A stretch of 64,000 nt of DNA, from the IMG/VR virus record IMGVR_UViG_3300044807_000022, positions 1-64,000 of that record; one strand, given 5' to 3'. Below the pieces are notes generated by a model that was not told the origin of the DNA, ran no database searches, and saw nothing but the letters and a program-made list of their open reading frames with translations. Both the position numbers and the translations under genes were made by a program. This document shows, piece by piece, positions 1 through 64,000 of the stretch; positions within the stretch are counted from its first letter, which is position 1, and each line of letters starts with the position of its first letter. Origin of the DNA: a virus.

Positions 1-230
1 CGAGTCGTTCGAGTTCGGCTCGCAGGAGCCGTTCCGCAACCAGCACGCGATCACGGGGCACTCCTCCGTGGCCGGGGCCATCGCCAGCGGGTCGGGAGCA
101 CGCCAGCCCGCATAGGGGGCCGACGTGCAGTAGGTTTCCCGCGCCGCACAAACGGCAAGATGGGAAGGGGGGGCCGGGAGAACCCCGGCCCCTCGTCGTT
201 CTACACACACTCAAGGGGAGGACTGCCATC

Positions 231-749
231 GTGGCATCCGTCGAAGAAGTCTCCGAAATCCAGCAAGACCTGACCGCGCTCCGCGACGACCTCGCGGAAC
301 TCGCGCACGACGCCAAGGACGCCCTGCTCGACAGGGTGGACCAACTCATCGAGAAGACGGCCCTGCTCGTCGGCGGCGAGGCGGGCTCAGCCACCAGCCC
401 GGCGAAGCAGTTCGAGCCGCGCTCACCCGAGGAGGGTGGCCCCATCGGCGCGGCTGTGCCGTCCGCAGGCGACCCGCCCGCCGACGAGCCGCCCGCGCCG
501 GACGAGGACGCGGAGGTCGAGACACCGGCCGACGCACCTGACCCCTCGGACCCGGCCGTGGACGCCCCGGCTGACACGGCCGCCTCACCGGCCACGCCGC
601 CCCAGGACGTGCCGCCGGTCGAGCCGCCCGCGCCTCCCGTCGAGCCGCCCGCGCCACCGCCGGTCGAGCAGCCGCCGGTCGAGCCGCCCGCGCCCGGTGG
701 CACGCCCGGCGAGAGCCCCGCGCCTGCGGGGTCGTCCGGCGGGGAGTAG
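231..749 (+). CDS. Pro/Glu-rich low-complexity protein with N-terminal coiled coil
   Basis: GGAGGA RBS before GTG; repeated PPVEPPA units. Confidence 0.75.
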   Translation: MASVEEVSEIQQDLTALRDDLAELAHDAKDALLDRVDQLIEKTALLVGGEAGSATSPAKQFEPRSPEEGGPIGAAVPSAGDPPADEPPAPDEDAEVETPADAPDPSDPAVDAPADTAASPATPPQDVPPVEPPAPPVEPPAPPPVEQPPVEPPAPGGTPGESPAPAGSSGGE

Positions 750-783
750 CATCCGGAGGCAGCAGCCTCCTCTGCCGACCAAT

Positions 784-818
784 GCGACCCCCGGTTCCCT
801 GCTTGGACCGGGGGTCGC
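784..818 (+). terminator. GC-rich hairpin, putative terminator
   Basis: GCGACCCCCGGT...ACCGGGGGTCGC inverted repeat after the stop codon. Confidence 0.6.
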
Positions 819-832
819 GGTCGTTCTGATTG

Positions 833-855
833 CCGTCCGGACTTCGACGTATCGT
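833..855 (+). promoter_or_regulatory. Class I promoter CCGTCCG-N10-TATCGT
   Basis: Same motif and spacing recurs at 2963, 3341, 5575, 40868, 54106. Confidence 0.6.
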
Positions 856-887
856 CCGCCGCCGCGAACCATCAACCGGAGGCTGGC

Positions 888-1220
888 ATGGAACAGGGAT
901 CATCGGCGGCAGTGCTGGACGACCCGAGCAAGGGTGGGTCCACCATCCAGGCGGCACGCGAGCATGAGGAGCGCGCGCTGACCGATACCGGCGGCTACGG
1001 GAAGTACCCGGACGGCCCGCCGATGACCAAGCTCGGAGACGACGAGCCGTGGTTCTTCCTCCGCGCCCAGGACGAGCGCGCCCCGATGGCCGTCGATCAC
1101 TACGCGGGCCTGCTCGACAAGGTGGGCGACCACAAGGGCGCGGCCGAGGTCCGGCAGATCGTGCAGGCCATGTACGAGTGGCAGGTGGCGAACCCGCACC
1201 TGGTGAAACACCCGGACTGA
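888..1220 (+). CDS. Hypothetical phage protein (DEPxFxLRAQD motif)
   Basis: GGAGG RBS; coding-like codon usage. Confidence 0.75.
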   Translation: MEQGSSAAVLDDPSKGGSTIQAAREHEERALTDTGGYGKYPDGPPMTKLGDDEPWFFLRAQDERAPMAVDHYAGLLDKVGDHKGAAEVRQIVQAMYEWQVANPHLVKHPD

Positions 1221-1296
1221 CCGGGAAAAACCTGGTGGGCATGTGGCGGCCTCGTCGTGTAGCCTGCCGCCCACAAGCAATCACTGGAGGCTGGCT

Positions 1297-1605
1297 GTGG
1301 AAGCATCAGGTGCAGGTGGAGGTACACCAGCGGCGTCGTCGTCACCAGCGGCGCAGTACGCCGTGTTCAAGGTGGTCGATCACGAAGGCGCGAAGGCGTG
1401 GCTCCCCGTGGGCGTCGAGGAGACCGGCGACCGCAAGGGCGAGCCCAAGGGCTACCCCGGCAAGACCCGGCGCGAGGCCATCAAGGCGGCCATCGGTGCC
1501 GGTGACGCCGAACTCGGCGGCGGTCCGTACTACGCCGTGCCGGTGAGCAAGATCGGTCCGTCCGAGGACCCCAAGCCACCGCCGCAGCCCGCCGTCGCCT
1601 GGTAG
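1297..1605 (+). CDS. Hypothetical protein
   Basis: GGAGG RBS before GTG 1297, in frame with ORF 1243..1605. Confidence 0.7.
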   Translation: MEASGAGGGTPAASSSPAAQYAVFKVVDHEGAKAWLPVGVEETGDRKGEPKGYPGKTRREAIKAAIGAGDAELGGGPYYAVPVSKIGPSEDPKPPPQPAVAW

Positions 1606-1799
1606 GACCATCTTCAGCCGCGCCGGGGGGCGCGGGTGAGGCGAGCGGCCAGGCCCCGGCTCCGTCCGGGGCCTGTGCTGTTCTAGGGGGGCGTTTGCTC
1701 GCGTGCCGCGCGCGGGGAGTTCGGGTCAAGGCGAAAGCTGCCCGGCTCCCCGCAGCGGGGTACACTGGAGAGGTTCACTAGCTAGAGGAGGCAGTGCGC

Positions 1800-2201
1800 A
1801 TGAATGAGGCTCAACAGGCAGTGCTCGGTCGGATCGCGGGCGGTGCCGAGACCCTGATCCTGCTGACCGAGGGCCGTCTGCTGGAGGCCCAGGAGGCACT
1901 GGACGCCGGGAAGTTCGGCACGGCGCTGACCCGCCTTGACGAGGCGCGCGCGAAGCTCGCCCCGCTCGTCAGTGCGGCCCACTCCATGAACTTCGAGGAG
2001 GGCACGCGGATCATCCGCGCCCGGCACCTTCAGGAGGGCATGGTGATGCTCAACCTCGGCAAGGTCGAGGACGTGCAGGTCGAGACGGAGGACCACGGCC
2101 ACGAAGAACCGTGCGTCAACGTCACCATCAAGGTCGAGTCGGCGGATCGGCCGCAGTCGCTCTCGGGTGACCAGGAAGTCCTGATTCGCGTCGAGGGATA
2201 G
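1800..2201 (+). CDS. Hypothetical protein, helical N-terminus with KOW/SH3-like C-terminus
   Basis: GAGGAGG RBS; ARHLQEGMVM pattern. Confidence 0.65.
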   Translation: MNEAQQAVLGRIAGGAETLILLTEGRLLEAQEALDAGKFGTALTRLDEARAKLAPLVSAAHSMNFEEGTRIIRARHLQEGMVMLNLGKVEDVQVETEDHGHEEPCVNVTIKVESADRPQSLSGDQEVLIRVEG

Positions 2202-2545
2202 TGCCCTCGCTCGACGCCGCCAACGTGCGGCGACCGTTCAGGCGGGAGGTTGGCGGCTTCGTGATGGACCCCGAGGAGGCGCGCCGCCATCCGGCCGCCT
2301 GCCCCGACCGCGTGATGGAGCGCATGCGCACCGCCGCGCTCAAGCTGGGGCTCTCGGTCCAGGTGGGTGCCCGCAAGCCCGCCACGCGCCTCGGGGGCCG
2401 CCCGCAGGACGGGACCTGGGAGCGCTACGTCGTGGTCAAGGACGAGCGCCTTCCCGAGCACCTGCAAGAGCAGACCACCGTCCTCGCGCACTCGGAGACC
2501 TGGGAAGATGCTGCCCGACGCCTCGCCCTCTGGCCTTCTCGCTGA
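2201..2545 (+). CDS. Hypothetical protein
   Basis: TAGTG overlap with the upstream gene. Confidence 0.65.
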   Translation: MPSLDAANVRRPFRREVGGFVMDPEEARRHPAACPDRVMERMRTAALKLGLSVQVGARKPATRLGGRPQDGTWERYVVVKDERLPEHLQEQTTVLAHSETWEDAARRLALWPSR

Positions 2546-2951
2546 CGAGGGGTTCCGCGAGCGGCTGCGCGAGCAGGCCGTGGACCCCGACAAGGCCGTC
2601 CGCTACAAGGGGCGCATCCGGCAGGTGCTCGAAGCCAAGGCCGCCGACGCGCGCCGCCAGGGCATGACGGTGGACTTCGTGCAGGCGTACCAGCACGGCA
2701 AGCTGATCCGGCTGATCCTCGTCCTCGACCCCTCGATGCCCGAGCACCTGCAACGGCAGGCCGTCGTCGCCCCCGGCACGCTGACGTGGGACCAGGCGCT
2801 CACGAACGCGGGACTGCTGAGCGGCGGACGCCAGCGGGCCACACCACCGACCGCCTACGTCGAGTGCCCGCAGTGTCGGGAGTTCGGCGTCGATACCTGG
2901 TGCCCGATGTGCAAGGGCAGGGGCCTCGTTCCAAGTTCTGACGACAGTTAG
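2508..2951 (+). CDS. Hypothetical protein with C-terminal Zn finger
   Basis: CPQC...CPMCKGRG; start uncertain. Confidence 0.65.
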   Translation: MLPDASPSGLLADEGFRERLREQAVDPDKAVRYKGRIRQVLEAKAADARRQGMTVDFVQAYQHGKLIRLILVLDPSMPEHLQRQAVVAPGTLTWDQALTNAGLLSGGRQRATPPTAYVECPQCREFGVDTWCPMCKGRGLVPSSDDS

Positions 2952-3012
2952 ACTTTCGTAAGCCGTCCGAGAGCGGCGTCAAAGTCCGCCCCCGACGAAT
3001 GGGGGTGCAACC

Positions 3013-3339
3013 ATGGGCGTGCCTCGACTGACGGATCACGCGGTCGAGAGGTACCAGGAACGGCTACAGCGGCCGATGAGCTTCAAGCAGGCCAAGGTGG
3101 AACTGATCTGCCTGCTCCCGTTCGGGGAGTTCTCTGAGGAGCCGCCCGAGTGGCTGCCGTTCAGGGGCCGCAACGTGTCGGGCTACTGGCTGCTGGGCGA
3201 CGTGTGCCTGGTCCTCTGCTCGAAGCGCGTGGCCGTGACCTGCATCACCCGTGGCGAGCTACCGCGCCGCATCCGCACGCGGCGCAACCGCGCGCGGCGC
3301 AGTCGGCGCTACCGGCTGGCGAAGACGCGGGGCTGTTGA
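3013..3339 (+). CDS. Small protein with LTDHAxxRYxER motif (RelE/BrnT/DUF4258-like fold candidate)
   Basis: N-terminal T-x-HA-x-x-R motif; Arg-rich tail. Confidence 0.5.
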   Translation: MGVPRLTDHAVERYQERLQRPMSFKQAKVELICLLPFGEFSEEPPEWLPFRGRNVSGYWLLGDVCLVLCSKRVAVTCITRGELPRRIRTRRNRARRSRRYRLAKTRGC

Positions 3340-3370
3340 TCCGTCCGGGGGTCGCTGGTACCCTCGCGGC

Positions 3371-3580
3371 ACACGACTGGCGTGAGACCCCTTCGTGTTG
3401 AGGCGGCTGCTGTCCCAAGGACGGGCGGGCCGCCTCGTTACTTTCCGCGCAAAGTGCGGAGTCAATATCACGGGCGCGAGTGGACCGCAATCCCCGGATC
3501 GGGGTAGGCTCGAAAGTGCTGGAGCCCCGGTGGCCCCACCGCCTCCCTCCCCGGAGCGAGGGCCTGCCGGGGCTCCACAG
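3371..3580 (+). ncRNA. Candidate structured non-coding RNA
   Basis: Five consecutive hairpins in a ~290-nt intergenic gap; class I promoter with TACCCT -10 at 3359-3364. Confidence 0.45.
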
Positions 3581-3632
3581 GCCATGATAGCCTCGCCGCG
3601 TCGGCTGGCTTACGGAGGGGTGAACGGGTTCA

Positions 3633-4040
3633 ATGGGGGATGGGATGGTCCACGTGATTCCTCGATCCGAGGGCATCACAGTCATCGGCGCGCCGAGGCA
3701 CTACCTGGTGCTCGGACCCAAGAAGGCCGACCACCCGACCATCGGCGCGATCTGCCTCGCTTGCGGCCAGATGTTCGAGGAGGGCCAGTACACCACCATG
3801 ATCGCGCTCGGCCCCGGCACCGACCCGCAGGCCAAGCTCGCGTGCCTCGCCGGGAAGACGTATCCGGCCCAGGGCCTCGAACTCCACTACACCTGCGTCA
3901 CCGGCATGCTGCCCGAGGACGCCGAGAAGCCCAAGCCCGCGCCGACGAGCGACGGCAGCACGCCGGTCATCCTGCCGGGCCAGACCACCCTGGAGGACTT
4001 GGGCGAGGACGGCGACCTGTTCGACAGGTTCCGGCCGTGA
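3633..4040 (+). CDS. Hypothetical Zn-binding protein
   Basis: CLAC...HYTC. Confidence 0.65.
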   Translation: MGDGMVHVIPRSEGITVIGAPRHYLVLGPKKADHPTIGAICLACGQMFEEGQYTTMIALGPGTDPQAKLACLAGKTYPAQGLELHYTCVTGMLPEDAEKPKPAPTSDGSTPVILPGQTTLEDLGEDGDLFDRFRP

Positions 4041-4450
4041 GCGCCGCAGAGAGGGCGGCGGCGGCGCAGGAGCGCATTGGCGAGCAACTGGAGGCGCTGC
4101 TGGCGGTCCAGACGCGCCGCGAGAGGCGCGAGGCCCTGGACCGCCAGGCCGAGGCCGACCGCGTGGGGAGTCGCAGCCAGCCGCGCCGCATCGGCATCGA
4201 CCTGGCCCTCCAGCGCTTCCCCGGCCTCGCGGGCGAGTTCCGGCGGATCGTACCGCCCGAGTTCTGGACCAAGGCGGGCTCCTCCGCTGCCGCCGTCGCG
4301 TGCCCGTGCGGTGTCGAGGAGCCGCCGACCGTGACGCTGAACCAGACCGTGACGTGCGTGTGCGACCGTGCCTACCTCTACACCGGGGAGCACGTGAGGG
4401 TCGCGTTCTCCCCGCCCTCGGTCGCCGCCGACGCCGCCGAGAAGTCCTGA
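4037..4450 (+). CDS. Hypothetical Zn-ribbon protein
   Basis: GTGA overlap; CPC...CVC. Confidence 0.65.
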   Translation: MSAAERAAAAQERIGEQLEALLAVQTRRERREALDRQAEADRVGSRSQPRRIGIDLALQRFPGLAGEFRRIVPPEFWTKAGSSAAAVACPCGVEEPPTVTLNQTVTCVCDRAYLYTGEHVRVAFSPPSVAADAAEKS

Positions 4451-4476
4451 CGGGCGTCGAGCGAACCCGCCGCAGA

Positions 4477-4487
4477 TTCGTAGATTA
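4477..4487 (+). promoter_or_regulatory. Class II (late) promoter motif TTCGTAGATTA
   Basis: Repeated ahead of lysis, portal, head and tail genes. Confidence 0.65.
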
Positions 4488-4524
4488 GGGAGAGGCGGCC
4501 AACCGCCACCAGCTACGAACGTGC

Positions 4525-4875
4525 ATGCCACCTACCCGACGCCGACGCCGCCCCCCGCCACGCGAGAAGGGCGAGAGCTTTCCGACCTTCCTCAAGGTCC
4601 TCGTTCCGCTGTTCATCATGGGGCTCGCGGTGTTCCAGTCGGTCTCGAACAACGGTCATGTCGATAACAACGTCATCGGAGCGCTCGTCTTCATCGCCCT
4701 CGGAGGCGCTGTCGGCTACGTCGCTGACCGCTTCATCCAGGCTTGGCTTGGCATTGGACAGTCCACTACCATGCCCGTCACCGCCGCTGACGACGAGGAA
4801 GACCGTCGTCTCGCTGCCGGGGAGGATGACCCGCGTCGGGTGCGCCGCAAGCGGAAGCAGCACCGTGACGCTTAG
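4525..4875 (+). CDS. Putative holin (two TM helices, charged C-tail)
   Basis: Two hydrophobic segments; near the endolysin. Confidence 0.55.
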   Translation: MPPTRRRRRPPPREKGESFPTFLKVLVPLFIMGLAVFQSVSNNGHVDNNVIGALVFIALGGAVGYVADRFIQAWLGIGQSTTMPVTAADDEEDRRLAAGEDDPRRVRRKRKQHRDA

Positions 4876-4941
4876 GCTCGCCGCATACGTCCACACGCGC
4901 CTGGGCAGCACCACCCTGGGCGCTTGCCTCGGAGGGATCGC

Positions 4942-5565
4942 ATGGCTGATCCACTAGTCCGTCGCGCGAAGAAGTGGACCTACCTCACGTGGTGCGACCT
5001 GCGCAACCACCCGCTGATGCTCGTCGGCGCGCTGATAGGTGCCATCGCGTTCGCGGTCTACTTCGTCCAGCAGAGCGACACGAACAAGCGCATCGGCACC
5101 GTGGAGACGGTCATCAAGGTCCCGCGCCGCTGTCAGGCGCTCAAGTACCCGGATGCGCCGCACACCATCATCCTGATCTGCAACCCGGCCACCAAGCGCG
5201 AGATAGCGACGGCGAAGCGACACGCTCGCCAGGGCGCTCGGGAGGCTGCGGGGAACGTTCGCGCCCGCGCCCGGCGGAAGGCCGCTCGAACGCGGGGCCA
5301 GAACGGGGGGCCACTCCCAGGGGGCCGATCCGGAAGTCGTAACGGCAGTCAGGGGGTCGCGCCATCGCCTTCTCACCAACCACAGCCGCCTTCAAGGCCG
5401 CCGTCCGGGGGTGGTTCCTCATCGCCCCCGTCTTCGCCGCCCGCCCGAGCCGCACCGTCGCCCGGCCTGACCACGCCGCCGCTCGGGCCGATCCCTTCGC
5501 TGACCGTGCCGTTACCGAGCCCGTCGCTGCCACCACTGCCTCGCGCCGGGCAGTTGACGGGGTAG
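4942..5565 (+). CDS. Single-TM membrane protein with basic and Pro/Ser-rich tail (possible lysis accessory)
   Basis: GGAGG RBS; TM segment LMLVGALIGAIAFAVYFV. Confidence 0.6.
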   Translation: MADPLVRRAKKWTYLTWCDLRNHPLMLVGALIGAIAFAVYFVQQSDTNKRIGTVETVIKVPRRCQALKYPDAPHTIILICNPATKREIATAKRHARQGAREAAGNVRARARRKAARTRGQNGGPLPGGRSGSRNGSQGVAPSPSHQPQPPSRPPSGGGSSSPPSSPPARAAPSPGLTTPPLGPIPSLTVPLPSPSLPPLPRAGQLTG

Positions 5566-5613
5566 TAGGACAAGGCGTCCGGTGCCATGTCTACCCTGCG
5601 CAAGCAGAGAGGC

Positions 5614-5895
5614 ATGGCACCTTCAACCTTCCCCACCAAGGCCGAGACGTGGGCCGCGCTGAAGCTGGTAGGCCGGGTCCTGGACCGCGAGGTCTGCTAC
5701 CTGGTCGGCTCGACGCACCACTACTGCCTGGGTGAGGAGGGGACAATCTCGCTAACTCCGGATTCCGGTCACAGGTTCCGGGTGGAGCGCTGGCGCGATG
5801 GAAAAGTGACGTGTACGCTCTGGGCGCTCACCGAGGACCCGGCCCGGCTGGCTGACGTGGCCCTCGCGCTGAGCGGAGTGGAAGTGGCGGCCTAG
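5614..5895 (+). CDS. Hypothetical protein
   Basis: GAGG RBS; follows class I promoter 5575-5597. Confidence 0.65.
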   Translation: MAPSTFPTKAETWAALKLVGRVLDREVCYLVGSTHHYCLGEEGTISLTPDSGHRFRVERWRDGKVTCTLWALTEDPARLADVALALSGVEVAA

Positions 5896-5937
5896 CCGCC
5901 TGCAACGCAGCACCACATACACCTTGGGGGTGGACGA

Positions 5938-6981
5938 ATGCCTGCATCACCGAGAGCCCGGTTGCTCTCAATCCTTTCCGCAGTCGTAGCCGTTCTCGTT
6001 GCGCTCGTCGCGGCGCTCGGAGGCGGTGATGGCACTGCCACGGTGACGGTGCCCTCGAAGAACGGCCCCGCCGTCGTCGTGCCGGTGAAGGACCTGAGCA
6101 TCGTCCAGGACACCGAGGCCGGACACCACGCCGACGACAACCTGCGCAGCGAGAAGATGGTCACCCCGCAGGACCGCAAGGCGAACGCCGAGAAGGCGAG
6201 TCCGCTCACGCCACGGGTCTCCGGGCCGCCGCCGCTCGCGTCACCGCAGCAGGCCGGATGCCTGACCCGCCAGATACCGCACAACTTCTCGAACCGGAAC
6301 GGCACTAGGCCGCTCCTGATCGTCCTGCACTACACGGTCTCGCGCAACGTCGTCGGCTGGGGCGACGTGAACTCGATCTTCGCGTTCTTCAGCCAGGGCT
6401 CGACGCAGGCGTCCTCGAACTACGTCAACGACAACGAGGGCCACTGCATCTACATGGTGCCCGAGACCCAGAAGGCGTGGGCGCAGGCGGGCTTCAACTC
6501 GTACACGGCATGCTCGTTTGAGGTCATCAACACCGGCTCCGAGGCGACCTACGTCGGTTCGTTCGGCGGCGCTGGCGAGAGGGCGCTGGCTCGCGAGGTT
6601 CACGACTGCGCCGTCCGCTGGCACATACCGATCCGGCAGGGCCATACGAGCGGCTGCCAGGTCACCACGTCCGGCATCGTGGACCACCACTCGCTCGGCT
6701 CCTGCGGTGGCGGTCACTTCGACATTGGGCACTTCAGCGTGCCCCGGATCATCCAGGCCGCGCAGCAGGGCTCGGCTCCGGTCGTACTGCCCAAGGCCAA
6801 GGCGCAGGCGCTCTGCAACCTGCTCGTCGGCTACCGGCTCCGGAGGCTGGCTCACGTGCCGCTGGTGAAGGGCGAGAAGTCGGTCTACAAGCGTCGGACC
6901 AAGCGCATCAGGGCCGGGGGCTACTCCTGCTTCAGGCAGGGCAAGAGCCCGGTCGGCCTCATCAAGCGGCGCGGCGCGTAG
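5938..6981 (+). CDS. Endolysin, N-acetylmuramoyl-L-alanine amidase (Amidase_2-like) with N-terminal signal/anchor
   Basis: IVLHYT, ASSNYV, V-PE-xKAW, FEVI and HH...HFD amidase motifs. Confidence 0.88.
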   Translation: MPASPRARLLSILSAVVAVLVALVAALGGGDGTATVTVPSKNGPAVVVPVKDLSIVQDTEAGHHADDNLRSEKMVTPQDRKANAEKASPLTPRVSGPPPLASPQQAGCLTRQIPHNFSNRNGTRPLLIVLHYTVSRNVVGWGDVNSIFAFFSQGSTQASSNYVNDNEGHCIYMVPETQKAWAQAGFNSYTACSFEVINTGSEATYVGSFGGAGERALAREVHDCAVRWHIPIRQGHTSGCQVTTSGIVDHHSLGSCGGGHFDIGHFSVPRIIQAAQQGSAPVVLPKAKAQALCNLLVGYRLRRLAHVPLVKGEKSVYKRRTKRIRAGGYSCFRQGKSPVGLIKRRGA

Positions 6982-6990
6982 CAGCACCAC

Positions 6991-7377
6991 GTGTCCGCCG
7001 TCAAAGCACGGTGGCACGTCGATCTTGACCAACTCGGCGCGGGGGTCCCTGACCTCTGGGCCGAGGAGGTCGAGGCGACGGGCCTGCCGATAGACCTCAC
7101 GACGACCGTCGCACGGCTCACCGACGAGCTACTGAAGACGGGCAAGAAGGAGGGGTACCTGGATAGCTGCGGGATCACCTGCGCCATCAAGGACCGCCCC
7201 GACACGTCGTGCTGGGCCTGCCCGCTGTACGCGGGCGACGTGCCGGATGACCCCCGAGGGTCGCTCTGCATCGTGGGACGTGAACAGGAGCGCATCACTA
7301 CCCGCCTGGTGGTGGCGCGCATGGAGGAAGAACAGGAGCCGCAGGGTGAAACTGAAGGTCCGGACACCGCGCCATAA
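6991..7377 (+). CDS. Cys-rich hypothetical protein
   Basis: C-x3-C...CWAC...C. Confidence 0.6.
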   Translation: MSAVKARWHVDLDQLGAGVPDLWAEEVEATGLPIDLTTTVARLTDELLKTGKKEGYLDSCGITCAIKDRPDTSCWACPLYAGDVPDDPRGSLCIVGREQERITTRLVVARMEEEQEPQGETEGPDTAP

Positions 7378-7573
7378 GCGGCAGCTAGAAGTCCACGGCT
7401 CGCAGGGCATGACGGTCGGTGAGGCTGCCGACTCTGCCGCGCGCCAGTCCTCCTATCACGTCGGCAACCACACGCTCGCCCACGACGGCGAGATACTGCG
7501 ACGGGAGTTACAGCTTTCGGAAGTGCTGAACTACGCCGACTCCAAGCCGCAGTTCGAGCTTGTCCTGCGCTGA
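7346..7573 (+). CDS. Ubiquitin-like (beta-grasp) protein, 75 aa, no C-terminal GG
   Basis: AGGAG RBS 7 nt before GTG; by-eye colinear similarity to ubiquitin, ends FELVLR. Confidence 0.55.
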   Translation: MKLKVRTPRHKRQLEVHGSQGMTVGEAADSAARQSSYHVGNHTLAHDGEILRRELQLSEVLNYADSKPQFELVLR

Positions 7574-8016
7574 TGGGCGAGAAGCCGGACCACCCCGTCC
7601 GCCAGCACCGCGTGCGGCTGACGACGCTGATCGTCCGGCCGCACCCCTCGGACTGGCTGCCGCTGAAGTACGGCAAGGTCACCGAGTTCCGCACGCATCA
7701 GGGGTTCCCTGACCGCATCTACCCGCCGTCGCCCATGGTCCTCTGGCGACGGATCGGCGGTCGGGTCGAGACGATGCTGTGGGTGGTCGAGGAGGCGTGG
7801 CGCGAGCCGCTGGGGGCGATCAGCGACGAGAGCCTGCGGCGGATCGGCTGCGCGAGCCCGAGCGAGTTCCGCGAGCGCTGGGTGGCCGCGCGGGCGACCT
7901 ACTTCGACGCGACGAAGAACGTCAACGTCTTCCGGGGGCGGCCGTACCGGGACACCGACCGCGATTCACTGGCTGACAAGCTCCTGGAGACGCTGTACGG
8001 GGCGTTCCTGCCATGA
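7573..8016 (+). CDS. ASCH/PUA-like domain protein
   Basis: L-x-x-GKxTEFR and LGAISDESLRRIG...EFRERW motifs. Confidence 0.7.
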   Translation: MGEKPDHPVRQHRVRLTTLIVRPHPSDWLPLKYGKVTEFRTHQGFPDRIYPPSPMVLWRRIGGRVETMLWVVEEAWREPLGAISDESLRRIGCASPSEFRERWVAARATYFDATKNVNVFRGRPYRDTDRDSLADKLLETLYGAFLP

Positions 8017-8633
8017 AGCGGTCTGGACCCCCACCCAGGACGAAGGGCCTCCAGGGGACGCGCATGCGCAGCGGCAGGCGCAAGGTCGAGGCGAAGACCG
8101 AGGAGGAGCGCGAGCGGGAGGCGACCGACCGGCTGAACTTCAGGATGGCCGCCGCCAGGCAGGTCGTCTGCGCCGTCTGTCGCCGTGGCGGAAGTTTCGA
8201 CTCCCATCACGTGATCGAGAAGCAGGAGCTTGAGCGGCGGGGGCTCTGGAAGTGGGACCCACGCGGCGCGCTCCGTCTGTGCAAGGGCGCGCTCGGCTGC
8301 CACGACCAGCACACGTACAAGGGCGGCGCTGACCGGGTGCCGCTGGCGAAGCTCACCACCGAGAACATCGACTACGCGTTCGAGGTCCTGGGACCCTTCG
8401 CGTACGACTACCTGAAGCGCCGCTACAGCGGTGAGGACCCGCGCGTCGAGCGCCGCCTGGCTCCTCCGTACGACGGCGAGTACGAGGCCCCGAACGGCGA
8501 CCTCATCCCGTTCTACCGCTGCGACGGCCGCCTGATCTGCTTCGACTGTTGGCAACCGTACTCCCACCACCCGTGCGACGAGCGTGAGGAGTGCCTAACC
8601 GTGCTGTGCAACGGATGGAGGGTGAAGCTGTGA
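8013..8633 (+). CDS. HNH-type endonuclease with an extra C-terminal Cys cluster
   Basis: CAVC...SHHVI...LC...CHDQH. Confidence 0.7.
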   Translation: MKRSGPPPRTKGLQGTRMRSGRRKVEAKTEEEREREATDRLNFRMAAARQVVCAVCRRGGSFDSHHVIEKQELERRGLWKWDPRGALRLCKGALGCHDQHTYKGGADRVPLAKLTTENIDYAFEVLGPFAYDYLKRRYSGEDPRVERRLAPPYDGEYEAPNGDLIPFYRCDGRLICFDCWQPYSHHPCDEREECLTVLCNGWRVKL

Positions 8634-8818
8634 TCCGCCGCTGGTTGAACTGGAGGCTCAAGAGGACCGAGGACAAGCTGTCCGCCACGCTCGTTCTACT
8701 GGACGGCATGGAGCGGCGAGCCGATCCCCACGAATACGCACTGGCCGAGCAGGACGTGTCGCGGCTGCGGTGCCACCGCGCGCGCCTCCTCGACATGCTG
8801 GACGGGGACGACTACTAG
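8630..8818 (+). CDS. Small hypothetical protein
   Basis: GTGA and TAGTG overlaps on both sides. Confidence 0.6.
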   Translation: MIRRWLNWRLKRTEDKLSATLVLLDGMERRADPHEYALAEQDVSRLRCHRARLLDMLDGDDY

Positions 8819-9492
8819 TGGCCTCCCCGCCCGCCAACGCACCGCCGGTCCAGACGTTCGAGTTCGAGCTACCGAGCGGCGGCGTCCTCCACCTTCAGTC
8901 CATGGAGGAGGTCGATCTGATGACGACCTCCTTCCAGCAGCTTGAGAGCGAGTACGCCTTCGAGAAGCTGAACGACAAGATGCTGTTCTCGTCGCTCCTG
9001 ACGCAGCAGTTGATCGCCGTCCGGTCGCAGCAGAAGATCAGCGGCATGGTGCCCGAGTTCGACGGTGCGGGCAAGCCGCTCGGGACCTACAAGTTCGTGA
9101 AGCTCAAGCCCGCCGAGGAGCAGGGCGCGCACAAGGCCCTCATCAACGCGACCGAGCAGATACAGGCCATCGAGAAGCAGCTTGGCATCGACAAGAAGAC
9201 CCGTGACGCGGGCAACACCGAGTCGGTCCAGAGCTACCTCGTCCGAGTGAAGCGCGCGGCGCTCACCATGGGCATCCACATCAACGAGCGCGTGAAGGCG
9301 TACGAGGCGTTCTGCATGGAGCTACGGAAGCTCGTCCGGATGCTCGACAACCTCGACGCGGAAGACCGGCAGCACCACGCGATCACGAAGGACAACGTGC
9401 TCAATTTCGTGCGCAAGGAACTGGAGAAGCTGGAGCAGGTGGACAAGGACTTCGCCCAGCAGAAGGGCCACCTGTGGCGAGGGAAACTCTAA
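8818..9492 (+). CDS. Putative terminase small subunit
   Basis: Helical; IEKQLGIDKKTR pattern; upstream of TerL. Confidence 0.5.
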   Translation: MASPPANAPPVQTFEFELPSGGVLHLQSMEEVDLMTTSFQQLESEYAFEKLNDKMLFSSLLTQQLIAVRSQQKISGMVPEFDGAGKPLGTYKFVKLKPAEEQGAHKALINATEQIQAIEKQLGIDKKTRDAGNTESVQSYLVRVKRAALTMGIHINERVKAYEAFCMELRKLVRMLDNLDAEDRQHHAITKDNVLNFVRKELEKLEQVDKDFAQQKGHLWRGKL

Positions 9493-9511
9493 CGGGAATC
9501 GGAGGATCAGT

Positions 9512-9865
9512 ATGCGTGAGTACGCAACGACGGTGAGGTACGTCTGGAGCCAGGCCGACGTGGAGGGGGCGATGGTCTTCCCAGAGGTTGGCGCGCGCCA
9601 CGCGCAGTTGAAGCTGCGCGCCTACGCGCCGACGAGCGGCATGCAGCCGCGCGTGCGCTGGCTTCCGATCACCGGCCAGTGGGAGGTCGAGTTCACGGTG
9701 TGCGGCATCGACGCGCCGCCGCAGGCCATCGCCATCGAGGCCGCGAGTGCCCTGGTCCTGCGCAACGTCGCGCCGTGGGCCAAGGCCGAGAGCGTCTTCC
9801 GGATCGACACCACGACGCGCCAGGTGACGCCGCCCGGCTACGCGTCTCGGGTTCTGCTCGACTGA
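9512..9865 (+). CDS. Hypothetical protein
   Basis: GGAGG RBS. Confidence 0.65.
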   Translation: MREYATTVRYVWSQADVEGAMVFPEVGARHAQLKLRAYAPTSGMQPRVRWLPITGQWEVEFTVCGIDAPPQAIAIEAASALVLRNVAPWAKAESVFRIDTTTRQVTPPGYASRVLLD

Positions 9866-10395
9866 TGGTCCGCCTGTTCACGGACGGGTCCTCGTCGGGG
9901 GCCAAGGGGGGCGCTGGCGGTTTCGCGGCGCTCCTCATCCACGACCAGTCCGAGCGCGAGTTGATCGTGCAGGGCGGCGAGCCCGACACGACGAACCAGC
10001 GCATGGAGTTGACGGCCGTGATCGAGGGCCTGGTCCACCTGAAGCGCGCGGCCGAGGTCACGATCTACACCGACTCCGCGTACGTGATGAACTGCTTCAT
10101 CCAGGGCTGGCACCGCAAGTGGGCCAAGAACGGCTGGCTGAACAAGGACGAGGAGCCGGTCGCGAACAAGGACCTCTGGCTCGCCGCGCTCGCGGCCATC
10201 GAGCCCCACACCGTGACGTGGGTGAAGCTGAAGGGCCACGTCAAGCTGCCCTGCACGCACGACGGCTGCATGTGCTCGGGTGACGAGACACTGCACGCGC
10301 TCAACGCGCGCGCGGACCAACTCGCGGTGCAGGCAAAGCAAGCGATCAAGGACCACGGCACCGTTGCGGGTCTACTACTGGAGGAGGCGGCATGA
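9865..10395 (+). CDS. rnhA: Ribonuclease HI
   Basis: LFTDGS, TTNQRMELTAVI, YTDSAYV, W-x-x-NGW, VANKDLW, KGH, N-x-RAD-x-LA. Confidence 0.95.
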   Translation: MVRLFTDGSSSGAKGGAGGFAALLIHDQSERELIVQGGEPDTTNQRMELTAVIEGLVHLKRAAEVTIYTDSAYVMNCFIQGWHRKWAKNGWLNKDEEPVANKDLWLAALAAIEPHTVTWVKLKGHVKLPCTHDGCMCSGDETLHALNARADQLAVQAKQAIKDHGTVAGLLLEEAA

Positions 10396-10676
10396 CCGAA
10401 CTGAGCGAACTGATCCACGGCTACGGCATCTTCCTGGGGGCGTACTTCGGCATGGTCGCTGTCCTCTGCATCGTCCTGATCCTGCTGCTGCCGTGGGGGT
10501 GCGACTGCCACTGCGAGTGCGAGTGCGATGACGAGGAGGACGTGGAGCTACCACGCCCCGAGTCAGGTGGGTGGTGCGACTGCGGCGGGTTCACCGCTGA
10601 CGGTCGAGACGGCACGTACAGGTGGGGGTGGCACCGCTCGGAGTGCCCGCGCCTGAAAGAGCTTGGACCGCGCTAG
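10392..10676 (+). CDS. Small TM protein with Cys-rich cytoplasmic part
   Basis: ATGA overlap; TM followed by CDCHCECEC. Confidence 0.6.
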   Translation: MTELSELIHGYGIFLGAYFGMVAVLCIVLILLLPWGCDCHCECECDDEEDVELPRPESGGWCDCGGFTADGRDGTYRWGWHRSECPRLKELGPR

Positions 10677-12469
10677 TGGCCCTCGGTTACATCGAGGGAG
10701 CGCGGTCCCTGCCCGTCGAGTACGAGGGCATCCACTGGACCGAGGAGGACTTCACGCTGATGGCCCTCCTCGGGGACCCGATCTACGTGGCCGAACTGCT
10801 CTGGGAGGACCCCGAGAACCACGAATACGGTGGCTGCTACAAGGTCCGCGACTATCAGTACCCACTGTTCAGGGCCAACGGCTCGTACGAGATATTCGCG
10901 TGCGCGCGCTCGGTCGGCAAGACGGAGAGCATCAAGGCACGGGCGCAGTCGTTCGTCTTCAAGCGCATCGGCTCGAACCTGCTCCTGACCGCACCCGAGT
11001 TGATCCACCTGAAGCCGCTGACCGACGCCATCGAGGACAACTTCAGGGCCACCCGCCTGACCCGCGAACTACTCGACACGCGCGGCCAGAAGACCGGCTT
11101 CACGCACCGGCCGTTCGGCATCGACCTGATCGACGGGACCAAGATCGTCGGCCGCATCCCGCAAAAGCTGGGCACGGGCGTCAAGGGCCAGCACCAGCCG
11201 GACCTCATCATGGACGAGGGCCAGGACTACCCGGAGAAGGGCTACACCGAAATCGCAGAGACGGTGATGAAGGACACGGTGGACAAGGAGGGCAACCCCG
11301 ACTTCCACTACCACATCTACGGCGTGCATTCGGGCAACAAGGGCGGCGGCTTCTACAAGAACACCAGCGGCAACGCGTTCCGGGTGACGAACATCACCGC
11401 GCTCATGCGCCCCGACTGGCCCGGACCGAATGGCGAGCAGAAGAAGTTCGCGAAGGGCCAATACGGCGGCACGGGAAGTCCTGACTACCGTCGCAATATC
11501 TTGGGCGAGGCTGGGGGCGCGTCGAGTCCGTTCTTCGATCTGGCTCGGCTCATGTCCTGCGTCGATCAGGGCAAGGACGGCAACCCGGACGACTCGACGT
11601 ACAACACGCAGGAGTACCAGTTCAACGAGTATCGCGTCGAGGAGGTAGACGAGCAAGGCTTGCCGTTGACGGAGGTCTTCAGCCTGCCGAGCGGCTACAA
11701 GAACGTGTACGCGGGCATGGACGTGGGGCTCAATCAGTCCCCGACCGTCATCACGATCTGGGCGCACCAGAAGGTCGGCCGCGTCATGCGGCTGAAGCTG
11801 ATCCGACGCATCCATCTGGTCCGCTTCCGCTCGCGCCAGGTGCGCGAGGCCGTGTACGCCATCGCGTGGCACTTTGGCTCCGAGCTACGGGCGTTCGGCG
11901 TGGACCAGACGGGCCTCGGCAACGCCATCGTGCAGGAAATGGAGGACGACGACGGCGAGGGCGGCCTGATCCCACCGCCGTTCCTGACCGACGTGCTGCG
12001 CGGCTGGTTCTTCAACCAGAAGATTCCGGTGGGCGTGAGCAAGGAGTTCGTCGTCAACGACAACGGCCGCCTGAAGGACCAGTTCGGTTCATCGGTGAAG
12101 ATCGAGACCGATGTTCTGACGGGAATCACGCGCTACATCACCGAGCAGCCATTCATCGAGGCGGCCACCCGCTACCTGCGCGAGTTCGTGGACAGCGGCC
12201 TCCTCCTGCTGCCGTTCGACACCGACATAACGGACGACATGACGCGCGAGACACCGCAGCGCCTCCAGGCCATCGCTGGCATTCGCCGCAAGCCGAACGC
12301 CTACCACATCTTGGACTCCATGCGCGCCATGGCGATGAGCTTCAAGCAGGGCGACATAGACGCCGCGCTCGCCATCGACCCCGTGAAGCCGGTCATGGAC
12401 CACGCCGTGGACATGGGCGGCGACGTGATGGGCGGGCAGGAACTCGGCGGGGGTCTCGATGACTTCTAG
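10676..12469 (+). CDS. terL: Terminase large subunit
   Basis: ARSVGKT Walker A, LIMDEGQ Walker B, YAGMDVG nuclease motif, GVDQTGLG, HILDSMR. Confidence 0.92.
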   Translation: MALGYIEGARSLPVEYEGIHWTEEDFTLMALLGDPIYVAELLWEDPENHEYGGCYKVRDYQYPLFRANGSYEIFACARSVGKTESIKARAQSFVFKRIGSNLLLTAPELIHLKPLTDAIEDNFRATRLTRELLDTRGQKTGFTHRPFGIDLIDGTKIVGRIPQKLGTGVKGQHQPDLIMDEGQDYPEKGYTEIAETVMKDTVDKEGNPDFHYHIYGVHSGNKGGGFYKNTSGNAFRVTNITALMRPDWPGPNGEQKKFAKGQYGGTGSPDYRRNILGEAGGASSPFFDLARLMSCVDQGKDGNPDDSTYNTQEYQFNEYRVEEVDEQGLPLTEVFSLPSGYKNVYAGMDVGLNQSPTVITIWAHQKVGRVMRLKLIRRIHLVRFRSRQVREAVYAIAWHFGSELRAFGVDQTGLGNAIVQEMEDDDGEGGLIPPPFLTDVLRGWFFNQKIPVGVSKEFVVNDNGRLKDQFGSSVKIETDVLTGITRYITEQPFIEAATRYLREFVDSGLLLLPFDTDITDDMTRETPQRLQAIAGIRRKPNAYHILDSMRAMAMSFKQGDIDAALAIDPVKPVMDHAVDMGGDVMGGQELGGGLDDF

Positions 12470-12992
12470 CCTGCCGCACCCGAGCGAATTCGAGGTCGAG
12501 GAGCCGCCGGGAACGTCTGACGACCGTCCTAGCATCCCTGACGGGATGGACGAGGAGGAGGACACCGGAGCCGAGGAGACGCCGGGCGACGAGGCCGTCA
12601 GGGTCCTCCGCGCCTCGCACATGCTCCGCATTCCGGTCTTCAGGGTCCGCGACACCAGCCCCGCCGAGCGCACGGACGGCTACGAGGAGTACATGATGCT
12701 CGCGGCCTACACGGGTGGCGACCTGGCGCACGCGCGCCACCGCGTCCGCGTCCGCCTCGATGAGGTAGCCGACCTGTGGGACGGCATGGACGGCTGGGAG
12801 TTCTACATGAACGGCAAGCCCCGCACCGACAAGGGCGTCGAGCTTGCGAAGACTGAAGCCGAACCCGACCTGGCCGCCGAGCGCCGCCGGTTGAAGCGGC
12901 TCGAAGGGCGTCTGACCGAGGAAATGGAGCGCATGGAGCAGGAGGCCAAGTTCTGCTCGCGTGCCTACACCCTGCTATCGAGGGGGAGCTAG
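12459..12992 (+). CDS. Hypothetical protein (acidic N-terminus, coiled coil)
   Basis: Overlapping operon position. Confidence 0.7.
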   Translation: MTSSLPHPSEFEVEEPPGTSDDRPSIPDGMDEEEDTGAEETPGDEAVRVLRASHMLRIPVFRVRDTSPAERTDGYEEYMMLAAYTGGDLAHARHRVRVRLDEVADLWDGMDGWEFYMNGKPRTDKGVELAKTEAEPDLAAERRRLKRLEGRLTEEMERMEQEAKFCSRAYTLLSRGS

Positions 12993-13405
12993 TGGACTGC
13001 CCGGACACCTTCCAAGACCTGCTGGCCTTCTGGGGCCGTGAGGAGCCCGTACAGGAGGCGCGGGAGCCCGTGGACCTGGTGGACCCCGAGGACCTGGAGC
13101 CCGACGAGACGGGCTTCACGATGCCTCCCGCCAGCCATGAGGCGATCAAGCGCGCCGCCAAGCGCTGGAACGACTTCGTGGCCGTCACGAACGGTGGCGA
13201 CCAGGAGGAGGTCAGCCAGGCGGGCTACGTCTTCGCCGCTGCGCTCGGGCTCGAAGGCCCCAAGCTCGAACACGCCGTCGAGTGCCTGAAGCTCTGGACG
13301 AACAACGAGGCACCGAGCCAGGGCACGATGGGTCTGCTGTTCGGGCTCCTCATCGCGGACGAAGCGAAACTCGAATGGGAGTTAGAGGGTCCGGAAATCG
13401 GCTAG
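12992..13405 (+). CDS. Hypothetical protein
   Basis: TAGTG overlap. Confidence 0.7.
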   Translation: MDCPDTFQDLLAFWGREEPVQEAREPVDLVDPEDLEPDETGFTMPPASHEAIKRAAKRWNDFVAVTNGGDQEEVSQAGYVFAAALGLEGPKLEHAVECLKLWTNNEAPSQGTMGLLFGLLIADEAKLEWELEGPEIG

Positions 13406-13424
13406 AGCCGGTGGTGGCTCGCGC

Positions 13425-13497
13425 TAATCCTGGTGATGACGTGCCCTTAATCCGTTCCCAGCGGGCCTTAATCCGGCTCCGATTCGTAGATTACGAA
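13425..13497 (+). promoter_or_regulatory. Three TAATCC boxes plus class II promoter of the portal gene
   Basis: TAATCC at 13425, 13448, 13469; TTCGTAGATTACGAA at 13483-13497. Confidence 0.6.
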
Positions 13498-13498
13498 G

Positions 13499-15745
13499 GT
13501 GTCTGAGCTAGTAGACCATCGCGGCGATCCCATCAGTTCAGTGGGTGGGTGGCGCGGCGAGGGTCCGCCCAGGCTGGAGAACGGCGACGGCACGCTGATC
13601 GTCAACGAGACGGACCTGCCGGACGGCGCGGTCCAGCATGCGGTCGCCACCTACTTCGAGGAGTCGGCCGCGTTCAACCTCGGCGGCAACTCGAACACGT
13701 TCCAGATGTACGCGAACCAGGGCGGCTCCATGCTGGCCCGGCCCAAGTTCAGTCCCCCCTCCGACGTGTTCGGGGAAATGCGGCTGGCCCGCGACCTGGC
13801 CGAGCGCGACGACGACGTGGGCTCGACCATCGGTGCGCTGGTCGCGCTCGCGTACGGGGAGGGCTTCCAGAACACGCACCCGGACGAGGTAACCGTCGCG
13901 CTCTACGACGAGATTGCCAAGAACATGAAGCTGCCGCAGGTCCAGGCAGAGGCGTACCGGGAACTGCTCATCACCAGCCAGATCATCAGCGTGACCCTGT
14001 TCACGCGCGAGAGCTACAGCTTCATCCCGCAGGGCACCGACCGCTACCGCACCCGCACGGTCACCAGCCCGCTCCTCGGGTTCCTCCCGGCCGAGCACGT
14101 GCGCGTCGTCGGCAACGACCTGTTCGGCGGCGGCGACCTCTACTTCCTCCCGCCCGACGAGAACCTGAAGCGGTGGCTGGTCGAGCGGTTCAACCCGAGC
14201 ACCAGTGCCGGTCGGCTCGCGCAGATGCGCTCCGAGGACCCGGTGGCCTACACGCTGTTCACCGAGGAGCACAAGGTCTCCCCCGTGGACCCGGACGACA
14301 CCATCGCCGGGCTCACGCTCTACCGGCTGAACCCGCGCATGATCGAGCGGTCGTTCTTCCCCAAGGGCGCGTGGAAGTACCCCCGGCCGCTGCTCACCCG
14401 CAACTTCGCTCTCCTCGAAGCCAAGCGGCTCCTGAACATCATGGACTACTCGCTCCTCCAGGGCGGCGCGAACTACATCGTGATCGCCAAGAAGGGCTCG
14501 GACGCGCAGCCCGCGCAGCCGGGCGAGGTCGAGAACCTGCGCGACGTGGTGCGCCGCGCAGGGCGGTCCGGCGTGATGGTGGGCGACCACCGGGTCAGCA
14601 TCGACATTCTGACGCCGGAACTGAAGGAACTGATGAACCCGGACAAGCGCCGCCTGCTCGGACGCAAGCTGTCGCAGGCGATGACGCGCGTGCCCGAGCA
14701 CACCAGCGAGAACGCCGGGACCGAGGGCATGAAGTCCGAGGTAGAAATCCTGACGCGCGTCGTGGCTTCCGACCGCAAGATGGTGAGCATGCACATCGTC
14801 GCGGCGGCCTACGAGCCCACGGCGAAGCGCAACCCGAACACGTTCACGGGCGGCCCGGCGAAGCTCTGGCACCCCAAGATCGTCCTCCAGGGCACGAACT
14901 ACTTCACGGACATGATCCTGAAGCTGCTCGACCGTGGCGCGATCCCGCTGCGCTACGCCGTCGAGTTCGCGGGCTTCGACTTCGAGGCCGCCGTCGAGGA
15001 GAAGAAGCGCCAGAAGGCGCAGGGCCTCGATGAGGTCATGGCCCCCGCGCCCGGCCAGGTGCCGCACTCCTCACCGAACGTCGGCCCGCAGGACAACGGC
15101 CCCGGCCGCACGCCTGGTGGCGACGACCCGGCCAGGCCAAAGCGCAAGATCGCGCAGAACCCCGGCGAGACGATCAAGGCGATCTACGACGAGGAGGCCC
15201 GCAGGGTCACGCGCGTAGGCGAGCGCACGCTGAGCATCCTGGAGGACCACGACGATACGCGCAGCGAGGGCCGCGTGAGCGCCATCGAGCGCCGCGTGGT
15301 CGAGACGCGCCGCCCCGACCGCCAGGGTCCCGTGCGCGTCGTGCCGGTGAGCGACCTGGAGGTCTCCAGCCTCGGGGCCGTCCGTCTGGGCGACCCGGCC
15401 GACACGTCGCTGATTCTCGGCCGCCGCGACGAGGACGACGCGCTCGTCACCGTCGCGCTCAGCTTCCGTGGCCCCGGCTCCATGAACGACGCCGTGAAGG
15501 CGGCCATGGAGTGGGGCTTCGACCCGTTGACCGAGACGGCCGACGAGGAGCACGCCATGCAGCACGTCACGGTGGGCGAGCCCTCGGGCGTCGAGCCCCT
15601 GCTGGCCGTGCTCGCCTCAGCCGTCGCCTCGCAGGCCAGCGTGCAGCTTCCGCCCATCACGATCCACGTCCCAGGCCAGCGCGCTCAGCGCGTGCTGTAC
15701 GACGACGACGGCCGCGTGAAGGGCACCGAGCCGGTGGAGGACTAG
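13499..15745 (+). CDS. Portal protein with C-terminal extension
   Basis: Size and position after TerL; helical core; Pro/Gly linker then extra domain. Confidence 0.8.
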   Translation: MSELVDHRGDPISSVGGWRGEGPPRLENGDGTLIVNETDLPDGAVQHAVATYFEESAAFNLGGNSNTFQMYANQGGSMLARPKFSPPSDVFGEMRLARDLAERDDDVGSTIGALVALAYGEGFQNTHPDEVTVALYDEIAKNMKLPQVQAEAYRELLITSQIISVTLFTRESYSFIPQGTDRYRTRTVTSPLLGFLPAEHVRVVGNDLFGGGDLYFLPPDENLKRWLVERFNPSTSAGRLAQMRSEDPVAYTLFTEEHKVSPVDPDDTIAGLTLYRLNPRMIERSFFPKGAWKYPRPLLTRNFALLEAKRLLNIMDYSLLQGGANYIVIAKKGSDAQPAQPGEVENLRDVVRRAGRSGVMVGDHRVSIDILTPELKELMNPDKRRLLGRKLSQAMTRVPEHTSENAGTEGMKSEVEILTRVVASDRKMVSMHIVAAAYEPTAKRNPNTFTGGPAKLWHPKIVLQGTNYFTDMILKLLDRGAIPLRYAVEFAGFDFEAAVEEKKRQKAQGLDEVMAPAPGQVPHSSPNVGPQDNGPGRTPGGDDPARPKRKIAQNPGETIKAIYDEEARRVTRVGERTLSILEDHDDTRSEGRVSAIERRVVETRRPDRQGPVRVVPVSDLEVSSLGAVRLGDPADTSLILGRRDEDDALVTVALSFRGPGSMNDAVKAAMEWGFDPLTETADEEHAMQHVTVGEPSGVEPLLAVLASAVASQASVQLPPITIHVPGQRAQRVLYDDDGRVKGTEPVED

Positions 15746-15748
15746 CCC

Positions 15749-16108
15749 GTGGTCACCCCGGACGGACTCGAATGGCTCTGGAGCGGCCTGACGACGCGGC
15801 TGGCGACGGCGACGATCCGCGTGAGCGACGGCGACCAGGTGGCCGAGGCCGCGCTGTCCCGCTCGCCCGAGTACGTCGGCGTCCTCACCGGCCAGCCCGT
15901 GGAGCCCGAGGCCCCCGAGGAAACCGTGACGCTCGTCAGGATTTCGCTGACGGCCGTGTTCGGCCCCAACGAGGCGAACTTCGAGTGGAAGCAGCGCGAA
16001 ATCGTCGTTGACGGGAAGGTGATCGACCTGACCGAGGAGGACCTGGGCCGGAAGGCGCAGGGCACGGCCTCCACGCTGGAGACGCACTTCGACGCCGTGG
16101 TGGGCTAA
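15749..16108 (+). CDS. Virion structural protein (FxxxEANFEW motif)
   Basis: Motif resembles fibre/collar-associated phage proteins. Confidence 0.55.
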   Translation: MVTPDGLEWLWSGLTTRLATATIRVSDGDQVAEAALSRSPEYVGVLTGQPVEPEAPEETVTLVRISLTAVFGPNEANFEWKQREIVVDGKVIDLTEEDLGRKAQGTASTLETHFDAVVG

Positions 16109-16111
16109 GCC

Positions 16112-16483
16112 ATGGCGACCGCAGTCTCCATCGACTCCGTGACGACGGAGGACGCAGCGCCGACCACGGCACCGCACAGGATCAGCAGCGTCACCGGCAA
16201 GAAGACGGTCACGTTCAAGTTCACGCCGACTACGACCGACGCGAGCAACATCAGGGCGTGGCTCGTCCGGTTCGGCGGGGCCAGTCGGACCACCGGCACG
16301 CGGCTCGCGGGGCTCGGCATGGTGTGCGGTCTCTGGCGCTGCGGCCTGGACCGGCCACTCTCCATCGCCTCGGGCTTCCAGGTCACCGTCGATGAGGACT
16401 ACCCCGAGCTTCCGAGTTCCGCTGACGGCACCTACGCGGTGAACGTCTACGCGATCAGCGACACGCAGGGCTGGAACCCCTAG
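16112..16483 (+). CDS. Ig-like virion protein
   Basis: Beta-rich; shares motifs with 18988..19665. Confidence 0.55.
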   Translation: MATAVSIDSVTTEDAAPTTAPHRISSVTGKKTVTFKFTPTTTDASNIRAWLVRFGGASRTTGTRLAGLGMVCGLWRCGLDRPLSIASGFQVTVDEDYPELPSSADGTYAVNVYAISDTQGWNP

Positions 16484-18954
16484 TGGACTACACCAAGACG
16501 ACGTGGGTGGACGACGACGGCTCGGGCACGACCGGCACGGTTGGCACGGCCGCGCGCCTGAACAACATCGAGGACGGGATCGCGGACGCCATCGCGCACA
16601 ACCGGATCGGGACCTTCGCCGGGATGCCCGCTGCGGCGGCGGGCAACAAGAACTGGCTCTACATCGTCACGGACTCGGACGACAAGGCGGGCCTCTACCT
16701 CTCAAGCGGCGCGTCCTGGACCAAGATGCAGGTCGGGTCCCTGCCGCTCACGGGCACCCTGTTCGGCACGACGGCCCCCGGCTCGCTGTACGGCCGGTCC
16801 GACAGCGGCGCGCTCATCTTCAACTACAACTACAACACTGACCGCCTCTCGGATACGAGCAAGCCGGGGTGGCTCGTCAAGGGCACGTACAGCGGCGGTG
16901 ACACGCTCACCGTCGCACGGGCGGCGGCCACCGCCGGGTCGCCCACGTGGACCTCCGTATTCACGATTGACTCGACGGGTCAGATCACGGCCGTTGGCAG
17001 CAACCACAAGTTCGGTACGGGCGCACTGGTCCGCTCGACCCTCGTGGACGGTTGCACGGTGCGCTCGAACTACGACCCCGCGACAGACCGGCTGCTCGAC
17101 ACGTCCAAGGCCATGTGGGTCATTTCCGTGGGCGACGGCACCGACCGCTTTGTGGTGTACCGGGCCGCACCCACGGCGGGCTCACCTTCGCTGGCTACCG
17201 TTGGCACCTTCGACTCGTCTGCCCTGTTGACCGGCGCTGGCAACGTCAGGTTCGGCACGGGCGGCACGCTCAGGTCGGCTACGGCGGACAACGCTGCGCT
17301 CCACTCGAACTACAACCCGACGACCGACCGCCTGATCGACACGTCGAAGACCGCATGGCAGGCCGTCGCGGGTGCGGCTGGCGACGTGTTCTCGGTCTAC
17401 CGTGCCCCCGCCACGGCTGGTTCACCCGCGTTTGTCCTCATGTTTCAGGTGGCCTCCGATGGCGTTATGTCGCAGCACAACATTCGCAGCGGCCTCCTCT
17501 CTGCCCGTTCCGCCGCTGGGGCCAGCAACAAGGGCCTCTACGCGGCGACCGACGACGCGCTGTGGGCGAACCTCGACGGCTCGAAGTACACGCGCATCGC
17601 GGCGACTGGCGCAGGGTTCTTCGGGGACGGTTCAGACGGTGCGTGGACCGCGCAGGTCACGCCGACGAACGTGCTGGCGAACCCGGACGCCGAGTCGAAC
17701 ACCACGGGCTGGGCCGGGTTCTTCACCGGGGGCGGTGCCGGGTCAGGTCCGACGAGAGTTTCCGACGCGGGCGCGGGTAGTGGCTCCTTCGCCTTCGAGC
17801 TATCGAACGCGACCGCATCCGGCGCGGGCATCCTGCTCATGTACCCCGGTGGCCTATCGAGCTTCATCGGCGGTCAGAACGTCGTGCCTGGGCAGGTGGT
17901 GGACTTCAGCGGTCAGATGAAGGCCCAGGCTGGGACCTTCACTTCGCTCAAGCTCGTGGCCCGGTGGCTCAAGGCAGACGGCACGCTCATCAGCGAGGTT
18001 GACGTGACCGGCGCGGTGCAGAACTCGCCGGTCGTCGGGACCTGGTACTCGCTCAGCGGCTCGCTCACCGCACCCCCCCTCGCCGCGTACGCGGGCCTGG
18101 AAGCGATGGCCTCGTTCGGCGGTGCCGGGAGCTACACGATGCGCGCCGACAACCTCGCCTCCCGGCCGATCATGCCCGGCGCGACCCGCTCGGGCAGCGT
18201 CTACACCCTCACGCGCGACGTGTACTTCACGGACCTGACCGTGAACACGGGCGTCAGCATCGTGAGCGCGGGCTACAAGGTCTTCGTCAAGAACACGCTC
18301 AGCGGCGCGGGCACCATCAGCGCGAACGGCGGCAACGGTGGCACACCCTCTACGCAGTCTGGGGGCACGGGAGCCGCGCCCGGTTCGGTCCACGGTGGCT
18401 ACCCCGGTGGCGCTGGCGGCGCGATCAACGGCAACGGCAACCCGGTCGGCACGCAGGGATGGTCAACCGGACACGGTGGCACCGGGGGCACCGGAGGCGC
18501 GTCGGGCGTGCGCACGGGCGGCAACCCCTCCGCGACAACCCCGCCGAGCGGCGGAATCCGACGCTCGCTGCCCGAACTGGTCTCGGGGGTCGTTCACGAC
18601 CTGTTCTCGGGCATCGAACTACTCGGCGGTGGCGGCGGCTCGGGCGGTGGCGCGGGCAGCACCACGGCAGTCGGCGGCGGCGGCGGCGGCGCTGGCGGGC
18701 TCTTGATCGTCGTCGCCCGCACCCTCGCTGGCACCCTCGCCTTCGAGGCCAAGGGTGGCAACGGCGCACAGGGCGGCGCGAACGCTGGCGGCGGCGGCGC
18801 TGGCGGTGGTGGCGCGATCCACCTGTTGTACGGCGACAACAGCGGATGGACCGGCACGACGAGCGTCGTCGCCGGGGCGGTTGGCGCGGCGAACGGCACT
18901 GGAGCCGCGGGAGTAGCAGGCACAGCGGGCGTAGCCATCGCACTCGCGATCTAG
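16483..18954 (+). CDS. Fibre protein: three internal repeats, carbohydrate-binding-like domain, Gly-rich C-terminus
   Basis: YTKTTWVD...RLNNIEDGI anchor; NVLANPDAE CBM-like start; FFGDGSDG and Gly-rich tail. Confidence 0.8.
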   Translation: MDYTKTTWVDDDGSGTTGTVGTAARLNNIEDGIADAIAHNRIGTFAGMPAAAAGNKNWLYIVTDSDDKAGLYLSSGASWTKMQVGSLPLTGTLFGTTAPGSLYGRSDSGALIFNYNYNTDRLSDTSKPGWLVKGTYSGGDTLTVARAAATAGSPTWTSVFTIDSTGQITAVGSNHKFGTGALVRSTLVDGCTVRSNYDPATDRLLDTSKAMWVISVGDGTDRFVVYRAAPTAGSPSLATVGTFDSSALLTGAGNVRFGTGGTLRSATADNAALHSNYNPTTDRLIDTSKTAWQAVAGAAGDVFSVYRAPATAGSPAFVLMFQVASDGVMSQHNIRSGLLSARSAAGASNKGLYAATDDALWANLDGSKYTRIAATGAGFFGDGSDGAWTAQVTPTNVLANPDAESNTTGWAGFFTGGGAGSGPTRVSDAGAGSGSFAFELSNATASGAGILLMYPGGLSSFIGGQNVVPGQVVDFSGQMKAQAGTFTSLKLVARWLKADGTLISEVDVTGAVQNSPVVGTWYSLSGSLTAPPLAAYAGLEAMASFGGAGSYTMRADNLASRPIMPGATRSGSVYTLTRDVYFTDLTVNTGVSIVSAGYKVFVKNTLSGAGTISANGGNGGTPSTQSGGTGAAPGSVHGGYPGGAGGAINGNGNPVGTQGWSTGHGGTGGTGGASGVRTGGNPSATTPPSGGIRRSLPELVSGVVHDLFSGIELLGGGGGSGGGAGSTTAVGGGGGGAGGLLIVVARTLAGTLAFEAKGGNGAQGGANAGGGGAGGGGAIHLLYGDNSGWTGTTSVVAGAVGAANGTGAAGVAGTAGVAIALAI

Positions 18955-18987
18955 CCGTCCGAACCTCCAACTACAGATAGAGCTTCC

Positions 18988-19665
18988 ATGTCAGCCTTCT
19001 TCGACCTCGTACTCGACACCACTGGCCCCGCTGGTGTAGCGGGCTCGATCAACTCGGGTGCGACGTACACCACGTCGCGCGATGTGACGCTCGGGCCGAC
19101 CACGACGGACCCGGACACCACCGGCTACCAGATCAAGATATGGGGCAACGTCGATGCCGCGTTCGACGCCGACATTCAGGCGACCGAGGGCGCGTCCGCA
19201 TGGAAGACGCTCAGCGGGTCGATGGCCGTGCGCCTCTCGACCGGCGACGGCTCGAAGACGCTCACGTGGCGAATCCGCGACGACGTATGGAACGAGTCCT
19301 CCACCGCGACCGACTCGATCACGCTCGACACCACCGTCCCCGTCGTCACCATCGACAGCGGGCCGACGCCGGGCAAGATCAGCAAGCAGACCGGCAAGCG
19401 CACGTCGGACACCGTGTGGCACGCCGACGTGGACATTCAGGCGTACAAGGTCAAGGTGGTCCCGGCGACGAACTCGATCCACTCGGCGGGCACCCAGATA
19501 CCGACGACCGGCGGCTCCGCGAACGTCACGGGCGGCTCGGTCACGGCGGCCTCCACGGTCACCACGACCATCGACGGCGCGGACCTGGAGACGGCGGCTG
19601 GCGCGGACGGCACCTGGCACGTGAAGGTCTTCGTGCAGGACCTCGCCGGTAACTGGTCGGTGTAG
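18988..19665 (+). CDS. Ig-like virion protein
   Basis: INSGATYTTSRDVTL, GDGSKT, SITLDTT, VQDLAGNWS. Confidence 0.7.
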   Translation: MSAFFDLVLDTTGPAGVAGSINSGATYTTSRDVTLGPTTTDPDTTGYQIKIWGNVDAAFDADIQATEGASAWKTLSGSMAVRLSTGDGSKTLTWRIRDDVWNESSTATDSITLDTTVPVVTIDSGPTPGKISKQTGKRTSDTVWHADVDIQAYKVKVVPATNSIHSAGTQIPTTGGSANVTGGSVTAASTVTTTIDGADLETAAGADGTWHVKVFVQDLAGNWSV

Positions 19666-19668
19666 ATC

Positions 19669-20307
19669 GTGTCGGGGTCGTTCGACCTCACACTCCGGAC
19701 CCATGCGCCGGTCATCACGTGGGGCGCGCTCAGCGGCTACGTGCCGGGGGGCGCGTTCTCGGTGGCCTACACGCTGGATGAGCCCGCGATCATCGACGCC
19801 CGCCTGATCGACTTCGACGGCGTGGTCTTCCCGCTCACCATCGAGTCGGACCGGCTGACCGTGAACCTGCCTGACACCGTGGCGCTCGGGCAGGCCACCG
19901 TCGAGGCCGACGTGCTGGACGACGTGGACAACGCCACGACGCGCACGCTCACGCTCGCGATCCAGGCGACGATCATCCCGCCCCAGCCGGTGCAGCAGGT
20001 GGTCACCGGCCTGCCGCGCGAGACGCCGCCGCCGCGCCGCCGCGAGGAGCACAAGCGCTCGCGCTCGACGCTGCGGGTCCGGACGGCCAGCCGCGTCCTC
20101 GTCGCTGCCGTCGAGCAGACCCGCATAGCCGTGGGCACCGAGGCCCGAGTCCGCACGACCCAGCGTGAACACAGTGCGGTCACAGTGTCAACACTGGCAC
20201 GTCAAACTGCCCACCACGAAGTTGCGACGGCAGTTACGTTTTCAACCACGGGGGCTGTGAGCCGTGACGAGAGCCAGGTGGCCCTCCTCGCGCTGCTTCT
20301 CTCGTGA
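19669..20307 (+). CDS. Virion-associated protein, Ig-like N-terminus
   Basis: DDVDN Ig-like end motif; N-terminus resembles that of the upstream gene. Confidence 0.55.
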   Translation: MSGSFDLTLRTHAPVITWGALSGYVPGGAFSVAYTLDEPAIIDARLIDFDGVVFPLTIESDRLTVNLPDTVALGQATVEADVLDDVDNATTRTLTLAIQATIIPPQPVQQVVTGLPRETPPPRRREEHKRSRSTLRVRTASRVLVAAVEQTRIAVGTEARVRTTQREHSAVTVSTLARQTAHHEVATAVTFSTTGAVSRDESQVALLALLLS

Positions 20308-20396
20308 GGATCGTGCTTACGCGTGCGTCCTGGTGTCGGCGCTCGCGGGGCTTTCGTGGTGCGACATGGTGCGGAAACGGGAACGACCGTCGCGCT

Positions 20397-20407
20397 TTCG
20401 TAGATTA
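20397..20407 (+). promoter_or_regulatory. Class II promoter motif TTCGTAGATTA
   Basis: Exact repeat of 4477 and 13483. Confidence 0.65.
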
Positions 20408-20415
20408 ACTACGAC

Positions 20416-20571
20416 ATGGGCGCGCTCGTTCAGCTTCTCGTCGCAGTCATCGTCGCGGCCATTTTCTACGCAATCGCGGTAGCCCTCGGGCTGCCTGCGC
20501 CGGTCCCGCTGATCGTCGCGCTGGTCGCGCTCCTGGTCGCGTGGAAGTCCGACTTGCCCTCGCGGGTGTAG
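20416..20571 (+). CDS. 51-aa two-TM membrane protein (not in ORF track)
   Basis: MGALVQLLVAVIVAAIFYAIAVALGLPAPVPLIVALVALLVAWKSDLPSRV, directly after the promoter. Confidence 0.65.
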   Translation: MGALVQLLVAVIVAAIFYAIAVALGLPAPVPLIVALVALLVAWKSDLPSRV

Positions 20572-20576
20572 CGCGC

Positions 20577-21932
20577 ATGCCGGTGAAGTTCCCCAAGGGC
20601 ACGCAGGTCTTCGAGCGGGGCGACAAGGTGTTCATGGTCGCCCCGGTCTCGCCGCTCACGGTCACCGACGAGCAGATCGAGGAGTTCGCCTTCGCGGACT
20701 CGGTGAAGCGCATGCGCTCGCAGGCACCGAATCCGAACCTGGCGTGGTTCGGCGGCCACTACGTCGAGGCCGACGCGGCGAACCGCAACGGCGCGATGTG
20801 GACCGCAGGCGAGCTTGCCATCAAGGCGGTCACGCCGATGTTCATGCCCGTGACCGTGATGCACGATCCTCGTACAGCCGTTGGCCTGATCGCTGACACG
20901 GTGCTCAAGACGCCCGACCAGCATCAGGTCCCACGCTCCCGCATCGAGACGGCCCTGGCTCTCTGGGCGCACCGCTTCCCCGAGGCGGTCGAGGAGGCCA
21001 TGCACAACTACAAGGCCGGGACGCTCATGCAGTCCATGGAGTGCCTGGCCCCGGAGTATTCCTGCTCCACGTGCGGCATGACGTACCAGAAGCTCCCGCG
21101 CGGCGCAGAGCGCGCGAACTGGTGCTCGCACCTGCTGGAGTCGAACCCCAGCGGTGGCTACACGGCACGGGCGGGGGAAAGTCCAACTGCCGTTCGTATA
21201 TTACGCCAAGTCTGCTTCACCGGGACCGGACTCATCTACGGAACTCGGGGGGCCAGAGGCGCAGACCCACACGCGAACCTCGAAGCCTTCCAAGAAGAAG
21301 TAGCGGAGTACCACGAACGGTCTCACCGCACTGATACGCGAAAGCCCCGGAGGACTCGAACCAGCATGGACCCCATCGAAGTCGCCAAGTCGGAGTACGA
21401 GGCCCTGCTGAAGCGGCCCGAGCAGAAGACGCTCGACGCTGCCATCGAGCGGGCGGAAGCCGCCGAGGCGAAGGTCGCCACGCTGGAGGAGGAGAAGGCC
21501 GCCGCCGAGAAGGCGAAGGCCGACGCCGAGGAGGCCAAGGAGGCAGCCGAGAAGAAGGTCTCGGACGCCGAGGAGAAGGCCGCCGCCGCCGACCTCAAGA
21601 CCAAGCGTCTCGACGCGCTGGGCGAGGGCTTCAAGGCCAAGCTCGGCGCGAAGACCAAGGAGCGCCTGACCGAGCAGGCCGGGACCATGAAGGACCCGGA
21701 GTGGGAGGCGCGCCTGGAGGAGCTTGCCGAGGCGTACGGCGTCAAGCCGGACGAGGCCAAGGCCAGCACCGAGGCGGACGGCGACGAGACCGTCTTCACG
21801 CGCGACGAGGTTGCGCGGAGCAAGACGGCCGGTGCCTCCGAGGAGGAGCACGCCTCCGCGCAGCCGTCCGAGGCCGCGCAGAAGAACGTCGTCGGCGGGC
21901 TGTTCTCGATGGCCCGCGCGGGGAAGCTCTAG
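20577..21932 (+). CDS. Prohead protease-scaffold fusion
   Basis: ANRNG, V-x-x-MH, QSMEC, CSTCG and FTGTG protease-like motifs; C-terminal Glu/Lys/Ala coiled coil. Confidence 0.8.
   Translation: MPVKFPKGTQVFERGDKVFMVAPVSPLTVTDEQIEEFAFADSVKRMRSQAPNPNLAWFGGHYVEADAANRNGAMWTAGELAIKAVTPMFMPVTVMHDPRTAVGLIADTVLKTPDQHQVPRSRIETALALWAHRFPEAVEEAMHNYKAGTLMQSMECLAPEYSCSTCGMTYQKLPRGAERANWCSHLLESNPSGGYTARAGESPTAVRILRQVCFTGTGLIYGTRGARGADPHANLEAFQEEVAEYHERSHRTDTRKPRRTRTSMDPIEVAKSEYEALLKRPEQKTLDAAIERAEAAEAKVATLEEEKAAAEKAKADAEEAKEAAEKKVSDAEEKAAAADLKTKRLDALGEGFKAKLGAKTKERLTEQAGTMKDPEWEARLEELAEAYGVKPDEAKASTEADGDETVFTRDEVARSKTAGASEEEHASAQPSEAAQKNVVGGLFSMARAGKL
21193..21205 (+). promoter_or_regulatory. Intragenic class II promoter TTCGTATATTACG
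   Basis: Identical 13-mer at 27053; forces rare ATA TTA codons. Confidence 0.6.
21366..21932 (+). CDS. Scaffold protein from an internal in-frame start
   Basis: GGAGGA 11 nt upstream of ATG (MDPIEV); downstream of the internal promoter. Confidence 0.5.
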   Translation: MDPIEVAKSEYEALLKRPEQKTLDAAIERAEAAEAKVATLEEEKAAAEKAKADAEEAKEAAEKKVSDAEEKAAAADLKTKRLDALGEGFKAKLGAKTKERLTEQAGTMKDPEWEARLEELAEAYGVKPDEAKASTEADGDETVFTRDEVARSKTAGASEEEHASAQPSEAAQKNVVGGLFSMARAGKL

Positions 21933-22008
21933 GGCAACCCCGCACCTGAACCACCTGATCTGACCACCACCACCTGAACCGAACGAGACCCGAGGAGCAA
22001 GAACCAAG

Positions 22009-22608
22009 ATGGACTACGGCATCTTCCCGCTGAAGGACGCATCTGCGCTCCCCAACGTCTCGGTGGCGCATCCCGGCGAGGTCTGGACCCGAGGCGTGGC
22101 CTCGGGCGCGATCCGACCGGGCCAGGCCGTCGTTCCGGTCAACCGGACCGTCAACGGCCGCGACACGCTCTGCTACAAGGCGGTCGGCGGCTCGGCCGAC
22201 GTGTCGAGCGCGGCAGTCGCGCCGTCGCAGGTCGCCATCGCCATGCGCAAGATCGAGGTCCCGGACCAGAACAGCGGCTCGCAGTACAACGAGGCGCTGG
22301 GTCCGAACCAGATCGTCAACCTCCCGATCAGCGACGGCGACTACGTGCGCACGTACTTCTCGGGGGCGTTCCACCTGACCCAGATCGTCGCGGCCGACTA
22401 CAAGCCCGGCGACCGGATCGGCTACGACCCGGCGGCCACGCCGCAGACGGGCAAGGTCGGGCCGGGCGCGTGGCGCAAGTCGGCGGACGCCGGGGCGGTC
22501 CTGAAGGACCACTTCGAGGTCATCGAGTTCCGGCGCTTCGAGCCCGCCGGGGGTGTCGCCAACGAGGGCATCCTGACCGTCCGCAAGCTCGGGGCCGCGC
22601 AGTTCTAG
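22009..22608 (+). CDS. Capsid decoration/cement protein
   Basis: Between scaffold and major capsid gene; strong RBS. Confidence 0.6.
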   Translation: MDYGIFPLKDASALPNVSVAHPGEVWTRGVASGAIRPGQAVVPVNRTVNGRDTLCYKAVGGSADVSSAAVAPSQVAIAMRKIEVPDQNSGSQYNEALGPNQIVNLPISDGDYVRTYFSGAFHLTQIVAADYKPGDRIGYDPAATPQTGKVGPGAWRKSADAGAVLKDHFEVIEFRRFEPAGGVANEGILTVRKLGAAQF

Positions 22609-22699
22609 GCCCCTGACCTGACCTGACGCGCGAGCAAACGCACCTACCCACCTTCCACACCGAAACCCTGACGAGAAACACGAGGAGCCCAGAGACCAG

Positions 22700-23647
22700 A
22701 TGGACAACGTGATCTTCAACACGCTCAAGGCCGTCCGGTCCGAGGAGAACGCGGAGCGGCGCGCCGAACTGATGGAGCGCTCGAACGCGGAGCTTGCTCA
22801 GCACTTCTCGCGCCCGCAGAACCAGGCCGACCTTCAGGAGTTGGCGTTCGACCTCCTGAACAACGCCTGGAACGACACGACCCGGCAGGACATTCTGCCG
22901 GACCTCATCGACGTGAAGACGGTCGGCTTCGGCTCCGTCGATTACGTCAACGAGAACCTGTACGGCATGCGGGCCTACTGGCAGGGTCCCGGCGGCCAGA
23001 TTCTCTCGGACGTGCTGCGCTACTCGCGCACCACGATGCCGCGAGACGGGATGGTCGCCGCCATCGACCTGCACGACGACGAAATCGCCACGGACTTCTG
23101 GGGCACGTTCCAGAAGCTCTCGGCGCACGCGTCGGAGAAGCTGGCCCTCCTCCCGGCCGAGCGCCTGGTGGAACTGATCCAGCGGGCCGTCACGTCGGGT
23201 GCCTACTTCGGCTCCTTCGCCGCGAGCACGCTCACGGCGGCCGAGGTCGATTCGGTCCTCGACAACGTGGCCCTCAAGTCGGCGGGCAAGGTGTCCATCG
23301 TCGGGACCCGGTACGCGATCCGCAAGCTCGCGAACATCGGCCTGGCGTTCGGCCCCAACGTCCAGGAGCGGGTCTTCGACTCGGGCCAGATCGGCGTCTA
23401 CAAGGGCTACCCGGTGGTCCAGTTGGACAACGAGCAGGAGAACTTCGAGGGGCAGTTCGCGCTGCCCAACGACGAACTCTGGCTCGTCGGCCGCAACGCC
23501 GGTCGTCTGACCTACTACGGCAACGAGGCCAAGGTCCAGACGCTCCAGCGCTCGGGCTTCTACAAGCGCTGGGAGACGGAGCGCGCCGCAGGCATGCTCC
23601 TCTACGGCGCGGACTTCGGGCGGCTCGGCCGCATCAAGCTCACCTAA
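22700..23647 (+). CDS. Major capsid protein (HK97-like)
   Basis: Position, 315 aa, G-x-YKGYPVV motif, strong RBS, downstream hairpin. Confidence 0.8.
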   Translation: MDNVIFNTLKAVRSEENAERRAELMERSNAELAQHFSRPQNQADLQELAFDLLNNAWNDTTRQDILPDLIDVKTVGFGSVDYVNENLYGMRAYWQGPGGQILSDVLRYSRTTMPRDGMVAAIDLHDDEIATDFWGTFQKLSAHASEKLALLPAERLVELIQRAVTSGAYFGSFAASTLTAAEVDSVLDNVALKSAGKVSIVGTRYAIRKLANIGLAFGPNVQERVFDSGQIGVYKGYPVVQLDNEQENFEGQFALPNDELWLVGRNAGRLTYYGNEAKVQTLQRSGFYKRWETERAAGMLLYGADFGRLGRIKLT

Positions 23648-23682
23648 GCGCCTTCAAGGGACGCACCGGGGGTAGGGAATCG

Positions 23683-23716
23683 ACGGGGCGGTTGGTCAGA
23701 CGACCGGCCGCCCCGT
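23683..23716 (+). terminator. Hairpin after the major capsid gene
   Basis: ACGGGGCGGTTGGTC / GACCGGCCGCCCCGT. Confidence 0.6.
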
Positions 23717-23756
23717 TAGCGTTCAGCAGTAGAGCAGTCAACAAGCGAACCGGAGG

Positions 23757-24584
23757 ATGGACATGCCGCAGGACAAGACGCTCTGGAAGAACAACACCGC
23801 AAGCGTGGACCCCGAGCAGAAGGGGTTCATCATCGGGGTCTCGGTCTACGACCAGGAGCACAAGCAGACCCGCCAGCCGCTCATGCCCGGTGAGACCGTC
23901 TGGCTCACCGAGGACGAGCGCATCCTTACGGCGAACGCGCCGCGACTGGAGCAGGACAACCCGTTCACGAACGGCCACCTTCTCCAGGTCAACGAGGAGC
24001 AGCGGCCCATCGGCCGGTCCATCGGCGGCTCCACCACCACGACCGGCGAGACCGTCGCCCCCGTGGAGGACGTGGAGGCCACCGCCGCTGCCAAGGCCGA
24101 GGCGGACGCGCCCCCTGCCGATCCGGCCCCCGAGCCCGAGGCACCGGCCGCTCCCGAGGACCACACGGTCGCGCCCCCGTCCGGCCCGCCGGTCGGCACG
24201 ATCACCGAACTGCCGCCAGAGCTTCGCCTGGGCGGCGACAACGACACCGAGGCGGGCGAGCCCCCGGAGGTCTCAGGCCCCGTGAGCGTCGTCGGGGACG
24301 GAGAGGTCCGCGAGGTCGCAGAGGAGGAGCACGCGGCCGTAGGAGCCGCCACGGTGGCCGAGGAGACCGGCGCAGCCGTCCCGCCCGCCGGGGAGCCGCC
24401 CATCGGGGAGTACGCGCAGGACGAGGAGGTCGCGACCCCCGAGGCCGCAGCCGCCACGTCCGCCGAGGGGCCGCCGCCCGCGTCCCCGGACCCCATCGAC
24501 CAGGAGCAGGGCCTTCACGCCCTGACCCCCGAGCCCGAGCCGACGCCCGAGAACGGGCCGGGCGGGCGCTTCCGGGTGAAGTAG
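23757..24584 (+). CDS. Hypothetical protein with long Pro/Glu/Ala disordered tail
   Basis: GGAGG RBS. Confidence 0.7.
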   Translation: MDMPQDKTLWKNNTASVDPEQKGFIIGVSVYDQEHKQTRQPLMPGETVWLTEDERILTANAPRLEQDNPFTNGHLLQVNEEQRPIGRSIGGSTTTTGETVAPVEDVEATAAAKAEADAPPADPAPEPEAPAAPEDHTVAPPSGPPVGTITELPPELRLGGDNDTEAGEPPEVSGPVSVVGDGEVREVAEEEHAAVGAATVAEETGAAVPPAGEPPIGEYAQDEEVATPEAAAATSAEGPPPASPDPIDQEQGLHALTPEPEPTPENGPGGRFRVK

Positions 24585-24588
24585 AGCT

Positions 24589-25239
24589 ATGGCGGTGACG
24601 GACCCTCGGGACGTACGGGTGATGATCCCGAGGGTCCGTCGTGCCCTCGACGGGCCGCAGGCGCTCACCAGCGGCTTCGTAGGGGGCCTCTCGGACGAGC
24701 AGGTCAAGAACTACATCGCGGATGCCGTCGCGAGCGTCATCTTCTACACGGGCGGCGTGTTCGGCGCGGCCCTCGAAGTGACCGAGCGCGACCCCGACTA
24801 CAACGCCCCCTCGGAGTACCGCACCAGCCGCGAGTTGACGCTGCCCGAGCAAACCGTGATTGCCGTCCAGGCTTCGCTCGACCACTTCCATCACGAATTC
24901 AAGGGCGCGAAGGTCTCGGAGGCGATCCAGAACGAGTTCCAGTCGTGGGAGTGGTCGGTCAACGGGCCGATGCTGCGCGACCAACTGAAGGCGCTCCTCG
25001 CACAGCGCGACGAGGCGCTGGACATGATCCGCCGCACGGGCAACGTCGGCGTGGACACCTACGCCTCGTTCCTGGCCGCGCAGGACGTGCAGGTCGCCAT
25101 CGCCGTCGAGCCGTACACGATCTACGACACGGGCGGCTACATGCCCACGCGCGGCGGCGACTACAGCGGCGGCGGCGTCAGCGGGCATACCGGCTTCGTC
25201 AGCGGTGACGGGCTCGGCGGCCTCGGGCTGTTCGGGTAG
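24589..25239 (+). CDS. Head-tail adaptor (putative)
   Basis: Synteny; VRR...LSDEQV pattern. Confidence 0.55.
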   Translation: MAVTDPRDVRVMIPRVRRALDGPQALTSGFVGGLSDEQVKNYIADAVASVIFYTGGVFGAALEVTERDPDYNAPSEYRTSRELTLPEQTVIAVQASLDHFHHEFKGAKVSEAIQNEFQSWEWSVNGPMLRDQLKALLAQRDEALDMIRRTGNVGVDTYASFLAAQDVQVAIAVEPYTIYDTGGYMPTRGGDYSGGGVSGHTGFVSGDGLGGLGLFG

Positions 25240-25244
25240 GGGCC

Positions 25245-25655
25245 ATGGACAACGCCGCCTTCGCGGACGCCCAGAAGCGCCTCACCGACTACGTGGGGGA
25301 GCAGGTCGTGCTGATGTTCCCGACCGAGACGGTGTGGCCGCCCGGCACGAAGCTCGACCCCGAGTCCGGCCAGCCGCTCGATCCCTGGGTCGAGCCGGTC
25401 TCGTCCGGCTTCACCGAGTGGACGGGCTCCGCGTCGGTGGGAAGGCGTCTCGCGAACTCCCGACTGCAATCAGGAGTTGAGTTCGAGCCCATCGGCGTCC
25501 AGGAGGGCGGGCCGATGCAGGTCCTCATCCCCATGGACTACTACCCGATTTCGTCCGGCGAGGCGAAGTACGCGCGGGTGCGCGGTCGCGAGTGGAAGGT
25601 GGAGGACACCGAACTCGACGTGTTCCGCTACGTGCTGCAACTGGAGCCCCGATGA
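25245..25655 (+). CDS. Head closure/stopper (putative)
   Basis: Synteny; V-x-G-x-x-W-x-V beta motif. Confidence 0.5.
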   Translation: MDNAAFADAQKRLTDYVGEQVVLMFPTETVWPPGTKLDPESGQPLDPWVEPVSSGFTEWTGSASVGRRLANSRLQSGVEFEPIGVQEGGPMQVLIPMDYYPISSGEAKYARVRGREWKVEDTELDVFRYVLQLEPR

Positions 25656-25710
25656 GCCGCTGGCGTCGGCGCTGGCGTAGGCGTCTGCCGCGACTGGTAC
25701 TGGTGTAGCC

Positions 25711-26205
25711 GTGCCGAACATCAGCCGACAGCAGATCATCGTGCAGTCCGTCCAGGACTACCTGCGGGCGAAGCTCGCCGCGCACGGCATCCCCGCCGAC
25801 GCGGTGACGATGCTGAACGCGTTCGACTACCAGCAGTTCAACGACCGGCCGCTCGACAAGGAGTACGTCGCGGCGGGCTTCAACTTCGACAAGGGCACGA
25901 AGCCGCTGGAGCTTGGCTCCTCCCTCTGCCAGCGGACGCACGTGCTGGAGTTCTGGGTCTTCGCGACGACGCCGCAGCGTGGCGAGGCGCTGGCAGGCAC
26001 GATCCGCGACTCGCTGGACGACGAGGGCCTGATCCCCCTGCTCGACTACAACCAGGACGGCGACCCGATCATGGACTACCTGGAGGTCGAGAACCCCGGC
26101 CCACGGTCGCAGCGGCAGATTCACCCCGAGCCCAAGCCGTGGCAGGAGAACGCGTGGACCGTGACCCTGCCCGTGATCGACACCTTCTACGCGAGCGATG
26201 AGTAG
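25711..26205 (+). CDS. Tail terminator/completion protein (putative)
   Basis: Synteny and size. Confidence 0.5.
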   Translation: MPNISRQQIIVQSVQDYLRAKLAAHGIPADAVTMLNAFDYQQFNDRPLDKEYVAAGFNFDKGTKPLELGSSLCQRTHVLEFWVFATTPQRGEALAGTIRDSLDDEGLIPLLDYNQDGDPIMDYLEVENPGPRSQRQIHPEPKPWQENAWTVTLPVIDTFYASDE

Positions 26206-26299
26206 CCGGGGATGGTTCTGGCGGACGCCTCCTGGCCGCGCGCTCGCGTGGTTCTTCCGCCGCATCGGCTGGACCGGCGACAACCTGGGGTAGCCCCCC

Positions 26300-27037
26300 G
26301 TGGCTGACTACTTTCAGCGCATCCTCCCGGACCTTGCTCAGGTCGAGCGGGTCTACAAGCTGTTCGTGGAAGTCGAGGCGGAACTCGTAACGGCCGTTAG
26401 GGTTTCGCCGGACCCCGCAGTGCGCCGCACCGCGCAGAATCAGGCCCGGCTGGTGCGCCGCGCCTACCAGCAGTTCCAGGAGGACCTGATCGCGCTCGCG
26501 CAGCGGTGCGCCGAGGTCGCCAACGAGGAGGTCATGCGCCTCTACCAGGACGCCCGCACCCCGCGCGGCGACACCGGCAACCCTCCCCACCTGTCCGAGG
26601 CCCTGCCCACGTCCGAGGCGGTGCCGACGCCGGTACCGGCGGGCGTCGTCGGCATCACGCGGCTGGACGCACTGGAGAAGTTCGAGTATTGGAAGGCGCA
26701 GGAGTTCGGCCTGGATGAGGGCTTCGTCGGCCGCGAGGTCAAGGGCTGGTTCTTTGGCACGGGCTTCAGCGGCCCGATCAGCGCGCCGGACCCCGGCCAG
26801 AGCCAGAACCACCCGCTGTTCAGGCCCTCCAGCACCGGCCGCACGATGCACATTCAGAACCCCATCGAGCCCGGCCACTTCCTGACCGACACGGTGCGCA
26901 CGGTCGAAGCGCTGTGGCTCAAGCTGATGAACGAGTCGGTGCGCGACGTGGTGCGTGACCTCGACGCCGCGCTGGGCCAAGCCAGGCCCTCTGGCTACCG
27001 CGAGGGAGTGCTCCGTCGCGGTGCCCGTCGCCGTTAG
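26300..27037 (+). CDS. Neck/tail completion protein (HK97 gp10-like)
   Basis: DTG, YW-x-x-QEFG and P-x-HFL motifs. Confidence 0.55.
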   Translation: MADYFQRILPDLAQVERVYKLFVEVEAELVTAVRVSPDPAVRRTAQNQARLVRRAYQQFQEDLIALAQRCAEVANEEVMRLYQDARTPRGDTGNPPHLSEALPTSEAVPTPVPAGVVGITRLDALEKFEYWKAQEFGLDEGFVGREVKGWFFGTGFSGPISAPDPGQSQNHPLFRPSSTGRTMHIQNPIEPGHFLTDTVRTVEALWLKLMNESVRDVVRDLDAALGQARPSGYREGVLRRGARRR

Positions 27038-27052
27038 AAGTTCTGACGCCCG

Positions 27053-27065
27053 TTCGTATATTACG
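27053..27065 (+). promoter_or_regulatory. Class II promoter TTCGTATATTACG
   Basis: Upstream of the major tail gene pair. Confidence 0.65.
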
Positions 27066-27092
27066 TCTGAATAGGGCTGTCTGGACTGGCGT

Positions 27093-27404
27093 ATGCGGCA
27101 ACTACTGGAACTGGTCACTCGGTACATACAGGGTCGGAGACGACGCTACCTCGCGCAGATGCTCGGAGAGTTCGAGCGGAGCGTGGAGCCTCATCTGAAC
27201 CTGGATGACCCGCAGGTGGTCGGTGGCGTGAACGAGTTCAAGGCGCTTGTACGCATGCGACTGAACGCTCTCGCGGTGGACGCCGTGGACGCGCTGAAGG
27301 CCACGCTGGAAGGCAAGAGCATCAACCAGGCCGGACAAGACCTACGCGACAGGCTGCACCCCGAGGGTCGGCCCCAACCCACCAGGAGACCAGACACCGC
27401 ATGA
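27093..27404 (+). CDS. Hypothetical protein
   Basis: Follows the promoter; ATGA overlap with the major tail gene. Confidence 0.65.
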   Translation: MRQLLELVTRYIQGRRRRYLAQMLGEFERSVEPHLNLDDPQVVGGVNEFKALVRMRLNALAVDAVDALKATLEGKSINQAGQDLRDRLHPEGRPQPTRRPDTA

Positions 27405-28648
27405 GCGTTCGAGCCGGGGAAATCCTTCATGTAGCGGGCAACAACGTGATCGACCGCATCCAGTCGGCCGGTCTCGGCAACGTTCAGGTGCCCATCGAGC
27501 GCATCCTGGAGGTCGGCAACCGGGAGACCGTGGACAAGGTTCCGGGCGAGCCGGACTTCACGTTCTCGCTGGAGTCGCTGGACGTGTCCGTCGAGCTTCT
27601 GGCGTTCCTCTCGGGGCGCGTCTCGGCGGCGGCCTCGGGCTCGGCGTCGGTCGCGGAGACCGTCGCGGACGGGACCGAGTTCGACTGGCTCGACGTGGCC
27701 GGTCGCGCCATCAACATCGCTTCGCCGTGGAAGGACCCGAGCACGGGTTCAGCGGGCGTCGTGGAGGCGGGGCACCTGATCCCCGGCTACTACGTCACCC
27801 GCATGGCCTACCGCTACGGCGTGACGGACAACGCCACCCAGAGCGTGGACCTGTCCGGCGGCGCGTTCTTCTACGGCGAGTTCGCGCCGACCGAGGCGTT
27901 CTTCACGGGCGACGGCGCGACCGACGACTTCGTGACCCCGAACAACGCGGTCGGCTACCGCAAGGGTGGCGCGGACGGCACGACCTTCAAGTCGGTGTTC
28001 GGCGTCATCGTGGACGGCACGCTCCAGACCGAGGACGTGGACTACACGGTCACCCCGACGACCGTGGGCGCGGGCGCGCGCACGGTGACGTTCACGAACC
28101 CGCCCGCCAACGGCGCGGACGTGCGGCTCTGCTACTTCACGAACGCGGCCAAGGCGTTCCCGCAGACGGTCCACGCCTCGACGCTCGTCAAGCCCGGCGC
28201 GGTGCGCGGGCGCAACATCAAGATTCTCGTCAACGGCGACCGGATCGGCGGCGTGCAGAGCTTCGAGCTTGACGCCACCTGCACCGGCACGCTGGAGCGG
28301 GAAATGGGCACCGAGGACGTGGTGGGCTACACGCTCACCGAGACCAACGCGAACGGCACCATCACGATCCGCGCCAAGGACAAGGACGCGTTCTTCACGT
28401 TCCTGTCCGAGGTCACGGGCGTCTCGCGCGCGGAGGTCTTCGGCTGGTTCAACCAGAACTCGGTCGAACTGGAGGTCTTGGTCGAGAACCCCAAGAACCC
28501 CGGCCAAATCCTCAAGACCCTGTACGTCAACGACGCGCAGTTCCAGCCGCCCGGCACCCCGGCGCGCGTCAACCAGGCGACCGACTTCGCCATCACGTGG
28601 GAGTCGAAGCGCGGCAGCTTCAAGGAGTACAAGGGAGAGCGGCCCTAG
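27401..28648 (+). CDS. Major tail (tube) protein
   Basis: Beta-rich with inserted FTGDGAT...FTNPPANGA domain; precedes chaperones and tape measure. Confidence 0.75.
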   Translation: MSVRAGEILHVAGNNVIDRIQSAGLGNVQVPIERILEVGNRETVDKVPGEPDFTFSLESLDVSVELLAFLSGRVSAAASGSASVAETVADGTEFDWLDVAGRAINIASPWKDPSTGSAGVVEAGHLIPGYYVTRMAYRYGVTDNATQSVDLSGGAFFYGEFAPTEAFFTGDGATDDFVTPNNAVGYRKGGADGTTFKSVFGVIVDGTLQTEDVDYTVTPTTVGAGARTVTFTNPPANGADVRLCYFTNAAKAFPQTVHASTLVKPGAVRGRNIKILVNGDRIGGVQSFELDATCTGTLEREMGTEDVVGYTLTETNANGTITIRAKDKDAFFTFLSEVTGVSRAEVFGWFNQNSVELEVLVENPKNPGQILKTLYVNDAQFQPPGTPARVNQATDFAITWESKRGSFKEYKGERP

Positions 28649-28668
28649 CGCCCTCGCGCCCTGACATA

Positions 28669-28692
28669 GGCCCCGGCCACTGAGCCGGGGCC
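28669..28692 (+). terminator. Hairpin after the major tail gene
   Basis: GGCCCCGGC-CACTGA-GCCGGGGCC. Confidence 0.55.
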
Positions 28693-28785
28693 GCACGACG
28701 GCATCGTGGCCCCCATGGGGGTAGGAGCAGTAAACCGGCAAGCGCGGCCCCTTCCGGGGCCGTTTGCACATCGAGAAGGAGACCA

Positions 28786-29688
28786 GTGATGGAGCCCCAA
28801 GACCAGGTAGACGAAACCGTGACGACCGTCGAGACTTCAGAGGGGCAGGAGGGCGCGCAGGAGGGGAACGTTTCCCAGCCGCCGATCTTCGCGTACTCCC
28901 GCTACCTCGATCTGCCCGAGGAGTGCGAGGCCGAGCAGGCGAAGCGCGGCTCCTGCAAGGACCCCGAGCACTTCCACGCCTGGCTGCGGCTGCCCAACAA
29001 GTTCGAGCACAAGGAGATTCGCGACGAGGCGCTGGCCGCCAAGGCGCGCAAGGCCCGCGCGCTGCGCATGGAGGGCTCGAACGCGTACGAGGTCCTGGAG
29101 GAGGAAATGGACCGCCTCCTGTCCGAGGCCGACACCGAGGACATAATCGTGGAGCTTCTGTCGCTCGACCACGCGGAGGACGTGGAGAAGGCGAAGCGCG
29201 AGGTCATGTCCATCGAGGCCGACCCGCTCGCGAAGGACGACCCGAGCGACGAGGACGAGGAGCCGGTCCTTCTCTACGAGCACATCGACCGTGACCAGGC
29301 GCGGCTGGACGAGCTTCAGGACATGCCCGAGAGCGAGCGGCCCGAGGACGAGTACGTGGAGCTACTGAACCACGTCCACGGCTACTACACCGCGCTCGAC
29401 AAGGAGCTTCAGGCCATCCAGGAGCCCGCTCGGGAGGCGTTCAGGGCCAAGGAGAAGTCCGAACTGGTGAACATCATCAGGCAGGCGCGCATCCGCGCGG
29501 AGGGCACGCAGGAGTTCCTGCACGTCTACAACGCCCACCAGTGGGTCGCGGGCACGCTCAAGTCCGACAAGTCCGGACGGAAGTTCGGTGATCTGGAGCA
29601 CCTGAAGTCGGCGGCCCCCGAGGTCGTCACCGCGATCCAGATGGCCTTCTACCTGATGGAGAACGACGACCAGGCGGGAAAAGCGTAG
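28786..29688 (+). CDS. Tail assembly chaperone (G)
   Basis: Acidic; ends in slippery G GGA AAA. Confidence 0.75.
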   Translation: MMEPQDQVDETVTTVETSEGQEGAQEGNVSQPPIFAYSRYLDLPEECEAEQAKRGSCKDPEHFHAWLRLPNKFEHKEIRDEALAAKARKARALRMEGSNAYEVLEEEMDRLLSEADTEDIIVELLSLDHAEDVEKAKREVMSIEADPLAKDDPSDEDEEPVLLYEHIDRDQARLDELQDMPESERPEDEYVELLNHVHGYYTALDKELQAIQEPAREAFRAKEKSELVNIIRQARIRAEGTQEFLHVYNAHQWVAGTLKSDKSGRKFGDLEHLKSAAPEVVTAIQMAFYLMENDDQAGKA

Positions 29689-30005
29689 CGGGTGAAGCGT
29701 GGATCAACACCGTCCGCTTCGCTCGTGACTTTGGCACGGTACGCGAACTCCTGCCCGATGGCATCGACCGGCTCGTTGACGCGCCGTGGAAGCTGCACGA
29801 CGCCATCTACAGGGCCATCGCGATCCTCGGCTTCGAGGAGCTTCCCAAGGACGAGCAGCCGCCCGAGGCGATCTGGCTGGACAACCGCGCGCTGCGCGAG
29901 TGGTTCAAGGCCGTCGAGGAGAAGCGCAAGACCGACGCGGACCCGGACCGCCAGATCGAGGACCCCGTGAAGAACGACGCAGCGAGTGCCCTGATTAGAG
30001 GCTAG
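29676..30005 (+). CDS. Tail assembly chaperone -1 frameshift extension (GT)
   Basis: GGGAAAA at 29676-29682; -1 frame open to TAG 30003-30005 overlapping the tape-measure GTG. Confidence 0.85.
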   Translation, partial: GKSVAGEAWINTVRFARDFGTVRELLPDGIDRLVDAPWKLHDAIYRAIAILGFEELPKDEQPPEAIWLDNRALREWFKAVEEKRKTDADPDRQIEDPVKNDAASALIRG

Positions 30006-33000
30006 TGGCCGACTTCAACAACCCCAGCGGAGCAGGAGCGAACCTCGGTGAAATCGAGGCGCGTCTTGCTGCGATCAAGCAGTCGGTCGCGCAACTGGAG
30101 TCACGACTTCAGCGGGACGTAGCGGCCGAGTCGAAGGGGGCCAGGCCGGGACGGCGGGCGACCGAGCGCGCGGTGCGCGACGAGCTTGGTCCCGAGACCA
30201 CGCGGACGCGGGTGGAGGGCACCAGGGCGACCGAGGCCGACACGGGCGCGACCGAGCGCAACACGCGCGCCCACCAGAACCGCACCAGGACGCTTGAGGA
30301 GGAGCTACGCGCCCAGCGCAGGGCCACCCGACTCCAGCAGCCGGTTCCGCCGTCCGTGGCCGCCCAGCAGTCGCGCATCCTGCCACAGGCGGCCAACGCC
30401 GAGCAGGACGCGGCGGCGCTGCGGCGGCAGGTGGAGGCCAAGCGTCTCCTGGCGAGTCTCGACGGCCGCATGCTCACCGAGCAGCAGGCGGTCAACTCCG
30501 CGCTCTCCCAGGACATACAGAAGCGCGAACTGGCGTCACAGGGTCTCCGCAAGCACGGAGCCCTGACCACCGAGTTCATCAGCGCCGCCGCGCGCGGCAA
30601 CGTGACCCTGCGCGAAATGGGCTTCCAGGTCGGGGCCACGGTCGGCAAGTTCGCCGGGTGGACCGCCGCCGCCGGGGCCACGTACGGCGCGCTCGCGGCG
30701 GTCACCGCTCTCGGCAAGGGTGCGCTCGACGCCTCCAGCCAGGTCCAGATTCTCTCGAACTACATCACCGAGGGCTTCGACTCGGATCGGGCCAGCGAGC
30801 AGCTACGGCAACTCGCTCAGCAGTTCAACCTCCCCGTGGACCAGGTGGGTGAAGCCTTCCAGGGGATGGGCAAGATATTCCACGACCAGGAGTCCGCTTT
30901 CCAGGCCACACAGGCGGCGCTCTACGGCGTGAAGGTGGGCGAGCTTTCGGCCGCCGACTCCACCAAGTACCTGACCGCCATCGTGAACGGGTTCCACCTG
31001 CCCGCCGAGCGGCTGGCGACGATTCTCGATCAGGTCAACCAGGCCCAGAACAACTACGGCGTAGCGATCAAGGACACCGTAGCGGGCACCGGCCAGGCCG
31101 CAGGCGCGTGGCGCGCGGCGGGCGGCGACCTGAACCAGTTGCTCGCGCTGATCGTGACCGGCGAGAAGGTCACCGGCCGCTCGGGCGTGAACATCGGCAC
31201 GGCGCTCCAGCGGTCGGCCGAAATCATCCAGCGCTCGCCCAAGTCGCAGGAGGCGCTGCGCGGCTACGGGATCGACCCGACGCAGAACATCACGTCGATC
31301 TACCAGGAGGCCATCCGCAAGGTTCAGTCGGGCCAGATCAAGGGACCCGACGTGAACAAGCTCGCGTCGGCGCTCGCGACCCCGCAACTGTCGTCGCGCA
31401 TTTCACCGATCCTCCAGAACGCCGAGCTTTACAACAACATCTTGCGCGACACGTCGCCCGAGGCGTCGAAGGGCTCCGCGCAGCGCGAGTTGGAGAACCG
31501 GCTGAAGGCCGTCTCCGAGCGCGCCAAGGAGGTCGGCATCAACCTCCAGGCCATCGGGGTCGAGCTTGGCCGCGCGGGTGCGTTCGACGCGTTCGGTGGC
31601 CTGCTCATCACACTGAACCTGACCCTCAAGGCCCTGACCGAGGTCCTGTCGCTGGTCAACGAACTGCCCAAGGGCGTGCGCGAGGCCGTCGTCGTGGCTG
31701 CCGAGCTTTACGGCATCCTGCGGCTGATCCGGCGCTTCCGCCCGCCGAGCCTGAACGCCGAGACGGGCGAGGTCACGCAGACGGGGTTCCTGAAGCAGCG
31801 CCCCGAGACTTTCCAGCGCAAGACGCTCCAGGAGGCCGCGCGCAACCAGGTCAAGTTCTACCAGGACGAGCAGGAGCGGCTGGCCCGCAACCTGCCGACG
31901 CAGCGGCTCACTGCCTCCACCGCCGTCGAGACGCGCAACGCCGTCGCCGCGCGCGAGGCCGCCGCCGTGCAGGCTGGCAGCGCCGACGCCGGACGACGCC
32001 TGATCGCGGCCGAGACGGCGGCCACGAACTCGCTGGCTCGGGTGGCCGAGACCGAGGCGCAGCTTGCCGCCGTCGAGGCGCGCCTGATCGCCGCCCGCGA
32101 AGCTGAAACTGCCGTTAGCAATTCCAACCTGCGTCAGGCGAAGCGCCAGGGCAAGGATGCGACCACGGTCGCTCGCGAGGCTGGCATCTACCACCAGCCC
32201 GGCACGACGGACCGGCCGACGCCGGATCGCCCCGTGCCGGTGGCCGGTGGCCCCGGCGCGGCCAAGCGGGTCTCGGAGGAGGCCACGAAGATCGCCCGGC
32301 AGGAGCAGGAGATAGCCGCCGCGCAGAGCAGGTTCGGTGGGGTCACCGAGCGCGTCTCGAACGGCTTCAACCGAGCGCGCGGCGGGATCGACCGACTGGC
32401 GTCAGGACTTCGCGGCTTCGCGGGCTCGATGGGTGGCTTGTTCACCGCCGGGCTCATCACGCTTTTCGCCGCCGACGCGCTCAAGAACTACTTCGAGAAC
32501 CAGGGCAAGAAGGCCGACCGTCTCGGCAGCGGCCCGCAGAGCCAGGCCGAGGCCGACCGCTGGCGGGAGGGCGACTTCGGCCACTCGTTCGGTGACCTCT
32601 ACGACCCGACGACCGACCGGCTGAACCGCGACACCGAGCAGCGCTACTACGACCTCCAGCAGCAGGTCATCAACGGCCGGAAGCCCTACTCGGCGTTCGT
32701 GCGCCACCGGCCCACGCGCTACCAGCAGGCGACGAGCCTGTTCCGGGATGCGCCGCCGCTCGGGAGCACGCAGCAGGGCTTCGGCCCGGACGATCCGTTC
32801 AACGCGCCCGGTCCCAACACCGGGTTCAACAACAAGCTCGGCCTGTTCGGTGCGCCGCCGCCCAAGCCGTCGTACACCGGCCCGGTGCCGTTCAGGTTCG
32901 TGGGCGACATTGTGGCCGACGCCAAGGCCGTCGTGGACCTCTACAAGCAGGGCAAGGCGTCCAGGCAGGAGGCTCAGGATGCGGTCCACAAGGCCCTCCA

Positions 33001-34618
33001 GGAGACGCAGACCGCGCGCGGGTCCGAGAAGGACGTAGCGGCGGGCAAGCGCCTCCTCCAGCAGACCCGCGCGGTGCTCGGCCCCGACGCGAAGCACCAC
33101 ATCAGCCTCCTCCAGGAACTCAAGGCGCTCTCGCCCAAGGACCTGATCGCGTACGTCCAGGGCAACACGGCGGCCATCGAAGGGCTCGGCACCGACAAGG
33201 GGAACCTGGGGGCCGCTGCGGTCGCTCTGCGGGCCGCTATCGCCAAGGGCGGGGCTCACCCGACCGGAGACCAGGCGAAGGCGATCAAGGCCGCACGCGA
33301 CGGCGTGAAGGCCACGCTCGCGCAGATCGACCAGGAGTACCAGGAGGCAGTGTCGCTCGCGGACGGCAGCGCCGGGGCCGAGGCGCGCGCGTTCAACGAG
33401 GCCAAGGCCAAGATCGGCAAGACGCACGGCGGCAAGGACGCGGCGCGCCAGATGCAGACGCTCGTCAGCGAGGCCATCGCGCAGGCGTCGAAGGACCTCC
33501 AGGACGACCTGGTGCTCGCGCGCGGTGACCCGTCCAGGATCGCGGCGGCCTACCGGCGGGCGATGCAGAAGGTCAAGGGCACCGGCAACTCGCGCCAGTC
33601 GCAGGTGGCTCAGCAGCAGCTTCTCGAACAGCAGTTCCAGCAGGACGTGACGAACATCGACTCGTCCACGAACCTCGCGGCTGCCCGCGACCCCGCCAAC
33701 GCCATCGGTATCCGCCTGCGTGGCATCGGCCAGAAAATCGCAGCGGCAATCAGGACTTTCGGTCGCAACTCGAACCAGGTCCAAGACCTCATCGCCCAGC
33801 AGTACGACCTCCAGAAGCAGGCGGTCGATGAACAGGTCGCGCTCATCAACGCGAACACGTCGGTCGCGCAGGCGACGGCGAAGACCCCGGCGGGCGAGGC
33901 GCGCGCGGCGGTCAGCGGTGCGCTGGCGGCCTACAACGCCATGAAGGCGTCCGGCAAGTACAAGCCGTCCGAGCTTCGCGCCGCGTACGGCCAGTACCTC
34001 GCGGCCGTGAAGGGCCTCCACCAGCAGCTTCGCGCCGACGCTCAGGCGTACGCCGACTCCGTGACCGCGCTCGCGCTCTCGCGCACCGACGACCCGGTGA
34101 AGCAGGCCACGATCCAGCTTCAGGCCGCCCTCCGCAACCTCCGCAGGGCACAGACGCCGACCGAGCGCAACCAGGCCCTCGCGGCGGTGAACACTGCGCG
34201 CCGGAACCGTCGCCAGACGATCCAGCAGGGCAAGTACGACGACATTGAGTATTACGCGAGCATCGGCAAGCTCACCGCCGACGCCGAGATTCAGTCGCTC
34301 GAAGCGCTGGAGAAGTCCATCAAGGGCAACAAGAACCTGCGCCGCCAGATCAAGCAGCGCATCTACCAGTTGAAGCAGCAGTTGAACTCGGACGCCAACG
34401 GCCTCGACCTGAACCTCGACAACATCAAGCTCCCCACCACCTACGAGATTCGCCGCGCCGTGCTCGGCGGCGGCCCCCGGCGCTCGAACATCACCGTCCA
34501 CAACCGTCCCACGGTGAACGTGGAAGTGAACGACCCCGGCGCTGCCGATGCGGTCTACACGGCCATCGAGGACACCCTTGGAACGTCGCTCACCGCCGCC
34601 AGGAGGGCAGGCCGCTAA
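30005..34618 (+). CDS. Tape measure protein
   Basis: 1537 aa, Ala/Gln-rich helical, TP901-like core. Confidence 0.92.
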   Translation: MADFNNPSGAGANLGEIEARLAAIKQSVAQLESRLQRDVAAESKGARPGRRATERAVRDELGPETTRTRVEGTRATEADTGATERNTRAHQNRTRTLEEELRAQRRATRLQQPVPPSVAAQQSRILPQAANAEQDAAALRRQVEAKRLLASLDGRMLTEQQAVNSALSQDIQKRELASQGLRKHGALTTEFISAAARGNVTLREMGFQVGATVGKFAGWTAAAGATYGALAAVTALGKGALDASSQVQILSNYITEGFDSDRASEQLRQLAQQFNLPVDQVGEAFQGMGKIFHDQESAFQATQAALYGVKVGELSAADSTKYLTAIVNGFHLPAERLATILDQVNQAQNNYGVAIKDTVAGTGQAAGAWRAAGGDLNQLLALIVTGEKVTGRSGVNIGTALQRSAEIIQRSPKSQEALRGYGIDPTQNITSIYQEAIRKVQSGQIKGPDVNKLASALATPQLSSRISPILQNAELYNNILRDTSPEASKGSAQRELENRLKAVSERAKEVGINLQAIGVELGRAGAFDAFGGLLITLNLTLKALTEVLSLVNELPKGVREAVVVAAELYGILRLIRRFRPPSLNAETGEVTQTGFLKQRPETFQRKTLQEAARNQVKFYQDEQERLARNLPTQRLTASTAVETRNAVAAREAAAVQAGSADAGRRLIAAETAATNSLARVAETEAQLAAVEARLIAAREAETAVSNSNLRQAKRQGKDATTVAREAGIYHQPGTTDRPTPDRPVPVAGGPGAAKRVSEEATKIARQEQEIAAAQSRFGGVTERVSNGFNRARGGIDRLASGLRGFAGSMGGLFTAGLITLFAADALKNYFENQGKKADRLGSGPQSQAEADRWREGDFGHSFGDLYDPTTDRLNRDTEQRYYDLQQQVINGRKPYSAFVRHRPTRYQQATSLFRDAPPLGSTQQGFGPDDPFNAPGPNTGFNNKLGLFGAPPPKPSYTGPVPFRFVGDIVADAKAVVDLYKQGKASRQEAQDAVHKALQETQTARGSEKDVAAGKRLLQQTRAVLGPDAKHHISLLQELKALSPKDLIAYVQGNTAAIEGLGTDKGNLGAAAVALRAAIAKGGAHPTGDQAKAIKAARDGVKATLAQIDQEYQEAVSLADGSAGAEARAFNEAKAKIGKTHGGKDAARQMQTLVSEAIAQASKDLQDDLVLARGDPSRIAAAYRRAMQKVKGTGNSRQSQVAQQQLLEQQFQQDVTNIDSSTNLAAARDPANAIGIRLRGIGQKIAAAIRTFGRNSNQVQDLIAQQYDLQKQAVDEQVALINANTSVAQATAKTPAGEARAAVSGALAAYNAMKASGKYKPSELRAAYGQYLAAVKGLHQQLRADAQAYADSVTALALSRTDDPVKQATIQLQAALRNLRRAQTPTERNQALAAVNTARRNRRQTIQQGKYDDIEYYASIGKLTADAEIQSLEALEKSIKGNKNLRRQIKQRIYQLKQQLNSDANGLDLNLDNIKLPTTYEIRRAVLGGGPRRSNITVHNRPTVNVEVNDPGAADAVYTAIEDTLGTSLTAARRAGR

Positions 34619-35055
34619 TGCCGCGCACCGCCAACCGCTTCCTGAACCCGTGGACAGGTGCCACGTACGACTGGCCGATCAACCACTCCGAGGAGGAGTC
34701 GTTCGGCAAGGCGCGGAACATCGAGCACACCGCGCCGACGAGCGCCAACGGGCTCATCCGTCAGCAGGGCGACGATAGTCCGATGACAATTAAGATTTCA
34801 GGGACGGTCTTCCACAAGGCGCAGCACCAGGCGTTCATCGACTGGTTCGAGCGGAGCCGGACGCAGACCATCTACTGGCGGAACTTCGACGGCGAGGAGT
34901 TCGAGGTCATCTTCACCAGCTACCAGCCGCAGAAGCACCGCACGCTGCGCAACCCGCGCGACTTCGCGAACGCGCCCTACCACTACTGGACGTACACGAT
35001 GGAGTTCGACGTGGTGCGCTTCATATCGGGCGTCTGGGAAGACACCCTCCCCTAG
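34618..35055 (+). CDS. Distal tail protein (putative)
   Basis: Directly after the tape measure gene. Confidence 0.55.
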   Translation: MPRTANRFLNPWTGATYDWPINHSEEESFGKARNIEHTAPTSANGLIRQQGDDSPMTIKISGTVFHKAQHQAFIDWFERSRTQTIYWRNFDGEEFEVIFTSYQPQKHRTLRNPRDFANAPYHYWTYTMEFDVVRFISGVWEDTLP

Positions 35056-35059
35056 CCCC

Positions 35060-37198
35060 ATGGCTCTCGTTGACGACGCATTCGAGGTCCGCTGGCAGTG
35101 GGGCGACTGGTTCGAGACCCCCCCGGCATACGTCGGCCGGGTCAAGCCGACGCTGCGCGTGGCGATGCGGCGCGGCAAGCTCGTCCGTGCCTTCGATGAG
35201 TGGGACCCGCGCGACGACTTCGCCACGATCCCCGGCCAGTCGGTGCAGCACCCGTGGCAGGCGACGTGGACCCCCAGCGAGGACTACGTGGACATTCCGG
35301 GCGTGCTCGACATGGACCTCGCGCAGGACTTCGCGAACAACGGCCAGACGCGCGCGACGATCCAGGTGGAGAACACCGTCATGGTCGAGCGGGTCGGCGC
35401 GCTCGGGCACATCTTCAGGACCATCGAGAAGGGCTACTTGAGCCCCTGGCGGGGATACAAGAACGACAGTCTGAGTTTCCCCCCGCCCTCCGAGCCCAAG
35501 AACGAGTGGTTCCAGCGGCTCAACCGCAACGTGCAGATCACCGCCTGGGCCGGGTACGGCGAGGACTTCATGCTGCCGGTCTGGACCGGACTGGTGGACG
35601 ACCTCGATATGTCATCGAAGCCCGCGAAGATCACCATTACTGCGCGGGACTTTGGACAGATACTCACCGACCAGGTGGTGTTCGGGCGCATACGCGGACC
35701 GAACACGGTCAGGGAGCCCGTCGTCTTCGCGGACCGCGACAAGAGCACCATCATCGTCAAGGCGGCGGGTAAGCCCAAGGCGTCCTCGCACATGAAGGGC
35801 CACCCGCCCGCGTTCGGGATCGACAAGAGCAACAAGACGCGCTGGATCAGCAGCGGCCACGACTCGGCGGACCACACCGAGTGGTTCCAGTTCGCCGTGC
35901 CCAAGGGCAAGTACGAGCGCCTGTATCTCTACCCGGCGTTCAACAACATGGAGTTGTTCATATCGGTCCACGTGAAGAACAAGGGCCTGAAGGGCAAGCC
36001 TGCGCACGCGTTCGATCAGCCGGTCCCGAACGGCTGGCTGGACCTACCCGGTCACGGCTACGTGACGAACGACGAGGGTCAGACGATCCCGTTCATTCGA
36101 CACATCAAGTCCACGCAGGCGAAGGGCACCTACTACAACATCGTGGACCTGAACGTGGGCGACGGCACCGAGATTCGCCTGACGTTCAAGAAGCTGCGGC
36201 GGTGGAGTCACGACGGCCGCTACCACGCCGGGGTGTTCACCACGAACGCGCGTCACCGCAAGCTCAAGCCGAACGTGAAGAAGTCGAAGCTCATCCTGGT
36301 CGATGACGTGACCGACGTTGCGAAGGTCCTGTTCCGGTGGGCGGGCTTCAAGGAATGGGAGGTCGAGAAGTCGGGCGTGCGGCTCAAGGAGAACTTCGTC
36401 GTGCCGCGCTCGGACTCGCTGATGGACCCGGTGAAGAAGGTGTGCGAGCAGACCGGCTTCGTCTTCTTCATGGGTGATCCCACCACTTGGGAAGACTCGA
36501 TTGGCGTTCCGATTTTGCGCCACAACTCCGTGTTCGGTGATCCGTCCGCCACGCGCGTCGTGCGCGACACCGATCTGCTCACCGGCATGAACGTGAAGAT
36601 CAGCGACGACCCGCTCAAGTGGCCCATCTTCGTGCGTGGCAGGCTCAGCAAGGGCAAGAAGGACAAGGAGGCCACCGGGCAGATCGGGCTGACCAACTTC
36701 TTTGGCGAGCCCAAGCGCGTCGGCGCGAAAATCTACCCGCCGTGGAAGGGCCGCATGGCCGAGGTAATGAAGCACGCCTTCCACTACGACACAAAGCTGA
36801 AGTCCGAGCTTGAGTGCCTGATGGCCTGCTACCTGATCGCACTCCAGATGGCGTTGCAGTCCGCGACGGCGGTGATCGAGATACCGGCGAACCCCGGAAT
36901 CGAGTTGGACCATCAGATCGTGGTCAAGGACACCGCCACCGGGCTCACCCAGCGCCTCTACATCGCGCAACGCAACATGACGCTGACGCGCGGCGAGAAC
37001 ACCAAGTTCACGATGACGCTCGGCGGCTCGCTGATCGACACCCCGGACATTCAGGGCGTGCTTGACGCGATGCGCAAGGTCGATTGGGGCGATCAGGAGG
37101 ACGGCATCATTCCGGTCATGGCGAGCGGCCCTGGTGCCAACCTCAGCCAGGGCGACGAACTGGTCACGGCGAGTGGCCCCGGAGCCAACCTCACGTAA
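35060..37198 (+). CDS. Baseplate hub/Tal-like protein with discoidin (F5/8C)-like insertion
   Basis: VWTGLVDD...ITITARD; ASS...P...ID...TRWIS; IPANPGIELD. Confidence 0.7.
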   Translation: MALVDDAFEVRWQWGDWFETPPAYVGRVKPTLRVAMRRGKLVRAFDEWDPRDDFATIPGQSVQHPWQATWTPSEDYVDIPGVLDMDLAQDFANNGQTRATIQVENTVMVERVGALGHIFRTIEKGYLSPWRGYKNDSLSFPPPSEPKNEWFQRLNRNVQITAWAGYGEDFMLPVWTGLVDDLDMSSKPAKITITARDFGQILTDQVVFGRIRGPNTVREPVVFADRDKSTIIVKAAGKPKASSHMKGHPPAFGIDKSNKTRWISSGHDSADHTEWFQFAVPKGKYERLYLYPAFNNMELFISVHVKNKGLKGKPAHAFDQPVPNGWLDLPGHGYVTNDEGQTIPFIRHIKSTQAKGTYYNIVDLNVGDGTEIRLTFKKLRRWSHDGRYHAGVFTTNARHRKLKPNVKKSKLILVDDVTDVAKVLFRWAGFKEWEVEKSGVRLKENFVVPRSDSLMDPVKKVCEQTGFVFFMGDPTTWEDSIGVPILRHNSVFGDPSATRVVRDTDLLTGMNVKISDDPLKWPIFVRGRLSKGKKDKEATGQIGLTNFFGEPKRVGAKIYPPWKGRMAEVMKHAFHYDTKLKSELECLMACYLIALQMALQSATAVIEIPANPGIELDHQIVVKDTATGLTQRLYIAQRNMTLTRGENTKFTMTLGGSLIDTPDIQGVLDAMRKVDWGDQEDGIIPVMASGPGANLSQGDELVTASGPGANLT

Positions 37199-37680
37199 TG
37201 CCGCCACGCGACGTACAGCGCGGCGCGGGCCGCATCAAGACGCACTCGCTCCAGCGTTCGCTGGCGGCGCTGTCGATCAACGTCGTGCGCGAGGAGAAGG
37301 CCCGCGAGGACGAGCTTGAGCCGCAGCGGCTCGCGGAGGGCGAGCAACAGTTCCAGATCGACGTGAGCGGCAAGGCCACGGGCGTACCTGACTGGCAGGA
37401 CGCCTACCTCGACTTCACCGAGGCGCTGTTCTGCCTGGAGGGCGAGCGCGACAACCCGGCCGTCGAGCCGCAGTTCTGGTGGGGGGTCAAGCTCGATTCT
37501 GCGATTCCCGTCATGTTTTCCGTCCTGGTGATGGAGTGGAATACGGACCAGAACGAGGCGTTCACCGGAGCCAAGTGCAAGGTGGGCGTGTGGTCGCTTA
37601 GCGGTGATGTGGAGTTTCGAGGTCGTGTCCACGTGACGTTTCAGGGCTACGGCACACCTGTCATGGACGAATCGGAGTAG
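37198..37680 (+). CDS. Minor tail protein
   Basis: TAATG overlap; synteny. Confidence 0.6.
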   Translation: MPPRDVQRGAGRIKTHSLQRSLAALSINVVREEKAREDELEPQRLAEGEQQFQIDVSGKATGVPDWQDAYLDFTEALFCLEGERDNPAVEPQFWWGVKLDSAIPVMFSVLVMEWNTDQNEAFTGAKCKVGVWSLSGDVEFRGRVHVTFQGYGTPVMDESE

Positions 37681-37683
37681 CGA

Positions 37684-39414
37684 ATGCACAAGGGCACCTT
37701 CTCGGGAATCTCGATCCTCGATCTGGGCGAGGGGATCACCGACGCCGGGGCGGCGTTCGGCGGACAGGACCGTTCGATCATGGACCGGCTCCTGGAGGTC
37801 GGCGCGGTCACGCACCGCCACGACGCGCACGCTCCGCTGCCTGACCCCATCGCCGCGCCGAGCGCCGTTGTCGCGACCAGCGGCGGCGCGATCCCCGGCG
37901 ACCGGACGATCTACGTCGGGTTCACCCTGCTCGACTCGTCGGGCGGCGAGACGCTGCTGTCCGAGGTCGAAATCGAGACGACGGCCGCGCAGTACGACGC
38001 GCCCACGACTGCGCCCGAGGCGAGCGCCGACTACAGCGCGGGCTCGCTGCTGACCGGCACCTACCACTACGCGATCACCTTCACGGATGGCGTCGGCGGC
38101 GAGACCTCCATCGGCCCGCCCGTCGTCGTGACCCGCGACCCCGGCTACGCGTCGGGGCAGGTCCACCTGTGGGGCATGGCAGACGCGATGGCCGAGGTAG
38201 ACGCGGCGGGCTGGCGGCTCTACCGCTCGACCGGGGGCGGCGAGTACGACTTCCTGGCCGAGGGGGCGACCGACACCTTCACCGACACCGGGGCGATCCC
38301 GCTCAACTGCGCCGTCCACCCACCGACCACATTCCAGAACACGACGGCGGGCGCGAATCTCCTGACTGTCGTCGTACCTTCAGGATCGGCTGGCGTGTCG
38401 TCGGCGGCGAGCCAGTTCCGCCTCTACCTGTCGGAGGACGGCCTGTTCGAGGACCCGTCCCTGTACGGCACCTACCCGCCGTCGAGCGCAGGCGTGGACA
38501 TAGTGATCCCGTCGCTGCTGCTGCTGCGCGGAGCCCCGCCGCTCGTCTCGCAAGCGCTGCGCGGCGCGAACCAGATCGACCCCGACACGGAGTTGATCGA
38601 CTGGCACTGGAAGCGCCCCGTGGCGACCGTAGGCGACCTGCCCGACGCGTCCGAGGGCGCGGAGGACGGCGACGTGCGCGTGGTGCTCTCAGACGGCCTC
38701 CCTCGCCGCTACCTGTCGGGCTCCTGGGACACCTGGAACATGGGCGCGGGCACGATCACCGCGCAGGGCAGCGCGGGCGTCGGCGCGATCAGACTGGTCG
38801 GCTCGGGCGAGGTCGGCGTCTCGGCCGTCACCACGTCGGCGGGCGAGACCACCTGGACGATCTACGCGCCGAGCGCGGCGGCTGGCGGCGGCGGCGCTGG
38901 GTCCATCAACGTCCACTACGCGAAGGTCTCGAACGAGGTCACCGACCTGGAGTTCGCCCCGGACGGCCTCACCGTCACCGTCAACGTCACGGACGGCTTC
39001 GCGACGGTCATCCACAAGCCCGCCGGACGCACGGAGACGGGGCAGGAGTGGTTCACGTCGTCGGGCGACGTGGTGGACGATGCCGTCATCAGCCTCGCGC
39101 CGGGCTACCGACTGATCCACTGCTCGGTAAACCAGGCGGCGCGCGTGCGCGTCTACTCGGATGCCGCCGCGCAGGCGGCCGACTCGGCGCGCGGGATCGG
39201 CGTGGCCCCGACCGGCGACCACGGCGTGATCTACGAGCACGTCTTCCCGACCGGCTCGCTGGACCATCGCATCGCCCCGAACATCATGGGCTCGGTGTTC
39301 GACAACCCCGGCGGCGGGATCGCGGAAGTGCCCATCACGATCACGGCCATGGACAGCGAGGCGTCCACCATCGTCACGTTCTGGTGGCAGCAGACGGAAG
39401 CCTATAACCCCTAA
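37684..39414 (+). CDS. Minor tail/receptor-binding protein
   Basis: GTYHYAIT...GET...WRLYRS...FTDTG FN3-like motifs. Confidence 0.7.
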   Translation: MHKGTFSGISILDLGEGITDAGAAFGGQDRSIMDRLLEVGAVTHRHDAHAPLPDPIAAPSAVVATSGGAIPGDRTIYVGFTLLDSSGGETLLSEVEIETTAAQYDAPTTAPEASADYSAGSLLTGTYHYAITFTDGVGGETSIGPPVVVTRDPGYASGQVHLWGMADAMAEVDAAGWRLYRSTGGGEYDFLAEGATDTFTDTGAIPLNCAVHPPTTFQNTTAGANLLTVVVPSGSAGVSSAASQFRLYLSEDGLFEDPSLYGTYPPSSAGVDIVIPSLLLLRGAPPLVSQALRGANQIDPDTELIDWHWKRPVATVGDLPDASEGAEDGDVRVVLSDGLPRRYLSGSWDTWNMGAGTITAQGSAGVGAIRLVGSGEVGVSAVTTSAGETTWTIYAPSAAAGGGGAGSINVHYAKVSNEVTDLEFAPDGLTVTVNVTDGFATVIHKPAGRTETGQEWFTSSGDVVDDAVISLAPGYRLIHCSVNQAARVRVYSDAAAQAADSARGIGVAPTGDHGVIYEHVFPTGSLDHRIAPNIMGSVFDNPGGGIAEVPITITAMDSEASTIVTFWWQQTEAYNP

Positions 39415-39434
39415 CGGGAGTTAGGACTTCTCAG

Positions 39435-40091
39435 GTGGTCCTCGACTTCCTCAACGCAGCACCGACCCAGGCACAGGAGGACGCCGCGCGGGCGGTGCTC
39501 GGCCCCACCTGCCTGTTCAAGTGGAGCCAGTTCGATCACACCGTGCGCGTCCAGTGGGTCGATCACCCAGGTCCGGTCGGGGGCATCCCGCCGGGGCAGA
39601 TCGACACCGAGTTCTACGCCTACACCACCATCGGGGCCGGGCCGACGCCGACGCTCGACGTGCAGCTACGGAACACGCTCGGGCTCGGGCCGGACGCGGA
39701 GGGCGACTTCTACAAGCTGAGCCGCTACCCGCCGAACACGCTCAACTTCATCACCGAGTGCATGGTCCACGAATTGGGCCACATCGTCGTCGGCTATATC
39801 CCGGACGCTGACGTGCTGTTCCCGCCGCTGTTCTACCTGAACGGGCGGCAGGGCACGGCGGCCGACTGGCAGCCGCACGACCGGCATGAGTACCTTCAGA
39901 TTGTGGAGGCCACCGTCGAGACCTTCAAGGACGCGTACTACCCCAGCCGCGCGACCGACTCGTTCTCCTTCTGGCGCATGCCGCGCGGCAACTTCGCCGC
40001 GTTCATCCGCCTGTTCCCGCAGCCGGGCGAGGACCTGACGCCGTACCCCAAGTGGCACATCACGTTCTTCGCGCCGGGCGGTGAGACCTAA
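39435..40091 (+). CDS. Zn metallopeptidase-like protein (HExxH)
   Basis: MVHELGH plus distal EATVETF. Confidence 0.6.
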   Translation: MVLDFLNAAPTQAQEDAARAVLGPTCLFKWSQFDHTVRVQWVDHPGPVGGIPPGQIDTEFYAYTTIGAGPTPTLDVQLRNTLGLGPDAEGDFYKLSRYPPNTLNFITECMVHELGHIVVGYIPDADVLFPPLFYLNGRQGTAADWQPHDRHEYLQIVEATVETFKDAYYPSRATDSFSFWRMPRGNFAAFIRLFPQPGEDLTPYPKWHITFFAPGGET

Positions 40092-40867
40092 TGCCGCCGC
40101 CCTACTACGGCACCGACGCGTACAACCAGAGCAAGGGCAACTGGAACTCGTTCGCGAGCGAGACCATCCCGCCGCAGAAGCGCGGTGGTCCGCTCGTCGC
40201 GAGCGGTGACTTCAGGCGCACCGCTGGAGAGTGGCCCACGATTGCGCTGGTCGATTACGCGTTCCTCGGCATCCCCGGCGACGGCGGCATCCGCTCGGTC
40301 TCGCAGGAGTTCTTGGACTGGCCGAACAACAACTTCCCGTTCTTTCAGAGCGGCTGGACGATGCAGCAGGGCTGGATGGTCTGGGTCAGGTGGAAGTTCT
40401 ACAACGGGCCGGTGATGCCGCAGCATGAGGTCCAGGTGCCGTGGGGCAACCAGCCAGAGGGCTCGTTCCTCGGCCCCGACCGTTTCAAGGACCCGAACGT
40501 CCACACTCTGATCTTCCCGTCCGGTGTGCCGTTGTGGACCTACACGATGCAACTGCCGTCAGAGGTTGATCGGTTCACCTGCGACATGCAGTACGTCGGT
40601 GGGCCGCAGACGCACATCAACAACTTCTTCGGCTTCGGCTCCTTCTACCTCAGCCACCAGATCGCCCCCGAGCCGCCGCCGTGGCCGTACAAGGAGCCCA
40701 TCGTCGTGCCGTCGCCAGCCGGGACGCGCAGGTACGACCGCAACACGGCCGTCAAGCTCGCGCGGCACCACCTGGAGCGCCGACAGCGGGGCTCGCGCCG
40801 GGTGAGCGGCAACGCCGCCGACCCTCTCCTGTTCAACGGGCAGGACCCGAACACGATCATCACGTAG
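40091..40867 (+). CDS. Hypothetical protein, Pro/aromatic-rich
   Basis: TAATG overlap. Confidence 0.65.
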   Translation: MPPPYYGTDAYNQSKGNWNSFASETIPPQKRGGPLVASGDFRRTAGEWPTIALVDYAFLGIPGDGGIRSVSQEFLDWPNNNFPFFQSGWTMQQGWMVWVRWKFYNGPVMPQHEVQVPWGNQPEGSFLGPDRFKDPNVHTLIFPSGVPLWTYTMQLPSEVDRFTCDMQYVGGPQTHINNFFGFGSFYLSHQIAPEPPPWPYKEPIVVPSPAGTRRYDRNTAVKLARHHLERRQRGSRRVSGNAADPLLFNGQDPNTIIT

Positions 40868-40925
40868 TCGTCCGGCGCGGCGGCCAGAATCTCCTCGGTC
40901 GAGAACTCGTAACTGGAGGTAGGTT

Positions 40926-41981
40926 TTGGGACAGGGACAGCAGCGGGCACCATTGCCGGTCGGCTCGGCACGCGGACGTGAAGGGGCGCGCTGGTACAAC
41001 CAGCGACCCACGTCCGAGGAGATAGCCGCCTGGTTCAAGGACAACGTGCCGATGCACGACGGCATGGACCCGGCGCGCTACGTCGGCGGCCTGACGCTGA
41101 TCCCCGGCAAGGAGTTCCCCGAGGAGCCGTTCACGCCCCAGGGCGGCGGCAACACCGTCCTGCGCAAGGTCATCAACCAGGTCCTCACGCCGTACTGCAA
41201 GGTCGAGACGCGGGTCCAATACTTCTGGGACCTGATGGCGAAGAAGCAGGCCGACTGGATCGGCATGATCGAGCCGGTCGAGCCGATGCACGACGGCGGC
41301 AACCGGACGCTGCCACCGGGCTTCTTCTACGCGAACTACAAGGTCGAGAGCAAGGACGTGACGTTCGTGTGCTGCACGATGCGCGTCCGGGTGATCGAGC
41401 GCGAGGGCGCACAGTGGGTGGACGTGCCCGAGCGCTGGGCCGGTGGCCGCAAGGTCGGCGGCGGACGCATCCTCCAGGGCATCCCCGTGATCGAGTCGCC
41501 GCCCGCGACCAAGATGATCCCGGTCCTGACGACCAGCGGCTACGGCAACAACACGACCGTCACCGCCGACCCGCACATGCTGATGAAGGCCGAGACGGGG
41601 GCCACGGGCCGCGCGCTCGGACTCGCCGGGATGCTCGTCGTGCCGGGCACGGGGATCGCCACGGCCGAGGACATGCTGGAGGCCGCGTCTCAGGGCGCTC
41701 CTCCCGCGACAGACGGTGCGGCGGACGTTTCCCTGCCCGAGGTCGCCTCTGCCCCGCAGGAGGCCGCCAGCGGCTCTCAGGAGCCCGATACGCGGTCGGC
41801 GCTCGAAGTCCTGCAAGCCGAGGTCGAGGAGAAGGTCCAGCGGCTCCAGGAGGCCGACCCCGCGAAGCATGAGGAGTTCCAGCGCTGGGCGCGCGAGGAT
41901 CGCGGCTTCAAGGACCTGGCCTCGCTCAACGAGAGCCAGCTACGCGGCGTCTCGCGCAAGCTGGATCGCGACCTCAAGTAG
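40926..41981 (+). CDS. Single-strand annealing protein (Rad52/Sak-like)
   Basis: Y-x-x-V-x-x-R and KAETGATGRALGLAG motifs. Confidence 0.7.
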   Translation: MGQGQQRAPLPVGSARGREGARWYNQRPTSEEIAAWFKDNVPMHDGMDPARYVGGLTLIPGKEFPEEPFTPQGGGNTVLRKVINQVLTPYCKVETRVQYFWDLMAKKQADWIGMIEPVEPMHDGGNRTLPPGFFYANYKVESKDVTFVCCTMRVRVIEREGAQWVDVPERWAGGRKVGGGRILQGIPVIESPPATKMIPVLTTSGYGNNTTVTADPHMLMKAETGATGRALGLAGMLVVPGTGIATAEDMLEAASQGAPPATDGAADVSLPEVASAPQEAASGSQEPDTRSALEVLQAEVEEKVQRLQEADPAKHEEFQRWAREDRGFKDLASLNESQLRGVSRKLDRDLK

Positions 41982-41983
41982 CC

Positions 41984-42391
41984 GTGACCGAGAAGGCGTG
42001 GCAGGCTCAGGTGGTCGAGCTTGCCACGCTCTACGGCTGGCTCGTCTACCACACGTACGACAGCCGCCGCAGCAACCCCGGCTGGCCCGACCTGGTGCTC
42101 GTTCGCGCAAACACCGGGGAAATCGTCTACGCCGAGTTGAAGACCGACAAGGGGAAGACGACGCCCGCTCAGGACGTGTGGCTGGCCGCCCTGCGGGCGT
42201 GCGGGCAGGAGGCACACGTCTGGCGGCCCTGCGACTTCGACGCCGTTCACGAGCGGCTGAAGCGCCCCAGGGAAAGTCGAACTGCCGTCAGGGCTTCGTG
42301 CCCAAAGGAGAAGACCTCCTCAAAACGGGCCGAGGACTCCTTGGGCGAGGTCGAGCTTTGGCCCCGGCTGGGCGAGACGGGCCTGCTCTGA
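41984..42391 (+). CDS. VRR-NUC PD-(D/E)xK endonuclease
   Basis: TEK...GWPDL...YAELK...Q-x-x-W. Confidence 0.85.
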   Translation: MTEKAWQAQVVELATLYGWLVYHTYDSRRSNPGWPDLVLVRANTGEIVYAELKTDKGKTTPAQDVWLAALRACGQEAHVWRPCDFDAVHERLKRPRESRTAVRASCPKEKTSSKRAEDSLGEVELWPRLGETGLL

Positions 42392-42621
42392 TTCCCCTGC
42401 CTGGGGTAACCCCTCGCAGAAACGGTCGGAAAGAGCAGGCACATGACGCCTCATCAGGTTTAGGGCGCTCGCGCCGTCTGCTACAACTGCCGCCGCGCAG
42501 GGCTGGCTACTGGACTCCGGGGAGGACAGAGGACGGGCCGCGACCGTGATTCGCGGTGCCGTCCTCCCCCGTCTCTAGCCTGGCGACTGCCAGAAAATCG
42601 AGACGGTCGTCGGGGGAACAG

Positions 42622-43821
42622 TTGAAGCTACCGGGCAACGCAATCGGCATCACGGACCTGCTGTCCTACCAGGACTGTCCGCGTCGATTCGCGTTCGGGA
42701 TGCGGCGGCACGACAAGAGCCCCGTGGTCCACCCCGACACGGGCGTCGAGTTCATCATGGGCGATGCGCCCGAGGCCGAGTCGCCCGCGACCGCGTACGG
42801 CTCGGCGGTCCACGATGCCATCGAGCTAGTGGACGACCTGCTGACCCCGCAGGAGGCCGTCGAGCGCGTCTTCCCCAAGTACGGGCCGTGGCTCGAACCG
42901 GCCGACCTGGACCGCCTGATCGAGGACCTGGCGATCTACAAGGGCCGCGACTACACGGGCGTCCGGATCGTCGCGCAGGAGGACGACATGCGCGTGCCGC
43001 TGTTCGTCCACGACGGCGAGCAAATCTACTTCCGCTTCAAGCTCGACAAGCTCTACCAGCGGCTAGACGACGACGCGTCGTTCATCCACATCGACTACAA
43101 GACCTCGAAGTGGTCGAAGTCGCAGGCCGAGGTTCACAACGACCTCCAGATGTGGGCCTACAACTTTGGCATCCACGAACTGTTCCCCGAGTGCGAGCGC
43201 CTGCTTCAGACCTACGACCAGTTGCGGTTCGGTCAGGTGAACACGCGCAAGACGGAGAAGCAACGCGCGCAGATGAAGCAGTGGCTCATCGCCGCCACGA
43301 AGGCCGTCCTGGAGGACCGGAGGCTACTGCCCAAGTTCAACCAGTGGTGCCCGTGGTGTGAGATAGCGAACGACTGCCCGATCATCAGCCGCCTCTCGGA
43401 CTACTCGCTCTCGAAGATCGCGATTATGGCCCCCGAGGAGCAGCAGGGCCGCAAGAAGGTCATCACGCTCGACCCGGACCTGTTCACCACCTACGCCGAG
43501 GAGCTACCGCGCATCAGCCTCGCGCGCAAGACCCTGGAGAAGGTGGAGAAGGCCATCCGCGATGCCATCAAGGACCTGCCCGAGGACAAGCGCAACGCGC
43601 TCGGCTTCACGGCGAACGAGCGCGGGGGTGGCACGAAGTTCGGGCCGGAAGAACTCCGCGCTGTTTACGAGCTATTAGGCGACGAGTTCTGGCACATAAT
43701 CGGCCTGACGAAGGCACAATTGGAGTCGTACTTTGAGGACGACAAGGACACGATCAACGCTGTCCTGGAACTCGGAACGGAGACTGTCGGCGCAGCGGTG
43801 CTGAAGGAACTGGCCGCGTAG
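42622..43821 (+). CDS. Cas4/RecB-like PD-(D/E)xK exonuclease
   Basis: CPR...G-x-x-VH, LD...IDYKT, Q-x-x-x-Y, C-x-x-C-x5-C. Confidence 0.85.
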   Translation: MKLPGNAIGITDLLSYQDCPRRFAFGMRRHDKSPVVHPDTGVEFIMGDAPEAESPATAYGSAVHDAIELVDDLLTPQEAVERVFPKYGPWLEPADLDRLIEDLAIYKGRDYTGVRIVAQEDDMRVPLFVHDGEQIYFRFKLDKLYQRLDDDASFIHIDYKTSKWSKSQAEVHNDLQMWAYNFGIHELFPECERLLQTYDQLRFGQVNTRKTEKQRAQMKQWLIAATKAVLEDRRLLPKFNQWCPWCEIANDCPIISRLSDYSLSKIAIMAPEEQQGRKKVITLDPDLFTTYAEELPRISLARKTLEKVEKAIRDAIKDLPEDKRNALGFTANERGGGTKFGPEELRAVYELLGDEFWHIIGLTKAQLESYFEDDKDTINAVLELGTETVGAAVLKELAA

Positions 43822-43837
43822 AACTGGAGAAAGGAAT

Positions 43838-43884
43838 GGTGCCCCGCGACTGCCTGCTTTGGCTGGCTGCGGTCGCGGGGCACC
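43838..43884 (+). terminator. 13-bp hairpin
   Basis: GGTGCCCCGCGAC / GTCGCGGGGCACC. Confidence 0.55.
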
Positions 43885-43949
43885 GGGGGTGAACTGGTGA
43901 TCTGTAGCACATCTGCTGCGCGTTGGCAACTTCATAGCGGTGAACTGGC

Positions 43950-44675
43950 GTGAAGCGCCGCTTCGATCTGAACGATCAGGGCGACCTCGTTGACCGCCAC
44001 GGCTACGCGCTCGACGTGCGTTCGCTGCTGTCTCACCCGGTCGTTTCGGTCACGCTCGACATGCCGTCTGCGGGGGGGCCTTTAGGGGGGGGAGGTACGT
44101 CTGGACCTTCAGAACAGCAAGAGCTTGAAACACCAACGAACCCACAGGATGGGGGTGTGGGGGAAGGTGAAACTGCCGACAAGGCTTCGCTCGTCTGGGC
44201 CACCTACGTCGAGGCGATGGAGCCACGCGACAAGGCGCTGCACCCCGCCGAACGCAAGCTCATCAACGAGGCGCTGAAGGTCGCGACCGTCGCTGAGTGC
44301 CAGCGCTCGATCTGGGGCTGTCGTCGCTCGCCGTTCCACATGGGCGACAACGCCAAGCGGAGGAAGTACAACCGCCTGTCGCACATTCTCAAGGGCAAGC
44401 GAGGCGTCCGCACTCTGCGCGAGCAGATCGACTTCATGCTCGACCTTGCCGACAAGCACGGTGTCGGTGACCTGGACGCCACGGGCTCCGAGCAGACCGT
44501 CATCGACCCGGCGAAGCTGGAGCGCATGAAGCGTCAGGTCTTCCGGGCATTCGACATGGCGGACTCGGCGCAGGCCGCCGAGCAGGCAGAGCGTGCCGAG
44601 CAGTGGCTCAACGAGCACGGCTGGCAGGTCATCAGAAATGGCAACGACCGTCCGAAGATCGAGAGGAAGGCATGA
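43950..44675 (+). CDS. Replication initiator/replisome organizer-like protein
   Basis: GC-x-x-SPFHMGDN...KY...L-x-x-IL C-domain pattern; upstream of dnaB. Confidence 0.55.
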   Translation: MKRRFDLNDQGDLVDRHGYALDVRSLLSHPVVSVTLDMPSAGGPLGGGGTSGPSEQQELETPTNPQDGGVGEGETADKASLVWATYVEAMEPRDKALHPAERKLINEALKVATVAECQRSIWGCRRSPFHMGDNAKRRKYNRLSHILKGKRGVRTLREQIDFMLDLADKHGVGDLDATGSEQTVIDPAKLERMKRQVFRAFDMADSAQAAEQAERAEQWLNEHGWQVIRNGNDRPKIERKA

Positions 44676-44881
44676 GCATCGAACTGGCGCTCGCAGACGC
44701 GGCGCGCAACTGCAAGCGGGAGAGCGCGAAGGCGACGGTGACGCTGCGCTCGGGCGTGCAGATCACCGGCAGCCTGGAGGCGCAGTCCGGCGCGGACCTC
44801 GGGACGCGCCTCCTCCACACAGACGGCGGCTGGGTAACCGTTCGGGTCGATGAGGTTGCAGCCGTGGAGTCGCACCGATGA
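44672..44881 (+). CDS. Small Sm/Hfq-like fold protein (putative)
   Basis: VTLRSG-x-x-ITG-x-L...V-x-x-x-EVAAV pattern. Confidence 0.45.
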   Translation: MSIELALADAARNCKRESAKATVTLRSGVQITGSLEAQSGADLGTRLLHTDGGWVTVRVDEVAAVESHR

Positions 44882-45084
44882 TCGGCCGAGGGCTCCTGCT
44901 GAAGCGGACCATGCGGCAGTACGCCGACGACGCGAAGCTGTTCCGAGCGGGCGTCGAGGGCTACCTGGAGACCTGCGTCAGGCTCGATCTGCTGGCGACT
45001 CCGCGAGCGGCGCTGCGTGCTGGCAGGACGTACCTGCGCGCCGAGCGCCAGCGTGAGCGCCGGATGGCGCAGGTGGACCGATGA
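44878..45084 (+). CDS. Hypothetical protein
   Basis: ATGA overlaps. Confidence 0.6.
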   Translation: MIGRGLLLKRTMRQYADDAKLFRAGVEGYLETCVRLDLLATPRAALRAGRTYLRAERQRERRMAQVDR

Positions 45085-45695
45085 GCACGCGACCGCCGAC
45101 CGACGACGAGCGCCTGAGTGGCGGGGTGATCCAGTCGCACATGCTGCCACCGCCACCGCCGCACGACTGGCACGCGGCGATCATCGCCAGCGTCGTGAAG
45201 GCGTACGGGCGCTTCAGGCGGCCCGTCTACGTCGAGATAGGGGTTGACCGGGGGGCGACCATGCGGCACGTCTCTCAGCACGCCGCAGAGAGCCACGCGG
45301 TGGACGTGACGTTCGAGCACGTCAACGGTCCGCTGGGCGTGAACGTCAACCGCTGGGAGGAGCCGAGCGACGAGTTCTTCCGCCGCGTCGGTGACGGCCG
45401 CCTGCCCATCGCTCCGGACGTGGTGTTCGTGGACGGTGACCACGACGGCGATCAGGTGACCAAGGACCTCTGGAACGCGCTGTCGATCACCCATGAGGAC
45501 GGCACGGTGATCTTGCACGACACGCACCCGATGGAGCCGCAGTACCTCCACTGGTGCTCGACGGCGTACGAGGCGCGCATGGCAGCCGAGGCGGACCCGA
45601 GCCTCACCACGTGGACGATCCCGCTGTTCCCTGGCCTGACGCTCGTCTCGAAGCTCACGCCGCCGTTCGTGGAGGCACGCGCTCATGCTGCGTAA
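45081..45695 (+). CDS. Class I SAM-dependent methyltransferase (Methyltransf_24-like)
   Basis: YVEIGV-x-x-G, DVVFVDGDH, G-x-VILHD. Confidence 0.85.
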   Translation: MSTRPPTDDERLSGGVIQSHMLPPPPPHDWHAAIIASVVKAYGRFRRPVYVEIGVDRGATMRHVSQHAAESHAVDVTFEHVNGPLGVNVNRWEEPSDEFFRRVGDGRLPIAPDVVFVDGDHDGDQVTKDLWNALSITHEDGTVILHDTHPMEPQYLHWCSTAYEARMAAEADPSLTTWTIPLFPGLTLVSKLTPPFVEARAHAA

Positions 45696-45777
45696 GCTCT
45701 GGGCGGCGTTCCTCTCCTGGGCCGAGGGTGCCGTCCAGGACTCGGAGGCGCGCATGCGCCACTCGGTGGACAAGTGA
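45685..45777 (+). CDS. 30-aa peptide
   Basis: GGAGG RBS; GTGA overlap with dnaB. Confidence 0.45.
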   Translation: MLRKLWAAFLSWAEGAVQDSEARMRHSVDK

Positions 45778-47156
45778 GCGACGGCCAGCTTCCGCACTCA
45801 CAGGAGGCCGAGGCGTCGGTCGTTGGGCAGCTTCTCGCGCAGCCGAAAGTCGTGGCTGACGTTGTGGGAACCATGCTCGAACCGGCGCACTTCTACCTCG
45901 CGCCGTACCGGCTGATCTACGAGCGGATCGTGGAGTCGTACTACGCCGACGAGAGCATCGACGCGCTGGTCATCGCGGAGAGCGTCGGCAAGGAACTCGC
46001 CCGCATCACGGGCACCACAGAGGCCGAGGCCGTTCGCAAGGTGACGACGCTCGCGAAAGGCCAACGGCAGTTAGCAGTTCGTCAGGCCAAGGACCACGCC
46101 GCTGTGGTGAAGAAGCACTCCGACTTCCGCGCCGTGATCGACCTGGCCCACACGGCACTGCGCGAGGTCGAGGCCGAGCAGCGCGACCCCGACGTGATCG
46201 CAGCGGACCTGAGTCAGGCGTACATGCGCATCGCCACCGACTCGATCCTCACCCATGAGATTCACGACTTTGGCGACCTGGGGCGGCGCTTCACCCGCGA
46301 CATGCAGATGCTCATGGCGGCACGCGCGCAGGGCATCGAACTCGGCGCGTATTTCGGCTACAGGTTCATAGACGAGTACACCCGTGGGCTCCAGCCGACC
46401 GAGCTACTGATAAGCGCAGGCGAGCCCGGCGCGGGCAAGAGCCTCTGCTGGTGGCGAGCGGCGCGCAACTTCGCTGAGCGCCAGATGCAGAAGCCCGAGG
46501 ACATGCGTCTGGGCACGCTGGTCCTGTCGCTCGAAATGGGCGAGGGGCCGTCGAACGCGCGCCTGGCGCAGTCGCTCGCGGGCATCGACGGCGGGGCCAT
46601 CCGTGAAGGCACGCTGTCGCAGCAGGAGCTTCAGCGGATCGTCAAAAGGTGGAAGGCCAATCAGGACATTCCGCTCTACTTCAACTTCACAAGCACGCTG
46701 AAGGCGAGCCAGATGCGTGCGCTGATCGTGGAGGCCATCCGGCGGCACAACATCGGCGTGGTCATCATCGACCACTTCCGGTACTTCGACATGGACGACC
46801 GGCATCAGAACCCGGTGGTCGAGGACGAGGAGAAGGCCCGGTTCCTGAAGGAGGCCATCGCGAAGGACCTCAACATCGCCGTGGTCTGCCTAGCCCACAC
46901 GCTCAAGAGCATCGAGACCGTGGACAAGCGCCCGAGGCTGTCGCACCTGCGCGGCTCCGGTCAGGTCGCGGCGCATGCCGACTTCGTGCAGTTCATCTAC
47001 CGGCCCTACCCATACGCGACCCAGGAGCAGATCGACATGGGCGACGTGTCCATTGACGACGCCGAGAGCATCTGGGCGAAGAACCGGCACGGACTCGAAG
47101 ACACGCATGAGTTCAAGCTGGACCTCGCCATCGCTGACATGCGAGACAAGCCGTGA
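45774..47156 (+). CDS. dnaB: Replicative DNA helicase
   Basis: LPHS-x-EAE, GEPGAGKS, LSLEM, LK-x-x-AKDLNI, RPRLSHLRGSG, KNRHG. Confidence 0.95.
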   Translation: MSDGQLPHSQEAEASVVGQLLAQPKVVADVVGTMLEPAHFYLAPYRLIYERIVESYYADESIDALVIAESVGKELARITGTTEAEAVRKVTTLAKGQRQLAVRQAKDHAAVVKKHSDFRAVIDLAHTALREVEAEQRDPDVIAADLSQAYMRIATDSILTHEIHDFGDLGRRFTRDMQMLMAARAQGIELGAYFGYRFIDEYTRGLQPTELLISAGEPGAGKSLCWWRAARNFAERQMQKPEDMRLGTLVLSLEMGEGPSNARLAQSLAGIDGGAIREGTLSQQELQRIVKRWKANQDIPLYFNFTSTLKASQMRALIVEAIRRHNIGVVIIDHFRYFDMDDRHQNPVVEDEEKARFLKEAIAKDLNIAVVCLAHTLKSIETVDKRPRLSHLRGSGQVAAHADFVQFIYRPYPYATQEQIDMGDVSIDDAESIWAKNRHGLEDTHEFKLDLAIADMRDKP

Positions 47157-47479
47157 GGGCGCGCGTACCGGCCCCCCGGCAGTTGAAGCGCCCGCAGCGC
47201 CCGCTGCCGCGCCTCGTCGGCAAGAAGCCGCGCACCATCAAGCAGTGGGCGACGTTCGTGCCCCTGCGGAGACCGCGACGGCCGTCAGTACATCTGCTCG
47301 CCTTCGAGGAAGAAGTCGTCGCTCGCAAGGTGAGCCAACTCGTCACGTGGAAGCAGCGCCCGGTGACCGCGAAGGAGGTCATGGTGGCGAACCCCGGCCT
47401 GTTCCACCCCCACCGTCTGGAGCCGGTGATGCAGCGGGTCCGCCACGTCAACCGCTACACGGAGAGGGCCGCCGCATGA
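47153..47479 (+). CDS. Basic hypothetical protein
   Basis: GTGA overlap. Confidence 0.5.
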   Translation: MRARVPAPRQLKRPQRPLPRLVGKKPRTIKQWATFVPLRRPRRPSVHLLAFEEEVVARKVSQLVTWKQRPVTAKEVMVANPGLFHPHRLEPVMQRVRHVNRYTERAAA

Positions 47480-47715
47480 ACGGACCGCGCATGACACGCA
47501 ACCAGCGGGCCATCCTGCCGCTGATCCCCACCGACAAGGACAAGGCCAAGGACACGCACACGCTGGCGCGTGAACTGACCGAGCAGGAGACGAGCGCCTT
47601 CAACTACGACGCGACGTACTCGATCCTGCGCCAGCTTCGCCTCGCAGGAGTAGTCGAGCGCATCGGGCGTCCGGCTGCCTGGTACCGCATCGAACAACAA
47701 GGAGCCCCCTCGTGA
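47476..47715 (+). CDS. Winged-helix DNA-binding protein
   Basis: T-x-x-LA...L-x-x-L-x-x-x-G-x-V. Confidence 0.6.
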   Translation: MNGPRMTRNQRAILPLIPTDKDKAKDTHTLARELTEQETSAFNYDATYSILRQLRLAGVVERIGRPAAWYRIEQQGAPS

Positions 47716-48209
47716 GCACCATCCAGAAGTTGCAACGGCCGTCAGAAGATGCCACGCAGGAGGAGCGGCGCTCGTACTTCACGGCACTCCGCAAGGCGCT
47801 GGACGACGCGGGCATCGGCTACGGCGAGGAGTTCGCCATCGTGCGCGTGGGCGAGACCATCGGCACCGGCCCGGCCGCCGATAGCCCGAGCGCGAATGGC
47901 CTGGGCGGGTTCGCTCGCGACTCGGCCACGTCACGCAAGGCGGCGCTCGACAACTACCCGCGCTCAGGCACGCAACGCGCCAAGGTCCTCCGCGCGATCA
48001 CGGAGGCGGCACGCCTCGGCGGCGGGGTTACTCGCGACGAGTTGTGCCTGGCGCTCACCATGCCGCCGAACGTGCTCACGCCGCGTGTGAAGGAACTGAT
48101 CGACGGCGGCTGGGCGAAGGAAGACCCCGACATGAAGCGCCGCACGCGCGCGGGCTCGGAGGCCGTCGTCGTGTTCGCGACCGACAAGGCGATGAACCAT
48201 GGCACCTAG
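47712..48209 (+). CDS. Winged-helix DNA-binding protein
   Basis: G-x-T-x-DEL...PR-x-x-EL-x-x-x-G...R-x-T-x-x-G. Confidence 0.7.
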   Translation: MSTIQKLQRPSEDATQEERRSYFTALRKALDDAGIGYGEEFAIVRVGETIGTGPAADSPSANGLGGFARDSATSRKAALDNYPRSGTQRAKVLRAITEAARLGGGVTRDELCLALTMPPNVLTPRVKELIDGGWAKEDPDMKRRTRAGSEAVVVFATDKAMNHGT

Positions 48210-48534
48210 ACGCAAGGGCAAGCAGGAGAAGCTGGCGTCGGCGCTGACCATCGGCGGCCGAATCTCCGACTACCGTCAGAAGAAGGGCCTGAGCTACGAC
48301 GACCTCATCGAGGCGTGCAAGGGCGTCTGGCGCGACCCGTGGCGACGGCCGGTCACGAAGTCCTACCTCCAGAAGTTGGAGAAGGGCAAGGTGCGCGATC
48401 TGTCGGCGCACACGGACAACACGCTCGGCAAGGACGGCGAAGTGATCGAAGTCGTGGGCGGCTTCCCTGCCGTCGCCGCGCGTCTCTGCAAGGCGTTCGG
48501 CTGCACACCCCTGGACCTACTGGAGGAGCGCTGA
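48199..48534 (+). CDS. XRE-family HTH regulator
   Basis: IGGRI-x-x-YR-x-x-KGLS...YL-x-KLEKG...L-x-x-AFG. Confidence 0.75.
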   Translation: MAPRRKGKQEKLASALTIGGRISDYRQKKGLSYDDLIEACKGVWRDPWRRPVTKSYLQKLEKGKVRDLSAHTDNTLGKDGEVIEVVGGFPAVAARLCKAFGCTPLDLLEER

Positions 48535-49349
48535 TGGTCAGCGGAGACGTGATCGGTGGAGTGATCGACAACGGCGAGTACGCGGCGCTCGACGCGTTCG
48601 CTGATTCGTGGCGCAGGACGCAGGGCTCCTCCACGGTGCCGCCGATGGTCTGGGACGTGGGAGCGAACGTGGGCGACTACTCGCTCGCCGTGCTGCGCCG
48701 CTTGCCGAGCGCGCACATCATCGCGTTCGAGCCGCAGTCCGGGGCCTACGGCACGCTCGCGAGAACGTTCGCTGAGGCGCGCAACGTGCGCTGCAACAAC
48801 GTCGGACTGTCGTCGCACGATCACCCCGGCCTGCTCTACAAGACAACCCACCCGGCGTGCTACCTCGCCTCCACGGTGGCGCAGTCGGGGGAGCGCCTGG
48901 GCGTGAGCATCGACACGACCGAGGAGGCGCAGTTCTTCGCGGGCGAGCACATGATGGGCCTGGAGCAGATCGACTACATCGACTGGCTCAAGATCGACAC
49001 CGAGGGCCATGAGCTTGAAGTGCTCAGGGGCTTTGGCGACAAGCTCGTCCACGACGTGAAGGTGGTCCAGTTCGAGTACAACCTGGCCGCCGTCGAGCGG
49101 GGCGTGCGCTTCCTGGACCTGTGGAACATGGTCTGCCCGATGTTCGAGGTCTACCGGCTGGACGAGGACGGCACCGTCACCTACCTGCCCGAGTACGACG
49201 CGGCGCAGGAGGGCGACGAGGGTGGTTCGCAGCGCAACTACCTGGGCGTCCACATCGAGTGCGAGTGGTTCGCCTTCGAGAAGGACCGTCCGGTCGGAAC
49301 GGCAGACTGTCGTCCGGAGTTCGAGCGAGACACTGGAGAAGCGGCATGA
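48534..49349 (+). CDS. FkbM-family methyltransferase
   Basis: DVGANVG, AFEP, LKIDTEG-x-E-x-x-VL-x-G, QFEY. Confidence 0.92.
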   Translation: MVSGDVIGGVIDNGEYAALDAFADSWRRTQGSSTVPPMVWDVGANVGDYSLAVLRRLPSAHIIAFEPQSGAYGTLARTFAEARNVRCNNVGLSSHDHPGLLYKTTHPACYLASTVAQSGERLGVSIDTTEEAQFFAGEHMMGLEQIDYIDWLKIDTEGHELEVLRGFGDKLVHDVKVVQFEYNLAAVERGVRFLDLWNMVCPMFEVYRLDEDGTVTYLPEYDAAQEGDEGGSQRNYLGVHIECEWFAFEKDRPVGTADCRPEFERDTGEAA

Positions 49350-49483
49350 CGATCATCTGGTTCGGTCGGTGGTGGTGGGCGCGGCTCGGCCCGTTCACGT
49401 TCCATCGGCACTACACGCCCTTCAGGATCAAGGGCCAGCGCCGCTGGACGCCGTTCGTCACGATCAGGTGGGCCGGGCCGTGA
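49346..49483 (+). CDS. 45-aa Trp/Arg-rich peptide
   Basis: ATGA and GTGA overlaps; GGAG RBS. Confidence 0.55.
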   Translation: MTIIWFGRWWWARLGPFTFHRHYTPFRIKGQRRWTPFVTIRWAGP

Positions 49484-50283
49484 GGTACCTGTCCGTCGCG
49501 GCGATCTTCAAGAACGAAGCGCCCTACCTGCGCGAGTGGATCGAGTTCCACCGCATGGTCGGGGTCGAGCACTTCTACCTGTACGACAACGGGTCCACGG
49601 ACAACCCCGTGCTGGAGCTTCGCGAGTACATCATGGAGAACGTCGTCACGCTGCGCCCGTGGCCGGGCAAGGTCGCGCAGAAGTCCGCCTACGAGGCGGC
49701 GCTGTCGCAAAGTCGTGACGCCAGTCGGTGGCTCGCGTTCATCGACCTGGACGAGTACCTGTGGAGCCCGGTCGAGGTACACCCGTTCGGGTGGATGCCG
49801 CTCCCGGAGGTCCTGGCGAGCTACGAAGATCACCCGGCGGTCGTCGCCAACTGGTGCGTGTTCGGCCCGAGCGGGAACGAGACCAAGCCCGAGGACCTGG
49901 TGATCGACGCCTACTGCGGTCGAGTGCCGGACGACGACCCGATCAACACCCACGTCAAGAGCATCGTCAACCCCCGTGAGGTCCTGGGCTACACGGACCC
50001 GCACTCGTTCACCTACTCGCGCGGCGTGGCGGTGAACGAGGAGCACTACCCGGTGATGGGGCCGCTGACCGACTACGTGTCGTTCGACGTGCTGCGGGTG
50101 AACCACTACTTCACGAAGTCGCGCGAGGAGGCCGAGGCCAAGTGGGGCAGGGGTCGCGCCGATACGGGCACGACGCGCGACTGGTCCGAGTTCGAGGCGC
50201 TGGCCGCTACCGCCACGGTGCGCGACCTTGACCTGTCGAACGCGTGGGGGGAGCCGCTACGCGAGAGGCTGGGCCGGACGTGA
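49480..50283 (+). CDS. Glycosyltransferase, GT92/DUF23-like (GT-A)
   Basis: IFKNEAPYLREWIEFH...GVEHFYLYDNGSTD, FIDLDEY, KSIV, NHYFTKS. Confidence 0.9.
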   Translation: MRYLSVAAIFKNEAPYLREWIEFHRMVGVEHFYLYDNGSTDNPVLELREYIMENVVTLRPWPGKVAQKSAYEAALSQSRDASRWLAFIDLDEYLWSPVEVHPFGWMPLPEVLASYEDHPAVVANWCVFGPSGNETKPEDLVIDAYCGRVPDDDPINTHVKSIVNPREVLGYTDPHSFTYSRGVAVNEEHYPVMGPLTDYVSFDVLRVNHYFTKSREEAEAKWGRGRADTGTTRDWSEFEALAATATVRDLDLSNAWGEPLRERLGRT

Positions 50284-50423
50284 GCACCACGCCGACACCC
50301 CCGCCCCCGCCTACGCCGCCGTACGACCTGTGGCTCCAGTATCAGGCCACCGCCATCGACCACTGCCTGAAGCTCGGCGGGGTGGTCATCGACCCGTCAC
50401 CGAAAGCGGGGTTCGCGAAGTGA
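50280..50423 (+). CDS. Small hypothetical protein
   Basis: GTGA overlaps on both sides. Confidence 0.5.
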   Translation: MSTTPTPPPPPTPPYDLWLQYQATAIDHCLKLGGVVIDPSPKAGFAK

Positions 50424-50692
50424 GTTCCGAGGCGAAGAACCTGGCGGTCATCACGGCCGCCGTCAGGCAGCACAACGCGACGTGCGCGTATCCCGCAACT
50501 GCCGTCAGGATGAACCCCTTCGAGGTCGAGCGCCTGGGCTGGGACGAGATTCTGGGCGTGCCCATCGAGCCTGACCCGAGCATGGGCAGCGCGCAGTTCC
50601 GGATCGACTGCGGCAAGCCGACCGGCGCTCCCTCCGAGGAGGAGGAGGCCACGGTCGCCAACCCGATCCGTGCGGAGCCGGTGTTCGCATGA
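50420..50692 (+). CDS. Hypothetical protein
   Basis: Overlapping operon position. Confidence 0.6.
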   Translation: MSSEAKNLAVITAAVRQHNATCAYPATAVRMNPFEVERLGWDEILGVPIEPDPSMGSAQFRIDCGKPTGAPSEEEEATVANPIRAEPVFA

Positions 50693-50844
50693 GGCTCGAC
50701 AGGGTGGCCGCACTGGCGCACATCGCCTACTCGCACATCTACGGGCGCATCCCCGTGGCGGGCAAGCGCGAACAGACGAGGCTCAACGCGGCGCTCGCGG
50801 TGTGGCGCGCGCGTGAGCGGCGGCGGGGCAGGCAACCGGCGTGA
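50689..50844 (+). CDS. Small hypothetical protein
   Basis: ATGA and GTGA overlaps. Confidence 0.5.
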   Translation: MRLDRVAALAHIAYSHIYGRIPVAGKREQTRLNAALAVWRARERRRGRQPA

Positions 50845-51335
50845 CCCGCGAACAGGCCATCGGGTACCTGGCGGGCATCATCGACGGTGAGGGGTCCGTC
50901 TGCGGTGGGAGCAACCGGCACGTAGCCATTGCGAACACCGACCGGGCGATCATCGACGCCACCGTGACCGCCTGCGAGGCGGTGGGGATCGAGCCGCGCG
51001 TCAACGGGCCGTACCAACCCCGGTCGAGGAAGAAGTGGAGCGAGTTCTGGGTCGTCGTCATCCGGGGGCCAGCGAACCTCCAACTGGCGTCGGAGCTTCC
51101 CCTGGCGGCCACGAAGAAGCGTGAGGCGCTGATTGAACTCGCCACGTTCCCGTGCCGTCGCTACACGCGCACCAGCGAAATCCCGGCAGAGGAGCTACGC
51201 GCGCTCTACGAGGGCCGACGCCTCACGCAGGGTGAAGTCGCTGCGGAAATGGGCGTTGCCAAGAGCACTGTCGAGCGCTGGATGCAGAAGGCGGGCATCC
51301 CGTGCCGTCCGAGGGGGCCACGATGCGCCCGCTGA
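50841..51335 (+). CDS. Single-motif LAGLIDADG endonuclease-like protein with C-terminal HTH
   Basis: YLAGIIDGEGS; LTQGEVAAEMGV-x-x-STV-x-RW. Confidence 0.85.
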   Translation: MTREQAIGYLAGIIDGEGSVCGGSNRHVAIANTDRAIIDATVTACEAVGIEPRVNGPYQPRSRKKWSEFWVVVIRGPANLQLASELPLAATKKREALIELATFPCRRYTRTSEIPAEELRALYEGRRLTQGEVAAEMGVAKSTVERWMQKAGIPCRPRGPRCAR

Positions 51336-52120
51336 TCGTGGTCCCGACGTATATCAATGCGCCGCAGGACCTCGCGGTGGTGATGGACTGCCTGAAGTCG
51401 GCCAACCGTACGGCTGGGGAGGACGCGGACGTGCTCGTGGTCGATGACTGCTCGCCGCGCCAAGACCTCGTGGATGCGCTCGACGGCGCGAAGTCGAGGC
51501 TGGAGTTCGAGCTTCACCGCAAGGACGAGAACACGGGCTTCTCGAAGACGGTGAACGTCGGGCTGCGCCGGGCTCTCGATGAAGGGCGTGACGCCATCCT
51601 CGCGAACGCCGATCTGGAGTTCATAGATCGTGGCTGGGTGCCACTGATGCAGCGACAGCAGACCTCCGACGAGGACGGCACTCTCGCGTACGTAGTCGGC
51701 GCGCTGCTGCTCTACCCGAACGGGCTGATCCAGCACGCGGGCGACTACTTCTCGTTCCTCGACCGGGTGTTCTCGCACTGGCTCCAGTACGGGCCGCAGG
51801 ACCTACCCGAGGCGCAGCGTGCGCAGCCGAGTCTCGTGACGGGGGCGCTCCAGTTCATCCGCCACGAATGCCTGACGACAGTCGGGCTGTACGACGAGCA
51901 GTTCAAGCTCGGCTACGAGGACGTGGACTACTGCATCCGCGTGTTCAACGCCGGGCAGGAGTGCGTGTACCAGCCGCACGTCCGGGCCTATCACTTCGAG
52001 TCGATGTTCCGAGGTCGCAAGAGCGACAAAATCATCGCGTGGGAGACTGAAAGCTGGGTCTACTTTATGACCAAGTGGCGCAACCAGTCCTTCGCGCGGT
52101 TCATTCCAAGGATCGTATGA
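51323..52120 (+). CDS. Glycosyltransferase family 2
   Basis: IVVPTY, VVDDCS, N-x-GF-x-x-x-VN-x-G, NAD, GYEDVDYC-x-R. Confidence 0.92.
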   Translation: MRPLIVVPTYINAPQDLAVVMDCLKSANRTAGEDADVLVVDDCSPRQDLVDALDGAKSRLEFELHRKDENTGFSKTVNVGLRRALDEGRDAILANADLEFIDRGWVPLMQRQQTSDEDGTLAYVVGALLLYPNGLIQHAGDYFSFLDRVFSHWLQYGPQDLPEAQRAQPSLVTGALQFIRHECLTTVGLYDEQFKLGYEDVDYCIRVFNAGQECVYQPHVRAYHFESMFRGRKSDKIIAWETESWVYFMTKWRNQSFARFIPRIV

Positions 52121-52623
52121 ACGACGACCGTCACGAAGTAGGTCCCGCCGCGTTCTCCCCCGACCGCCTGTACCGCTACATGCTCACGCGGGAGTGGGAC
52201 AAGGCGGCCCCTCGCCTGATGGTGGTGGGCCTCAACCCGAGCACCGCCGACGAGCACTCGCTGGACCCGACGCTGCGGCGCGTGCGCGAGTTCGCCAAGC
52301 GCTGGGGCATGGGCGGGTTCGTAATGACGAATCTGTTCGCCTTCAGGGCGACCAAGCCCAAGGACATGATGGCCGCCGCCAATCCGGTCGGCCCCATGAA
52401 CGACCAATGGCTAGAGCACCTGGCGAAGGATTCGGGCCTGGTCCTCGCCGCCTGGGGTGCGCACGGCGGCTTCCTCGACCGCGACAAGCGCGTGCTCGAA
52501 CTCCTGACGACCGTTAGAGGTTCACCGCCGCTCTGTCTGGGGACGACAGCGAAGGGCTTCCCCCGCCACCCGCTCTACCTCAAGAGCGACACCGATCCGA
52601 TCCCGTACCTGGGCCGACTGTGA
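52117..52623 (+). CDS. DUF1643-family protein
   Basis: YRY-x-L-x-R-x-W, LNPSTAD...DPT, NLFAFRAT-x-P, AAWG, PRHPLY. Confidence 0.9.
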   Translation: MNDDRHEVGPAAFSPDRLYRYMLTREWDKAAPRLMVVGLNPSTADEHSLDPTLRRVREFAKRWGMGGFVMTNLFAFRATKPKDMMAAANPVGPMNDQWLEHLAKDSGLVLAAWGAHGGFLDRDKRVLELLTTVRGSPPLCLGTTAKGFPRHPLYLKSDTDPIPYLGRL

Positions 52624-53645
52624 AGGCGCTGTTCGTCGGCAAGGGCAAGGCGCGCACGGCGTGGTACCGCTGCTACCTGCCTGCGATCTACATGGGGGCC
52701 GACTGGTCGGGCCTCGAAGGCGTGCCGCCGAACGAGGTACACGTCACCGGGCAGGTGGGCGACAACACGCAGCGGCCCAATATGTTCGACTACGACGTGG
52801 TGGTCATCCAGCAACCGGCCGATCAGGCGTGGCTCGACCACATCAAGAGGCTGCGGGCCGCTGGTGTGAAAGTGCTAGTGGAGATAGACGATTACGTCCA
52901 CGGCATCCCGAGGAAGAAGGACCACGACTTCCGCGAGCACTTCACCCCCGAGTACCTGCGTGGGCTCGAACGCTGCATGCGCGCCGCCGATGGGCTCATC
53001 TGCTCCACCGAGTACCTGGCGAAGCGCTACCGACAGTTCAACGATCAGGTCTGGGTCTGCCTCAACTGCCTCGACATAGCTCGCTACCGACTGACCCGCC
53101 CGCCGCGTTCGACGGTGAACATCGGGTGGGCCGGTGCGACGGCGCACGCCGAGGCGGTGATGGGCTGGCTGCAAGCCGTCGCCAACGTCATGTTCGCGAA
53201 GGACAACACGTGCTTCGTGTCCATCGGCCAGCCGTTCGCGGAGCCGTTCAAGGAGCACTTCCTGGACCGGGCCATCAGCATCCCCTTCACGATGCTGGAG
53301 ACCTACCCGGCCGCCATGACGATGTTCGACATAGCGCTCGCGCCTGCGGGTCGTGGCTCGTTCTACCGAGGCAAGTCCGACCTGCGCTGGCTGGAGGCGG
53401 GCGCGCTCGGCATCCCGCTCATTGCGAGCCCCAAGGTCTACCCGATGATCGAGCACGGCGTGACGGGTTTCCATGCGTCGTCCGCCCAGGAGGTCGAGGA
53501 GGTCTTGTTCGACCTGGTGGCCGACGAGGAAAAGCGAACGAGAGTCGGAGAATCCGTCAAGCGCTACGTGCTGGAGGAACGCTCGATGGAGGTCGGCGTG
53601 GCGCAGTGGCAAGCGGCGCTGGGGGAAGTTGTCGCAGCATCGTAA
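52620..53645 (+). CDS. Glycosyltransferase, GT-B (GT4-like)
   Basis: WYRC-x-x-P, EIDD, ST-x-x-LA, IGWAG, DIALAP, KS-x-L-x-x-LE-x-x-A-x-G-x-P-x-IAS. Confidence 0.88.
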   Translation: MKALFVGKGKARTAWYRCYLPAIYMGADWSGLEGVPPNEVHVTGQVGDNTQRPNMFDYDVVVIQQPADQAWLDHIKRLRAAGVKVLVEIDDYVHGIPRKKDHDFREHFTPEYLRGLERCMRAADGLICSTEYLAKRYRQFNDQVWVCLNCLDIARYRLTRPPRSTVNIGWAGATAHAEAVMGWLQAVANVMFAKDNTCFVSIGQPFAEPFKEHFLDRAISIPFTMLETYPAAMTMFDIALAPAGRGSFYRGKSDLRWLEAGALGIPLIASPKVYPMIEHGVTGFHASSAQEVEEVLFDLVADEEKRTRVGESVKRYVLEERSMEVGVAQWQAALGEVVAAS

Positions 53646-54105
53646 ATTAGGGGTAGCGAGCAACCGCGAAACGGGGGTCGGAATGCTGGCAAGGCTGAGG
53701 ACGGTGGCAGGGCACACGCTCTGGCTCCTGGACTACCACACGACGGTCATCCGCCGGAACGCCAAGGCTCGGGGCGCATGAGGGCCTGTGCGGGCTCCTG
53801 TGGCGTCCTGAGCGCCGAGGCGGCCCATGTGAGGGAAGTCGCCGCCCACCACGGCCGCGAGGCGCTGAGGGCGCTCCTGCTGGGCCGTGTGCGGGTGCTC
53901 GCCACGCTGCCGGTCCGAGTCGCCTTCTCCCTGGTCGCCGGGGTCCCGGAGCACTTCACCTATGAAAGCACCACTACACCCCGTTAGCACCTGCGCGGTG
54001 AACCCGCACCTGGCCCCCGGTCACTGTGGGTGTTACGACTGCGGCAAGAAGCTCGTCGCCGCCTACGCCCCGCACGTTCTCAAGCGCTAACGGCCGTCGC
54101 GCGAT

Positions 54106-54128
54106 CCGTCCGGTCGGGGGCTTAGCGT
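54106..54128 (+). promoter_or_regulatory. Class I promoter of the sigma gene
   Basis: CCGTCCG-N10-TAGCGT, 8 nt before ATG. Confidence 0.6.
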
Positions 54129-54136
54129 CCTCGACC

Positions 54137-54763
54137 ATGGTGAAGTCAACAGGGACGGTCACGGATCAGCAGATCGCGGCGTACGAGGGGCTGGTCTGCT
54201 CCACCACGGAGCTTCACGTCGCCACGGTGAACATCGAGCGCGACGACCTGCGGCAACTGTTCCGCATCAAGGTCTGGCAGGCGCTCCGGAGCTACAACCC
54301 GACGCGCTCGAACATGAAGGAGAAGGATTACGTCTTCTCCTGTGTCTTCAACCTCGCCAAGGACCTGCACCGGGGCACGAAGTACAAGCCACGCCCGGAG
54401 AGCTACATCGAGGACCTGGCACCGGCTCGCGACAGCGGCGGCGTCGAGCGCTCGGGCCGCGACCGCTGGGAAGCGGAGCATGGGTTGGCCGTCGAGCGGG
54501 ACACGATCTTCTCGGAGGTCGAGGTCGAGAAAGTCCCGATTCCAAACACACTTTCCAAGGTCGAGGCCCAGGTCGTGTGCTTGCTCTACTCCGACTACCG
54601 GCAGGGTGAGATTGCTCGTCGCCTCGGACTCTCGAAGCGCGAAATGGAAGGGGCCATGCGCGGCATCAAGACGAAGTTGGCCGACTTCAAGCCAGGCGAC
54701 GGCGCGCAGATCGTCACCCTGCCCATCCCGGAACAGCAGGAGCAGCAGGCGGTCGCGGCCTAG
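54137..54763 (+). CDS. Phage-encoded sigma70-family sigma factor (regions 2 and 4)
   Basis: DDL-x-Q...W-x-A-x-x-x-Y...N-x-x-x-D; LS-x-x-E...EIA-x-x-LG-x-S. Confidence 0.85.
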   Translation: MVKSTGTVTDQQIAAYEGLVCSTTELHVATVNIERDDLRQLFRIKVWQALRSYNPTRSNMKEKDYVFSCVFNLAKDLHRGTKYKPRPESYIEDLAPARDSGGVERSGRDRWEAEHGLAVERDTIFSEVEVEKVPIPNTLSKVEAQVVCLLYSDYRQGEIARRLGLSKREMEGAMRGIKTKLADFKPGDGAQIVTLPIPEQQEQQAVAA

Positions 54764-55065
54764 CGCGTGTACGCCGCGCCAAGCTCCGCGACGATGACCT
54801 CGGGGAGCGTGTCGCGGATGCCGTCGAGCACGTTGCGCGAGCGCTCGTAAAGCTCGTCCTCGCTGAGGTTCCCGGCCTTCCAGTCGCGCACGGCGAGCAC
54901 CAGGTAGCAGAGTCGTTCGAGCAGGTCGTCGGACGCCGCCATGTCCTCCAGCAGTTCGCGTGCCTCCTCGGCCGCCTTCTCCGCAGCCTCGACCCGCTCG
55001 CCCAGCGCCTTCATGGCCGGGGCGAAGACGAACTGGCGCTTGACCTCGGGCTTCACTTGGCCCAT
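54760..55065 (-). CDS. Hypothetical protein
   Basis: Last gene of the minus-strand operon; TAG overlaps the sigma gene stop. Confidence 0.65.
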   Translation of the reverse strand: MGQVKPEVKRQFVFAPAMKALGERVEAAEKAAEEARELLEDMAASDDLLERLCYLVLAVRDWKAGNLSEDELYERSRNVLDGIRDTLPEVIVAELGAAYTR

Positions 55066-55730
55066 ACGGAACTCCTGATTACCGTCTGAGGATCAAGGCC
55101 GTCAAGCTCCGAGACAATTTCGGCCACGACGGCGGGGAAGTGCGGCTCGGGCCAGGACCATGCCGGGCTGTCCTCGAACGGTGGCTTGTCGGGCGCGTAC
55201 AGGTAGCCGATCCCCGTGCCCGACCCCGCGTGCCAGAGCGGGTAGAACTCGCCGTCCAGGAACGGGTGCGCGGGGAACGTCAGCGGCTCGGGGGCGAGCC
55301 CGTGGCGCGGGTCCATGCCCTGGTCCATGCTCAGGTCCACGATCCACTCCTCGTTGACGACGAGCACAAGGTGGCCGGGCCAGGAGTCGGCGTTGGTCGG
55401 TATGTCGCCCCAGCCGACCGCGCGGGCGTAGGTGCCGTCCTCGGCCTCCCACGCCTCCCGCTCGGCCCTGGTCTCGGGCAGTAGGAACTTGCCCTCGCGT
55501 TCGGAGCGGTCCTGCGCGGCGCGGTTCCAGACGAGAACCTGACACGGCACCGGGCGCGACGGGATGCCGTAGTGGTCGCAGACCATCTTGGCGATGCGCG
55601 TGCTCGATATGCAGTTGTTCAGCGTGCCGGTGGCGACCTTCAGGATCGGGAATCGCCCAACTGCCGGTAGACCTTCTGCCACGACTTGAGCAAGCACGTG
55701 GCGGGGGAGGAAATGCTCGCGGAGGTCCAT
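55053..55730 (-). CDS. Transglutaminase/papain-like Cys-His-Asp protein (putative)
   Basis: NNCISST...GHLVLVV...WIVDLS. Confidence 0.5.
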   Translation of the reverse strand: MDLREHFLPRHVLAQVVAEGLPAVGRFPILKVATGTLNNCISSTRIAKMVCDHYGIPSRPVPCQVLVWNRAAQDRSEREGKFLLPETRAEREAWEAEDGTYARAVGWGDIPTNADSWPGHLVLVVNEEWIVDLSMDQGMDPRHGLAPEPLTFPAHPFLDGEFYPLWHAGSGTGIGYLYAPDKPPFEDSPAWSWPEPHFPAVVAEIVSELDGLDPQTVIRSSVWAK

Positions 55731-55732
55731 GG

Positions 55733-56101
55733 CTACTGGTGGTGGATCGGGCCGGACTGCGCGCCGCCGCCGCCCTCCAGCAGGCGGGCAAGCTCGGGGT
55801 TCTCGCCCAGCACCGACGCTATCGCGCCGCCGAGCAGGGGCACCGCGCACTCGGGGTGGTGGGGCGCGACGACCATGCCCATCAGCGGCGTGTCCGGGTT
55901 CTTGTCCGGAGAGGACGCTGCGTCGAATACGAGCACCAGGTGGTCCAACTCAAACCCCGCGTCCACCATCGCCTTCTGCGCCGCCGTGATCGCGTTGTCG
56001 ATCCCCAGGATCGCCATGTCCTCGCCCGTGCGCTGGTCCTCGGGCGTCTCGCGGATGCGCTGTATGCGGTCGTCTGTTACGTCGGTCGAGTCCTCGTTCA
56101 T
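55733..56101 (-). CDS. Hypothetical protein
   Basis: GGAGG RBS; overlap with the recombinase gene. Confidence 0.65.
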   Translation of the reverse strand: MNEDSTDVTDDRIQRIRETPEDQRTGEDMAILGIDNAITAAQKAMVDAGFELDHLVLVFDAASSPDKNPDTPLMGMVVAPHHPECAVPLLGGAIASVLGENPELARLLEGGGGAQSGPIHHQ

Positions 56102-57108
56102 GCGGCCTTGGCCTCCTCGCGTGGTGCGGTTGCTCGGTCGAATCGTGCGGCGGCTCGCGCGGACGCCGCCTCCAGGTCATCGCGCACGACCTTCGTGTAG
56201 CACTCGGTCTGCGCGATGCTCGAATGCCCAAGGTACTGCGACACGTACTTGAGGGGCATCCCGGCACGCAGCCACTCGGTCGCGCAGGTGTGCCTGAAGC
56301 GGTGCAGGCTCCAGTCGCCCGCCGTCAGGAGCAGGCCGCCGAACCGCGTCGAGTTCATCGGCCGCAGCGCCCAGCGCGGGTGCAGGCAGAGCCAGGTGAA
56401 GTCGTGCCCCGGCTGAAGCAGGGTGCGCCAGTCGAGCCATGCCTGGAGCGCGGCGCGGGCTCGCGGCTGCATCGGGACCTCGCGGAACTTGGGACGGCCG
56501 TCACCCTTTCGCGTGCCCTCCCGGATGATGGCGTAGCGGTTCAGCGGATGCACGTCCTCGATGGTCGCCGCGTATATCTCCGAGCGCCGCATGCCCTCGT
56601 TCAGCGCGAGCGACACGATGGCGTCGATCTGGAGACGCATGCCGTGCTTCCAGACGCGCCCGTAGCCCGCGTTGCCCTGCTGCCAGCGTCCGATGGTGCT
56701 CTCGGCCGCGTAGGGCCACCGCGCGTTTAGCTCCCGGTAGAAGGCGTCAAGTTCGATGCGCGAGTAGGGCTTGGGGTCCGAGCGCGCGGTGCTCTCTCGC
56801 GGCGGGGCCACGTCGCGGATGCGGAGGAGGCGGTCGCCGTCGATGAGCCGCCGTCGCCACGCCCACGTGTAGAAGGGCATGAGCATGTTGCGGTACTGGC
56901 GGACGGTGTTCGGGCTGAGCGGTCGGTCAAGCGCCGCGCGCAGGAAGGTGGCTACCTCGTCGTGGTCGGCCTCGACCAGTGGGGTCCCACCTAGCGCTGC
57001 CTCGAACTCGCGCAGCACGCGCTCCTGCCGCTGCCGCCGGTCCTCGCTGATCCCGTTGTAGCCGTGGTGGTGCTCGCAGAACTCCGCGATCACGTCCTCG
57101 CCAGCCAT
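56098..57108 (-). CDS. Tyrosine recombinase/integrase (Xer-like)
   Basis: GMRRSE, K, HRFRH, LGH-x-x-x-x-x-T-x-x-Y; start uncertain (57108-57162). Confidence 0.92.
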   Translation of the reverse strand: MAGEDVIAEFCEHHHGYNGISEDRRQRQERVLREFEAALGGTPLVEADHDEVATFLRAALDRPLSPNTVRQYRNMLMPFYTWAWRRRLIDGDRLLRIRDVAPPRESTARSDPKPYSRIELDAFYRELNARWPYAAESTIGRWQQGNAGYGRVWKHGMRLQIDAIVSLALNEGMRRSEIYAATIEDVHPLNRYAIIREGTRKGDGRPKFREVPMQPRARAALQAWLDWRTLLQPGHDFTWLCLHPRWALRPMNSTRFGGLLLTAGDWSLHRFRHTCATEWLRAGMPLKYVSQYLGHSSIAQTECYTKVVRDDLEAASARAAARFDRATAPREEAKAA

Positions 57109-57201
57109 GTTGCCCACCCCCATGCGCGTAGAAGTCCGAAACGAAAACAACGGGCGAGCCACGCTGGCCTACGCGTGACTCGCCCGTGGACGGTAGCCGC
57201 T

Positions 57202-57687
57202 CTAGGCGACGGCCGTCTCCAGCGCCTTCTCGACCCGCTGAAGCTGGTCCACTTCTCCCTCGACCGTGATCTTGCGCTCCCGCAGGACCGCCTGCTCGGC
57301 GGCAAGCTCCTCGGCGCGAGCGTCGATGGAGTCGCGCTCGTCCGTGAGTTCCTGCTGCCGGGCGGCCATCTGCTTGATCGCCTCGTCCAGGGCGGGGATG
57401 CCGTCCAGGTGGACGCTGCCGTTGGAACGTGCGACGGCAGTCGAGCGATTCGACGCCGCTGCCGTCGTCGCCGCCCGGCCGCGCCCCCGGCCACGGCCAC
57501 GCCGCCTGCCGCCGCCCCGGCTCGCGTAGCTCTTGGGCACCAGCCCCCGAGCCTTGAGCCGCTTGATGTGCGAGCGGACGCCGTTCTCCGTGAGCTTCAG
57601 CGCCTTCGCCATTTCCGCGACGGTCTTCCCGTCGTTGATGAGGTCCAGCACTTCCTGCTGCCTCTCCGTGGCTGCTCCTGTTGCCAT
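57202..57687 (-). CDS. HTH regulator with Arg/Gly linker and coiled coil
   Basis: TERQ-x-EVL...EMA-x-x-L-x-x-T-x-x-x-V-x-x-H; GGAGG RBS. Confidence 0.75.
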   Translation of the reverse strand: MATGAATERQQEVLDLINDGKTVAEMAKALKLTENGVRSHIKRLKARGLVPKSYASRGGGRRRGRGRGRGRAATTAAASNRSTAVARSNGSVHLDGIPALDEAIKQMAARQQELTDERDSIDARAEELAAEQAVLRERKITVEGEVDQLQRVEKALETAVA

Positions 57688-57691
57688 CCGA

Positions 57692-57919
57692 CTACCTCCA
57701 GTTAGTTGCCGTCAGGTCGTGTTCTGCCTGCACGGAACGCCTTTCTCGTTCCAGTGTACGGGCATCTTGCTCCTCGTTCAAGCGGTGTTGTCCACAGGCG
57801 ATGGCGGCAAGCGCCTCGGGGTCGTCCACGTCGTCGCGAAGTGCGTCCGCGACCTGCTCCTCGTCGTACCCCATGAACGCGAGGAATCGCGCCTTGTCCT
57901 CGGGCGTGTCGAGCATCAT
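57692..57919 (-). CDS. Small hypothetical protein
   Basis: MMLDTPE start overlapping the upstream stop. Confidence 0.55.
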   Translation of the reverse strand: MMLDTPEDKARFLAFMGYDEEQVADALRDDVDDPEALAAIACGQHRLNEEQDARTLERERRSVQAEHDLTATNWR

Positions 57920-58932
57920 GTGATGACCCCCTCGTTCGGGTTGCCGATGGGTTCGGGCTCCTCCAGCCAGCGTCGGTACGTCTCGCGCTCGAACTTGCCC
58001 GCAGCGATGGCCCTGTCGATGGCCTCCTCCAGGAACGCGCGAAGACCCTGACCCTCGAAGAACTCGCGAATGTGCCCAGGGATTGGGCGGTCGGGCGCGA
58101 GCGCCGGATCGCCAGTGGGCGTGATGCACTTCTCGCGAATCTCGCGCTCCAGCACCATGTCCACCTTCTTGTCGCGGTCGGCCGCGAAGAACTCCTCCTC
58201 CCACGCCTTCTCCTGCTGGCGCTTGCGCAGGCGCACCGCGCGCAACTCCAGCGCCTCCTCGTAGGCCCAGGCCCCCTGGTCGCGCGCCTGCGTGGCGAAG
58301 CGGTCGAACAGCATGCCGTAGCTGATGCCGTGTTCGGCCTCCTCGGGGTTCAGGTTGCGGTCGCTGATGTGGCTCCATATGTCGTGCCACACGTAGTCCC
58401 AGCGCTCGTCGCTCGGCCAGTCGTATGTCAGCGCATCGCCTCGGCGGATGGCGACTCGTGGGTCGTTGTAGTAAGGCCCGATTGTCGTCACGATTTCGGG
58501 GTCGAACTCCACCACGTCGATGTGGGTGACCTCGGGCTTGGCGAGGAGGGCGCTGACGACGCAGCCCAACCCCAGGCCGTGGACGAGCACGCGGCCGGTA
58601 CCGTGCTCGATGGCGTGGAAGTGGCCTTCGATTTCGGCGGGCGTGTCGGACATGACGGGCGTCCAGTCCTTCACGTCGTTGTCCTCGACCTCCTGCGCCG
58701 TGGCGCGCCGTCTGAGCGTGATGTAGTGGCCGGGCGGAACCAGGCGCTCGATCATGGACTCGCGGCGGTATGGGTCGCGCTCGGTGAGCATGGCGTGCAG
58801 TGTGCGCGCGCGGACCTCGGCCTCGTCCACGTCGAAGTGGTACGCCTGCCAGCGCGTGCCCTCGAAGTCCTCGATGAAGTCGGACACGCGGGCGGCTGCC
58901 CACGGGTCGGTGTAGTTCGGCCTAGCCGACAT
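57916..58932 (-). CDS. Spermidine-synthase-like SAM-dependent transferase
   Basis: MSDTP-x-E, VLVHGLGLG, VVEFD-x-x-I, GDA, D-x-x-W-x-DIW. Confidence 0.8.
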   Translation of the reverse strand: MSARPNYTDPWAAARVSDFIEDFEGTRWQAYHFDVDEAEVRARTLHAMLTERDPYRRESMIERLVPPGHYITLRRRATAQEVEDNDVKDWTPVMSDTPAEIEGHFHAIEHGTGRVLVHGLGLGCVVSALLAKPEVTHIDVVEFDPEIVTTIGPYYNDPRVAIRRGDALTYDWPSDERWDYVWHDIWSHISDRNLNPEEAEHGISYGMLFDRFATQARDQGAWAYEEALELRAVRLRKRQQEKAWEEEFFAADRDKKVDMVLEREIREKCITPTGDPALAPDRPIPGHIREFFEGQGLRAFLEEAIDRAIAAGKFERETYRRWLEEPEPIGNPNEGVIT

Positions 58933-59362
58933 GCGTGCCCTCCTCTGGGTCGAGTCCTCTCCGCGCTCGTCGCGCGCGGAGCTTGTCCGCCGTACGCCTT
59001 GCGTTCAGGCCGGGGTCCTGAAGCTCGGCCATGCCGTGCGCCGCCGCCTCGGCTCCGGACGCGAACAGCGGGACCGGCGACACGTAGTCCAGCGCTGCTT
59101 CGTAGCCCTCCCGCGTGACCGCGCCCGCGAGGACCGCGATGCGCAGGCCCATCGACTCCTCCATGTCGTGGCACCCGACCCACCCGGCGCAGAGACGGCC
59201 GTTCTGCTGATGGCAGAAGAACGCGGCGGGGAGTTGGTCGCCGGTCGGCCCGTCGTAGCGCGGGAGCTTGTCGTACTCCTCCTCGGACCACACGCCGCTC
59301 GGGCAGTCGCGCCTGTACGGGCATGACGCACACGGGTAGGGGGCCGGTGCGCTAGTCGCCAT
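58922..59362 (-). CDS. DUF6283-like Cys-rich protein
   Basis: PCASCPYRRD-x-PSGVW, F-x-CH, CAGW. Confidence 0.65.
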   Translation of the reverse strand: MATSAPAPYPCASCPYRRDCPSGVWSEEEYDKLPRYDGPTGDQLPAAFFCHQQNGRLCAGWVGCHDMEESMGLRIAVLAGAVTREGYEAALDYVSPVPLFASGAEAAAHGMAELQDPGLNARRTADKLRARRARRGLDPEEGTHVG

Positions 59363-59591
59363 GGATGAGCTTCCCCACAAGCGGGCGCTGCTCGCGGTCG
59401 CGCAGGTTCGGCACCGCCTCGCCGCCCAGCACCAGCACGCACGACCCGTACTCGTCGTTCAGTTCGTGCGCGTTGACGACCTTGCGCAGCGTGCCGTCGC
59501 CCATGTCCACCAGGAACGGGGCGTCTCCGTTCAGGTGGAAGTCCATCACGTCGTCGTGGCGCACGGTGAGGCTGAAGTCGTTGTCAGGCAT
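59352..59591 (-). CDS. Hypothetical protein
   Basis: GGAGG RBS. Confidence 0.65.
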   Translation of the reverse strand: MPDNDFSLTVRHDDVMDFHLNGDAPFLVDMGDGTLRKVVNAHELNDEYGSCVLVLGGEAVPNLRDREQRPLVGKLIHGD

Positions 59592-59613
59592 GGTCGAACC
59601 TCCGATTGTCGTT

Positions 59614-59856
59614 CTACGTTCCAGGTGACTTGATGAGCGCCCCAGGGGAGACGTTCTCGAACTCCACCGCGACCAGGCTGCCGTCGCGATTTAGTTTGAC
59701 GATGGCGCGCGGGTGTTCCTTGCCCACGCGCTGCGTCTCACAGATGACGCCGCCGTTGGCGTTGGCGTCCTTGGGCTCGCTCTTGAGCTTGAACCGAATC
59801 TTCGTGCCAACCTCGACGCGGCCCTCTACGAGGGTGCCCTTCGCCCAGGAGGTCAT
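59614..59856 (-). CDS. Hypothetical protein
   Basis: GGAGG RBS; overlap. Confidence 0.6.
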   Translation of the reverse strand: MTSWAKGTLVEGRVEVGTKIRFKLKSEPKDANANGGVICETQRVGKEHPRAIVKLNRDGSLVAVEFENVSPGALIKSPGT

Positions 59857-60056
59857 ACGCGCCTCCCGCGCTGGTGGTCGTGCATGTGGATCGGCTCGTC
59901 GGTGTAGGTGACGGTCATAACCGGCCTGCGGCGGTAGCGCACCGTGAACCCTTCGAGCTTCGTGCGCAGCGCGTCCACCAGGTCCTCGGGGTCCGACTGC
60001 GTGTCGTCGCCCTCAAGCTGGATGGAAAGCGTGACGGTGGTCTTGCGATCAGGCAT
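59853..60056 (-). CDS. Hypothetical protein
   Basis: GGAGG RBS before MPDRK. Confidence 0.6.
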   Translation of the reverse strand: MPDRKTTVTLSIQLEGDDTQSDPEDLVDALRTKLEGFTVRYRRRPVMTVTYTDEPIHMHDHQRGRRV

Positions 60057-60258
60057 GGTTGGCCTCCCGCGAGCGTGCGACCGCCTCCGCGAGTGCGTCA
60101 CCCGTCTCATAGACCGTGCCGTCGTCGTCCTCGTTGATCCAGGCGTTCCGGCCCCAGGGGTAGAAGCCCTGCGACCGGATCAGCGCGTCCTCGGCCTCGG
60201 TCAGGTGGTCGGCCTCGATCCGGTCGGCGTCGATGGGTGCGAACCTGGTCCCGGTCAT
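60049..60258 (-). CDS. Hypothetical protein
   Basis: Overlapping operon position. Confidence 0.6.
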   Translation of the reverse strand: MTGTRFAPIDADRIEADHLTEAEDALIRSQGFYPWGRNAWINEDDDGTVYETGDALAEAVARSREANHA

Positions 60259-60458
60259 GGGGTCGCCTCATCGAAGTCGTAGCCGGTGACGGGTCGCCAC
60301 TCGGTGACCTCGCGCTCGTCGGCGTCGATGATGCGGGGGTAGCCGTCGCGTCGGGCCTGCTGCACCACGTCGCTGAAGTTCGTGCCGCTGAACTTGCACA
60401 CGCCGCGAGGGTCGTTCGAGTCAGCGGCCCGTTGGGCCGTCAGGCGGTACTCCATCAT
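60255..60458 (-). CDS. Hypothetical protein
   Basis: GGAGG RBS. Confidence 0.6.
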   Translation of the reverse strand: MMEYRLTAQRAADSNDPRGVCKFSGTNFSDVVQQARRDGYPRIIDADEREVTEWRPVTGYDFDEATP

Positions 60459-60672
60459 CTTGAACCTCCGATTTCAGTTGGGACTTCCCACGGCAGCCAA
60501 TGGCGATGAGCCCGGCCCGCCAGAGCTTGTTCCTCGCCCGGCGCAAGGCGTCGGGGTGGGTCTGCATGTTGCGCACCAGTTCTGCCGTGTCGAACAGGTG
60601 GTCGGGGTCGTCGCGGTGGGCGTCGAGCACCCGCCGCTCCAGTGCGTTCAGGATCAGGTGCCGCTCGTTCAC
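60421..60672 (-). CDS. Winged-helix protein (putative)
   Basis: LNALERRVL...ELV...L-x-x-x-GLI. Confidence 0.5.
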   Translation of the reverse strand: MNERHLILNALERRVLDAHRDDPDHLFDTAELVRNMQTHPDALRRARNKLWRAGLIAIGCRGKSQLKSEVQDDGVPPDGPTGR

Positions 60673-61022
60673 GTGTTGAACACGTCCGTCGTGCCGCCCG
60701 TGCGGTCGCGCGTGACGATGCAGACGGCATCGGTGGGCACGGACCGGCCGGTGTTGGCCGACACGTCCCTGGCGATCCCGACCTGCGCCAGCGTGACGCG
60801 ACGGAAGCCGCGAAGCTGGCCGTCGAGCGGGAGCGTCATGCGGTACTCGCCGTACAGCGGGTGGCCGCCGACGCCCGGCTCCTCGGTCAGGAGGACGCAG
60901 GACGAGTGCGTGCCGTCGCGGCGCGTGCGCGCGGCCTTGACCACGCAGAGCTTGGGCTTGCCGCCGCTGGTCAGCGGGCCGATGAACACGCGCCCCTTGC
61001 GCGGGGTCAGGTCTTCCGTCAT
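60669..61022 (-). CDS. Hypothetical protein
   Basis: GAGGAGG RBS before MTEDL. Confidence 0.6.
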   Translation of the reverse strand: MTEDLTPRKGRVFIGPLTSGGKPKLCVVKAARTRRDGTHSSCVLLTEEPGVGGHPLYGEYRMTLPLDGQLRGFRRVTLAQVGIARDVSANTGRSVPTDAVCIVTRDRTGGTTDVFNT

Positions 61023-61948
61023 GCGTCCTCCTCGATCCGTGTGAGCATGTCCACGCTGCACGTGGCGTGCCCACCCTTGTCTAGGTCTACTCCGGTCGAA
61101 TGGTCGTTCGCGCCGAGCGACCACGGGCTGACACCGGAAACCGTGCCCAGGTCGCCGTTGGGGAGTTGTACGCGGTCGCCATCCTTGAACGGATTCGCCA
61201 CCACGGGCATGCCGCTGACGACGGTCGTGCCGCCGGGGCCAGCGCCGGGGGCCACTGTCGGCGCGGGGGCTGCGGAAGGCGCGACGACCGTCAGGGGTTC
61301 CGCGCAGACGAAGCACTTGGGCTCGTCGTCGTCCTCGGGTGGTGTCCACGGTCGCTTGCCGAGCAGCTTGCCGTCCTTCTGCGCCGCGCCGACCTTGCCG
61401 CAAAGCTCCGAGCAGGCACCGTAGGTCTTGCCGTAGTCGTCGGCCACGACCCACGCCTCGATGCCCGCCGCCTGGGTGGCTCCGCACTCGCTGCACGTGC
61501 CGTCGATGATCTTGTCGGGCTCCGCGCCGCAGGAGGGGCACACGCCCGCCGTGGAGAGCGCTGCGGCGCTTGCCGTGCCCAGCGCCTCCTCCAGGTCGTC
61601 CTCGGTCTTCAGCGGCTTAGGGGGCTTTACACGCGCTGCGGCGTCCGCGAACAGGTCGTCCACGCTCTTGCCGCGCGCCTGACGCACGTAGTCGGCGTAG
61701 CTCGGGCCGCTCTGCCAGTCGGTCCTGCCCGTATCGGGCGCGTCGGGGAAGTGCGCGCCAGCGGGGTCCAGGTCGTCCTCGTCCTCGTCGTCGTCCACGT
61801 CGGGCGCGCTCGCGTTGGGGTCGCCGTGGAACCCGCAACCGGGGCATGAGCCCACGTTCGGGTCGTCGTCGTCGGGGTCAAGCTGCGTGCCGCACTGCGG
61901 GCAGAACATCTTCCCCGCGAGAATGTCGGCAGCGTCGTCGTCAGCCAT
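61019..61948 (-). CDS. Multi-Zn-ribbon protein with C-terminal KOW-like domain
   Basis: CPQC/CPGC, CPSC/CSEC, CSELC/CFVC; FKDGDRV. Confidence 0.7.
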   Translation of the reverse strand: MADDDAADILAGKMFCPQCGTQLDPDDDDPNVGSCPGCGFHGDPNASAPDVDDDEDEDDLDPAGAHFPDAPDTGRTDWQSGPSYADYVRQARGKSVDDLFADAAARVKPPKPLKTEDDLEEALGTASAAALSTAGVCPSCGAEPDKIIDGTCSECGATQAAGIEAWVVADDYGKTYGACSELCGKVGAAQKDGKLLGKRPWTPPEDDDEPKCFVCAEPLTVVAPSAAPAPTVAPGAGPGGTTVVSGMPVVANPFKDGDRVQLPNGDLGTVSGVSPWSLGANDHSTGVDLDKGGHATCSVDMLTRIEEDA

Positions 61949-62285
61949 GCGTTGGTGCCTCCTCGTAGGGGGTCGGGTCGCCCGAGCGGGCCTCGAAGAA
62001 CCCGTCGTGCGCGCGCTTGATGGTGTGACGCAGTTGCGCCTTGGTCAGGACCGTGGCGTGCGGGAACATCGACACTGACCGCTCGCGCAGGCCGGTCCGG
62101 TCACCGCGCTCGATCAGGTCGTGGCACGGATCGCAGGCGGCCCACGGGGTCGTGCTGTTCATGCCCACGGCGGCGAGTCCACCTTTCGGCCTCGCAAGGA
62201 GCGCGGTCACCTGCACGCGCCCGGCGGGGTAGCTCCAGCACACCGGGCGCTGTGAGCAGAAGTCGCACTTGGGCTCCTCGGTCAT
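61941..62285 (-). CDS. Zn-finger protein
   Basis: CDFC...WAACDPC. Confidence 0.65.
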   Translation of the reverse strand: MTEEPKCDFCSQRPVCWSYPAGRVQVTALLARPKGGLAAVGMNSTTPWAACDPCHDLIERGDRTGLRERSVSMFPHATVLTKAQLRHTIKRAHDGFFEARSGDPTPYEEAPTHG

Positions 62286-62902
62286 GCTGCCTCCGATCCT
62301 GCGACGGTAGTTGCGGTTTCGTCGTAGCGGGCGATGGCCCACGCGATGGCGTGACAGCACCAGAGGAACTGCCAGTCGTACTCGCGCAGGTCCCACTCCC
62401 ACGTCTCCAGGTGAACGCCGACGCTCTCCTCCAGGAGTTGCAGGCGCTCGCGCCCCTCCTCCGGGTGGAGCGTCCAGTCGTACAGGACCTCGCGCTCCAG
62501 CGCTTCGATCAGGAGCGACGGGTAGATCATGTCGCCGTCCTCACCGTACTCAAGCTCGTCGCGCGCCCAAAAGAGCACGCGTTCGCGCAGGGCGTCGTGC
62601 GAGTACACACGCGCGCCATCGGGTCGGGGGGCCTGCAACTTCTGGCTCCAGTAGTCCGGGTTGATCCCGTGGTCGCTCCTGAAGAACTGGAACATATCTC
62701 GGATGCGCGAGAACACGAAGTCGCCCGCGTCTCCGACGATGGCGAGGTAGCCGGGCCAGGTCACCACGTCGAACCCGTAGATGTAGGTGCCCGGCTGCTG
62801 GCAGCGCAGGTGCCGGTAGAGACCGGCGTCCTTGATGACGGTCAGAACGTGCTCGGCGGTCTCCTGCTCGAAGCGGGCCTTGGAACGCTCGACTGTCGTC
62901 AT
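62282..62902 (-). CDS. Conserved phage hypothetical protein
   Basis: GLYRHLR, TWPG-x-L-x-I-x-GD, INP-x-YW-x-x-KL, FLWCC-x-AI. Confidence 0.7.
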   Translation of the reverse strand: MTTVERSKARFEQETAEHVLTVIKDAGLYRHLRCQQPGTYIYGFDVVTWPGYLAIVGDAGDFVFSRIRDMFQFFRSDHGINPDYWSQKLQAPRPDGARVYSHDALRERVLFWARDELEYGEDGDMIYPSLLIEALEREVLYDWTLHPEEGRERLQLLEESVGVHLETWEWDLREYDWQFLWCCHAIAWAIARYDETATTVAGSEAA

Positions 62903-64000
62903 GGCTTCCTCCCGGTGAGTAGCTGGCGGGCTCGCTTGATGCCCAGGTCGGTGAGCTTCCGGCCACGGGACGTGACCTGCACGTAGCCCTTCTCGATCAG
63001 CCACGGTTCGACGCGCAGGTTGATCGACTTCGTGTCGCGCGACTTGCCGATGGCGGTGGCGATGGTGTTCACACTCGCCTGGTAGCTCACTTCGTCCGTC
63101 GTCTTGTTCACCGAGCGGCAGCGCTCGTAGAGGAACGTCAGCATGTTCACCATGTCGCGCGTGAGCCCGTCAGGCTCGACGGCGTTCAGGTCGAACAGGA
63201 CCTCACGTGCGAGCGCCGCGTCGATGGTGCCGCCGCTCCCCGCGAGTCGCGAGCCGTTCTTCATGTAGTTGTTCAGCACGCGCGGCGTGCGGCGTGCGGC
63301 GGCGGCGAACATCTGCTTCGCCGTGTCGGTGATCGTCAGGCCGAGCACGTCCGCGTTGAACTGCGCGATCTGCTCCATGTGGTGGCCGTCGTACGGCTCC
63401 AGGTGCGGGCGCAGCGCGAACCTGTTCAGGAACGCGTCGGGCAGCATGCCCTCGTCGGTCGTGGTGCCGATGATGCAGATGTGCGGGTAGGGCAGGACGC
63501 CGACGCCGGTCGTGATCGTCCGGTCCTCCATGAGCGCGTACAGGACCTCAGGCTGGGTGGCGCTCGACTTGCCGCGCCGCTCCATCACGGCCTGCTGGTG
63601 AATCTCCTCGATTCGGAGAATGTCGCCGTCACGCATGACCTGGCGAAGTTCGAGCAGGGTGTCCATCGAGACGGGGGCCTCGGCCTCGTAGACCTCGACT
63701 CCCATTTCGTTTGCGATCACGTGACTGAAGGTGGACTTTCCGGTGCCGCTCGGGCCGACAAGAAGCGTGTGGTCCAGCGGCTCGTCGGCGGCGATGCAGG
63801 CATCGACCACGCGCTCCATGAGCCGGACGGCCTTCTCCTGGCCGATGACCTGGTGGAACAGGTGCGGGCGCAGCGGGTTCTGCGTGCGGTCGCTCGACGT
63901 GCTGGGCGCGGGGCCACCCGTGGTCGGGGTGGCCTCTGCCTCCACCGCAGCGGCACGCACTGCGCCCTCCGCACGGGCGGCTTCGATGGCGCGCGCCTCG
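62899..64000 (-). CDS. ruvB: Holliday junction branch-migration ATPase RuvB-like (5' end at or beyond the window edge)
   Basis: LRP-x-x-F-x-x-x-IGQ, LDH-x-LL-x-GP-x-G-x-GK, EIH, LY-x-x-MED, TPR, EP-x-LI-x-x-G...T-x-RGR. Confidence 0.9.
   Translation of the reverse strand, partial: EARAIEAARAEGAVRAAAVEAEATPTTGGPAPSTSSDRTQNPLRPHLFHQVIGQEKAVRLMERVVDACIAADEPLDHTLLVGPSGTGKSTFSHVIANEMGVEVYEAEAPVSMDTLLELRQVMRDGDILRIEEIHQQAVMERRGKSSATQPEVLYALMEDRTITTGVGVLPYPHICIIGTTTDEGMLPDAFLNRFALRPHLEPYDGHHMEQIAQFNADVLGLTITDTAKQMFAAAARRTPRVLNNYMKNGSRLAGSGGTIDAALAREVLFDLNAVEPDGLTRDMVNMLTFLYERCRSVNKTTDEVSYQASVNTIATAIGKSRDTKSINLRVEPWLIEKGYVQVTSRGRKLTDLGIKRARQLLTGRKP

Follow-up and report, generated by a model that had tools for sequence, protein, structure and literature searches.

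Minimal alternative sigma factors read long words confined to the -10 region, as T4 gp55 does with TATAAATA and streptococcal ComX with TACGAATA (the cin-box or com-box), and primary sigma factors read -10-only promoters through an upstream TGn. The promoters of ECF (group 4) sigma factors combine an AAC-type -35 with a CGT-type -10 element. The late promoters of the Thermus phages P23-45 and phiYS40 are of the -10-only (extended -10) kind and are read by host sigma A; the late messages of phiYS40 are reportedly leaderless. In the Thermus phage P23-45, the phage protein gp39 shifts the promoter preference of the host RNA polymerase before the late cluster is transcribed (PMC4124052). In Deinococcus-Thermus a TANNNT -10 motif adjacent to ORFs defines leaderless genes (PMC12340547), and leaderless transcripts are also reported for mycobacteria (PMC4633059).

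The locus described here belongs to a high-GC soil phage of ~85 kb, analysed in a window of 64,000 nucleotides (positions 1 to 64,000 of IMG/VR record IMGVR_UViG_3300044807_000022), and presents a recurring AT-rich word with the family core CGTANATTA. It shares with the T4 gp55 and ComX systems an invariant 8-9-nt AT-rich word centred on -10 with no -35, the occurrence of many one-strand copies before genes that are late or specialised, and a sigma-70-family protein that is small and divergent, here a candidate reader of the word. The features of the -10-only minimal-sigma type found in this phage are an invariant word of at least 8 nt, no -35 and a sigma factor in the same genome. The word itself differs from those of gp55 and ComX, however, and the sigma factor keeps sigma4 and is closest to SigH and ECF factors, not to gp55; in further distinction from both systems, leaderless mRNAs are predicted here and no gp33-type or clamp-type co-activator is known.

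Common to this phage and to Thermus P23-45 and phiYS40 are a high-GC host, -10-only promoters whose -10 element directly adjoins start codons, and downstream structural genes, but here an invariant (T)CG replaces TGn, with T-C-G at -15 to -13, and the phage encodes its own sigma factor. The leaderless genes of Deinococcus-Thermus and, reportedly, of mycobacteria likewise carry a TANNNT fixed 6-8 nt before the start codon as promoter of a leaderless mRNA; there the middle three bases and both flanks can vary, whereas here nine of ten positions are fixed and the word belongs to one phage family only. The resemblance to ECF promoters lies in the CGT trinucleotide and in a candidate sigma with sigma2 and sigma4. 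Unlike in ECF promoters, the CGT occupies the extended -10 position, 11-12 nt before the inferred start, and not about -12..-10; it is the AT-rich part that forms the conserved core, and there is no family-conserved AAC -35 16-17 nt upstream.

Copies of the motif in the phage genome

The window contains five exact copies of TTCGTAKATTA, all on the + strand, against 0.01 expected by chance, and 0 of 100 shuffles attained this number. A sixth exact copy lies at genome position 81787, beyond the window, and with one variant included the ~85-kb genome holds seven copies, all within the + gene block. The sites of the window, with their surroundings, are as follows.

4477..4487, + strand: class II promoter copy TTCGTAGATTA, with -10 hexamer TAGATT at 4481-4486 and a predicted TSS at ~4493; downstream lie a holin-like ORF with two TM segments (4525-4875), a second membrane ORF and an amidase endolysin (5938-6981)
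13483..13493, + strand: class II promoter copy TTCGTAGATTA; the GTG 13499 of a portal homologue is the 7th nt after TAGATT
20397..20407, + strand: class II promoter copy TTCGTAGATTA; ATG 20416, the 10th nt after the hexamer, opens a 51-aa hydrophobic membrane ORF, which is followed by the protease/scaffold ORF 20541-21932
21193..21203, + strand: internal class II promoter TTCGTATATTA inside ORF 20541-21932, predicted TSS ~21209
27053..27063, + strand: class II promoter copy TTCGTATATTA; ORF 27093-27404 and then the putative major tail gene 27401-28648 follow downstream
53639..53649, + strand: variant ATCGTAAATTA, 500 nt upstream of the sigma gene, fitting the family core TCGTANATTA

The preliminary description of this DNA had placed exact copies at 4477, 13483, 20397, 21193 and 27053, considered them unlikely to recur by chance in high-GC DNA and listed a variant at 53639; all of these coordinates are confirmed on the + strand, the counts given above bear out the rarity, and the variant is present as ATCGTAAATTA in agreement with the family-wide core TCGTANATTA. 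Its gene contexts (lysis, portal, protease, inside the protease gene, major tail) proved largely correct, and the motif does mark structural and lysis genes as proposed. The putative major tail gene precedes the tape-measure gene, and relatives carry TATATT copies at the place equivalent to 27053. The TAA within the 53639 variant (53643-53645) is the stop codon of the glycosyltransferase gene 52620-53645. Word searches of the literature for the motif gave nothing relevant.

Conservation among related phages

Single-protein scans of IMG/VR with the portal and with the sigma factor gave no matches, and the family set was found with a portal alignment (A1), which yielded 39 related IMG/VR loci (556 kb) with portals 37-50% identical. 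These loci contain 144 occurrences of CGTANATTA on the portal strand and none on the opposite strand. TANATTA words are directly preceded by CG in 146 of 147 instances, while the canonical TANAAT stands at background level (10 vs 12). Nine of the ten positions of the family word are fixed, usually with T in front and GG behind; the base before CGTA is T, G or C, and any covariation between it and sigma residues is, with six genomes, fully confounded by phylogeny. A site orthologous to that at 13483 precedes the portal gene in 34 of 37 related loci.

A protein search returned 436 portal homologues, many of them on contigs of 80-92 kb, the closest including one (P0003) at 74% identity. Relatives of the portal sit in MAGs of three different phyla, a spread that is probably a binning effect, and no tRNAs were found in the phage genome. 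Among cultured phages (INPHARED, megablast and tblastn) there was no near relative, the sole match being TerL, at 30% to the outgroup phage GX15bay, which has neither the motif nor the sigma factor.

Probable promoter architecture and leaderless starts

Judged from its sequence context, the CGTANATTA word is very probably the -10 region of a phage-specific promoter with TANATT at -12..-7 and a leaderless architecture. The TANNNT hexamer, with A at position 2 and T at position 6, is co-oriented with the genes in 7/7 copies of this genome and 144/144 copies of the family. An ATG or GTG opening a long high-GC3 ORF lies 7-10 nt after TANATT at 57 of ~140 unique sites (~40%), and the 7th nucleotide after the hexamer is a purine in all seven copies of this genome. 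This spacing of start codons and the purine at the 7th nucleotide suggest that TANATT acts as a -10 hexamer yielding leaderless mRNAs, with transcription predicted to start at the purine 7-8 nt downstream, often the first base of the ATG or GTG. At the portal gene, GTG 13499 lies 16 nt downstream of 13483 and, being the 7th nucleotide after TAGATT, predicts a leaderless portal mRNA. The earlier proposal of a promoter element is in this way backed by strand specificity, family-wide conservation and fixed start-codon spacing.

Neither the family logo nor a positional k-mer test shows a conserved -35 element, and no canonical -35/-10 pair was found in 12.5-28.5 kb; GAA-like words in this genome occur at variable spacing, ~13-14 nt from the CGT. 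Since a family-conserved -35 is lacking, recognition would rest on the unbroken invariant stretch between about -14 and -6. At -15 to -13 the bases are T/G-C-G, the C being invariant by the definition of the search, and an extended -10 TG at -15/-14 is absent, with CG carried instead by 146 of 147 TANATTA words. The CGT had initially been taken for an ECF-type -10 box. This assignment is not supported: in the register set by the predicted start, the CG falls at about -14/-13 and TANATT fills the canonical -12..-7, and the AAC-type -35 expected of an ECF promoter is not conserved in the family.

The transcription units for portal, protease, scaffold/capsid, major tail and lysis would each begin at a class II promoter. 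Promoter strength seems to be tuned by the central base N, with TATATT placed before the scaffold/capsid and tail genes, whose products are needed in bulk.

An internal site in the protease/scaffold frame

The copy at 21193 is written in the rare codons CGT-ATA-TTA and kept in-frame, although ATA accounts for 4.9% of Ile and TTA for 0.44% of Leu codons here. This site inside the protease gene is conserved family-wide, with N=T in 26 of 27 relatives. Downstream of it, an in-frame ATG at 21366 preceded by GGAGGA opens a nested scaffold-like frame of 188 aa, after which come ORF 22009-22608 and the capsid-like ORF 22700-23647. From this arrangement, the internal promoter probably drives the nested scaffold gene and the capsid gene.

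The phage sigma factor

The candidate reader of the motif and the site in front of its gene are:

54107-54128: class I site CGTCCGG-N10-TAGCGT, directly before the sigma gene
54137..54763, + strand: phage sigma-70-family factor of 208 aa with sigma2 and sigma4, candidate motif reader

As a single sequence the ORF alone falls below Pfam thresholds. A sigma profile, in contrast, matches sigma-H 3mzy (positions 30-184, E 7.7e-13), CnrH (15-177) and SigE, and Pfam detects Sigma70_r2 in 63 of 72 sigma homologues, r4_2 in 19 and r4 in 15. In the structure model (pLDDT 84.8) the top fold matches are all sigma factors. By profile, Pfam and fold matches, the sigma factor claimed at these coordinates is a genuine two-domain member of the sigma-70 family, most similar to SigH and ECF factors. 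No other region of the genome is sigma-like, and homologues are present in 5/5 near-complete relatives (6/6 complete or near-complete genomes counting this one); a smaller sigma alignment (A3) matched only three loci, all in contigs of the same phage family. A second sigma-like ORF (genome 72151-73290), with an HTH-like stretch, was rejected, since neither Pfam nor a PDB sequence search nor comparison with the sigma profile by hhalign supports it.

In three genomes (G000, G002 and G005) the sigma gene has class I sites in front of it, and the sigma genes of relatives follow a GC-rich TANNNT (TACCCT, TACCTT, TAACCT or TACGCT) and never CGTANATTA. The suggested autoregulation through the 53639 copy is for this reason specific to this genome, as no relative examined has the motif before its sigma gene. 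The placement of the relatives' sigma gene behind a different promoter type fits a cascade.

Which polymerase reads the motif

We regard TTCGTAKATTA as a leaderless, -10-only promoter class within a regulatory cascade, and its most likely reader is the phage sigma factor, a reading that we hold with about even confidence. The link between ORF 54137-54763 and the motif is circumstantial, and this identification of the reader is one we would expect to be right about half of the time. Host core RNA polymerase together with the SigH/ECF-like phage sigma would most likely read the class II promoters, in a cascade that would run from an early or host-type promoter to the phage sigma and from there to the structural genes. 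Every family member has both the sigma factor and the motif, an association confounded by shared ancestry, and GX15bay, as a single outgroup lacking both, is weak evidence for the link. The phage sigma includes sigma4, but a conserved -35 that this domain could bind is not seen; class I sites are interleaved in the same + strand block, so that timing is unreadable from the map.

The main rival, which we consider possible although somewhat doubtful, is that the host primary sigma (sigma A) holoenzyme reads the motif as -10-only promoters, perhaps helped, as in Thermus phages, by a phage factor disabling -35-dependent promoters, while the phage sigma serves another class such as class I (CGTCCGG-N10/11-TANNNT) with ECF-style autoregulation. 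The hexamer position, its A at 2 and T at 6 and the G-rich stretch that follows are what a primary (group 1) sigma reads, and to any host sigma A the AT-rich TANATT would present a strong -10. With TANATT at the canonical -12..-7 and start codons following after 7-10 nt, the sites reproduce the geometry of the sigma A leaderless promoters of Deinococcus-Thermus (PMC12340547), and the late cluster of Thermus phage P23-45 uses host RNA polymerase at a -10-only (extended -10) promoter (PMC4124052). The class I sites before the sigma gene in the three genomes named above are also as for an autoregulated alternative sigma. Against reading by sigma A, the extended -10 TGn is absent and the C at -14 invariant, and the word is all-or-none in character (TANATTA almost always after CG, TANAAT at background), stricter than the degenerate TANNNT. 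Moreover class I is poorly conserved in relatives (1-4 sites), whereas the sigma factor is conserved.

It is improbable that the motif is instead bound by a phage protein, as an operator or the target of a late activator (for instance the HTH proteins 81806-82763), or that it acts at the RNA level as a signal for translation or processing. The dyad CGTA-NAT-TACG reported in the preliminary description is literally present in three of the seven copies, but it is missing in the other four and in most relatives, where ATTAGG predominates; as the dyad is not conserved, the operator reading is rejected, and the strict orientation of the word (144 vs 0) is ill-suited to a palindromic operator. A CCGACG block 4-5 nt upstream, in this genome and its closest relatives, could bind a protein. 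The Shine-Dalgarno-like AGGAG after the motif in many relatives lies 1-3 nt from the ATG, too close for ribosome binding, and is absent in this genome, while the hexamer with A at 2 and T at 6 and the purine at the 7th nucleotide suit a -10 element and TSS. Least probable is a promoter of an unrecognised single-subunit or non-canonical phage RNA polymerase, for although such promoters are likewise long, invariant, strand-specific words and several large ORFs are without family match (e.g. the 823-aa ORF 16483-18954), no T7-type RNAP domain was found in the genome (the control for the same search being also silent), no Pfam or PHROG RNAP match appeared among the large ORFs scanned, and the motif has the TANNNT shape of sigma-dependent promoters in a phage that does encode a sigma factor.

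Implications for the phage family

Returning to the phage sigma as reader, a fuller picture of this ~85-kb soil phage family can be drawn, tentatively and with slightly less than even confidence. Its whole structural programme would be expressed from a private 9-nt -10-only word, CGTANATTA, by a family-specific SigH-like sigma and as leaderless late mRNAs, with one copy set in the protease/scaffold frame to make a nested scaffold message. This would amount to a late switch of the gp55 kind that arose independently in phages of high-GC hosts, probably actinobacteria, in which leaderless mRNAs are tolerated.

For uncultivated soil phages of a large group, the motif offers a regulatory code that is simple and can be tested. 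Because it marks the starts of transcription units and the true start codons of leaderless messages, annotation gains from it; with the leaderless GTG 13499 as start, for example, the source's portal call begins 14 codons too late. So heavy a reliance on leaderless mRNAs also narrows the likely hosts to groups that employ them, for instance Actinomycetota or Deinococcota. Should the phage sigma prove to be the reader, sigma and motif together would provide a compact orthogonal sigma/promoter system for high-GC bacteria and a second, independent case of -10-only late transcription by a minimal phage sigma.

Genome organization

The phage genome, recovered from a soil metagenome, is complete at 85,063 bp; it has a GC content of 68% and carries direct terminal repeats, and no close relative was found among the cultured phages searched. 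The window takes in its bases 1-64000. Our own gene calls, made on GC3, place plus-strand genes from ~74.9 kb, over the genome ends, to 54.76 kb and a minus-strand block from 54.76 to ~72.1 kb. The minus-strand block contains a tyrosine recombinase at 56098-57162 (Pfam Phage_integrase, 1e-19); with the direct terminal repeats in mind, the phage may be temperate or the recombinase may serve another purpose.

Plus-strand landmarks of the phage genome
5938-6981, plus, amidase endolysin
10622-12469, plus, large terminase
13499-15745, plus, portal homologue
20541-21932, plus, protease/scaffold
22700-23647, plus, capsid-like ORF
30005-34618, plus, tape measure
45-53.6 kb, plus, DnaB helicase and glycosyltransferases

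The class II motif and its conservation

The class II word TTCGTAKATTA, in which TAKATT is the putative -10 hexamer, occurs exactly at 4477, 13483, 20397, 21193 and 27053, all on the plus strand and against 0.01 copies expected, in agreement with the preliminary description; the variant it reported at 53639 is also present and has TCGTANATTA in common with the exact copies and the family. Allowing one mismatch yields no further copies. A whole-genome search adds an exact copy at 81787; neither the minus strand nor the minus-strand gene block contains any. Alignment of these seven copies (six exact plus the variant) on the motif reveals a purine as the seventh base after TAKATT in every case, a loosely conserved CCGnCG at positions -10 to -5 relative to the motif, with a GAA-rich word farther upstream; no canonical TTGACA-type -35 was found in 12.5-28.5 kb. 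The portal GTG 13499 is exactly the seventh base after the hexamer, and ATG 20416 and GTG 81806 are the tenth.

The portal has 436 metagenome homologues, many on 80-92 kb contigs, and their alignment led to 39 IMG/VR loci (556 kb in total) of 37-50% portal identity, a set that lies outside the closest relatives at 74-86%. In these loci the portal strand carries 144 copies of the core 9-mer CGTANATTA and the opposite strand 0, CG precedes 146 of the 147 portal-strand TANATTA words, and canonical TANAAT stays at background level (10 versus 12). Of the 37 loci that could be assessed, 34 have the word upstream of the portal, and four whole relatives carry 4-9 copies each, on one strand only, clustered from ~9 kb before to ~15 kb after the portal. 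The family logo presents T at -1, the invariant core and then A-G-G, with no conserved -35; the base before CGTANATTA is T in most lineages and G, C or A in others. A CCGACG block 4-5 nt upstream of the motif, sometimes with TTAGAA or GAAAGT ahead of it, is common to this genome and the lineages nearest to it (G005, L021, L004, L001).

At 57 of ~140 unique sites the ATG or GTG of a long high-GC3 ORF follows the last T of TANATT by 7-10 nt (7 nt at 19 sites, 8 at 23, 9 at 10 and 10 at 5). Judged from sequence, such spacing is what a -10 hexamer at -12 to -7 yielding leaderless mRNA would show, and experiments in Deinococcus have confirmed this arrangement for TANNNT motifs adjoining ORFs (PMC12340547). 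In relatives the motif is often followed by AGGAG; with only 1-3 nt between it and the ATG, it is too near to act as a ribosome binding site, and it may serve read-through transcripts.

At two sites, TAG/TAA within the hexamer also serves the preceding gene as its stop codon, at 81791-81793 (58-aa ORF 81617-81793) and 53643-53645 (glycosyltransferase 52620-53645); stop, promoter and start thus fall within ~20 nt, the next start codon coming 7-10 nt later. The 81787 copy directly precedes two tandem paralogues (81806-82285 and 82290-82763), the first with a leaderless-like GTG 81806; both have a weak HTH_38-like match at the N-terminus and could be class II-controlled regulators.

The internal copy and other promoter-like elements

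The 21193 site is kept in essentially every relative, ~200 codons into a ~440-codon gene that itself begins at a leaderless class II site. In frame it reads CGT-ATA-TTA (Arg-Ile-Leu). The last two codons are rare in this genome (ATA, 4.9% of Ile codons; TTA, 0.44% of Leu codons), so the DNA word is under selection that overrides codon preference. The site has T as its central base in 26 of 27 relatives, whereas other sites show a mixture; the 27053 copy, also TATATT, lies upstream of the major tail gene, a bulk product like that of the internal copy. The N-terminal half of ORF 20541-21932 weakly matches a head-maturation protease, its C-terminal 188 aa are rich in Ala/Glu/Lys like scaffold proteins, and an in-frame ATG at 21366 is preceded by GGAGGA. 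We infer that the internal copy would drive a nested scaffold message carrying the capsid gene too, resembling the nested C/Nu3 protease/scaffold arrangement of lambda.

Outside the window, AAGTCCGAACTGCCGTTAGGCT at 74354 (74350-74375) closely resembles AAGTCCAACTGCCGTTCGTATATT upstream of the internal promoter (21178-21203), as if the promoter had been duplicated and TATATT exchanged for a GC-rich -10, TAGGCT. A 36-50 nt early-region repeat, GTCACACTTTCC..TAGCCGGTTT..GCAGGTAG, stands ahead of leaders that contain a Shine-Dalgarno sequence; its sequence is not conserved in relatives G002-G005.

Copies of the early-region repeat (outside the window)
69207-69256, minus
70919-70968, minus
72129-72178, minus
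73282-73326, plus

CCG(G) stands ~10-11 nt before the TAG/TANNNT word in this repeat, in class II sites and in the GC-rich class I type (CGTCCGG-N10/11-TANNNT) alike, so that CCG at about -26 to -24 may be a feature common to the promoter types of this genome.

Recognition of the class II word

As a single sequence, ORF 54137-54763 falls under Pfam thresholds (r2 E 0.022). Its homologues form 250 clusters at 50% identity; their profile matches sigma-H (3mzy, 7.7e-13), CnrH and SigE across both domains, and 63 of 72 members match Sigma70_r2. The AlphaFold model (pLDDT 84.8) matches only sigma factors in fold, best of all a model of B. subtilis SigH. Profile, Sigma70_r2 and fold matches thus all agree with its earlier designation as a phage sigma. 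It is the sole sigma-like region of the genome; the 379-aa ORF 72151-73290, with an HTH-like stretch at residues 231-264, showed no resemblance to sigma factors when examined with Pfam, a PDB sequence search and hhalign to the sigma profile.

All five near-complete relatives encode a homologue of the sigma, and an IMG/VR scan matched only contigs of this phage family. GC-rich hexamers (TACCCT, TACCTT, TAACCT, TACGCT, TACTCT) precede the relatives' sigma genes, the hexamer following CGTCCG-N11 in G002, G005 and this genome, and CGTANATTA is absent before these genes. In the distant phage GX15bay, a scan of 50,000 of its 52,012 bases detected neither the word nor the sigma. Three relatives (loci L044, L045 and L042, of G002, G001 and G004) have a long sigma-gene leader with a common GGCTG(G)CTGTG..AAC..GG ~100-150 nt upstream and a hairpin then a T-run just before the ATG, a possible attenuator or riboregulator. 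No such leader occurs in this genome, where ATG 54137 comes 8 nt after TAGCGT.

That the phage sigma reads the class II word is, in our estimate, an evenly poised proposition. The word is all-or-none, and both it and the sigma are family-private; the invariant CG stands in the place of TGn, the usual compensation of primary sigmas for a missing -35; and the family leaves TANAAT unused. Small alternative sigmas such as T4 gp55 and ComX read long -10-only words, and the B. subtilis SigH -10 consensus RnnGAATww falls in the same register as G-T-A-n-A-T-T-A, a lead only. The ECF-specific argument of the preliminary description fails in detail, since the CGT occupies the extended -10 position and the family conserves no AAC -35.

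Recognition by host sigma A is possible, though less likely. The hexamer has the canonical register and A(2)/T(6) pattern, and a G-rich stretch follows it. A phage-sigma reading leaves the sigma4 domain, oddly, with no visible -35 target, and the sigma might instead autoregulate its own gene through the class I site immediately ahead of it. There is also precedent in Thermus phage P23-45, whose late genes can be transcribed by the host holoenzyme using -10-only promoters (PMC4124052). Other readings of the motif are together improbable.

The database portal protein (734 aa) begins at 13541, 14 codons downstream of the putatively leaderless GTG 13499 (748 aa); this public portal gene call would be too short should the promoter reading hold.

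Follow-up and report, generated by a model that had tools for sequence, protein, structure and literature searches.

Phage ubiquitin-fold proteins have been known mainly as the ThiS/MoaD-like TAPI domain, found in the tail clusters of lambdoid phages. Hub1 of eukaryotes is a ubiquitin-like protein (Ubl) that is not conjugated and acts non-covalently; its partner is the Snu66 HIND element of the spliceosome, which has no bacterial counterpart. YukD/EsaB and TmoB are small bacterial beta-grasp subunits without a terminal Gly-Gly (GG-less) that are thought to stabilise or regulate complexes.

In phages lambda and T1, the Ubl domain of TAPI ends in a conserved glycine, after which come a Gly-rich linker and a C-terminal domain (PMC1779556), and the gene lies in the tail cluster beside that for the JAB/NlpC peptidase TAPK (Iyer, Burroughs and Aravind 2006, PMC1779556). 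The Ubls of the bacterial Bil and Bub systems carry a conserved C-terminal glycine and are encoded together with E1, E2 and JAB proteins (bioRxiv 10.1101/2023.09.04.556158; PMC10557695; PMC11601603). A further prokaryotic case is BfUbb of Bacteroides fragilis, a secreted inter-strain toxin that shares 63% identity with human ubiquitin, carries a C-terminal cysteine as well as a signal peptide, lacks the terminal glycines, is found in some strains only and is put to a use other than conjugation (PMC3352274, PMC5705921, PMC11467351).

The present study deals with a small gene of an uncultivated soil phage. The case is one of a medium-sized tailed phage with a lone, tail-less predicted Ubl, the nearest structural matches of which are ubiquitin, ISG15 and Hub1, and with no enzyme for attaching it.

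The phage, the gene and its homologues

The source phage originates from soil metagenomes and is represented by an IMG/VR record of 85,063 bp (IMGVR_UViG_3300044807_000022; GC around 68%) that has direct terminal repeats (DTR) and is rated as a 100% complete phage. The first 64 kb of this record form the window analysed. No meaningful match to cultured phages was obtained by blastn or tblastn, and the conserved proteins show only remote similarity to cultured-phage proteins. A Pfam survey of the 101 ORFs of the whole genome detected, among others, RNase H, an amidase endolysin, DnaB, RuvB, an integrase, glycosyl- and methyltransferases, and MoxR/vWA proteins. The Ubl gene is situated in a block between the lysis genes and a gene for a terminase-like protein (Table 1).

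Table 1. Features of the Ubl locus and, in the last column, the counterparts of its genes in a related phage (G001)
Feature	Position	Strand	Remarks	Counterpart in G001
Amidase endolysin	5938-6981		Upstream of the Ubl block	
Cys-rich 128-aa protein	6991..7377	+	No known family; acidic C-terminal tail overlaps Ubl start by 32 nt	34% identity, E 2e-14
Shine-Dalgarno-like AGGAG	7334..7338	+	7-nt spacer to GTG; read from sequence	
Gene for 75-aa predicted ubiquitin-fold protein, tail-less (Ubl)	7346..7573	+	GTG start, TGA stop; from translation	
147-aa protein	7573..8016	+	Start overlaps Ubl stop (TGATG 7571-7575)	147-aa-type protein, 45% identity
HNH endonuclease	8013..8633	+	PHROG 589, E 1.1e-5; start overlaps stop of 147-aa gene (ATGA 8013-8016)	45% identity, E 3e-23
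Conserved 240-aa protein	8770..9492	+	Same block, upstream of terminase-like gene	217 aa; 40% identity over 212 residues, E 2e-58
RNase H, then 615-aa terminase-like protein			After the 240-aa gene	Terminase-like protein, 55% identity

Searches of very large protein collections (billions of proteins) recovered ten distinct homologues, all of them metagenomic, 72–77 aa in length and 33–79% identical to the query. Every one begins M-[KQ]-x-K-[VIM]-[RK]-T-P-R and finishes in E-L-V-[LV] plus R, G or GA. All members are basic (pI 9.1–9.8), with an N-terminus of the form K-x-K-x-R-T-P-R-x-K/R-K/R, and cysteine is absent altogether from seven of the ten. Pattern scans of IMG/VR, JGI metagenome contigs and GTDB genomes (about 185,000 species genomes) returned no relatives, and no fused forms of the family were found by an exhaustive HMMER search with no length limit. 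Five long HMMER matches (P0006, P0007, P0009, P0011 and P0012) looked like possible fusions but proved to be repeat or low-complexity proteins.

The initial annotation had described a GTG start preceded by a ribosome binding site and giving a 75-aa product, and both the sequence and its translation agree with this. The ORF is a real gene. Its GC content at codon positions 1, 2 and 3 (0.72/0.39/0.80) is typical of coding sequence in this genome, and soil contigs from other studies, around 85–90% identical, span positions 7180–7791 and 7373–7838 and so join the upstream gene, the Ubl and the downstream gene, with paired indels inside the Ubl ORF that keep the frame. It had also been asked whether the long product or only a shorter one, begun at ATG 7409, is made. 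The homologues conserve the N-terminal 21 residues, whereas most of them have Leu, Ser, Thr or another residue at the position of Met22. It is thus the long product that is conserved, and the short one was rejected. Long spurious ORFs are abundant in high-GC genomes, but that this is a non-functional chance ORF, or one expressed solely from ATG 7409, is extremely improbable, given that length and both termini are conserved across homologues as divergent as these, that the 21 codons ahead of ATG 7409 already show the coding pattern (0.76/0.38/0.76), and that the confidently predicted fold requires strand 1.

Predicted ubiquitin-type fold and the missing tail

A colinear alignment with ubiquitin had been proposed by eye. 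Sequence profiles lend it some weight: Pfam PF00240 matches residues 3–66 on profile positions 1–62 with E 0.047 and 13.9 bits, below the gathering cut-off of 25.4 bits, and four of nine family members match the same profile weakly and in register (best E 0.02). Rad60-SLD and OTU1-UBXL were each matched by single members, and a profile search against PDB sequences gave one non-significant in-register match, to a redesigned ubiquitin. No other family was matched, and the protein is the founder of a small sequence family, not named before, within what is predicted to be the ubiquitin superfold.

The decisive evidence is structural. AlphaFold2 (AF2) run on the single sequence gave a poor model (pLDDT 46), which was superseded by one built from an alignment of only nine sequences (A3), with pLDDT 86.1 and pTM 0.76. 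This model has strands at residues 2–6 and 13–17, a helix at 24–34, strands at 43–46 and (short) 49–50, a helix at 57–63 and a last strand at 70–73, which is the order of elements in ubiquitin and, as predicted, a beta-grasp: beta-beta-alpha-beta-beta-(short helix)-beta, with a five-stranded mixed sheet around the helix. Foldseek against the PDB returned 104 matches at E<=1e-3, and all those listed are ubiquitin or Ubls, led by ISG15 (25% identity), ubiquitin (16–18%), Hub1, Rub1/NEDD8, the BAG6 UBL and Caldiarchaeum ubiquitin, with TM scores of 0.66–0.79, the highest (0.79) being to ubiquitin. With 48,161 representative chains as targets, VIA-align gave Z scores of 8.2–10.4 across residues 1–75, with matches to FERM-F1, RA, Rad60-SLD2, TmoB, Get5-UBL, ISG15, parkin-Ubl, ubiquitin, 8tyz_B and Hub1. 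An independent model of the identical sequence in the ESM Atlas (pTM 0.67) has Ubls of archaea and eukaryotes, together with TmoB, as neighbours (TM 0.76–0.82). Among the best 50 matches in predicted viral structures none is named as a phage protein; those with names are ubiquitins or Ubl domains from viruses of eukaryotes. The by-eye alignment was thus right in substance, and the check proposed for it, a predicted structure searched with Foldseek, points to a ubiquitin-type beta-grasp fold, the likeness being strong at the level of the predicted fold and weak but in register at that of sequence. A fold other than beta-grasp, or a product from ATG 7409 alone, had been named as refuting the proposal, and on both points the outcome favours it.

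The product had further been said to stop just before the di-Gly tail of ubiquitin, and this holds for the whole family. In the VIA-align superposition, residues 1–75 of the model correspond to ubiquitin 1–72 and to Hub1 2–73, and since residue 75 is aligned to ubiquitin residue 72, the LRGG tail is missing: the Ubl ends where L73-R74-G75-G76 would start. Directly after the last strand, eight of the ten homologues terminate in ELVLR or ELVVR, one in ELVLG (P0015) and one in ELVLGA (P0010), and the conserved terminal glycine that marks the tail of a conjugatable modifier is absent from the family. The Gly and Gly-Ala ends leave room, formally, for conjugation by a host's enzymes in some lineages. 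The phage genome itself supplies no recognisable cognate enzymes. Pfam detected no ThiF/E1, E2 or JAB protein among its 101 ORFs, and a six-frame search with the models for ThiF, Prok-JAB, UQ_con and Prok-E2_B (PF00899, PF14464, PF00179 and PF14461) gave nothing over the cut-off, while control genomes were matched for ThiF and Prok-JAB. PADLOC v2.0.0, in its 2023 library, which perhaps lacks newer Ubl models, gave no match to any of nine members at E<=10.

Set beside the described systems, the protein has Hub1 as its closest working analogue, ubiquitin and ISG15 as the closest in structure, and BfUbb as the closest prokaryotic GG-less precedent. Like Hub1 (3plv, 4pyu), it is a stand-alone beta-grasp protein of about 73–75 residues that, in the model, ends right after strand 5 with no tail or di-Gly (4pyu_A, VIA-align Z 8.4, 1–75 on 2–73; 3plv_A, Foldseek E 2.8e-4, TM 0.72), but the two are only around 14% identical, and the phage protein is basic and phage-borne. 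With ubiquitin, ISG15 and NEDD8 (PF00240) it shares the fold, the order of elements and an E-L-V-L-R end resembling H-L-V-L-R at ubiquitin 68–72, but it scores below the PF00240 gathering threshold, lacks L-R-G-G and comes without an encoded E1, E2 or DUB. BfUbb is likewise prokaryote-associated, of ubiquitin type, patchily distributed, glycine-less at its end and not for conjugation; the phage protein differs in having no signal peptide, in being remote from ubiquitin in sequence, and in that most members are Cys-free. TAPI is also a phage-encoded, ubiquitin-related beta-grasp, but the present Ubl belongs to a different subfamily, is a single domain of 75 aa, lies between endolysin and HNH/terminase-like genes and not in a tail cluster, has no JAB/NlpC neighbour and no JAB in the genome, and does not continue into a glycine, linker and C-terminal domain. 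TmoB is a structural neighbour (3dhg_C, VIA-align Z 9.3; ESM Atlas TM 0.81), but neither TmoB nor YukD was matched by family members in Pfam at E<=10, and the Pfam genome survey showed no secretion-system families, nor does the phage offer a type VII secretion or monooxygenase setting. YukD does not appear among the structural matches listed, though it may still share the fold. Bil and Bub Ubls resemble the phage protein, as modelled, in being beta-grasps, with 8tyz_B, a bacterial Ubl, matched at Z 8.5, and differ from it in their glycine tail, their conjugation enzymes and the lack of a PADLOC match on the phage side.

An optional gene in a conserved block

A related phage (G001; IMGVR_UViG_3300046454_000825), reached through a more distant homologue of the 147-aa protein, is a complete DTR phage of 78,875 bp with a GC content of around 62%. 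It carries counterparts of the genes around the Ubl (Table 1) in the same order as the source phage: Cys-rich, 147-aa-type, HNH and 217-aa. There the Cys-rich protein lacks the acidic tail, and its gene is immediately succeeded by that for the 147-aa-type protein. A search of its genome with the A3 profile gave no match, the positive control, the source phage, being matched at E 2e-38. Because the flanking genes are kept in order while the Ubl is absent, gene order marks the Ubl as an accessory (optional, moron-like) gene that one lineage of uncultivated high-GC soil phages carries, inserted in an otherwise conserved block. The comparison also argues that it is not an obligate partner of its neighbours, which appear able to work without it. 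G002, another related contig, is a fragment of 45% completeness; it begins inside the 240-aa-type gene and is uninformative about the Ubl slot.

Within the source phage the block is tightly packed, as had been noted for the Ubl and the next two genes, which overlap at their starts and stops. The names given to those two genes fared differently: the HNH assignment stands on its PHROG match, while the ASCH assignment of the 147-aa protein has no profile behind it, the resemblance consisting of a G-x-x-T-E-F-R motif alone. The 147-aa protein had no Pfam, PHROG, NCBIfam or PDB match, and five members of its family were likewise unmatched in Pfam at E<=10. Its homologues occur on contigs of 2830, 1299 and 1241 bp, and the contigs of three Ubl homologues are equally long; judged by these matching sizes, the closest relatives seem to carry the two genes together. 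When the Ubl was co-folded with the 147-aa protein, the score was 0.00, a 'no answer' that speaks neither way on binding. For the Cys-rich 128-aa protein, feature matches in the ESM Atlas, Ral among them, reached at most 0.80, which is chance level.

Scans for sigma-70 promoters and terminators gave signals at shuffle level, and repeats within 6900–9400 are limited to short, chance-like matches. Short joints linking 7194–7224 to 9168–9180 were seen in two soil runs, with sides of only 26–44 nt and 80% likeness.

Proposed role and alternatives

We consider it slightly better than even (a probability of about 0.55) that the protein is a stand-alone, non-conjugated ubiquitin-fold module, encoded by an optional gene, that binds a partner non-covalently, the partner being more likely of the host than a core component of the phage. 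It is from the missing tail, the lack of phage enzymes and the optional presence that we infer a non-conjugated binding module, which would hold its partner protein in the manner of Hub1 and of UBL, RA and FERM-F1 domains. In ubiquitin, the exposed face of the sheet is the site of most non-covalent contacts. The contact surface of the phage protein would probably also be the exposed beta-sheet face, where the residues listed as invariant and polar or charged (K4, P8-R9, H42-T43, E71 and V73) appear to lie in place of the hydrophobic L8/I44/H68/V70 patch of ubiquitin, a placement that comes from sequence register and strand alternation rather than from coordinates. Since the neighbours do without the Ubl in the related phage, a host protein, engaged for takeover or counter-defence, would be the more likely partner. 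If so, this would be a compact case of a bacterial virus in which the ubiquitin fold serves for binding and nothing else, and at 75 residues the protein would be easy to express, solve and test.

The neighbouring genes may offer a different partner. The Ubl could be an accessory subunit of a complex with the Cys-rich protein, with the 147-aa protein or with the HNH/terminase machinery, and would serve to stabilise or regulate that complex in the way of TmoB or YukD. Its start and stop overlap both neighbours, the bridging contigs keep these genes together, the Ubl and 147-aa genes seem to co-occur on the size-matched contigs of relatives, and TmoB is among the structural neighbours; yet the related phage retains all of the neighbours in the same order without a Ubl, and no 147-aa homologue was recovered from the contigs of P0003/P0016 (14.5 and 37.6 kb), P0008 (17.2 kb) and P0015 (16.9 kb), although the word-based search used there is a weak one. 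On balance we regard such a subunit as unlikely. A role as a nucleic-acid-binding beta-grasp of TGS-like kind, acting on RNA or DNA together with the adjacent HNH and RNase H, would suit the uniformly high pI, the basic N-terminus and the presence of those two genes, but is very doubtful: the best structural matches are protein-interaction modules (Ubl, RA, FERM), no TGS-type domain is among the structural matches listed, no such family was matched in Pfam, and the related phage dispenses with the Ubl.

The initial annotation put forward either a decoy for host Ubl defence or an adaptor domain. An adaptor would agree with what was found. The decoy, one form of the host-partner reading, would be a tail-less Ubl mimic that occupies or jams the E1, E2 or JAB of a host Bil, Bub or type II CBASS (Cap2) system. 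A ubiquitin-type fold without its tail fits this idea, as does an accessory gene that is missing from the related phage, which is typical of counter-defence genes. There are precedents too, in that the GG-less BfUbb binds E1 and inhibits ubiquitination in vitro (PMC3352274) and Bil systems conjugate their Ubl to phage tail fibres (bioRxiv 10.1101/2023.09.04.556158). However, recognition by the Bil E1 is predicted to proceed through the C-terminus of the Ubl in the adenylation site (bioRxiv 10.1101/2023.09.04.556158), and that tail is absent here; 8tyz_B, a bacterial Ubl from an E1-E2-Ubl complex, ranks only 27th with 10% identity, no closer than dozens of other Ubls; PADLOC had no model for the nine members at the threshold given above; and a literature search turned up no phage Ubl decoy. 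Nothing in these results points to a decoy specifically, and we hold it to be quite improbable. Were it true, it would be the first 'dead ubiquitin' from a virus to inhibit the Ubl immunity of prokaryotes, and a Ubl-conjugation defence enzyme as partner would mean a new class of anti-defence proteins.

To return to the preferred reading, a non-conjugated binding module carried as an optional gene, base composition bears on where such a gene may have come from: GC3 of the Ubl is 0.80, as against 0.95 and 0.90 for the next two genes, which is a weak hint of a separate origin.

A gene block shared with a second soil phage

The Ubl gene lies in a neighbourhood that is in large part common to this phage and a second complete DTR soil phage, IMGVR_UViG_3300046454_000825. 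The block has the order Cys-rich protein, 147-aa protein, HNH protein, 217/240-aa protein (217 aa in the related phage, 240 aa here), a set of variable genes, and finally a terminase-like protein; its extent and protein identities are given in the table. The Cys-rich family retains the motif C-x-I-K-D...S-C-x-A-C-P-L...L-C, and a search for a match between this family and known families found none.

Coordinates of the shared block and other features discussed
Feature	Position	Strand	Remarks
Shared block, this phage	window 6991–9492 and 10622–12469		protein identity 34–55%
Shared block, related phage	9610–13201 (L004, coordinates on that phage)		
HNH gene	window 8013–8633		
HNH gene, part skipped by contigs of two other soil runs	window 8460–8630		
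Short joints, positions joined	window 7194–7224 and 9168–9180		
748-aa protein	window 13499–15745		
bpMoxR/vWA region	genome 62001–82000 (L002), genes at about 64.3–70.1 kb	minus	Pfam survey; families read for the stretch as a whole

Length variation in the HNH gene, and short joints

The HNH protein is 206 aa long in this phage versus 115 aa in its relative, and Cys and His are abundant in the additional C-terminal portion. Contigs of two other soil runs skip window 8460–8630 within this gene, with only 7–20 other letters in its place. The extension is thus a stretch that varies by indels.

In contigs of two soil runs, window 7194–7224 is connected to 9168–9180 by short joints, and some 1950–1975 nt are passed over. 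Their sides are only 26–44 nt long, with 80% likeness, and a bin of high depth is found at window 9167–9287. The explanation may be a short motif that is conserved or repeated, or this may be chance.

Protein families elsewhere in the genome

Most proteins specified by window 1–27000 are unnamed; among its 34 ORFs just three Pfam families were matched at E ≤ 1e-3 (RNase H, Amidase_2 and a marginal UPF0239). The sole match of the 748-aa protein in the cultured-phage collection is a stretch of 30% identity, which falls under a PhoH-annotated feature in a mangrove-soil Caudovirales record. No tRNA gene was found in the 64-kb window.

Pfam matches in window 27401–59380 include DnaB, PD-(D/E)XK, VRR-NUC, integrase, several glycosyl- and methyltransferases, and sigma-70 region 4. 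The homing-endonuclease families LAGLIDADG_3 and Hom_end were also matched, by one or more ORFs, and a homing endonuclease or intein may be present in this interval.

The bpMoxR AAA+ ATPase and vWA families are components of MoxR-vWA ternary conflict systems. Both are represented among the Pfam matches of this phage (the ATPase at E 4e-40, the vWA domain in more than one protein), in a stretch reaching past the end of the window where RuvB, DUF6744 and DUF6117 were likewise matched.
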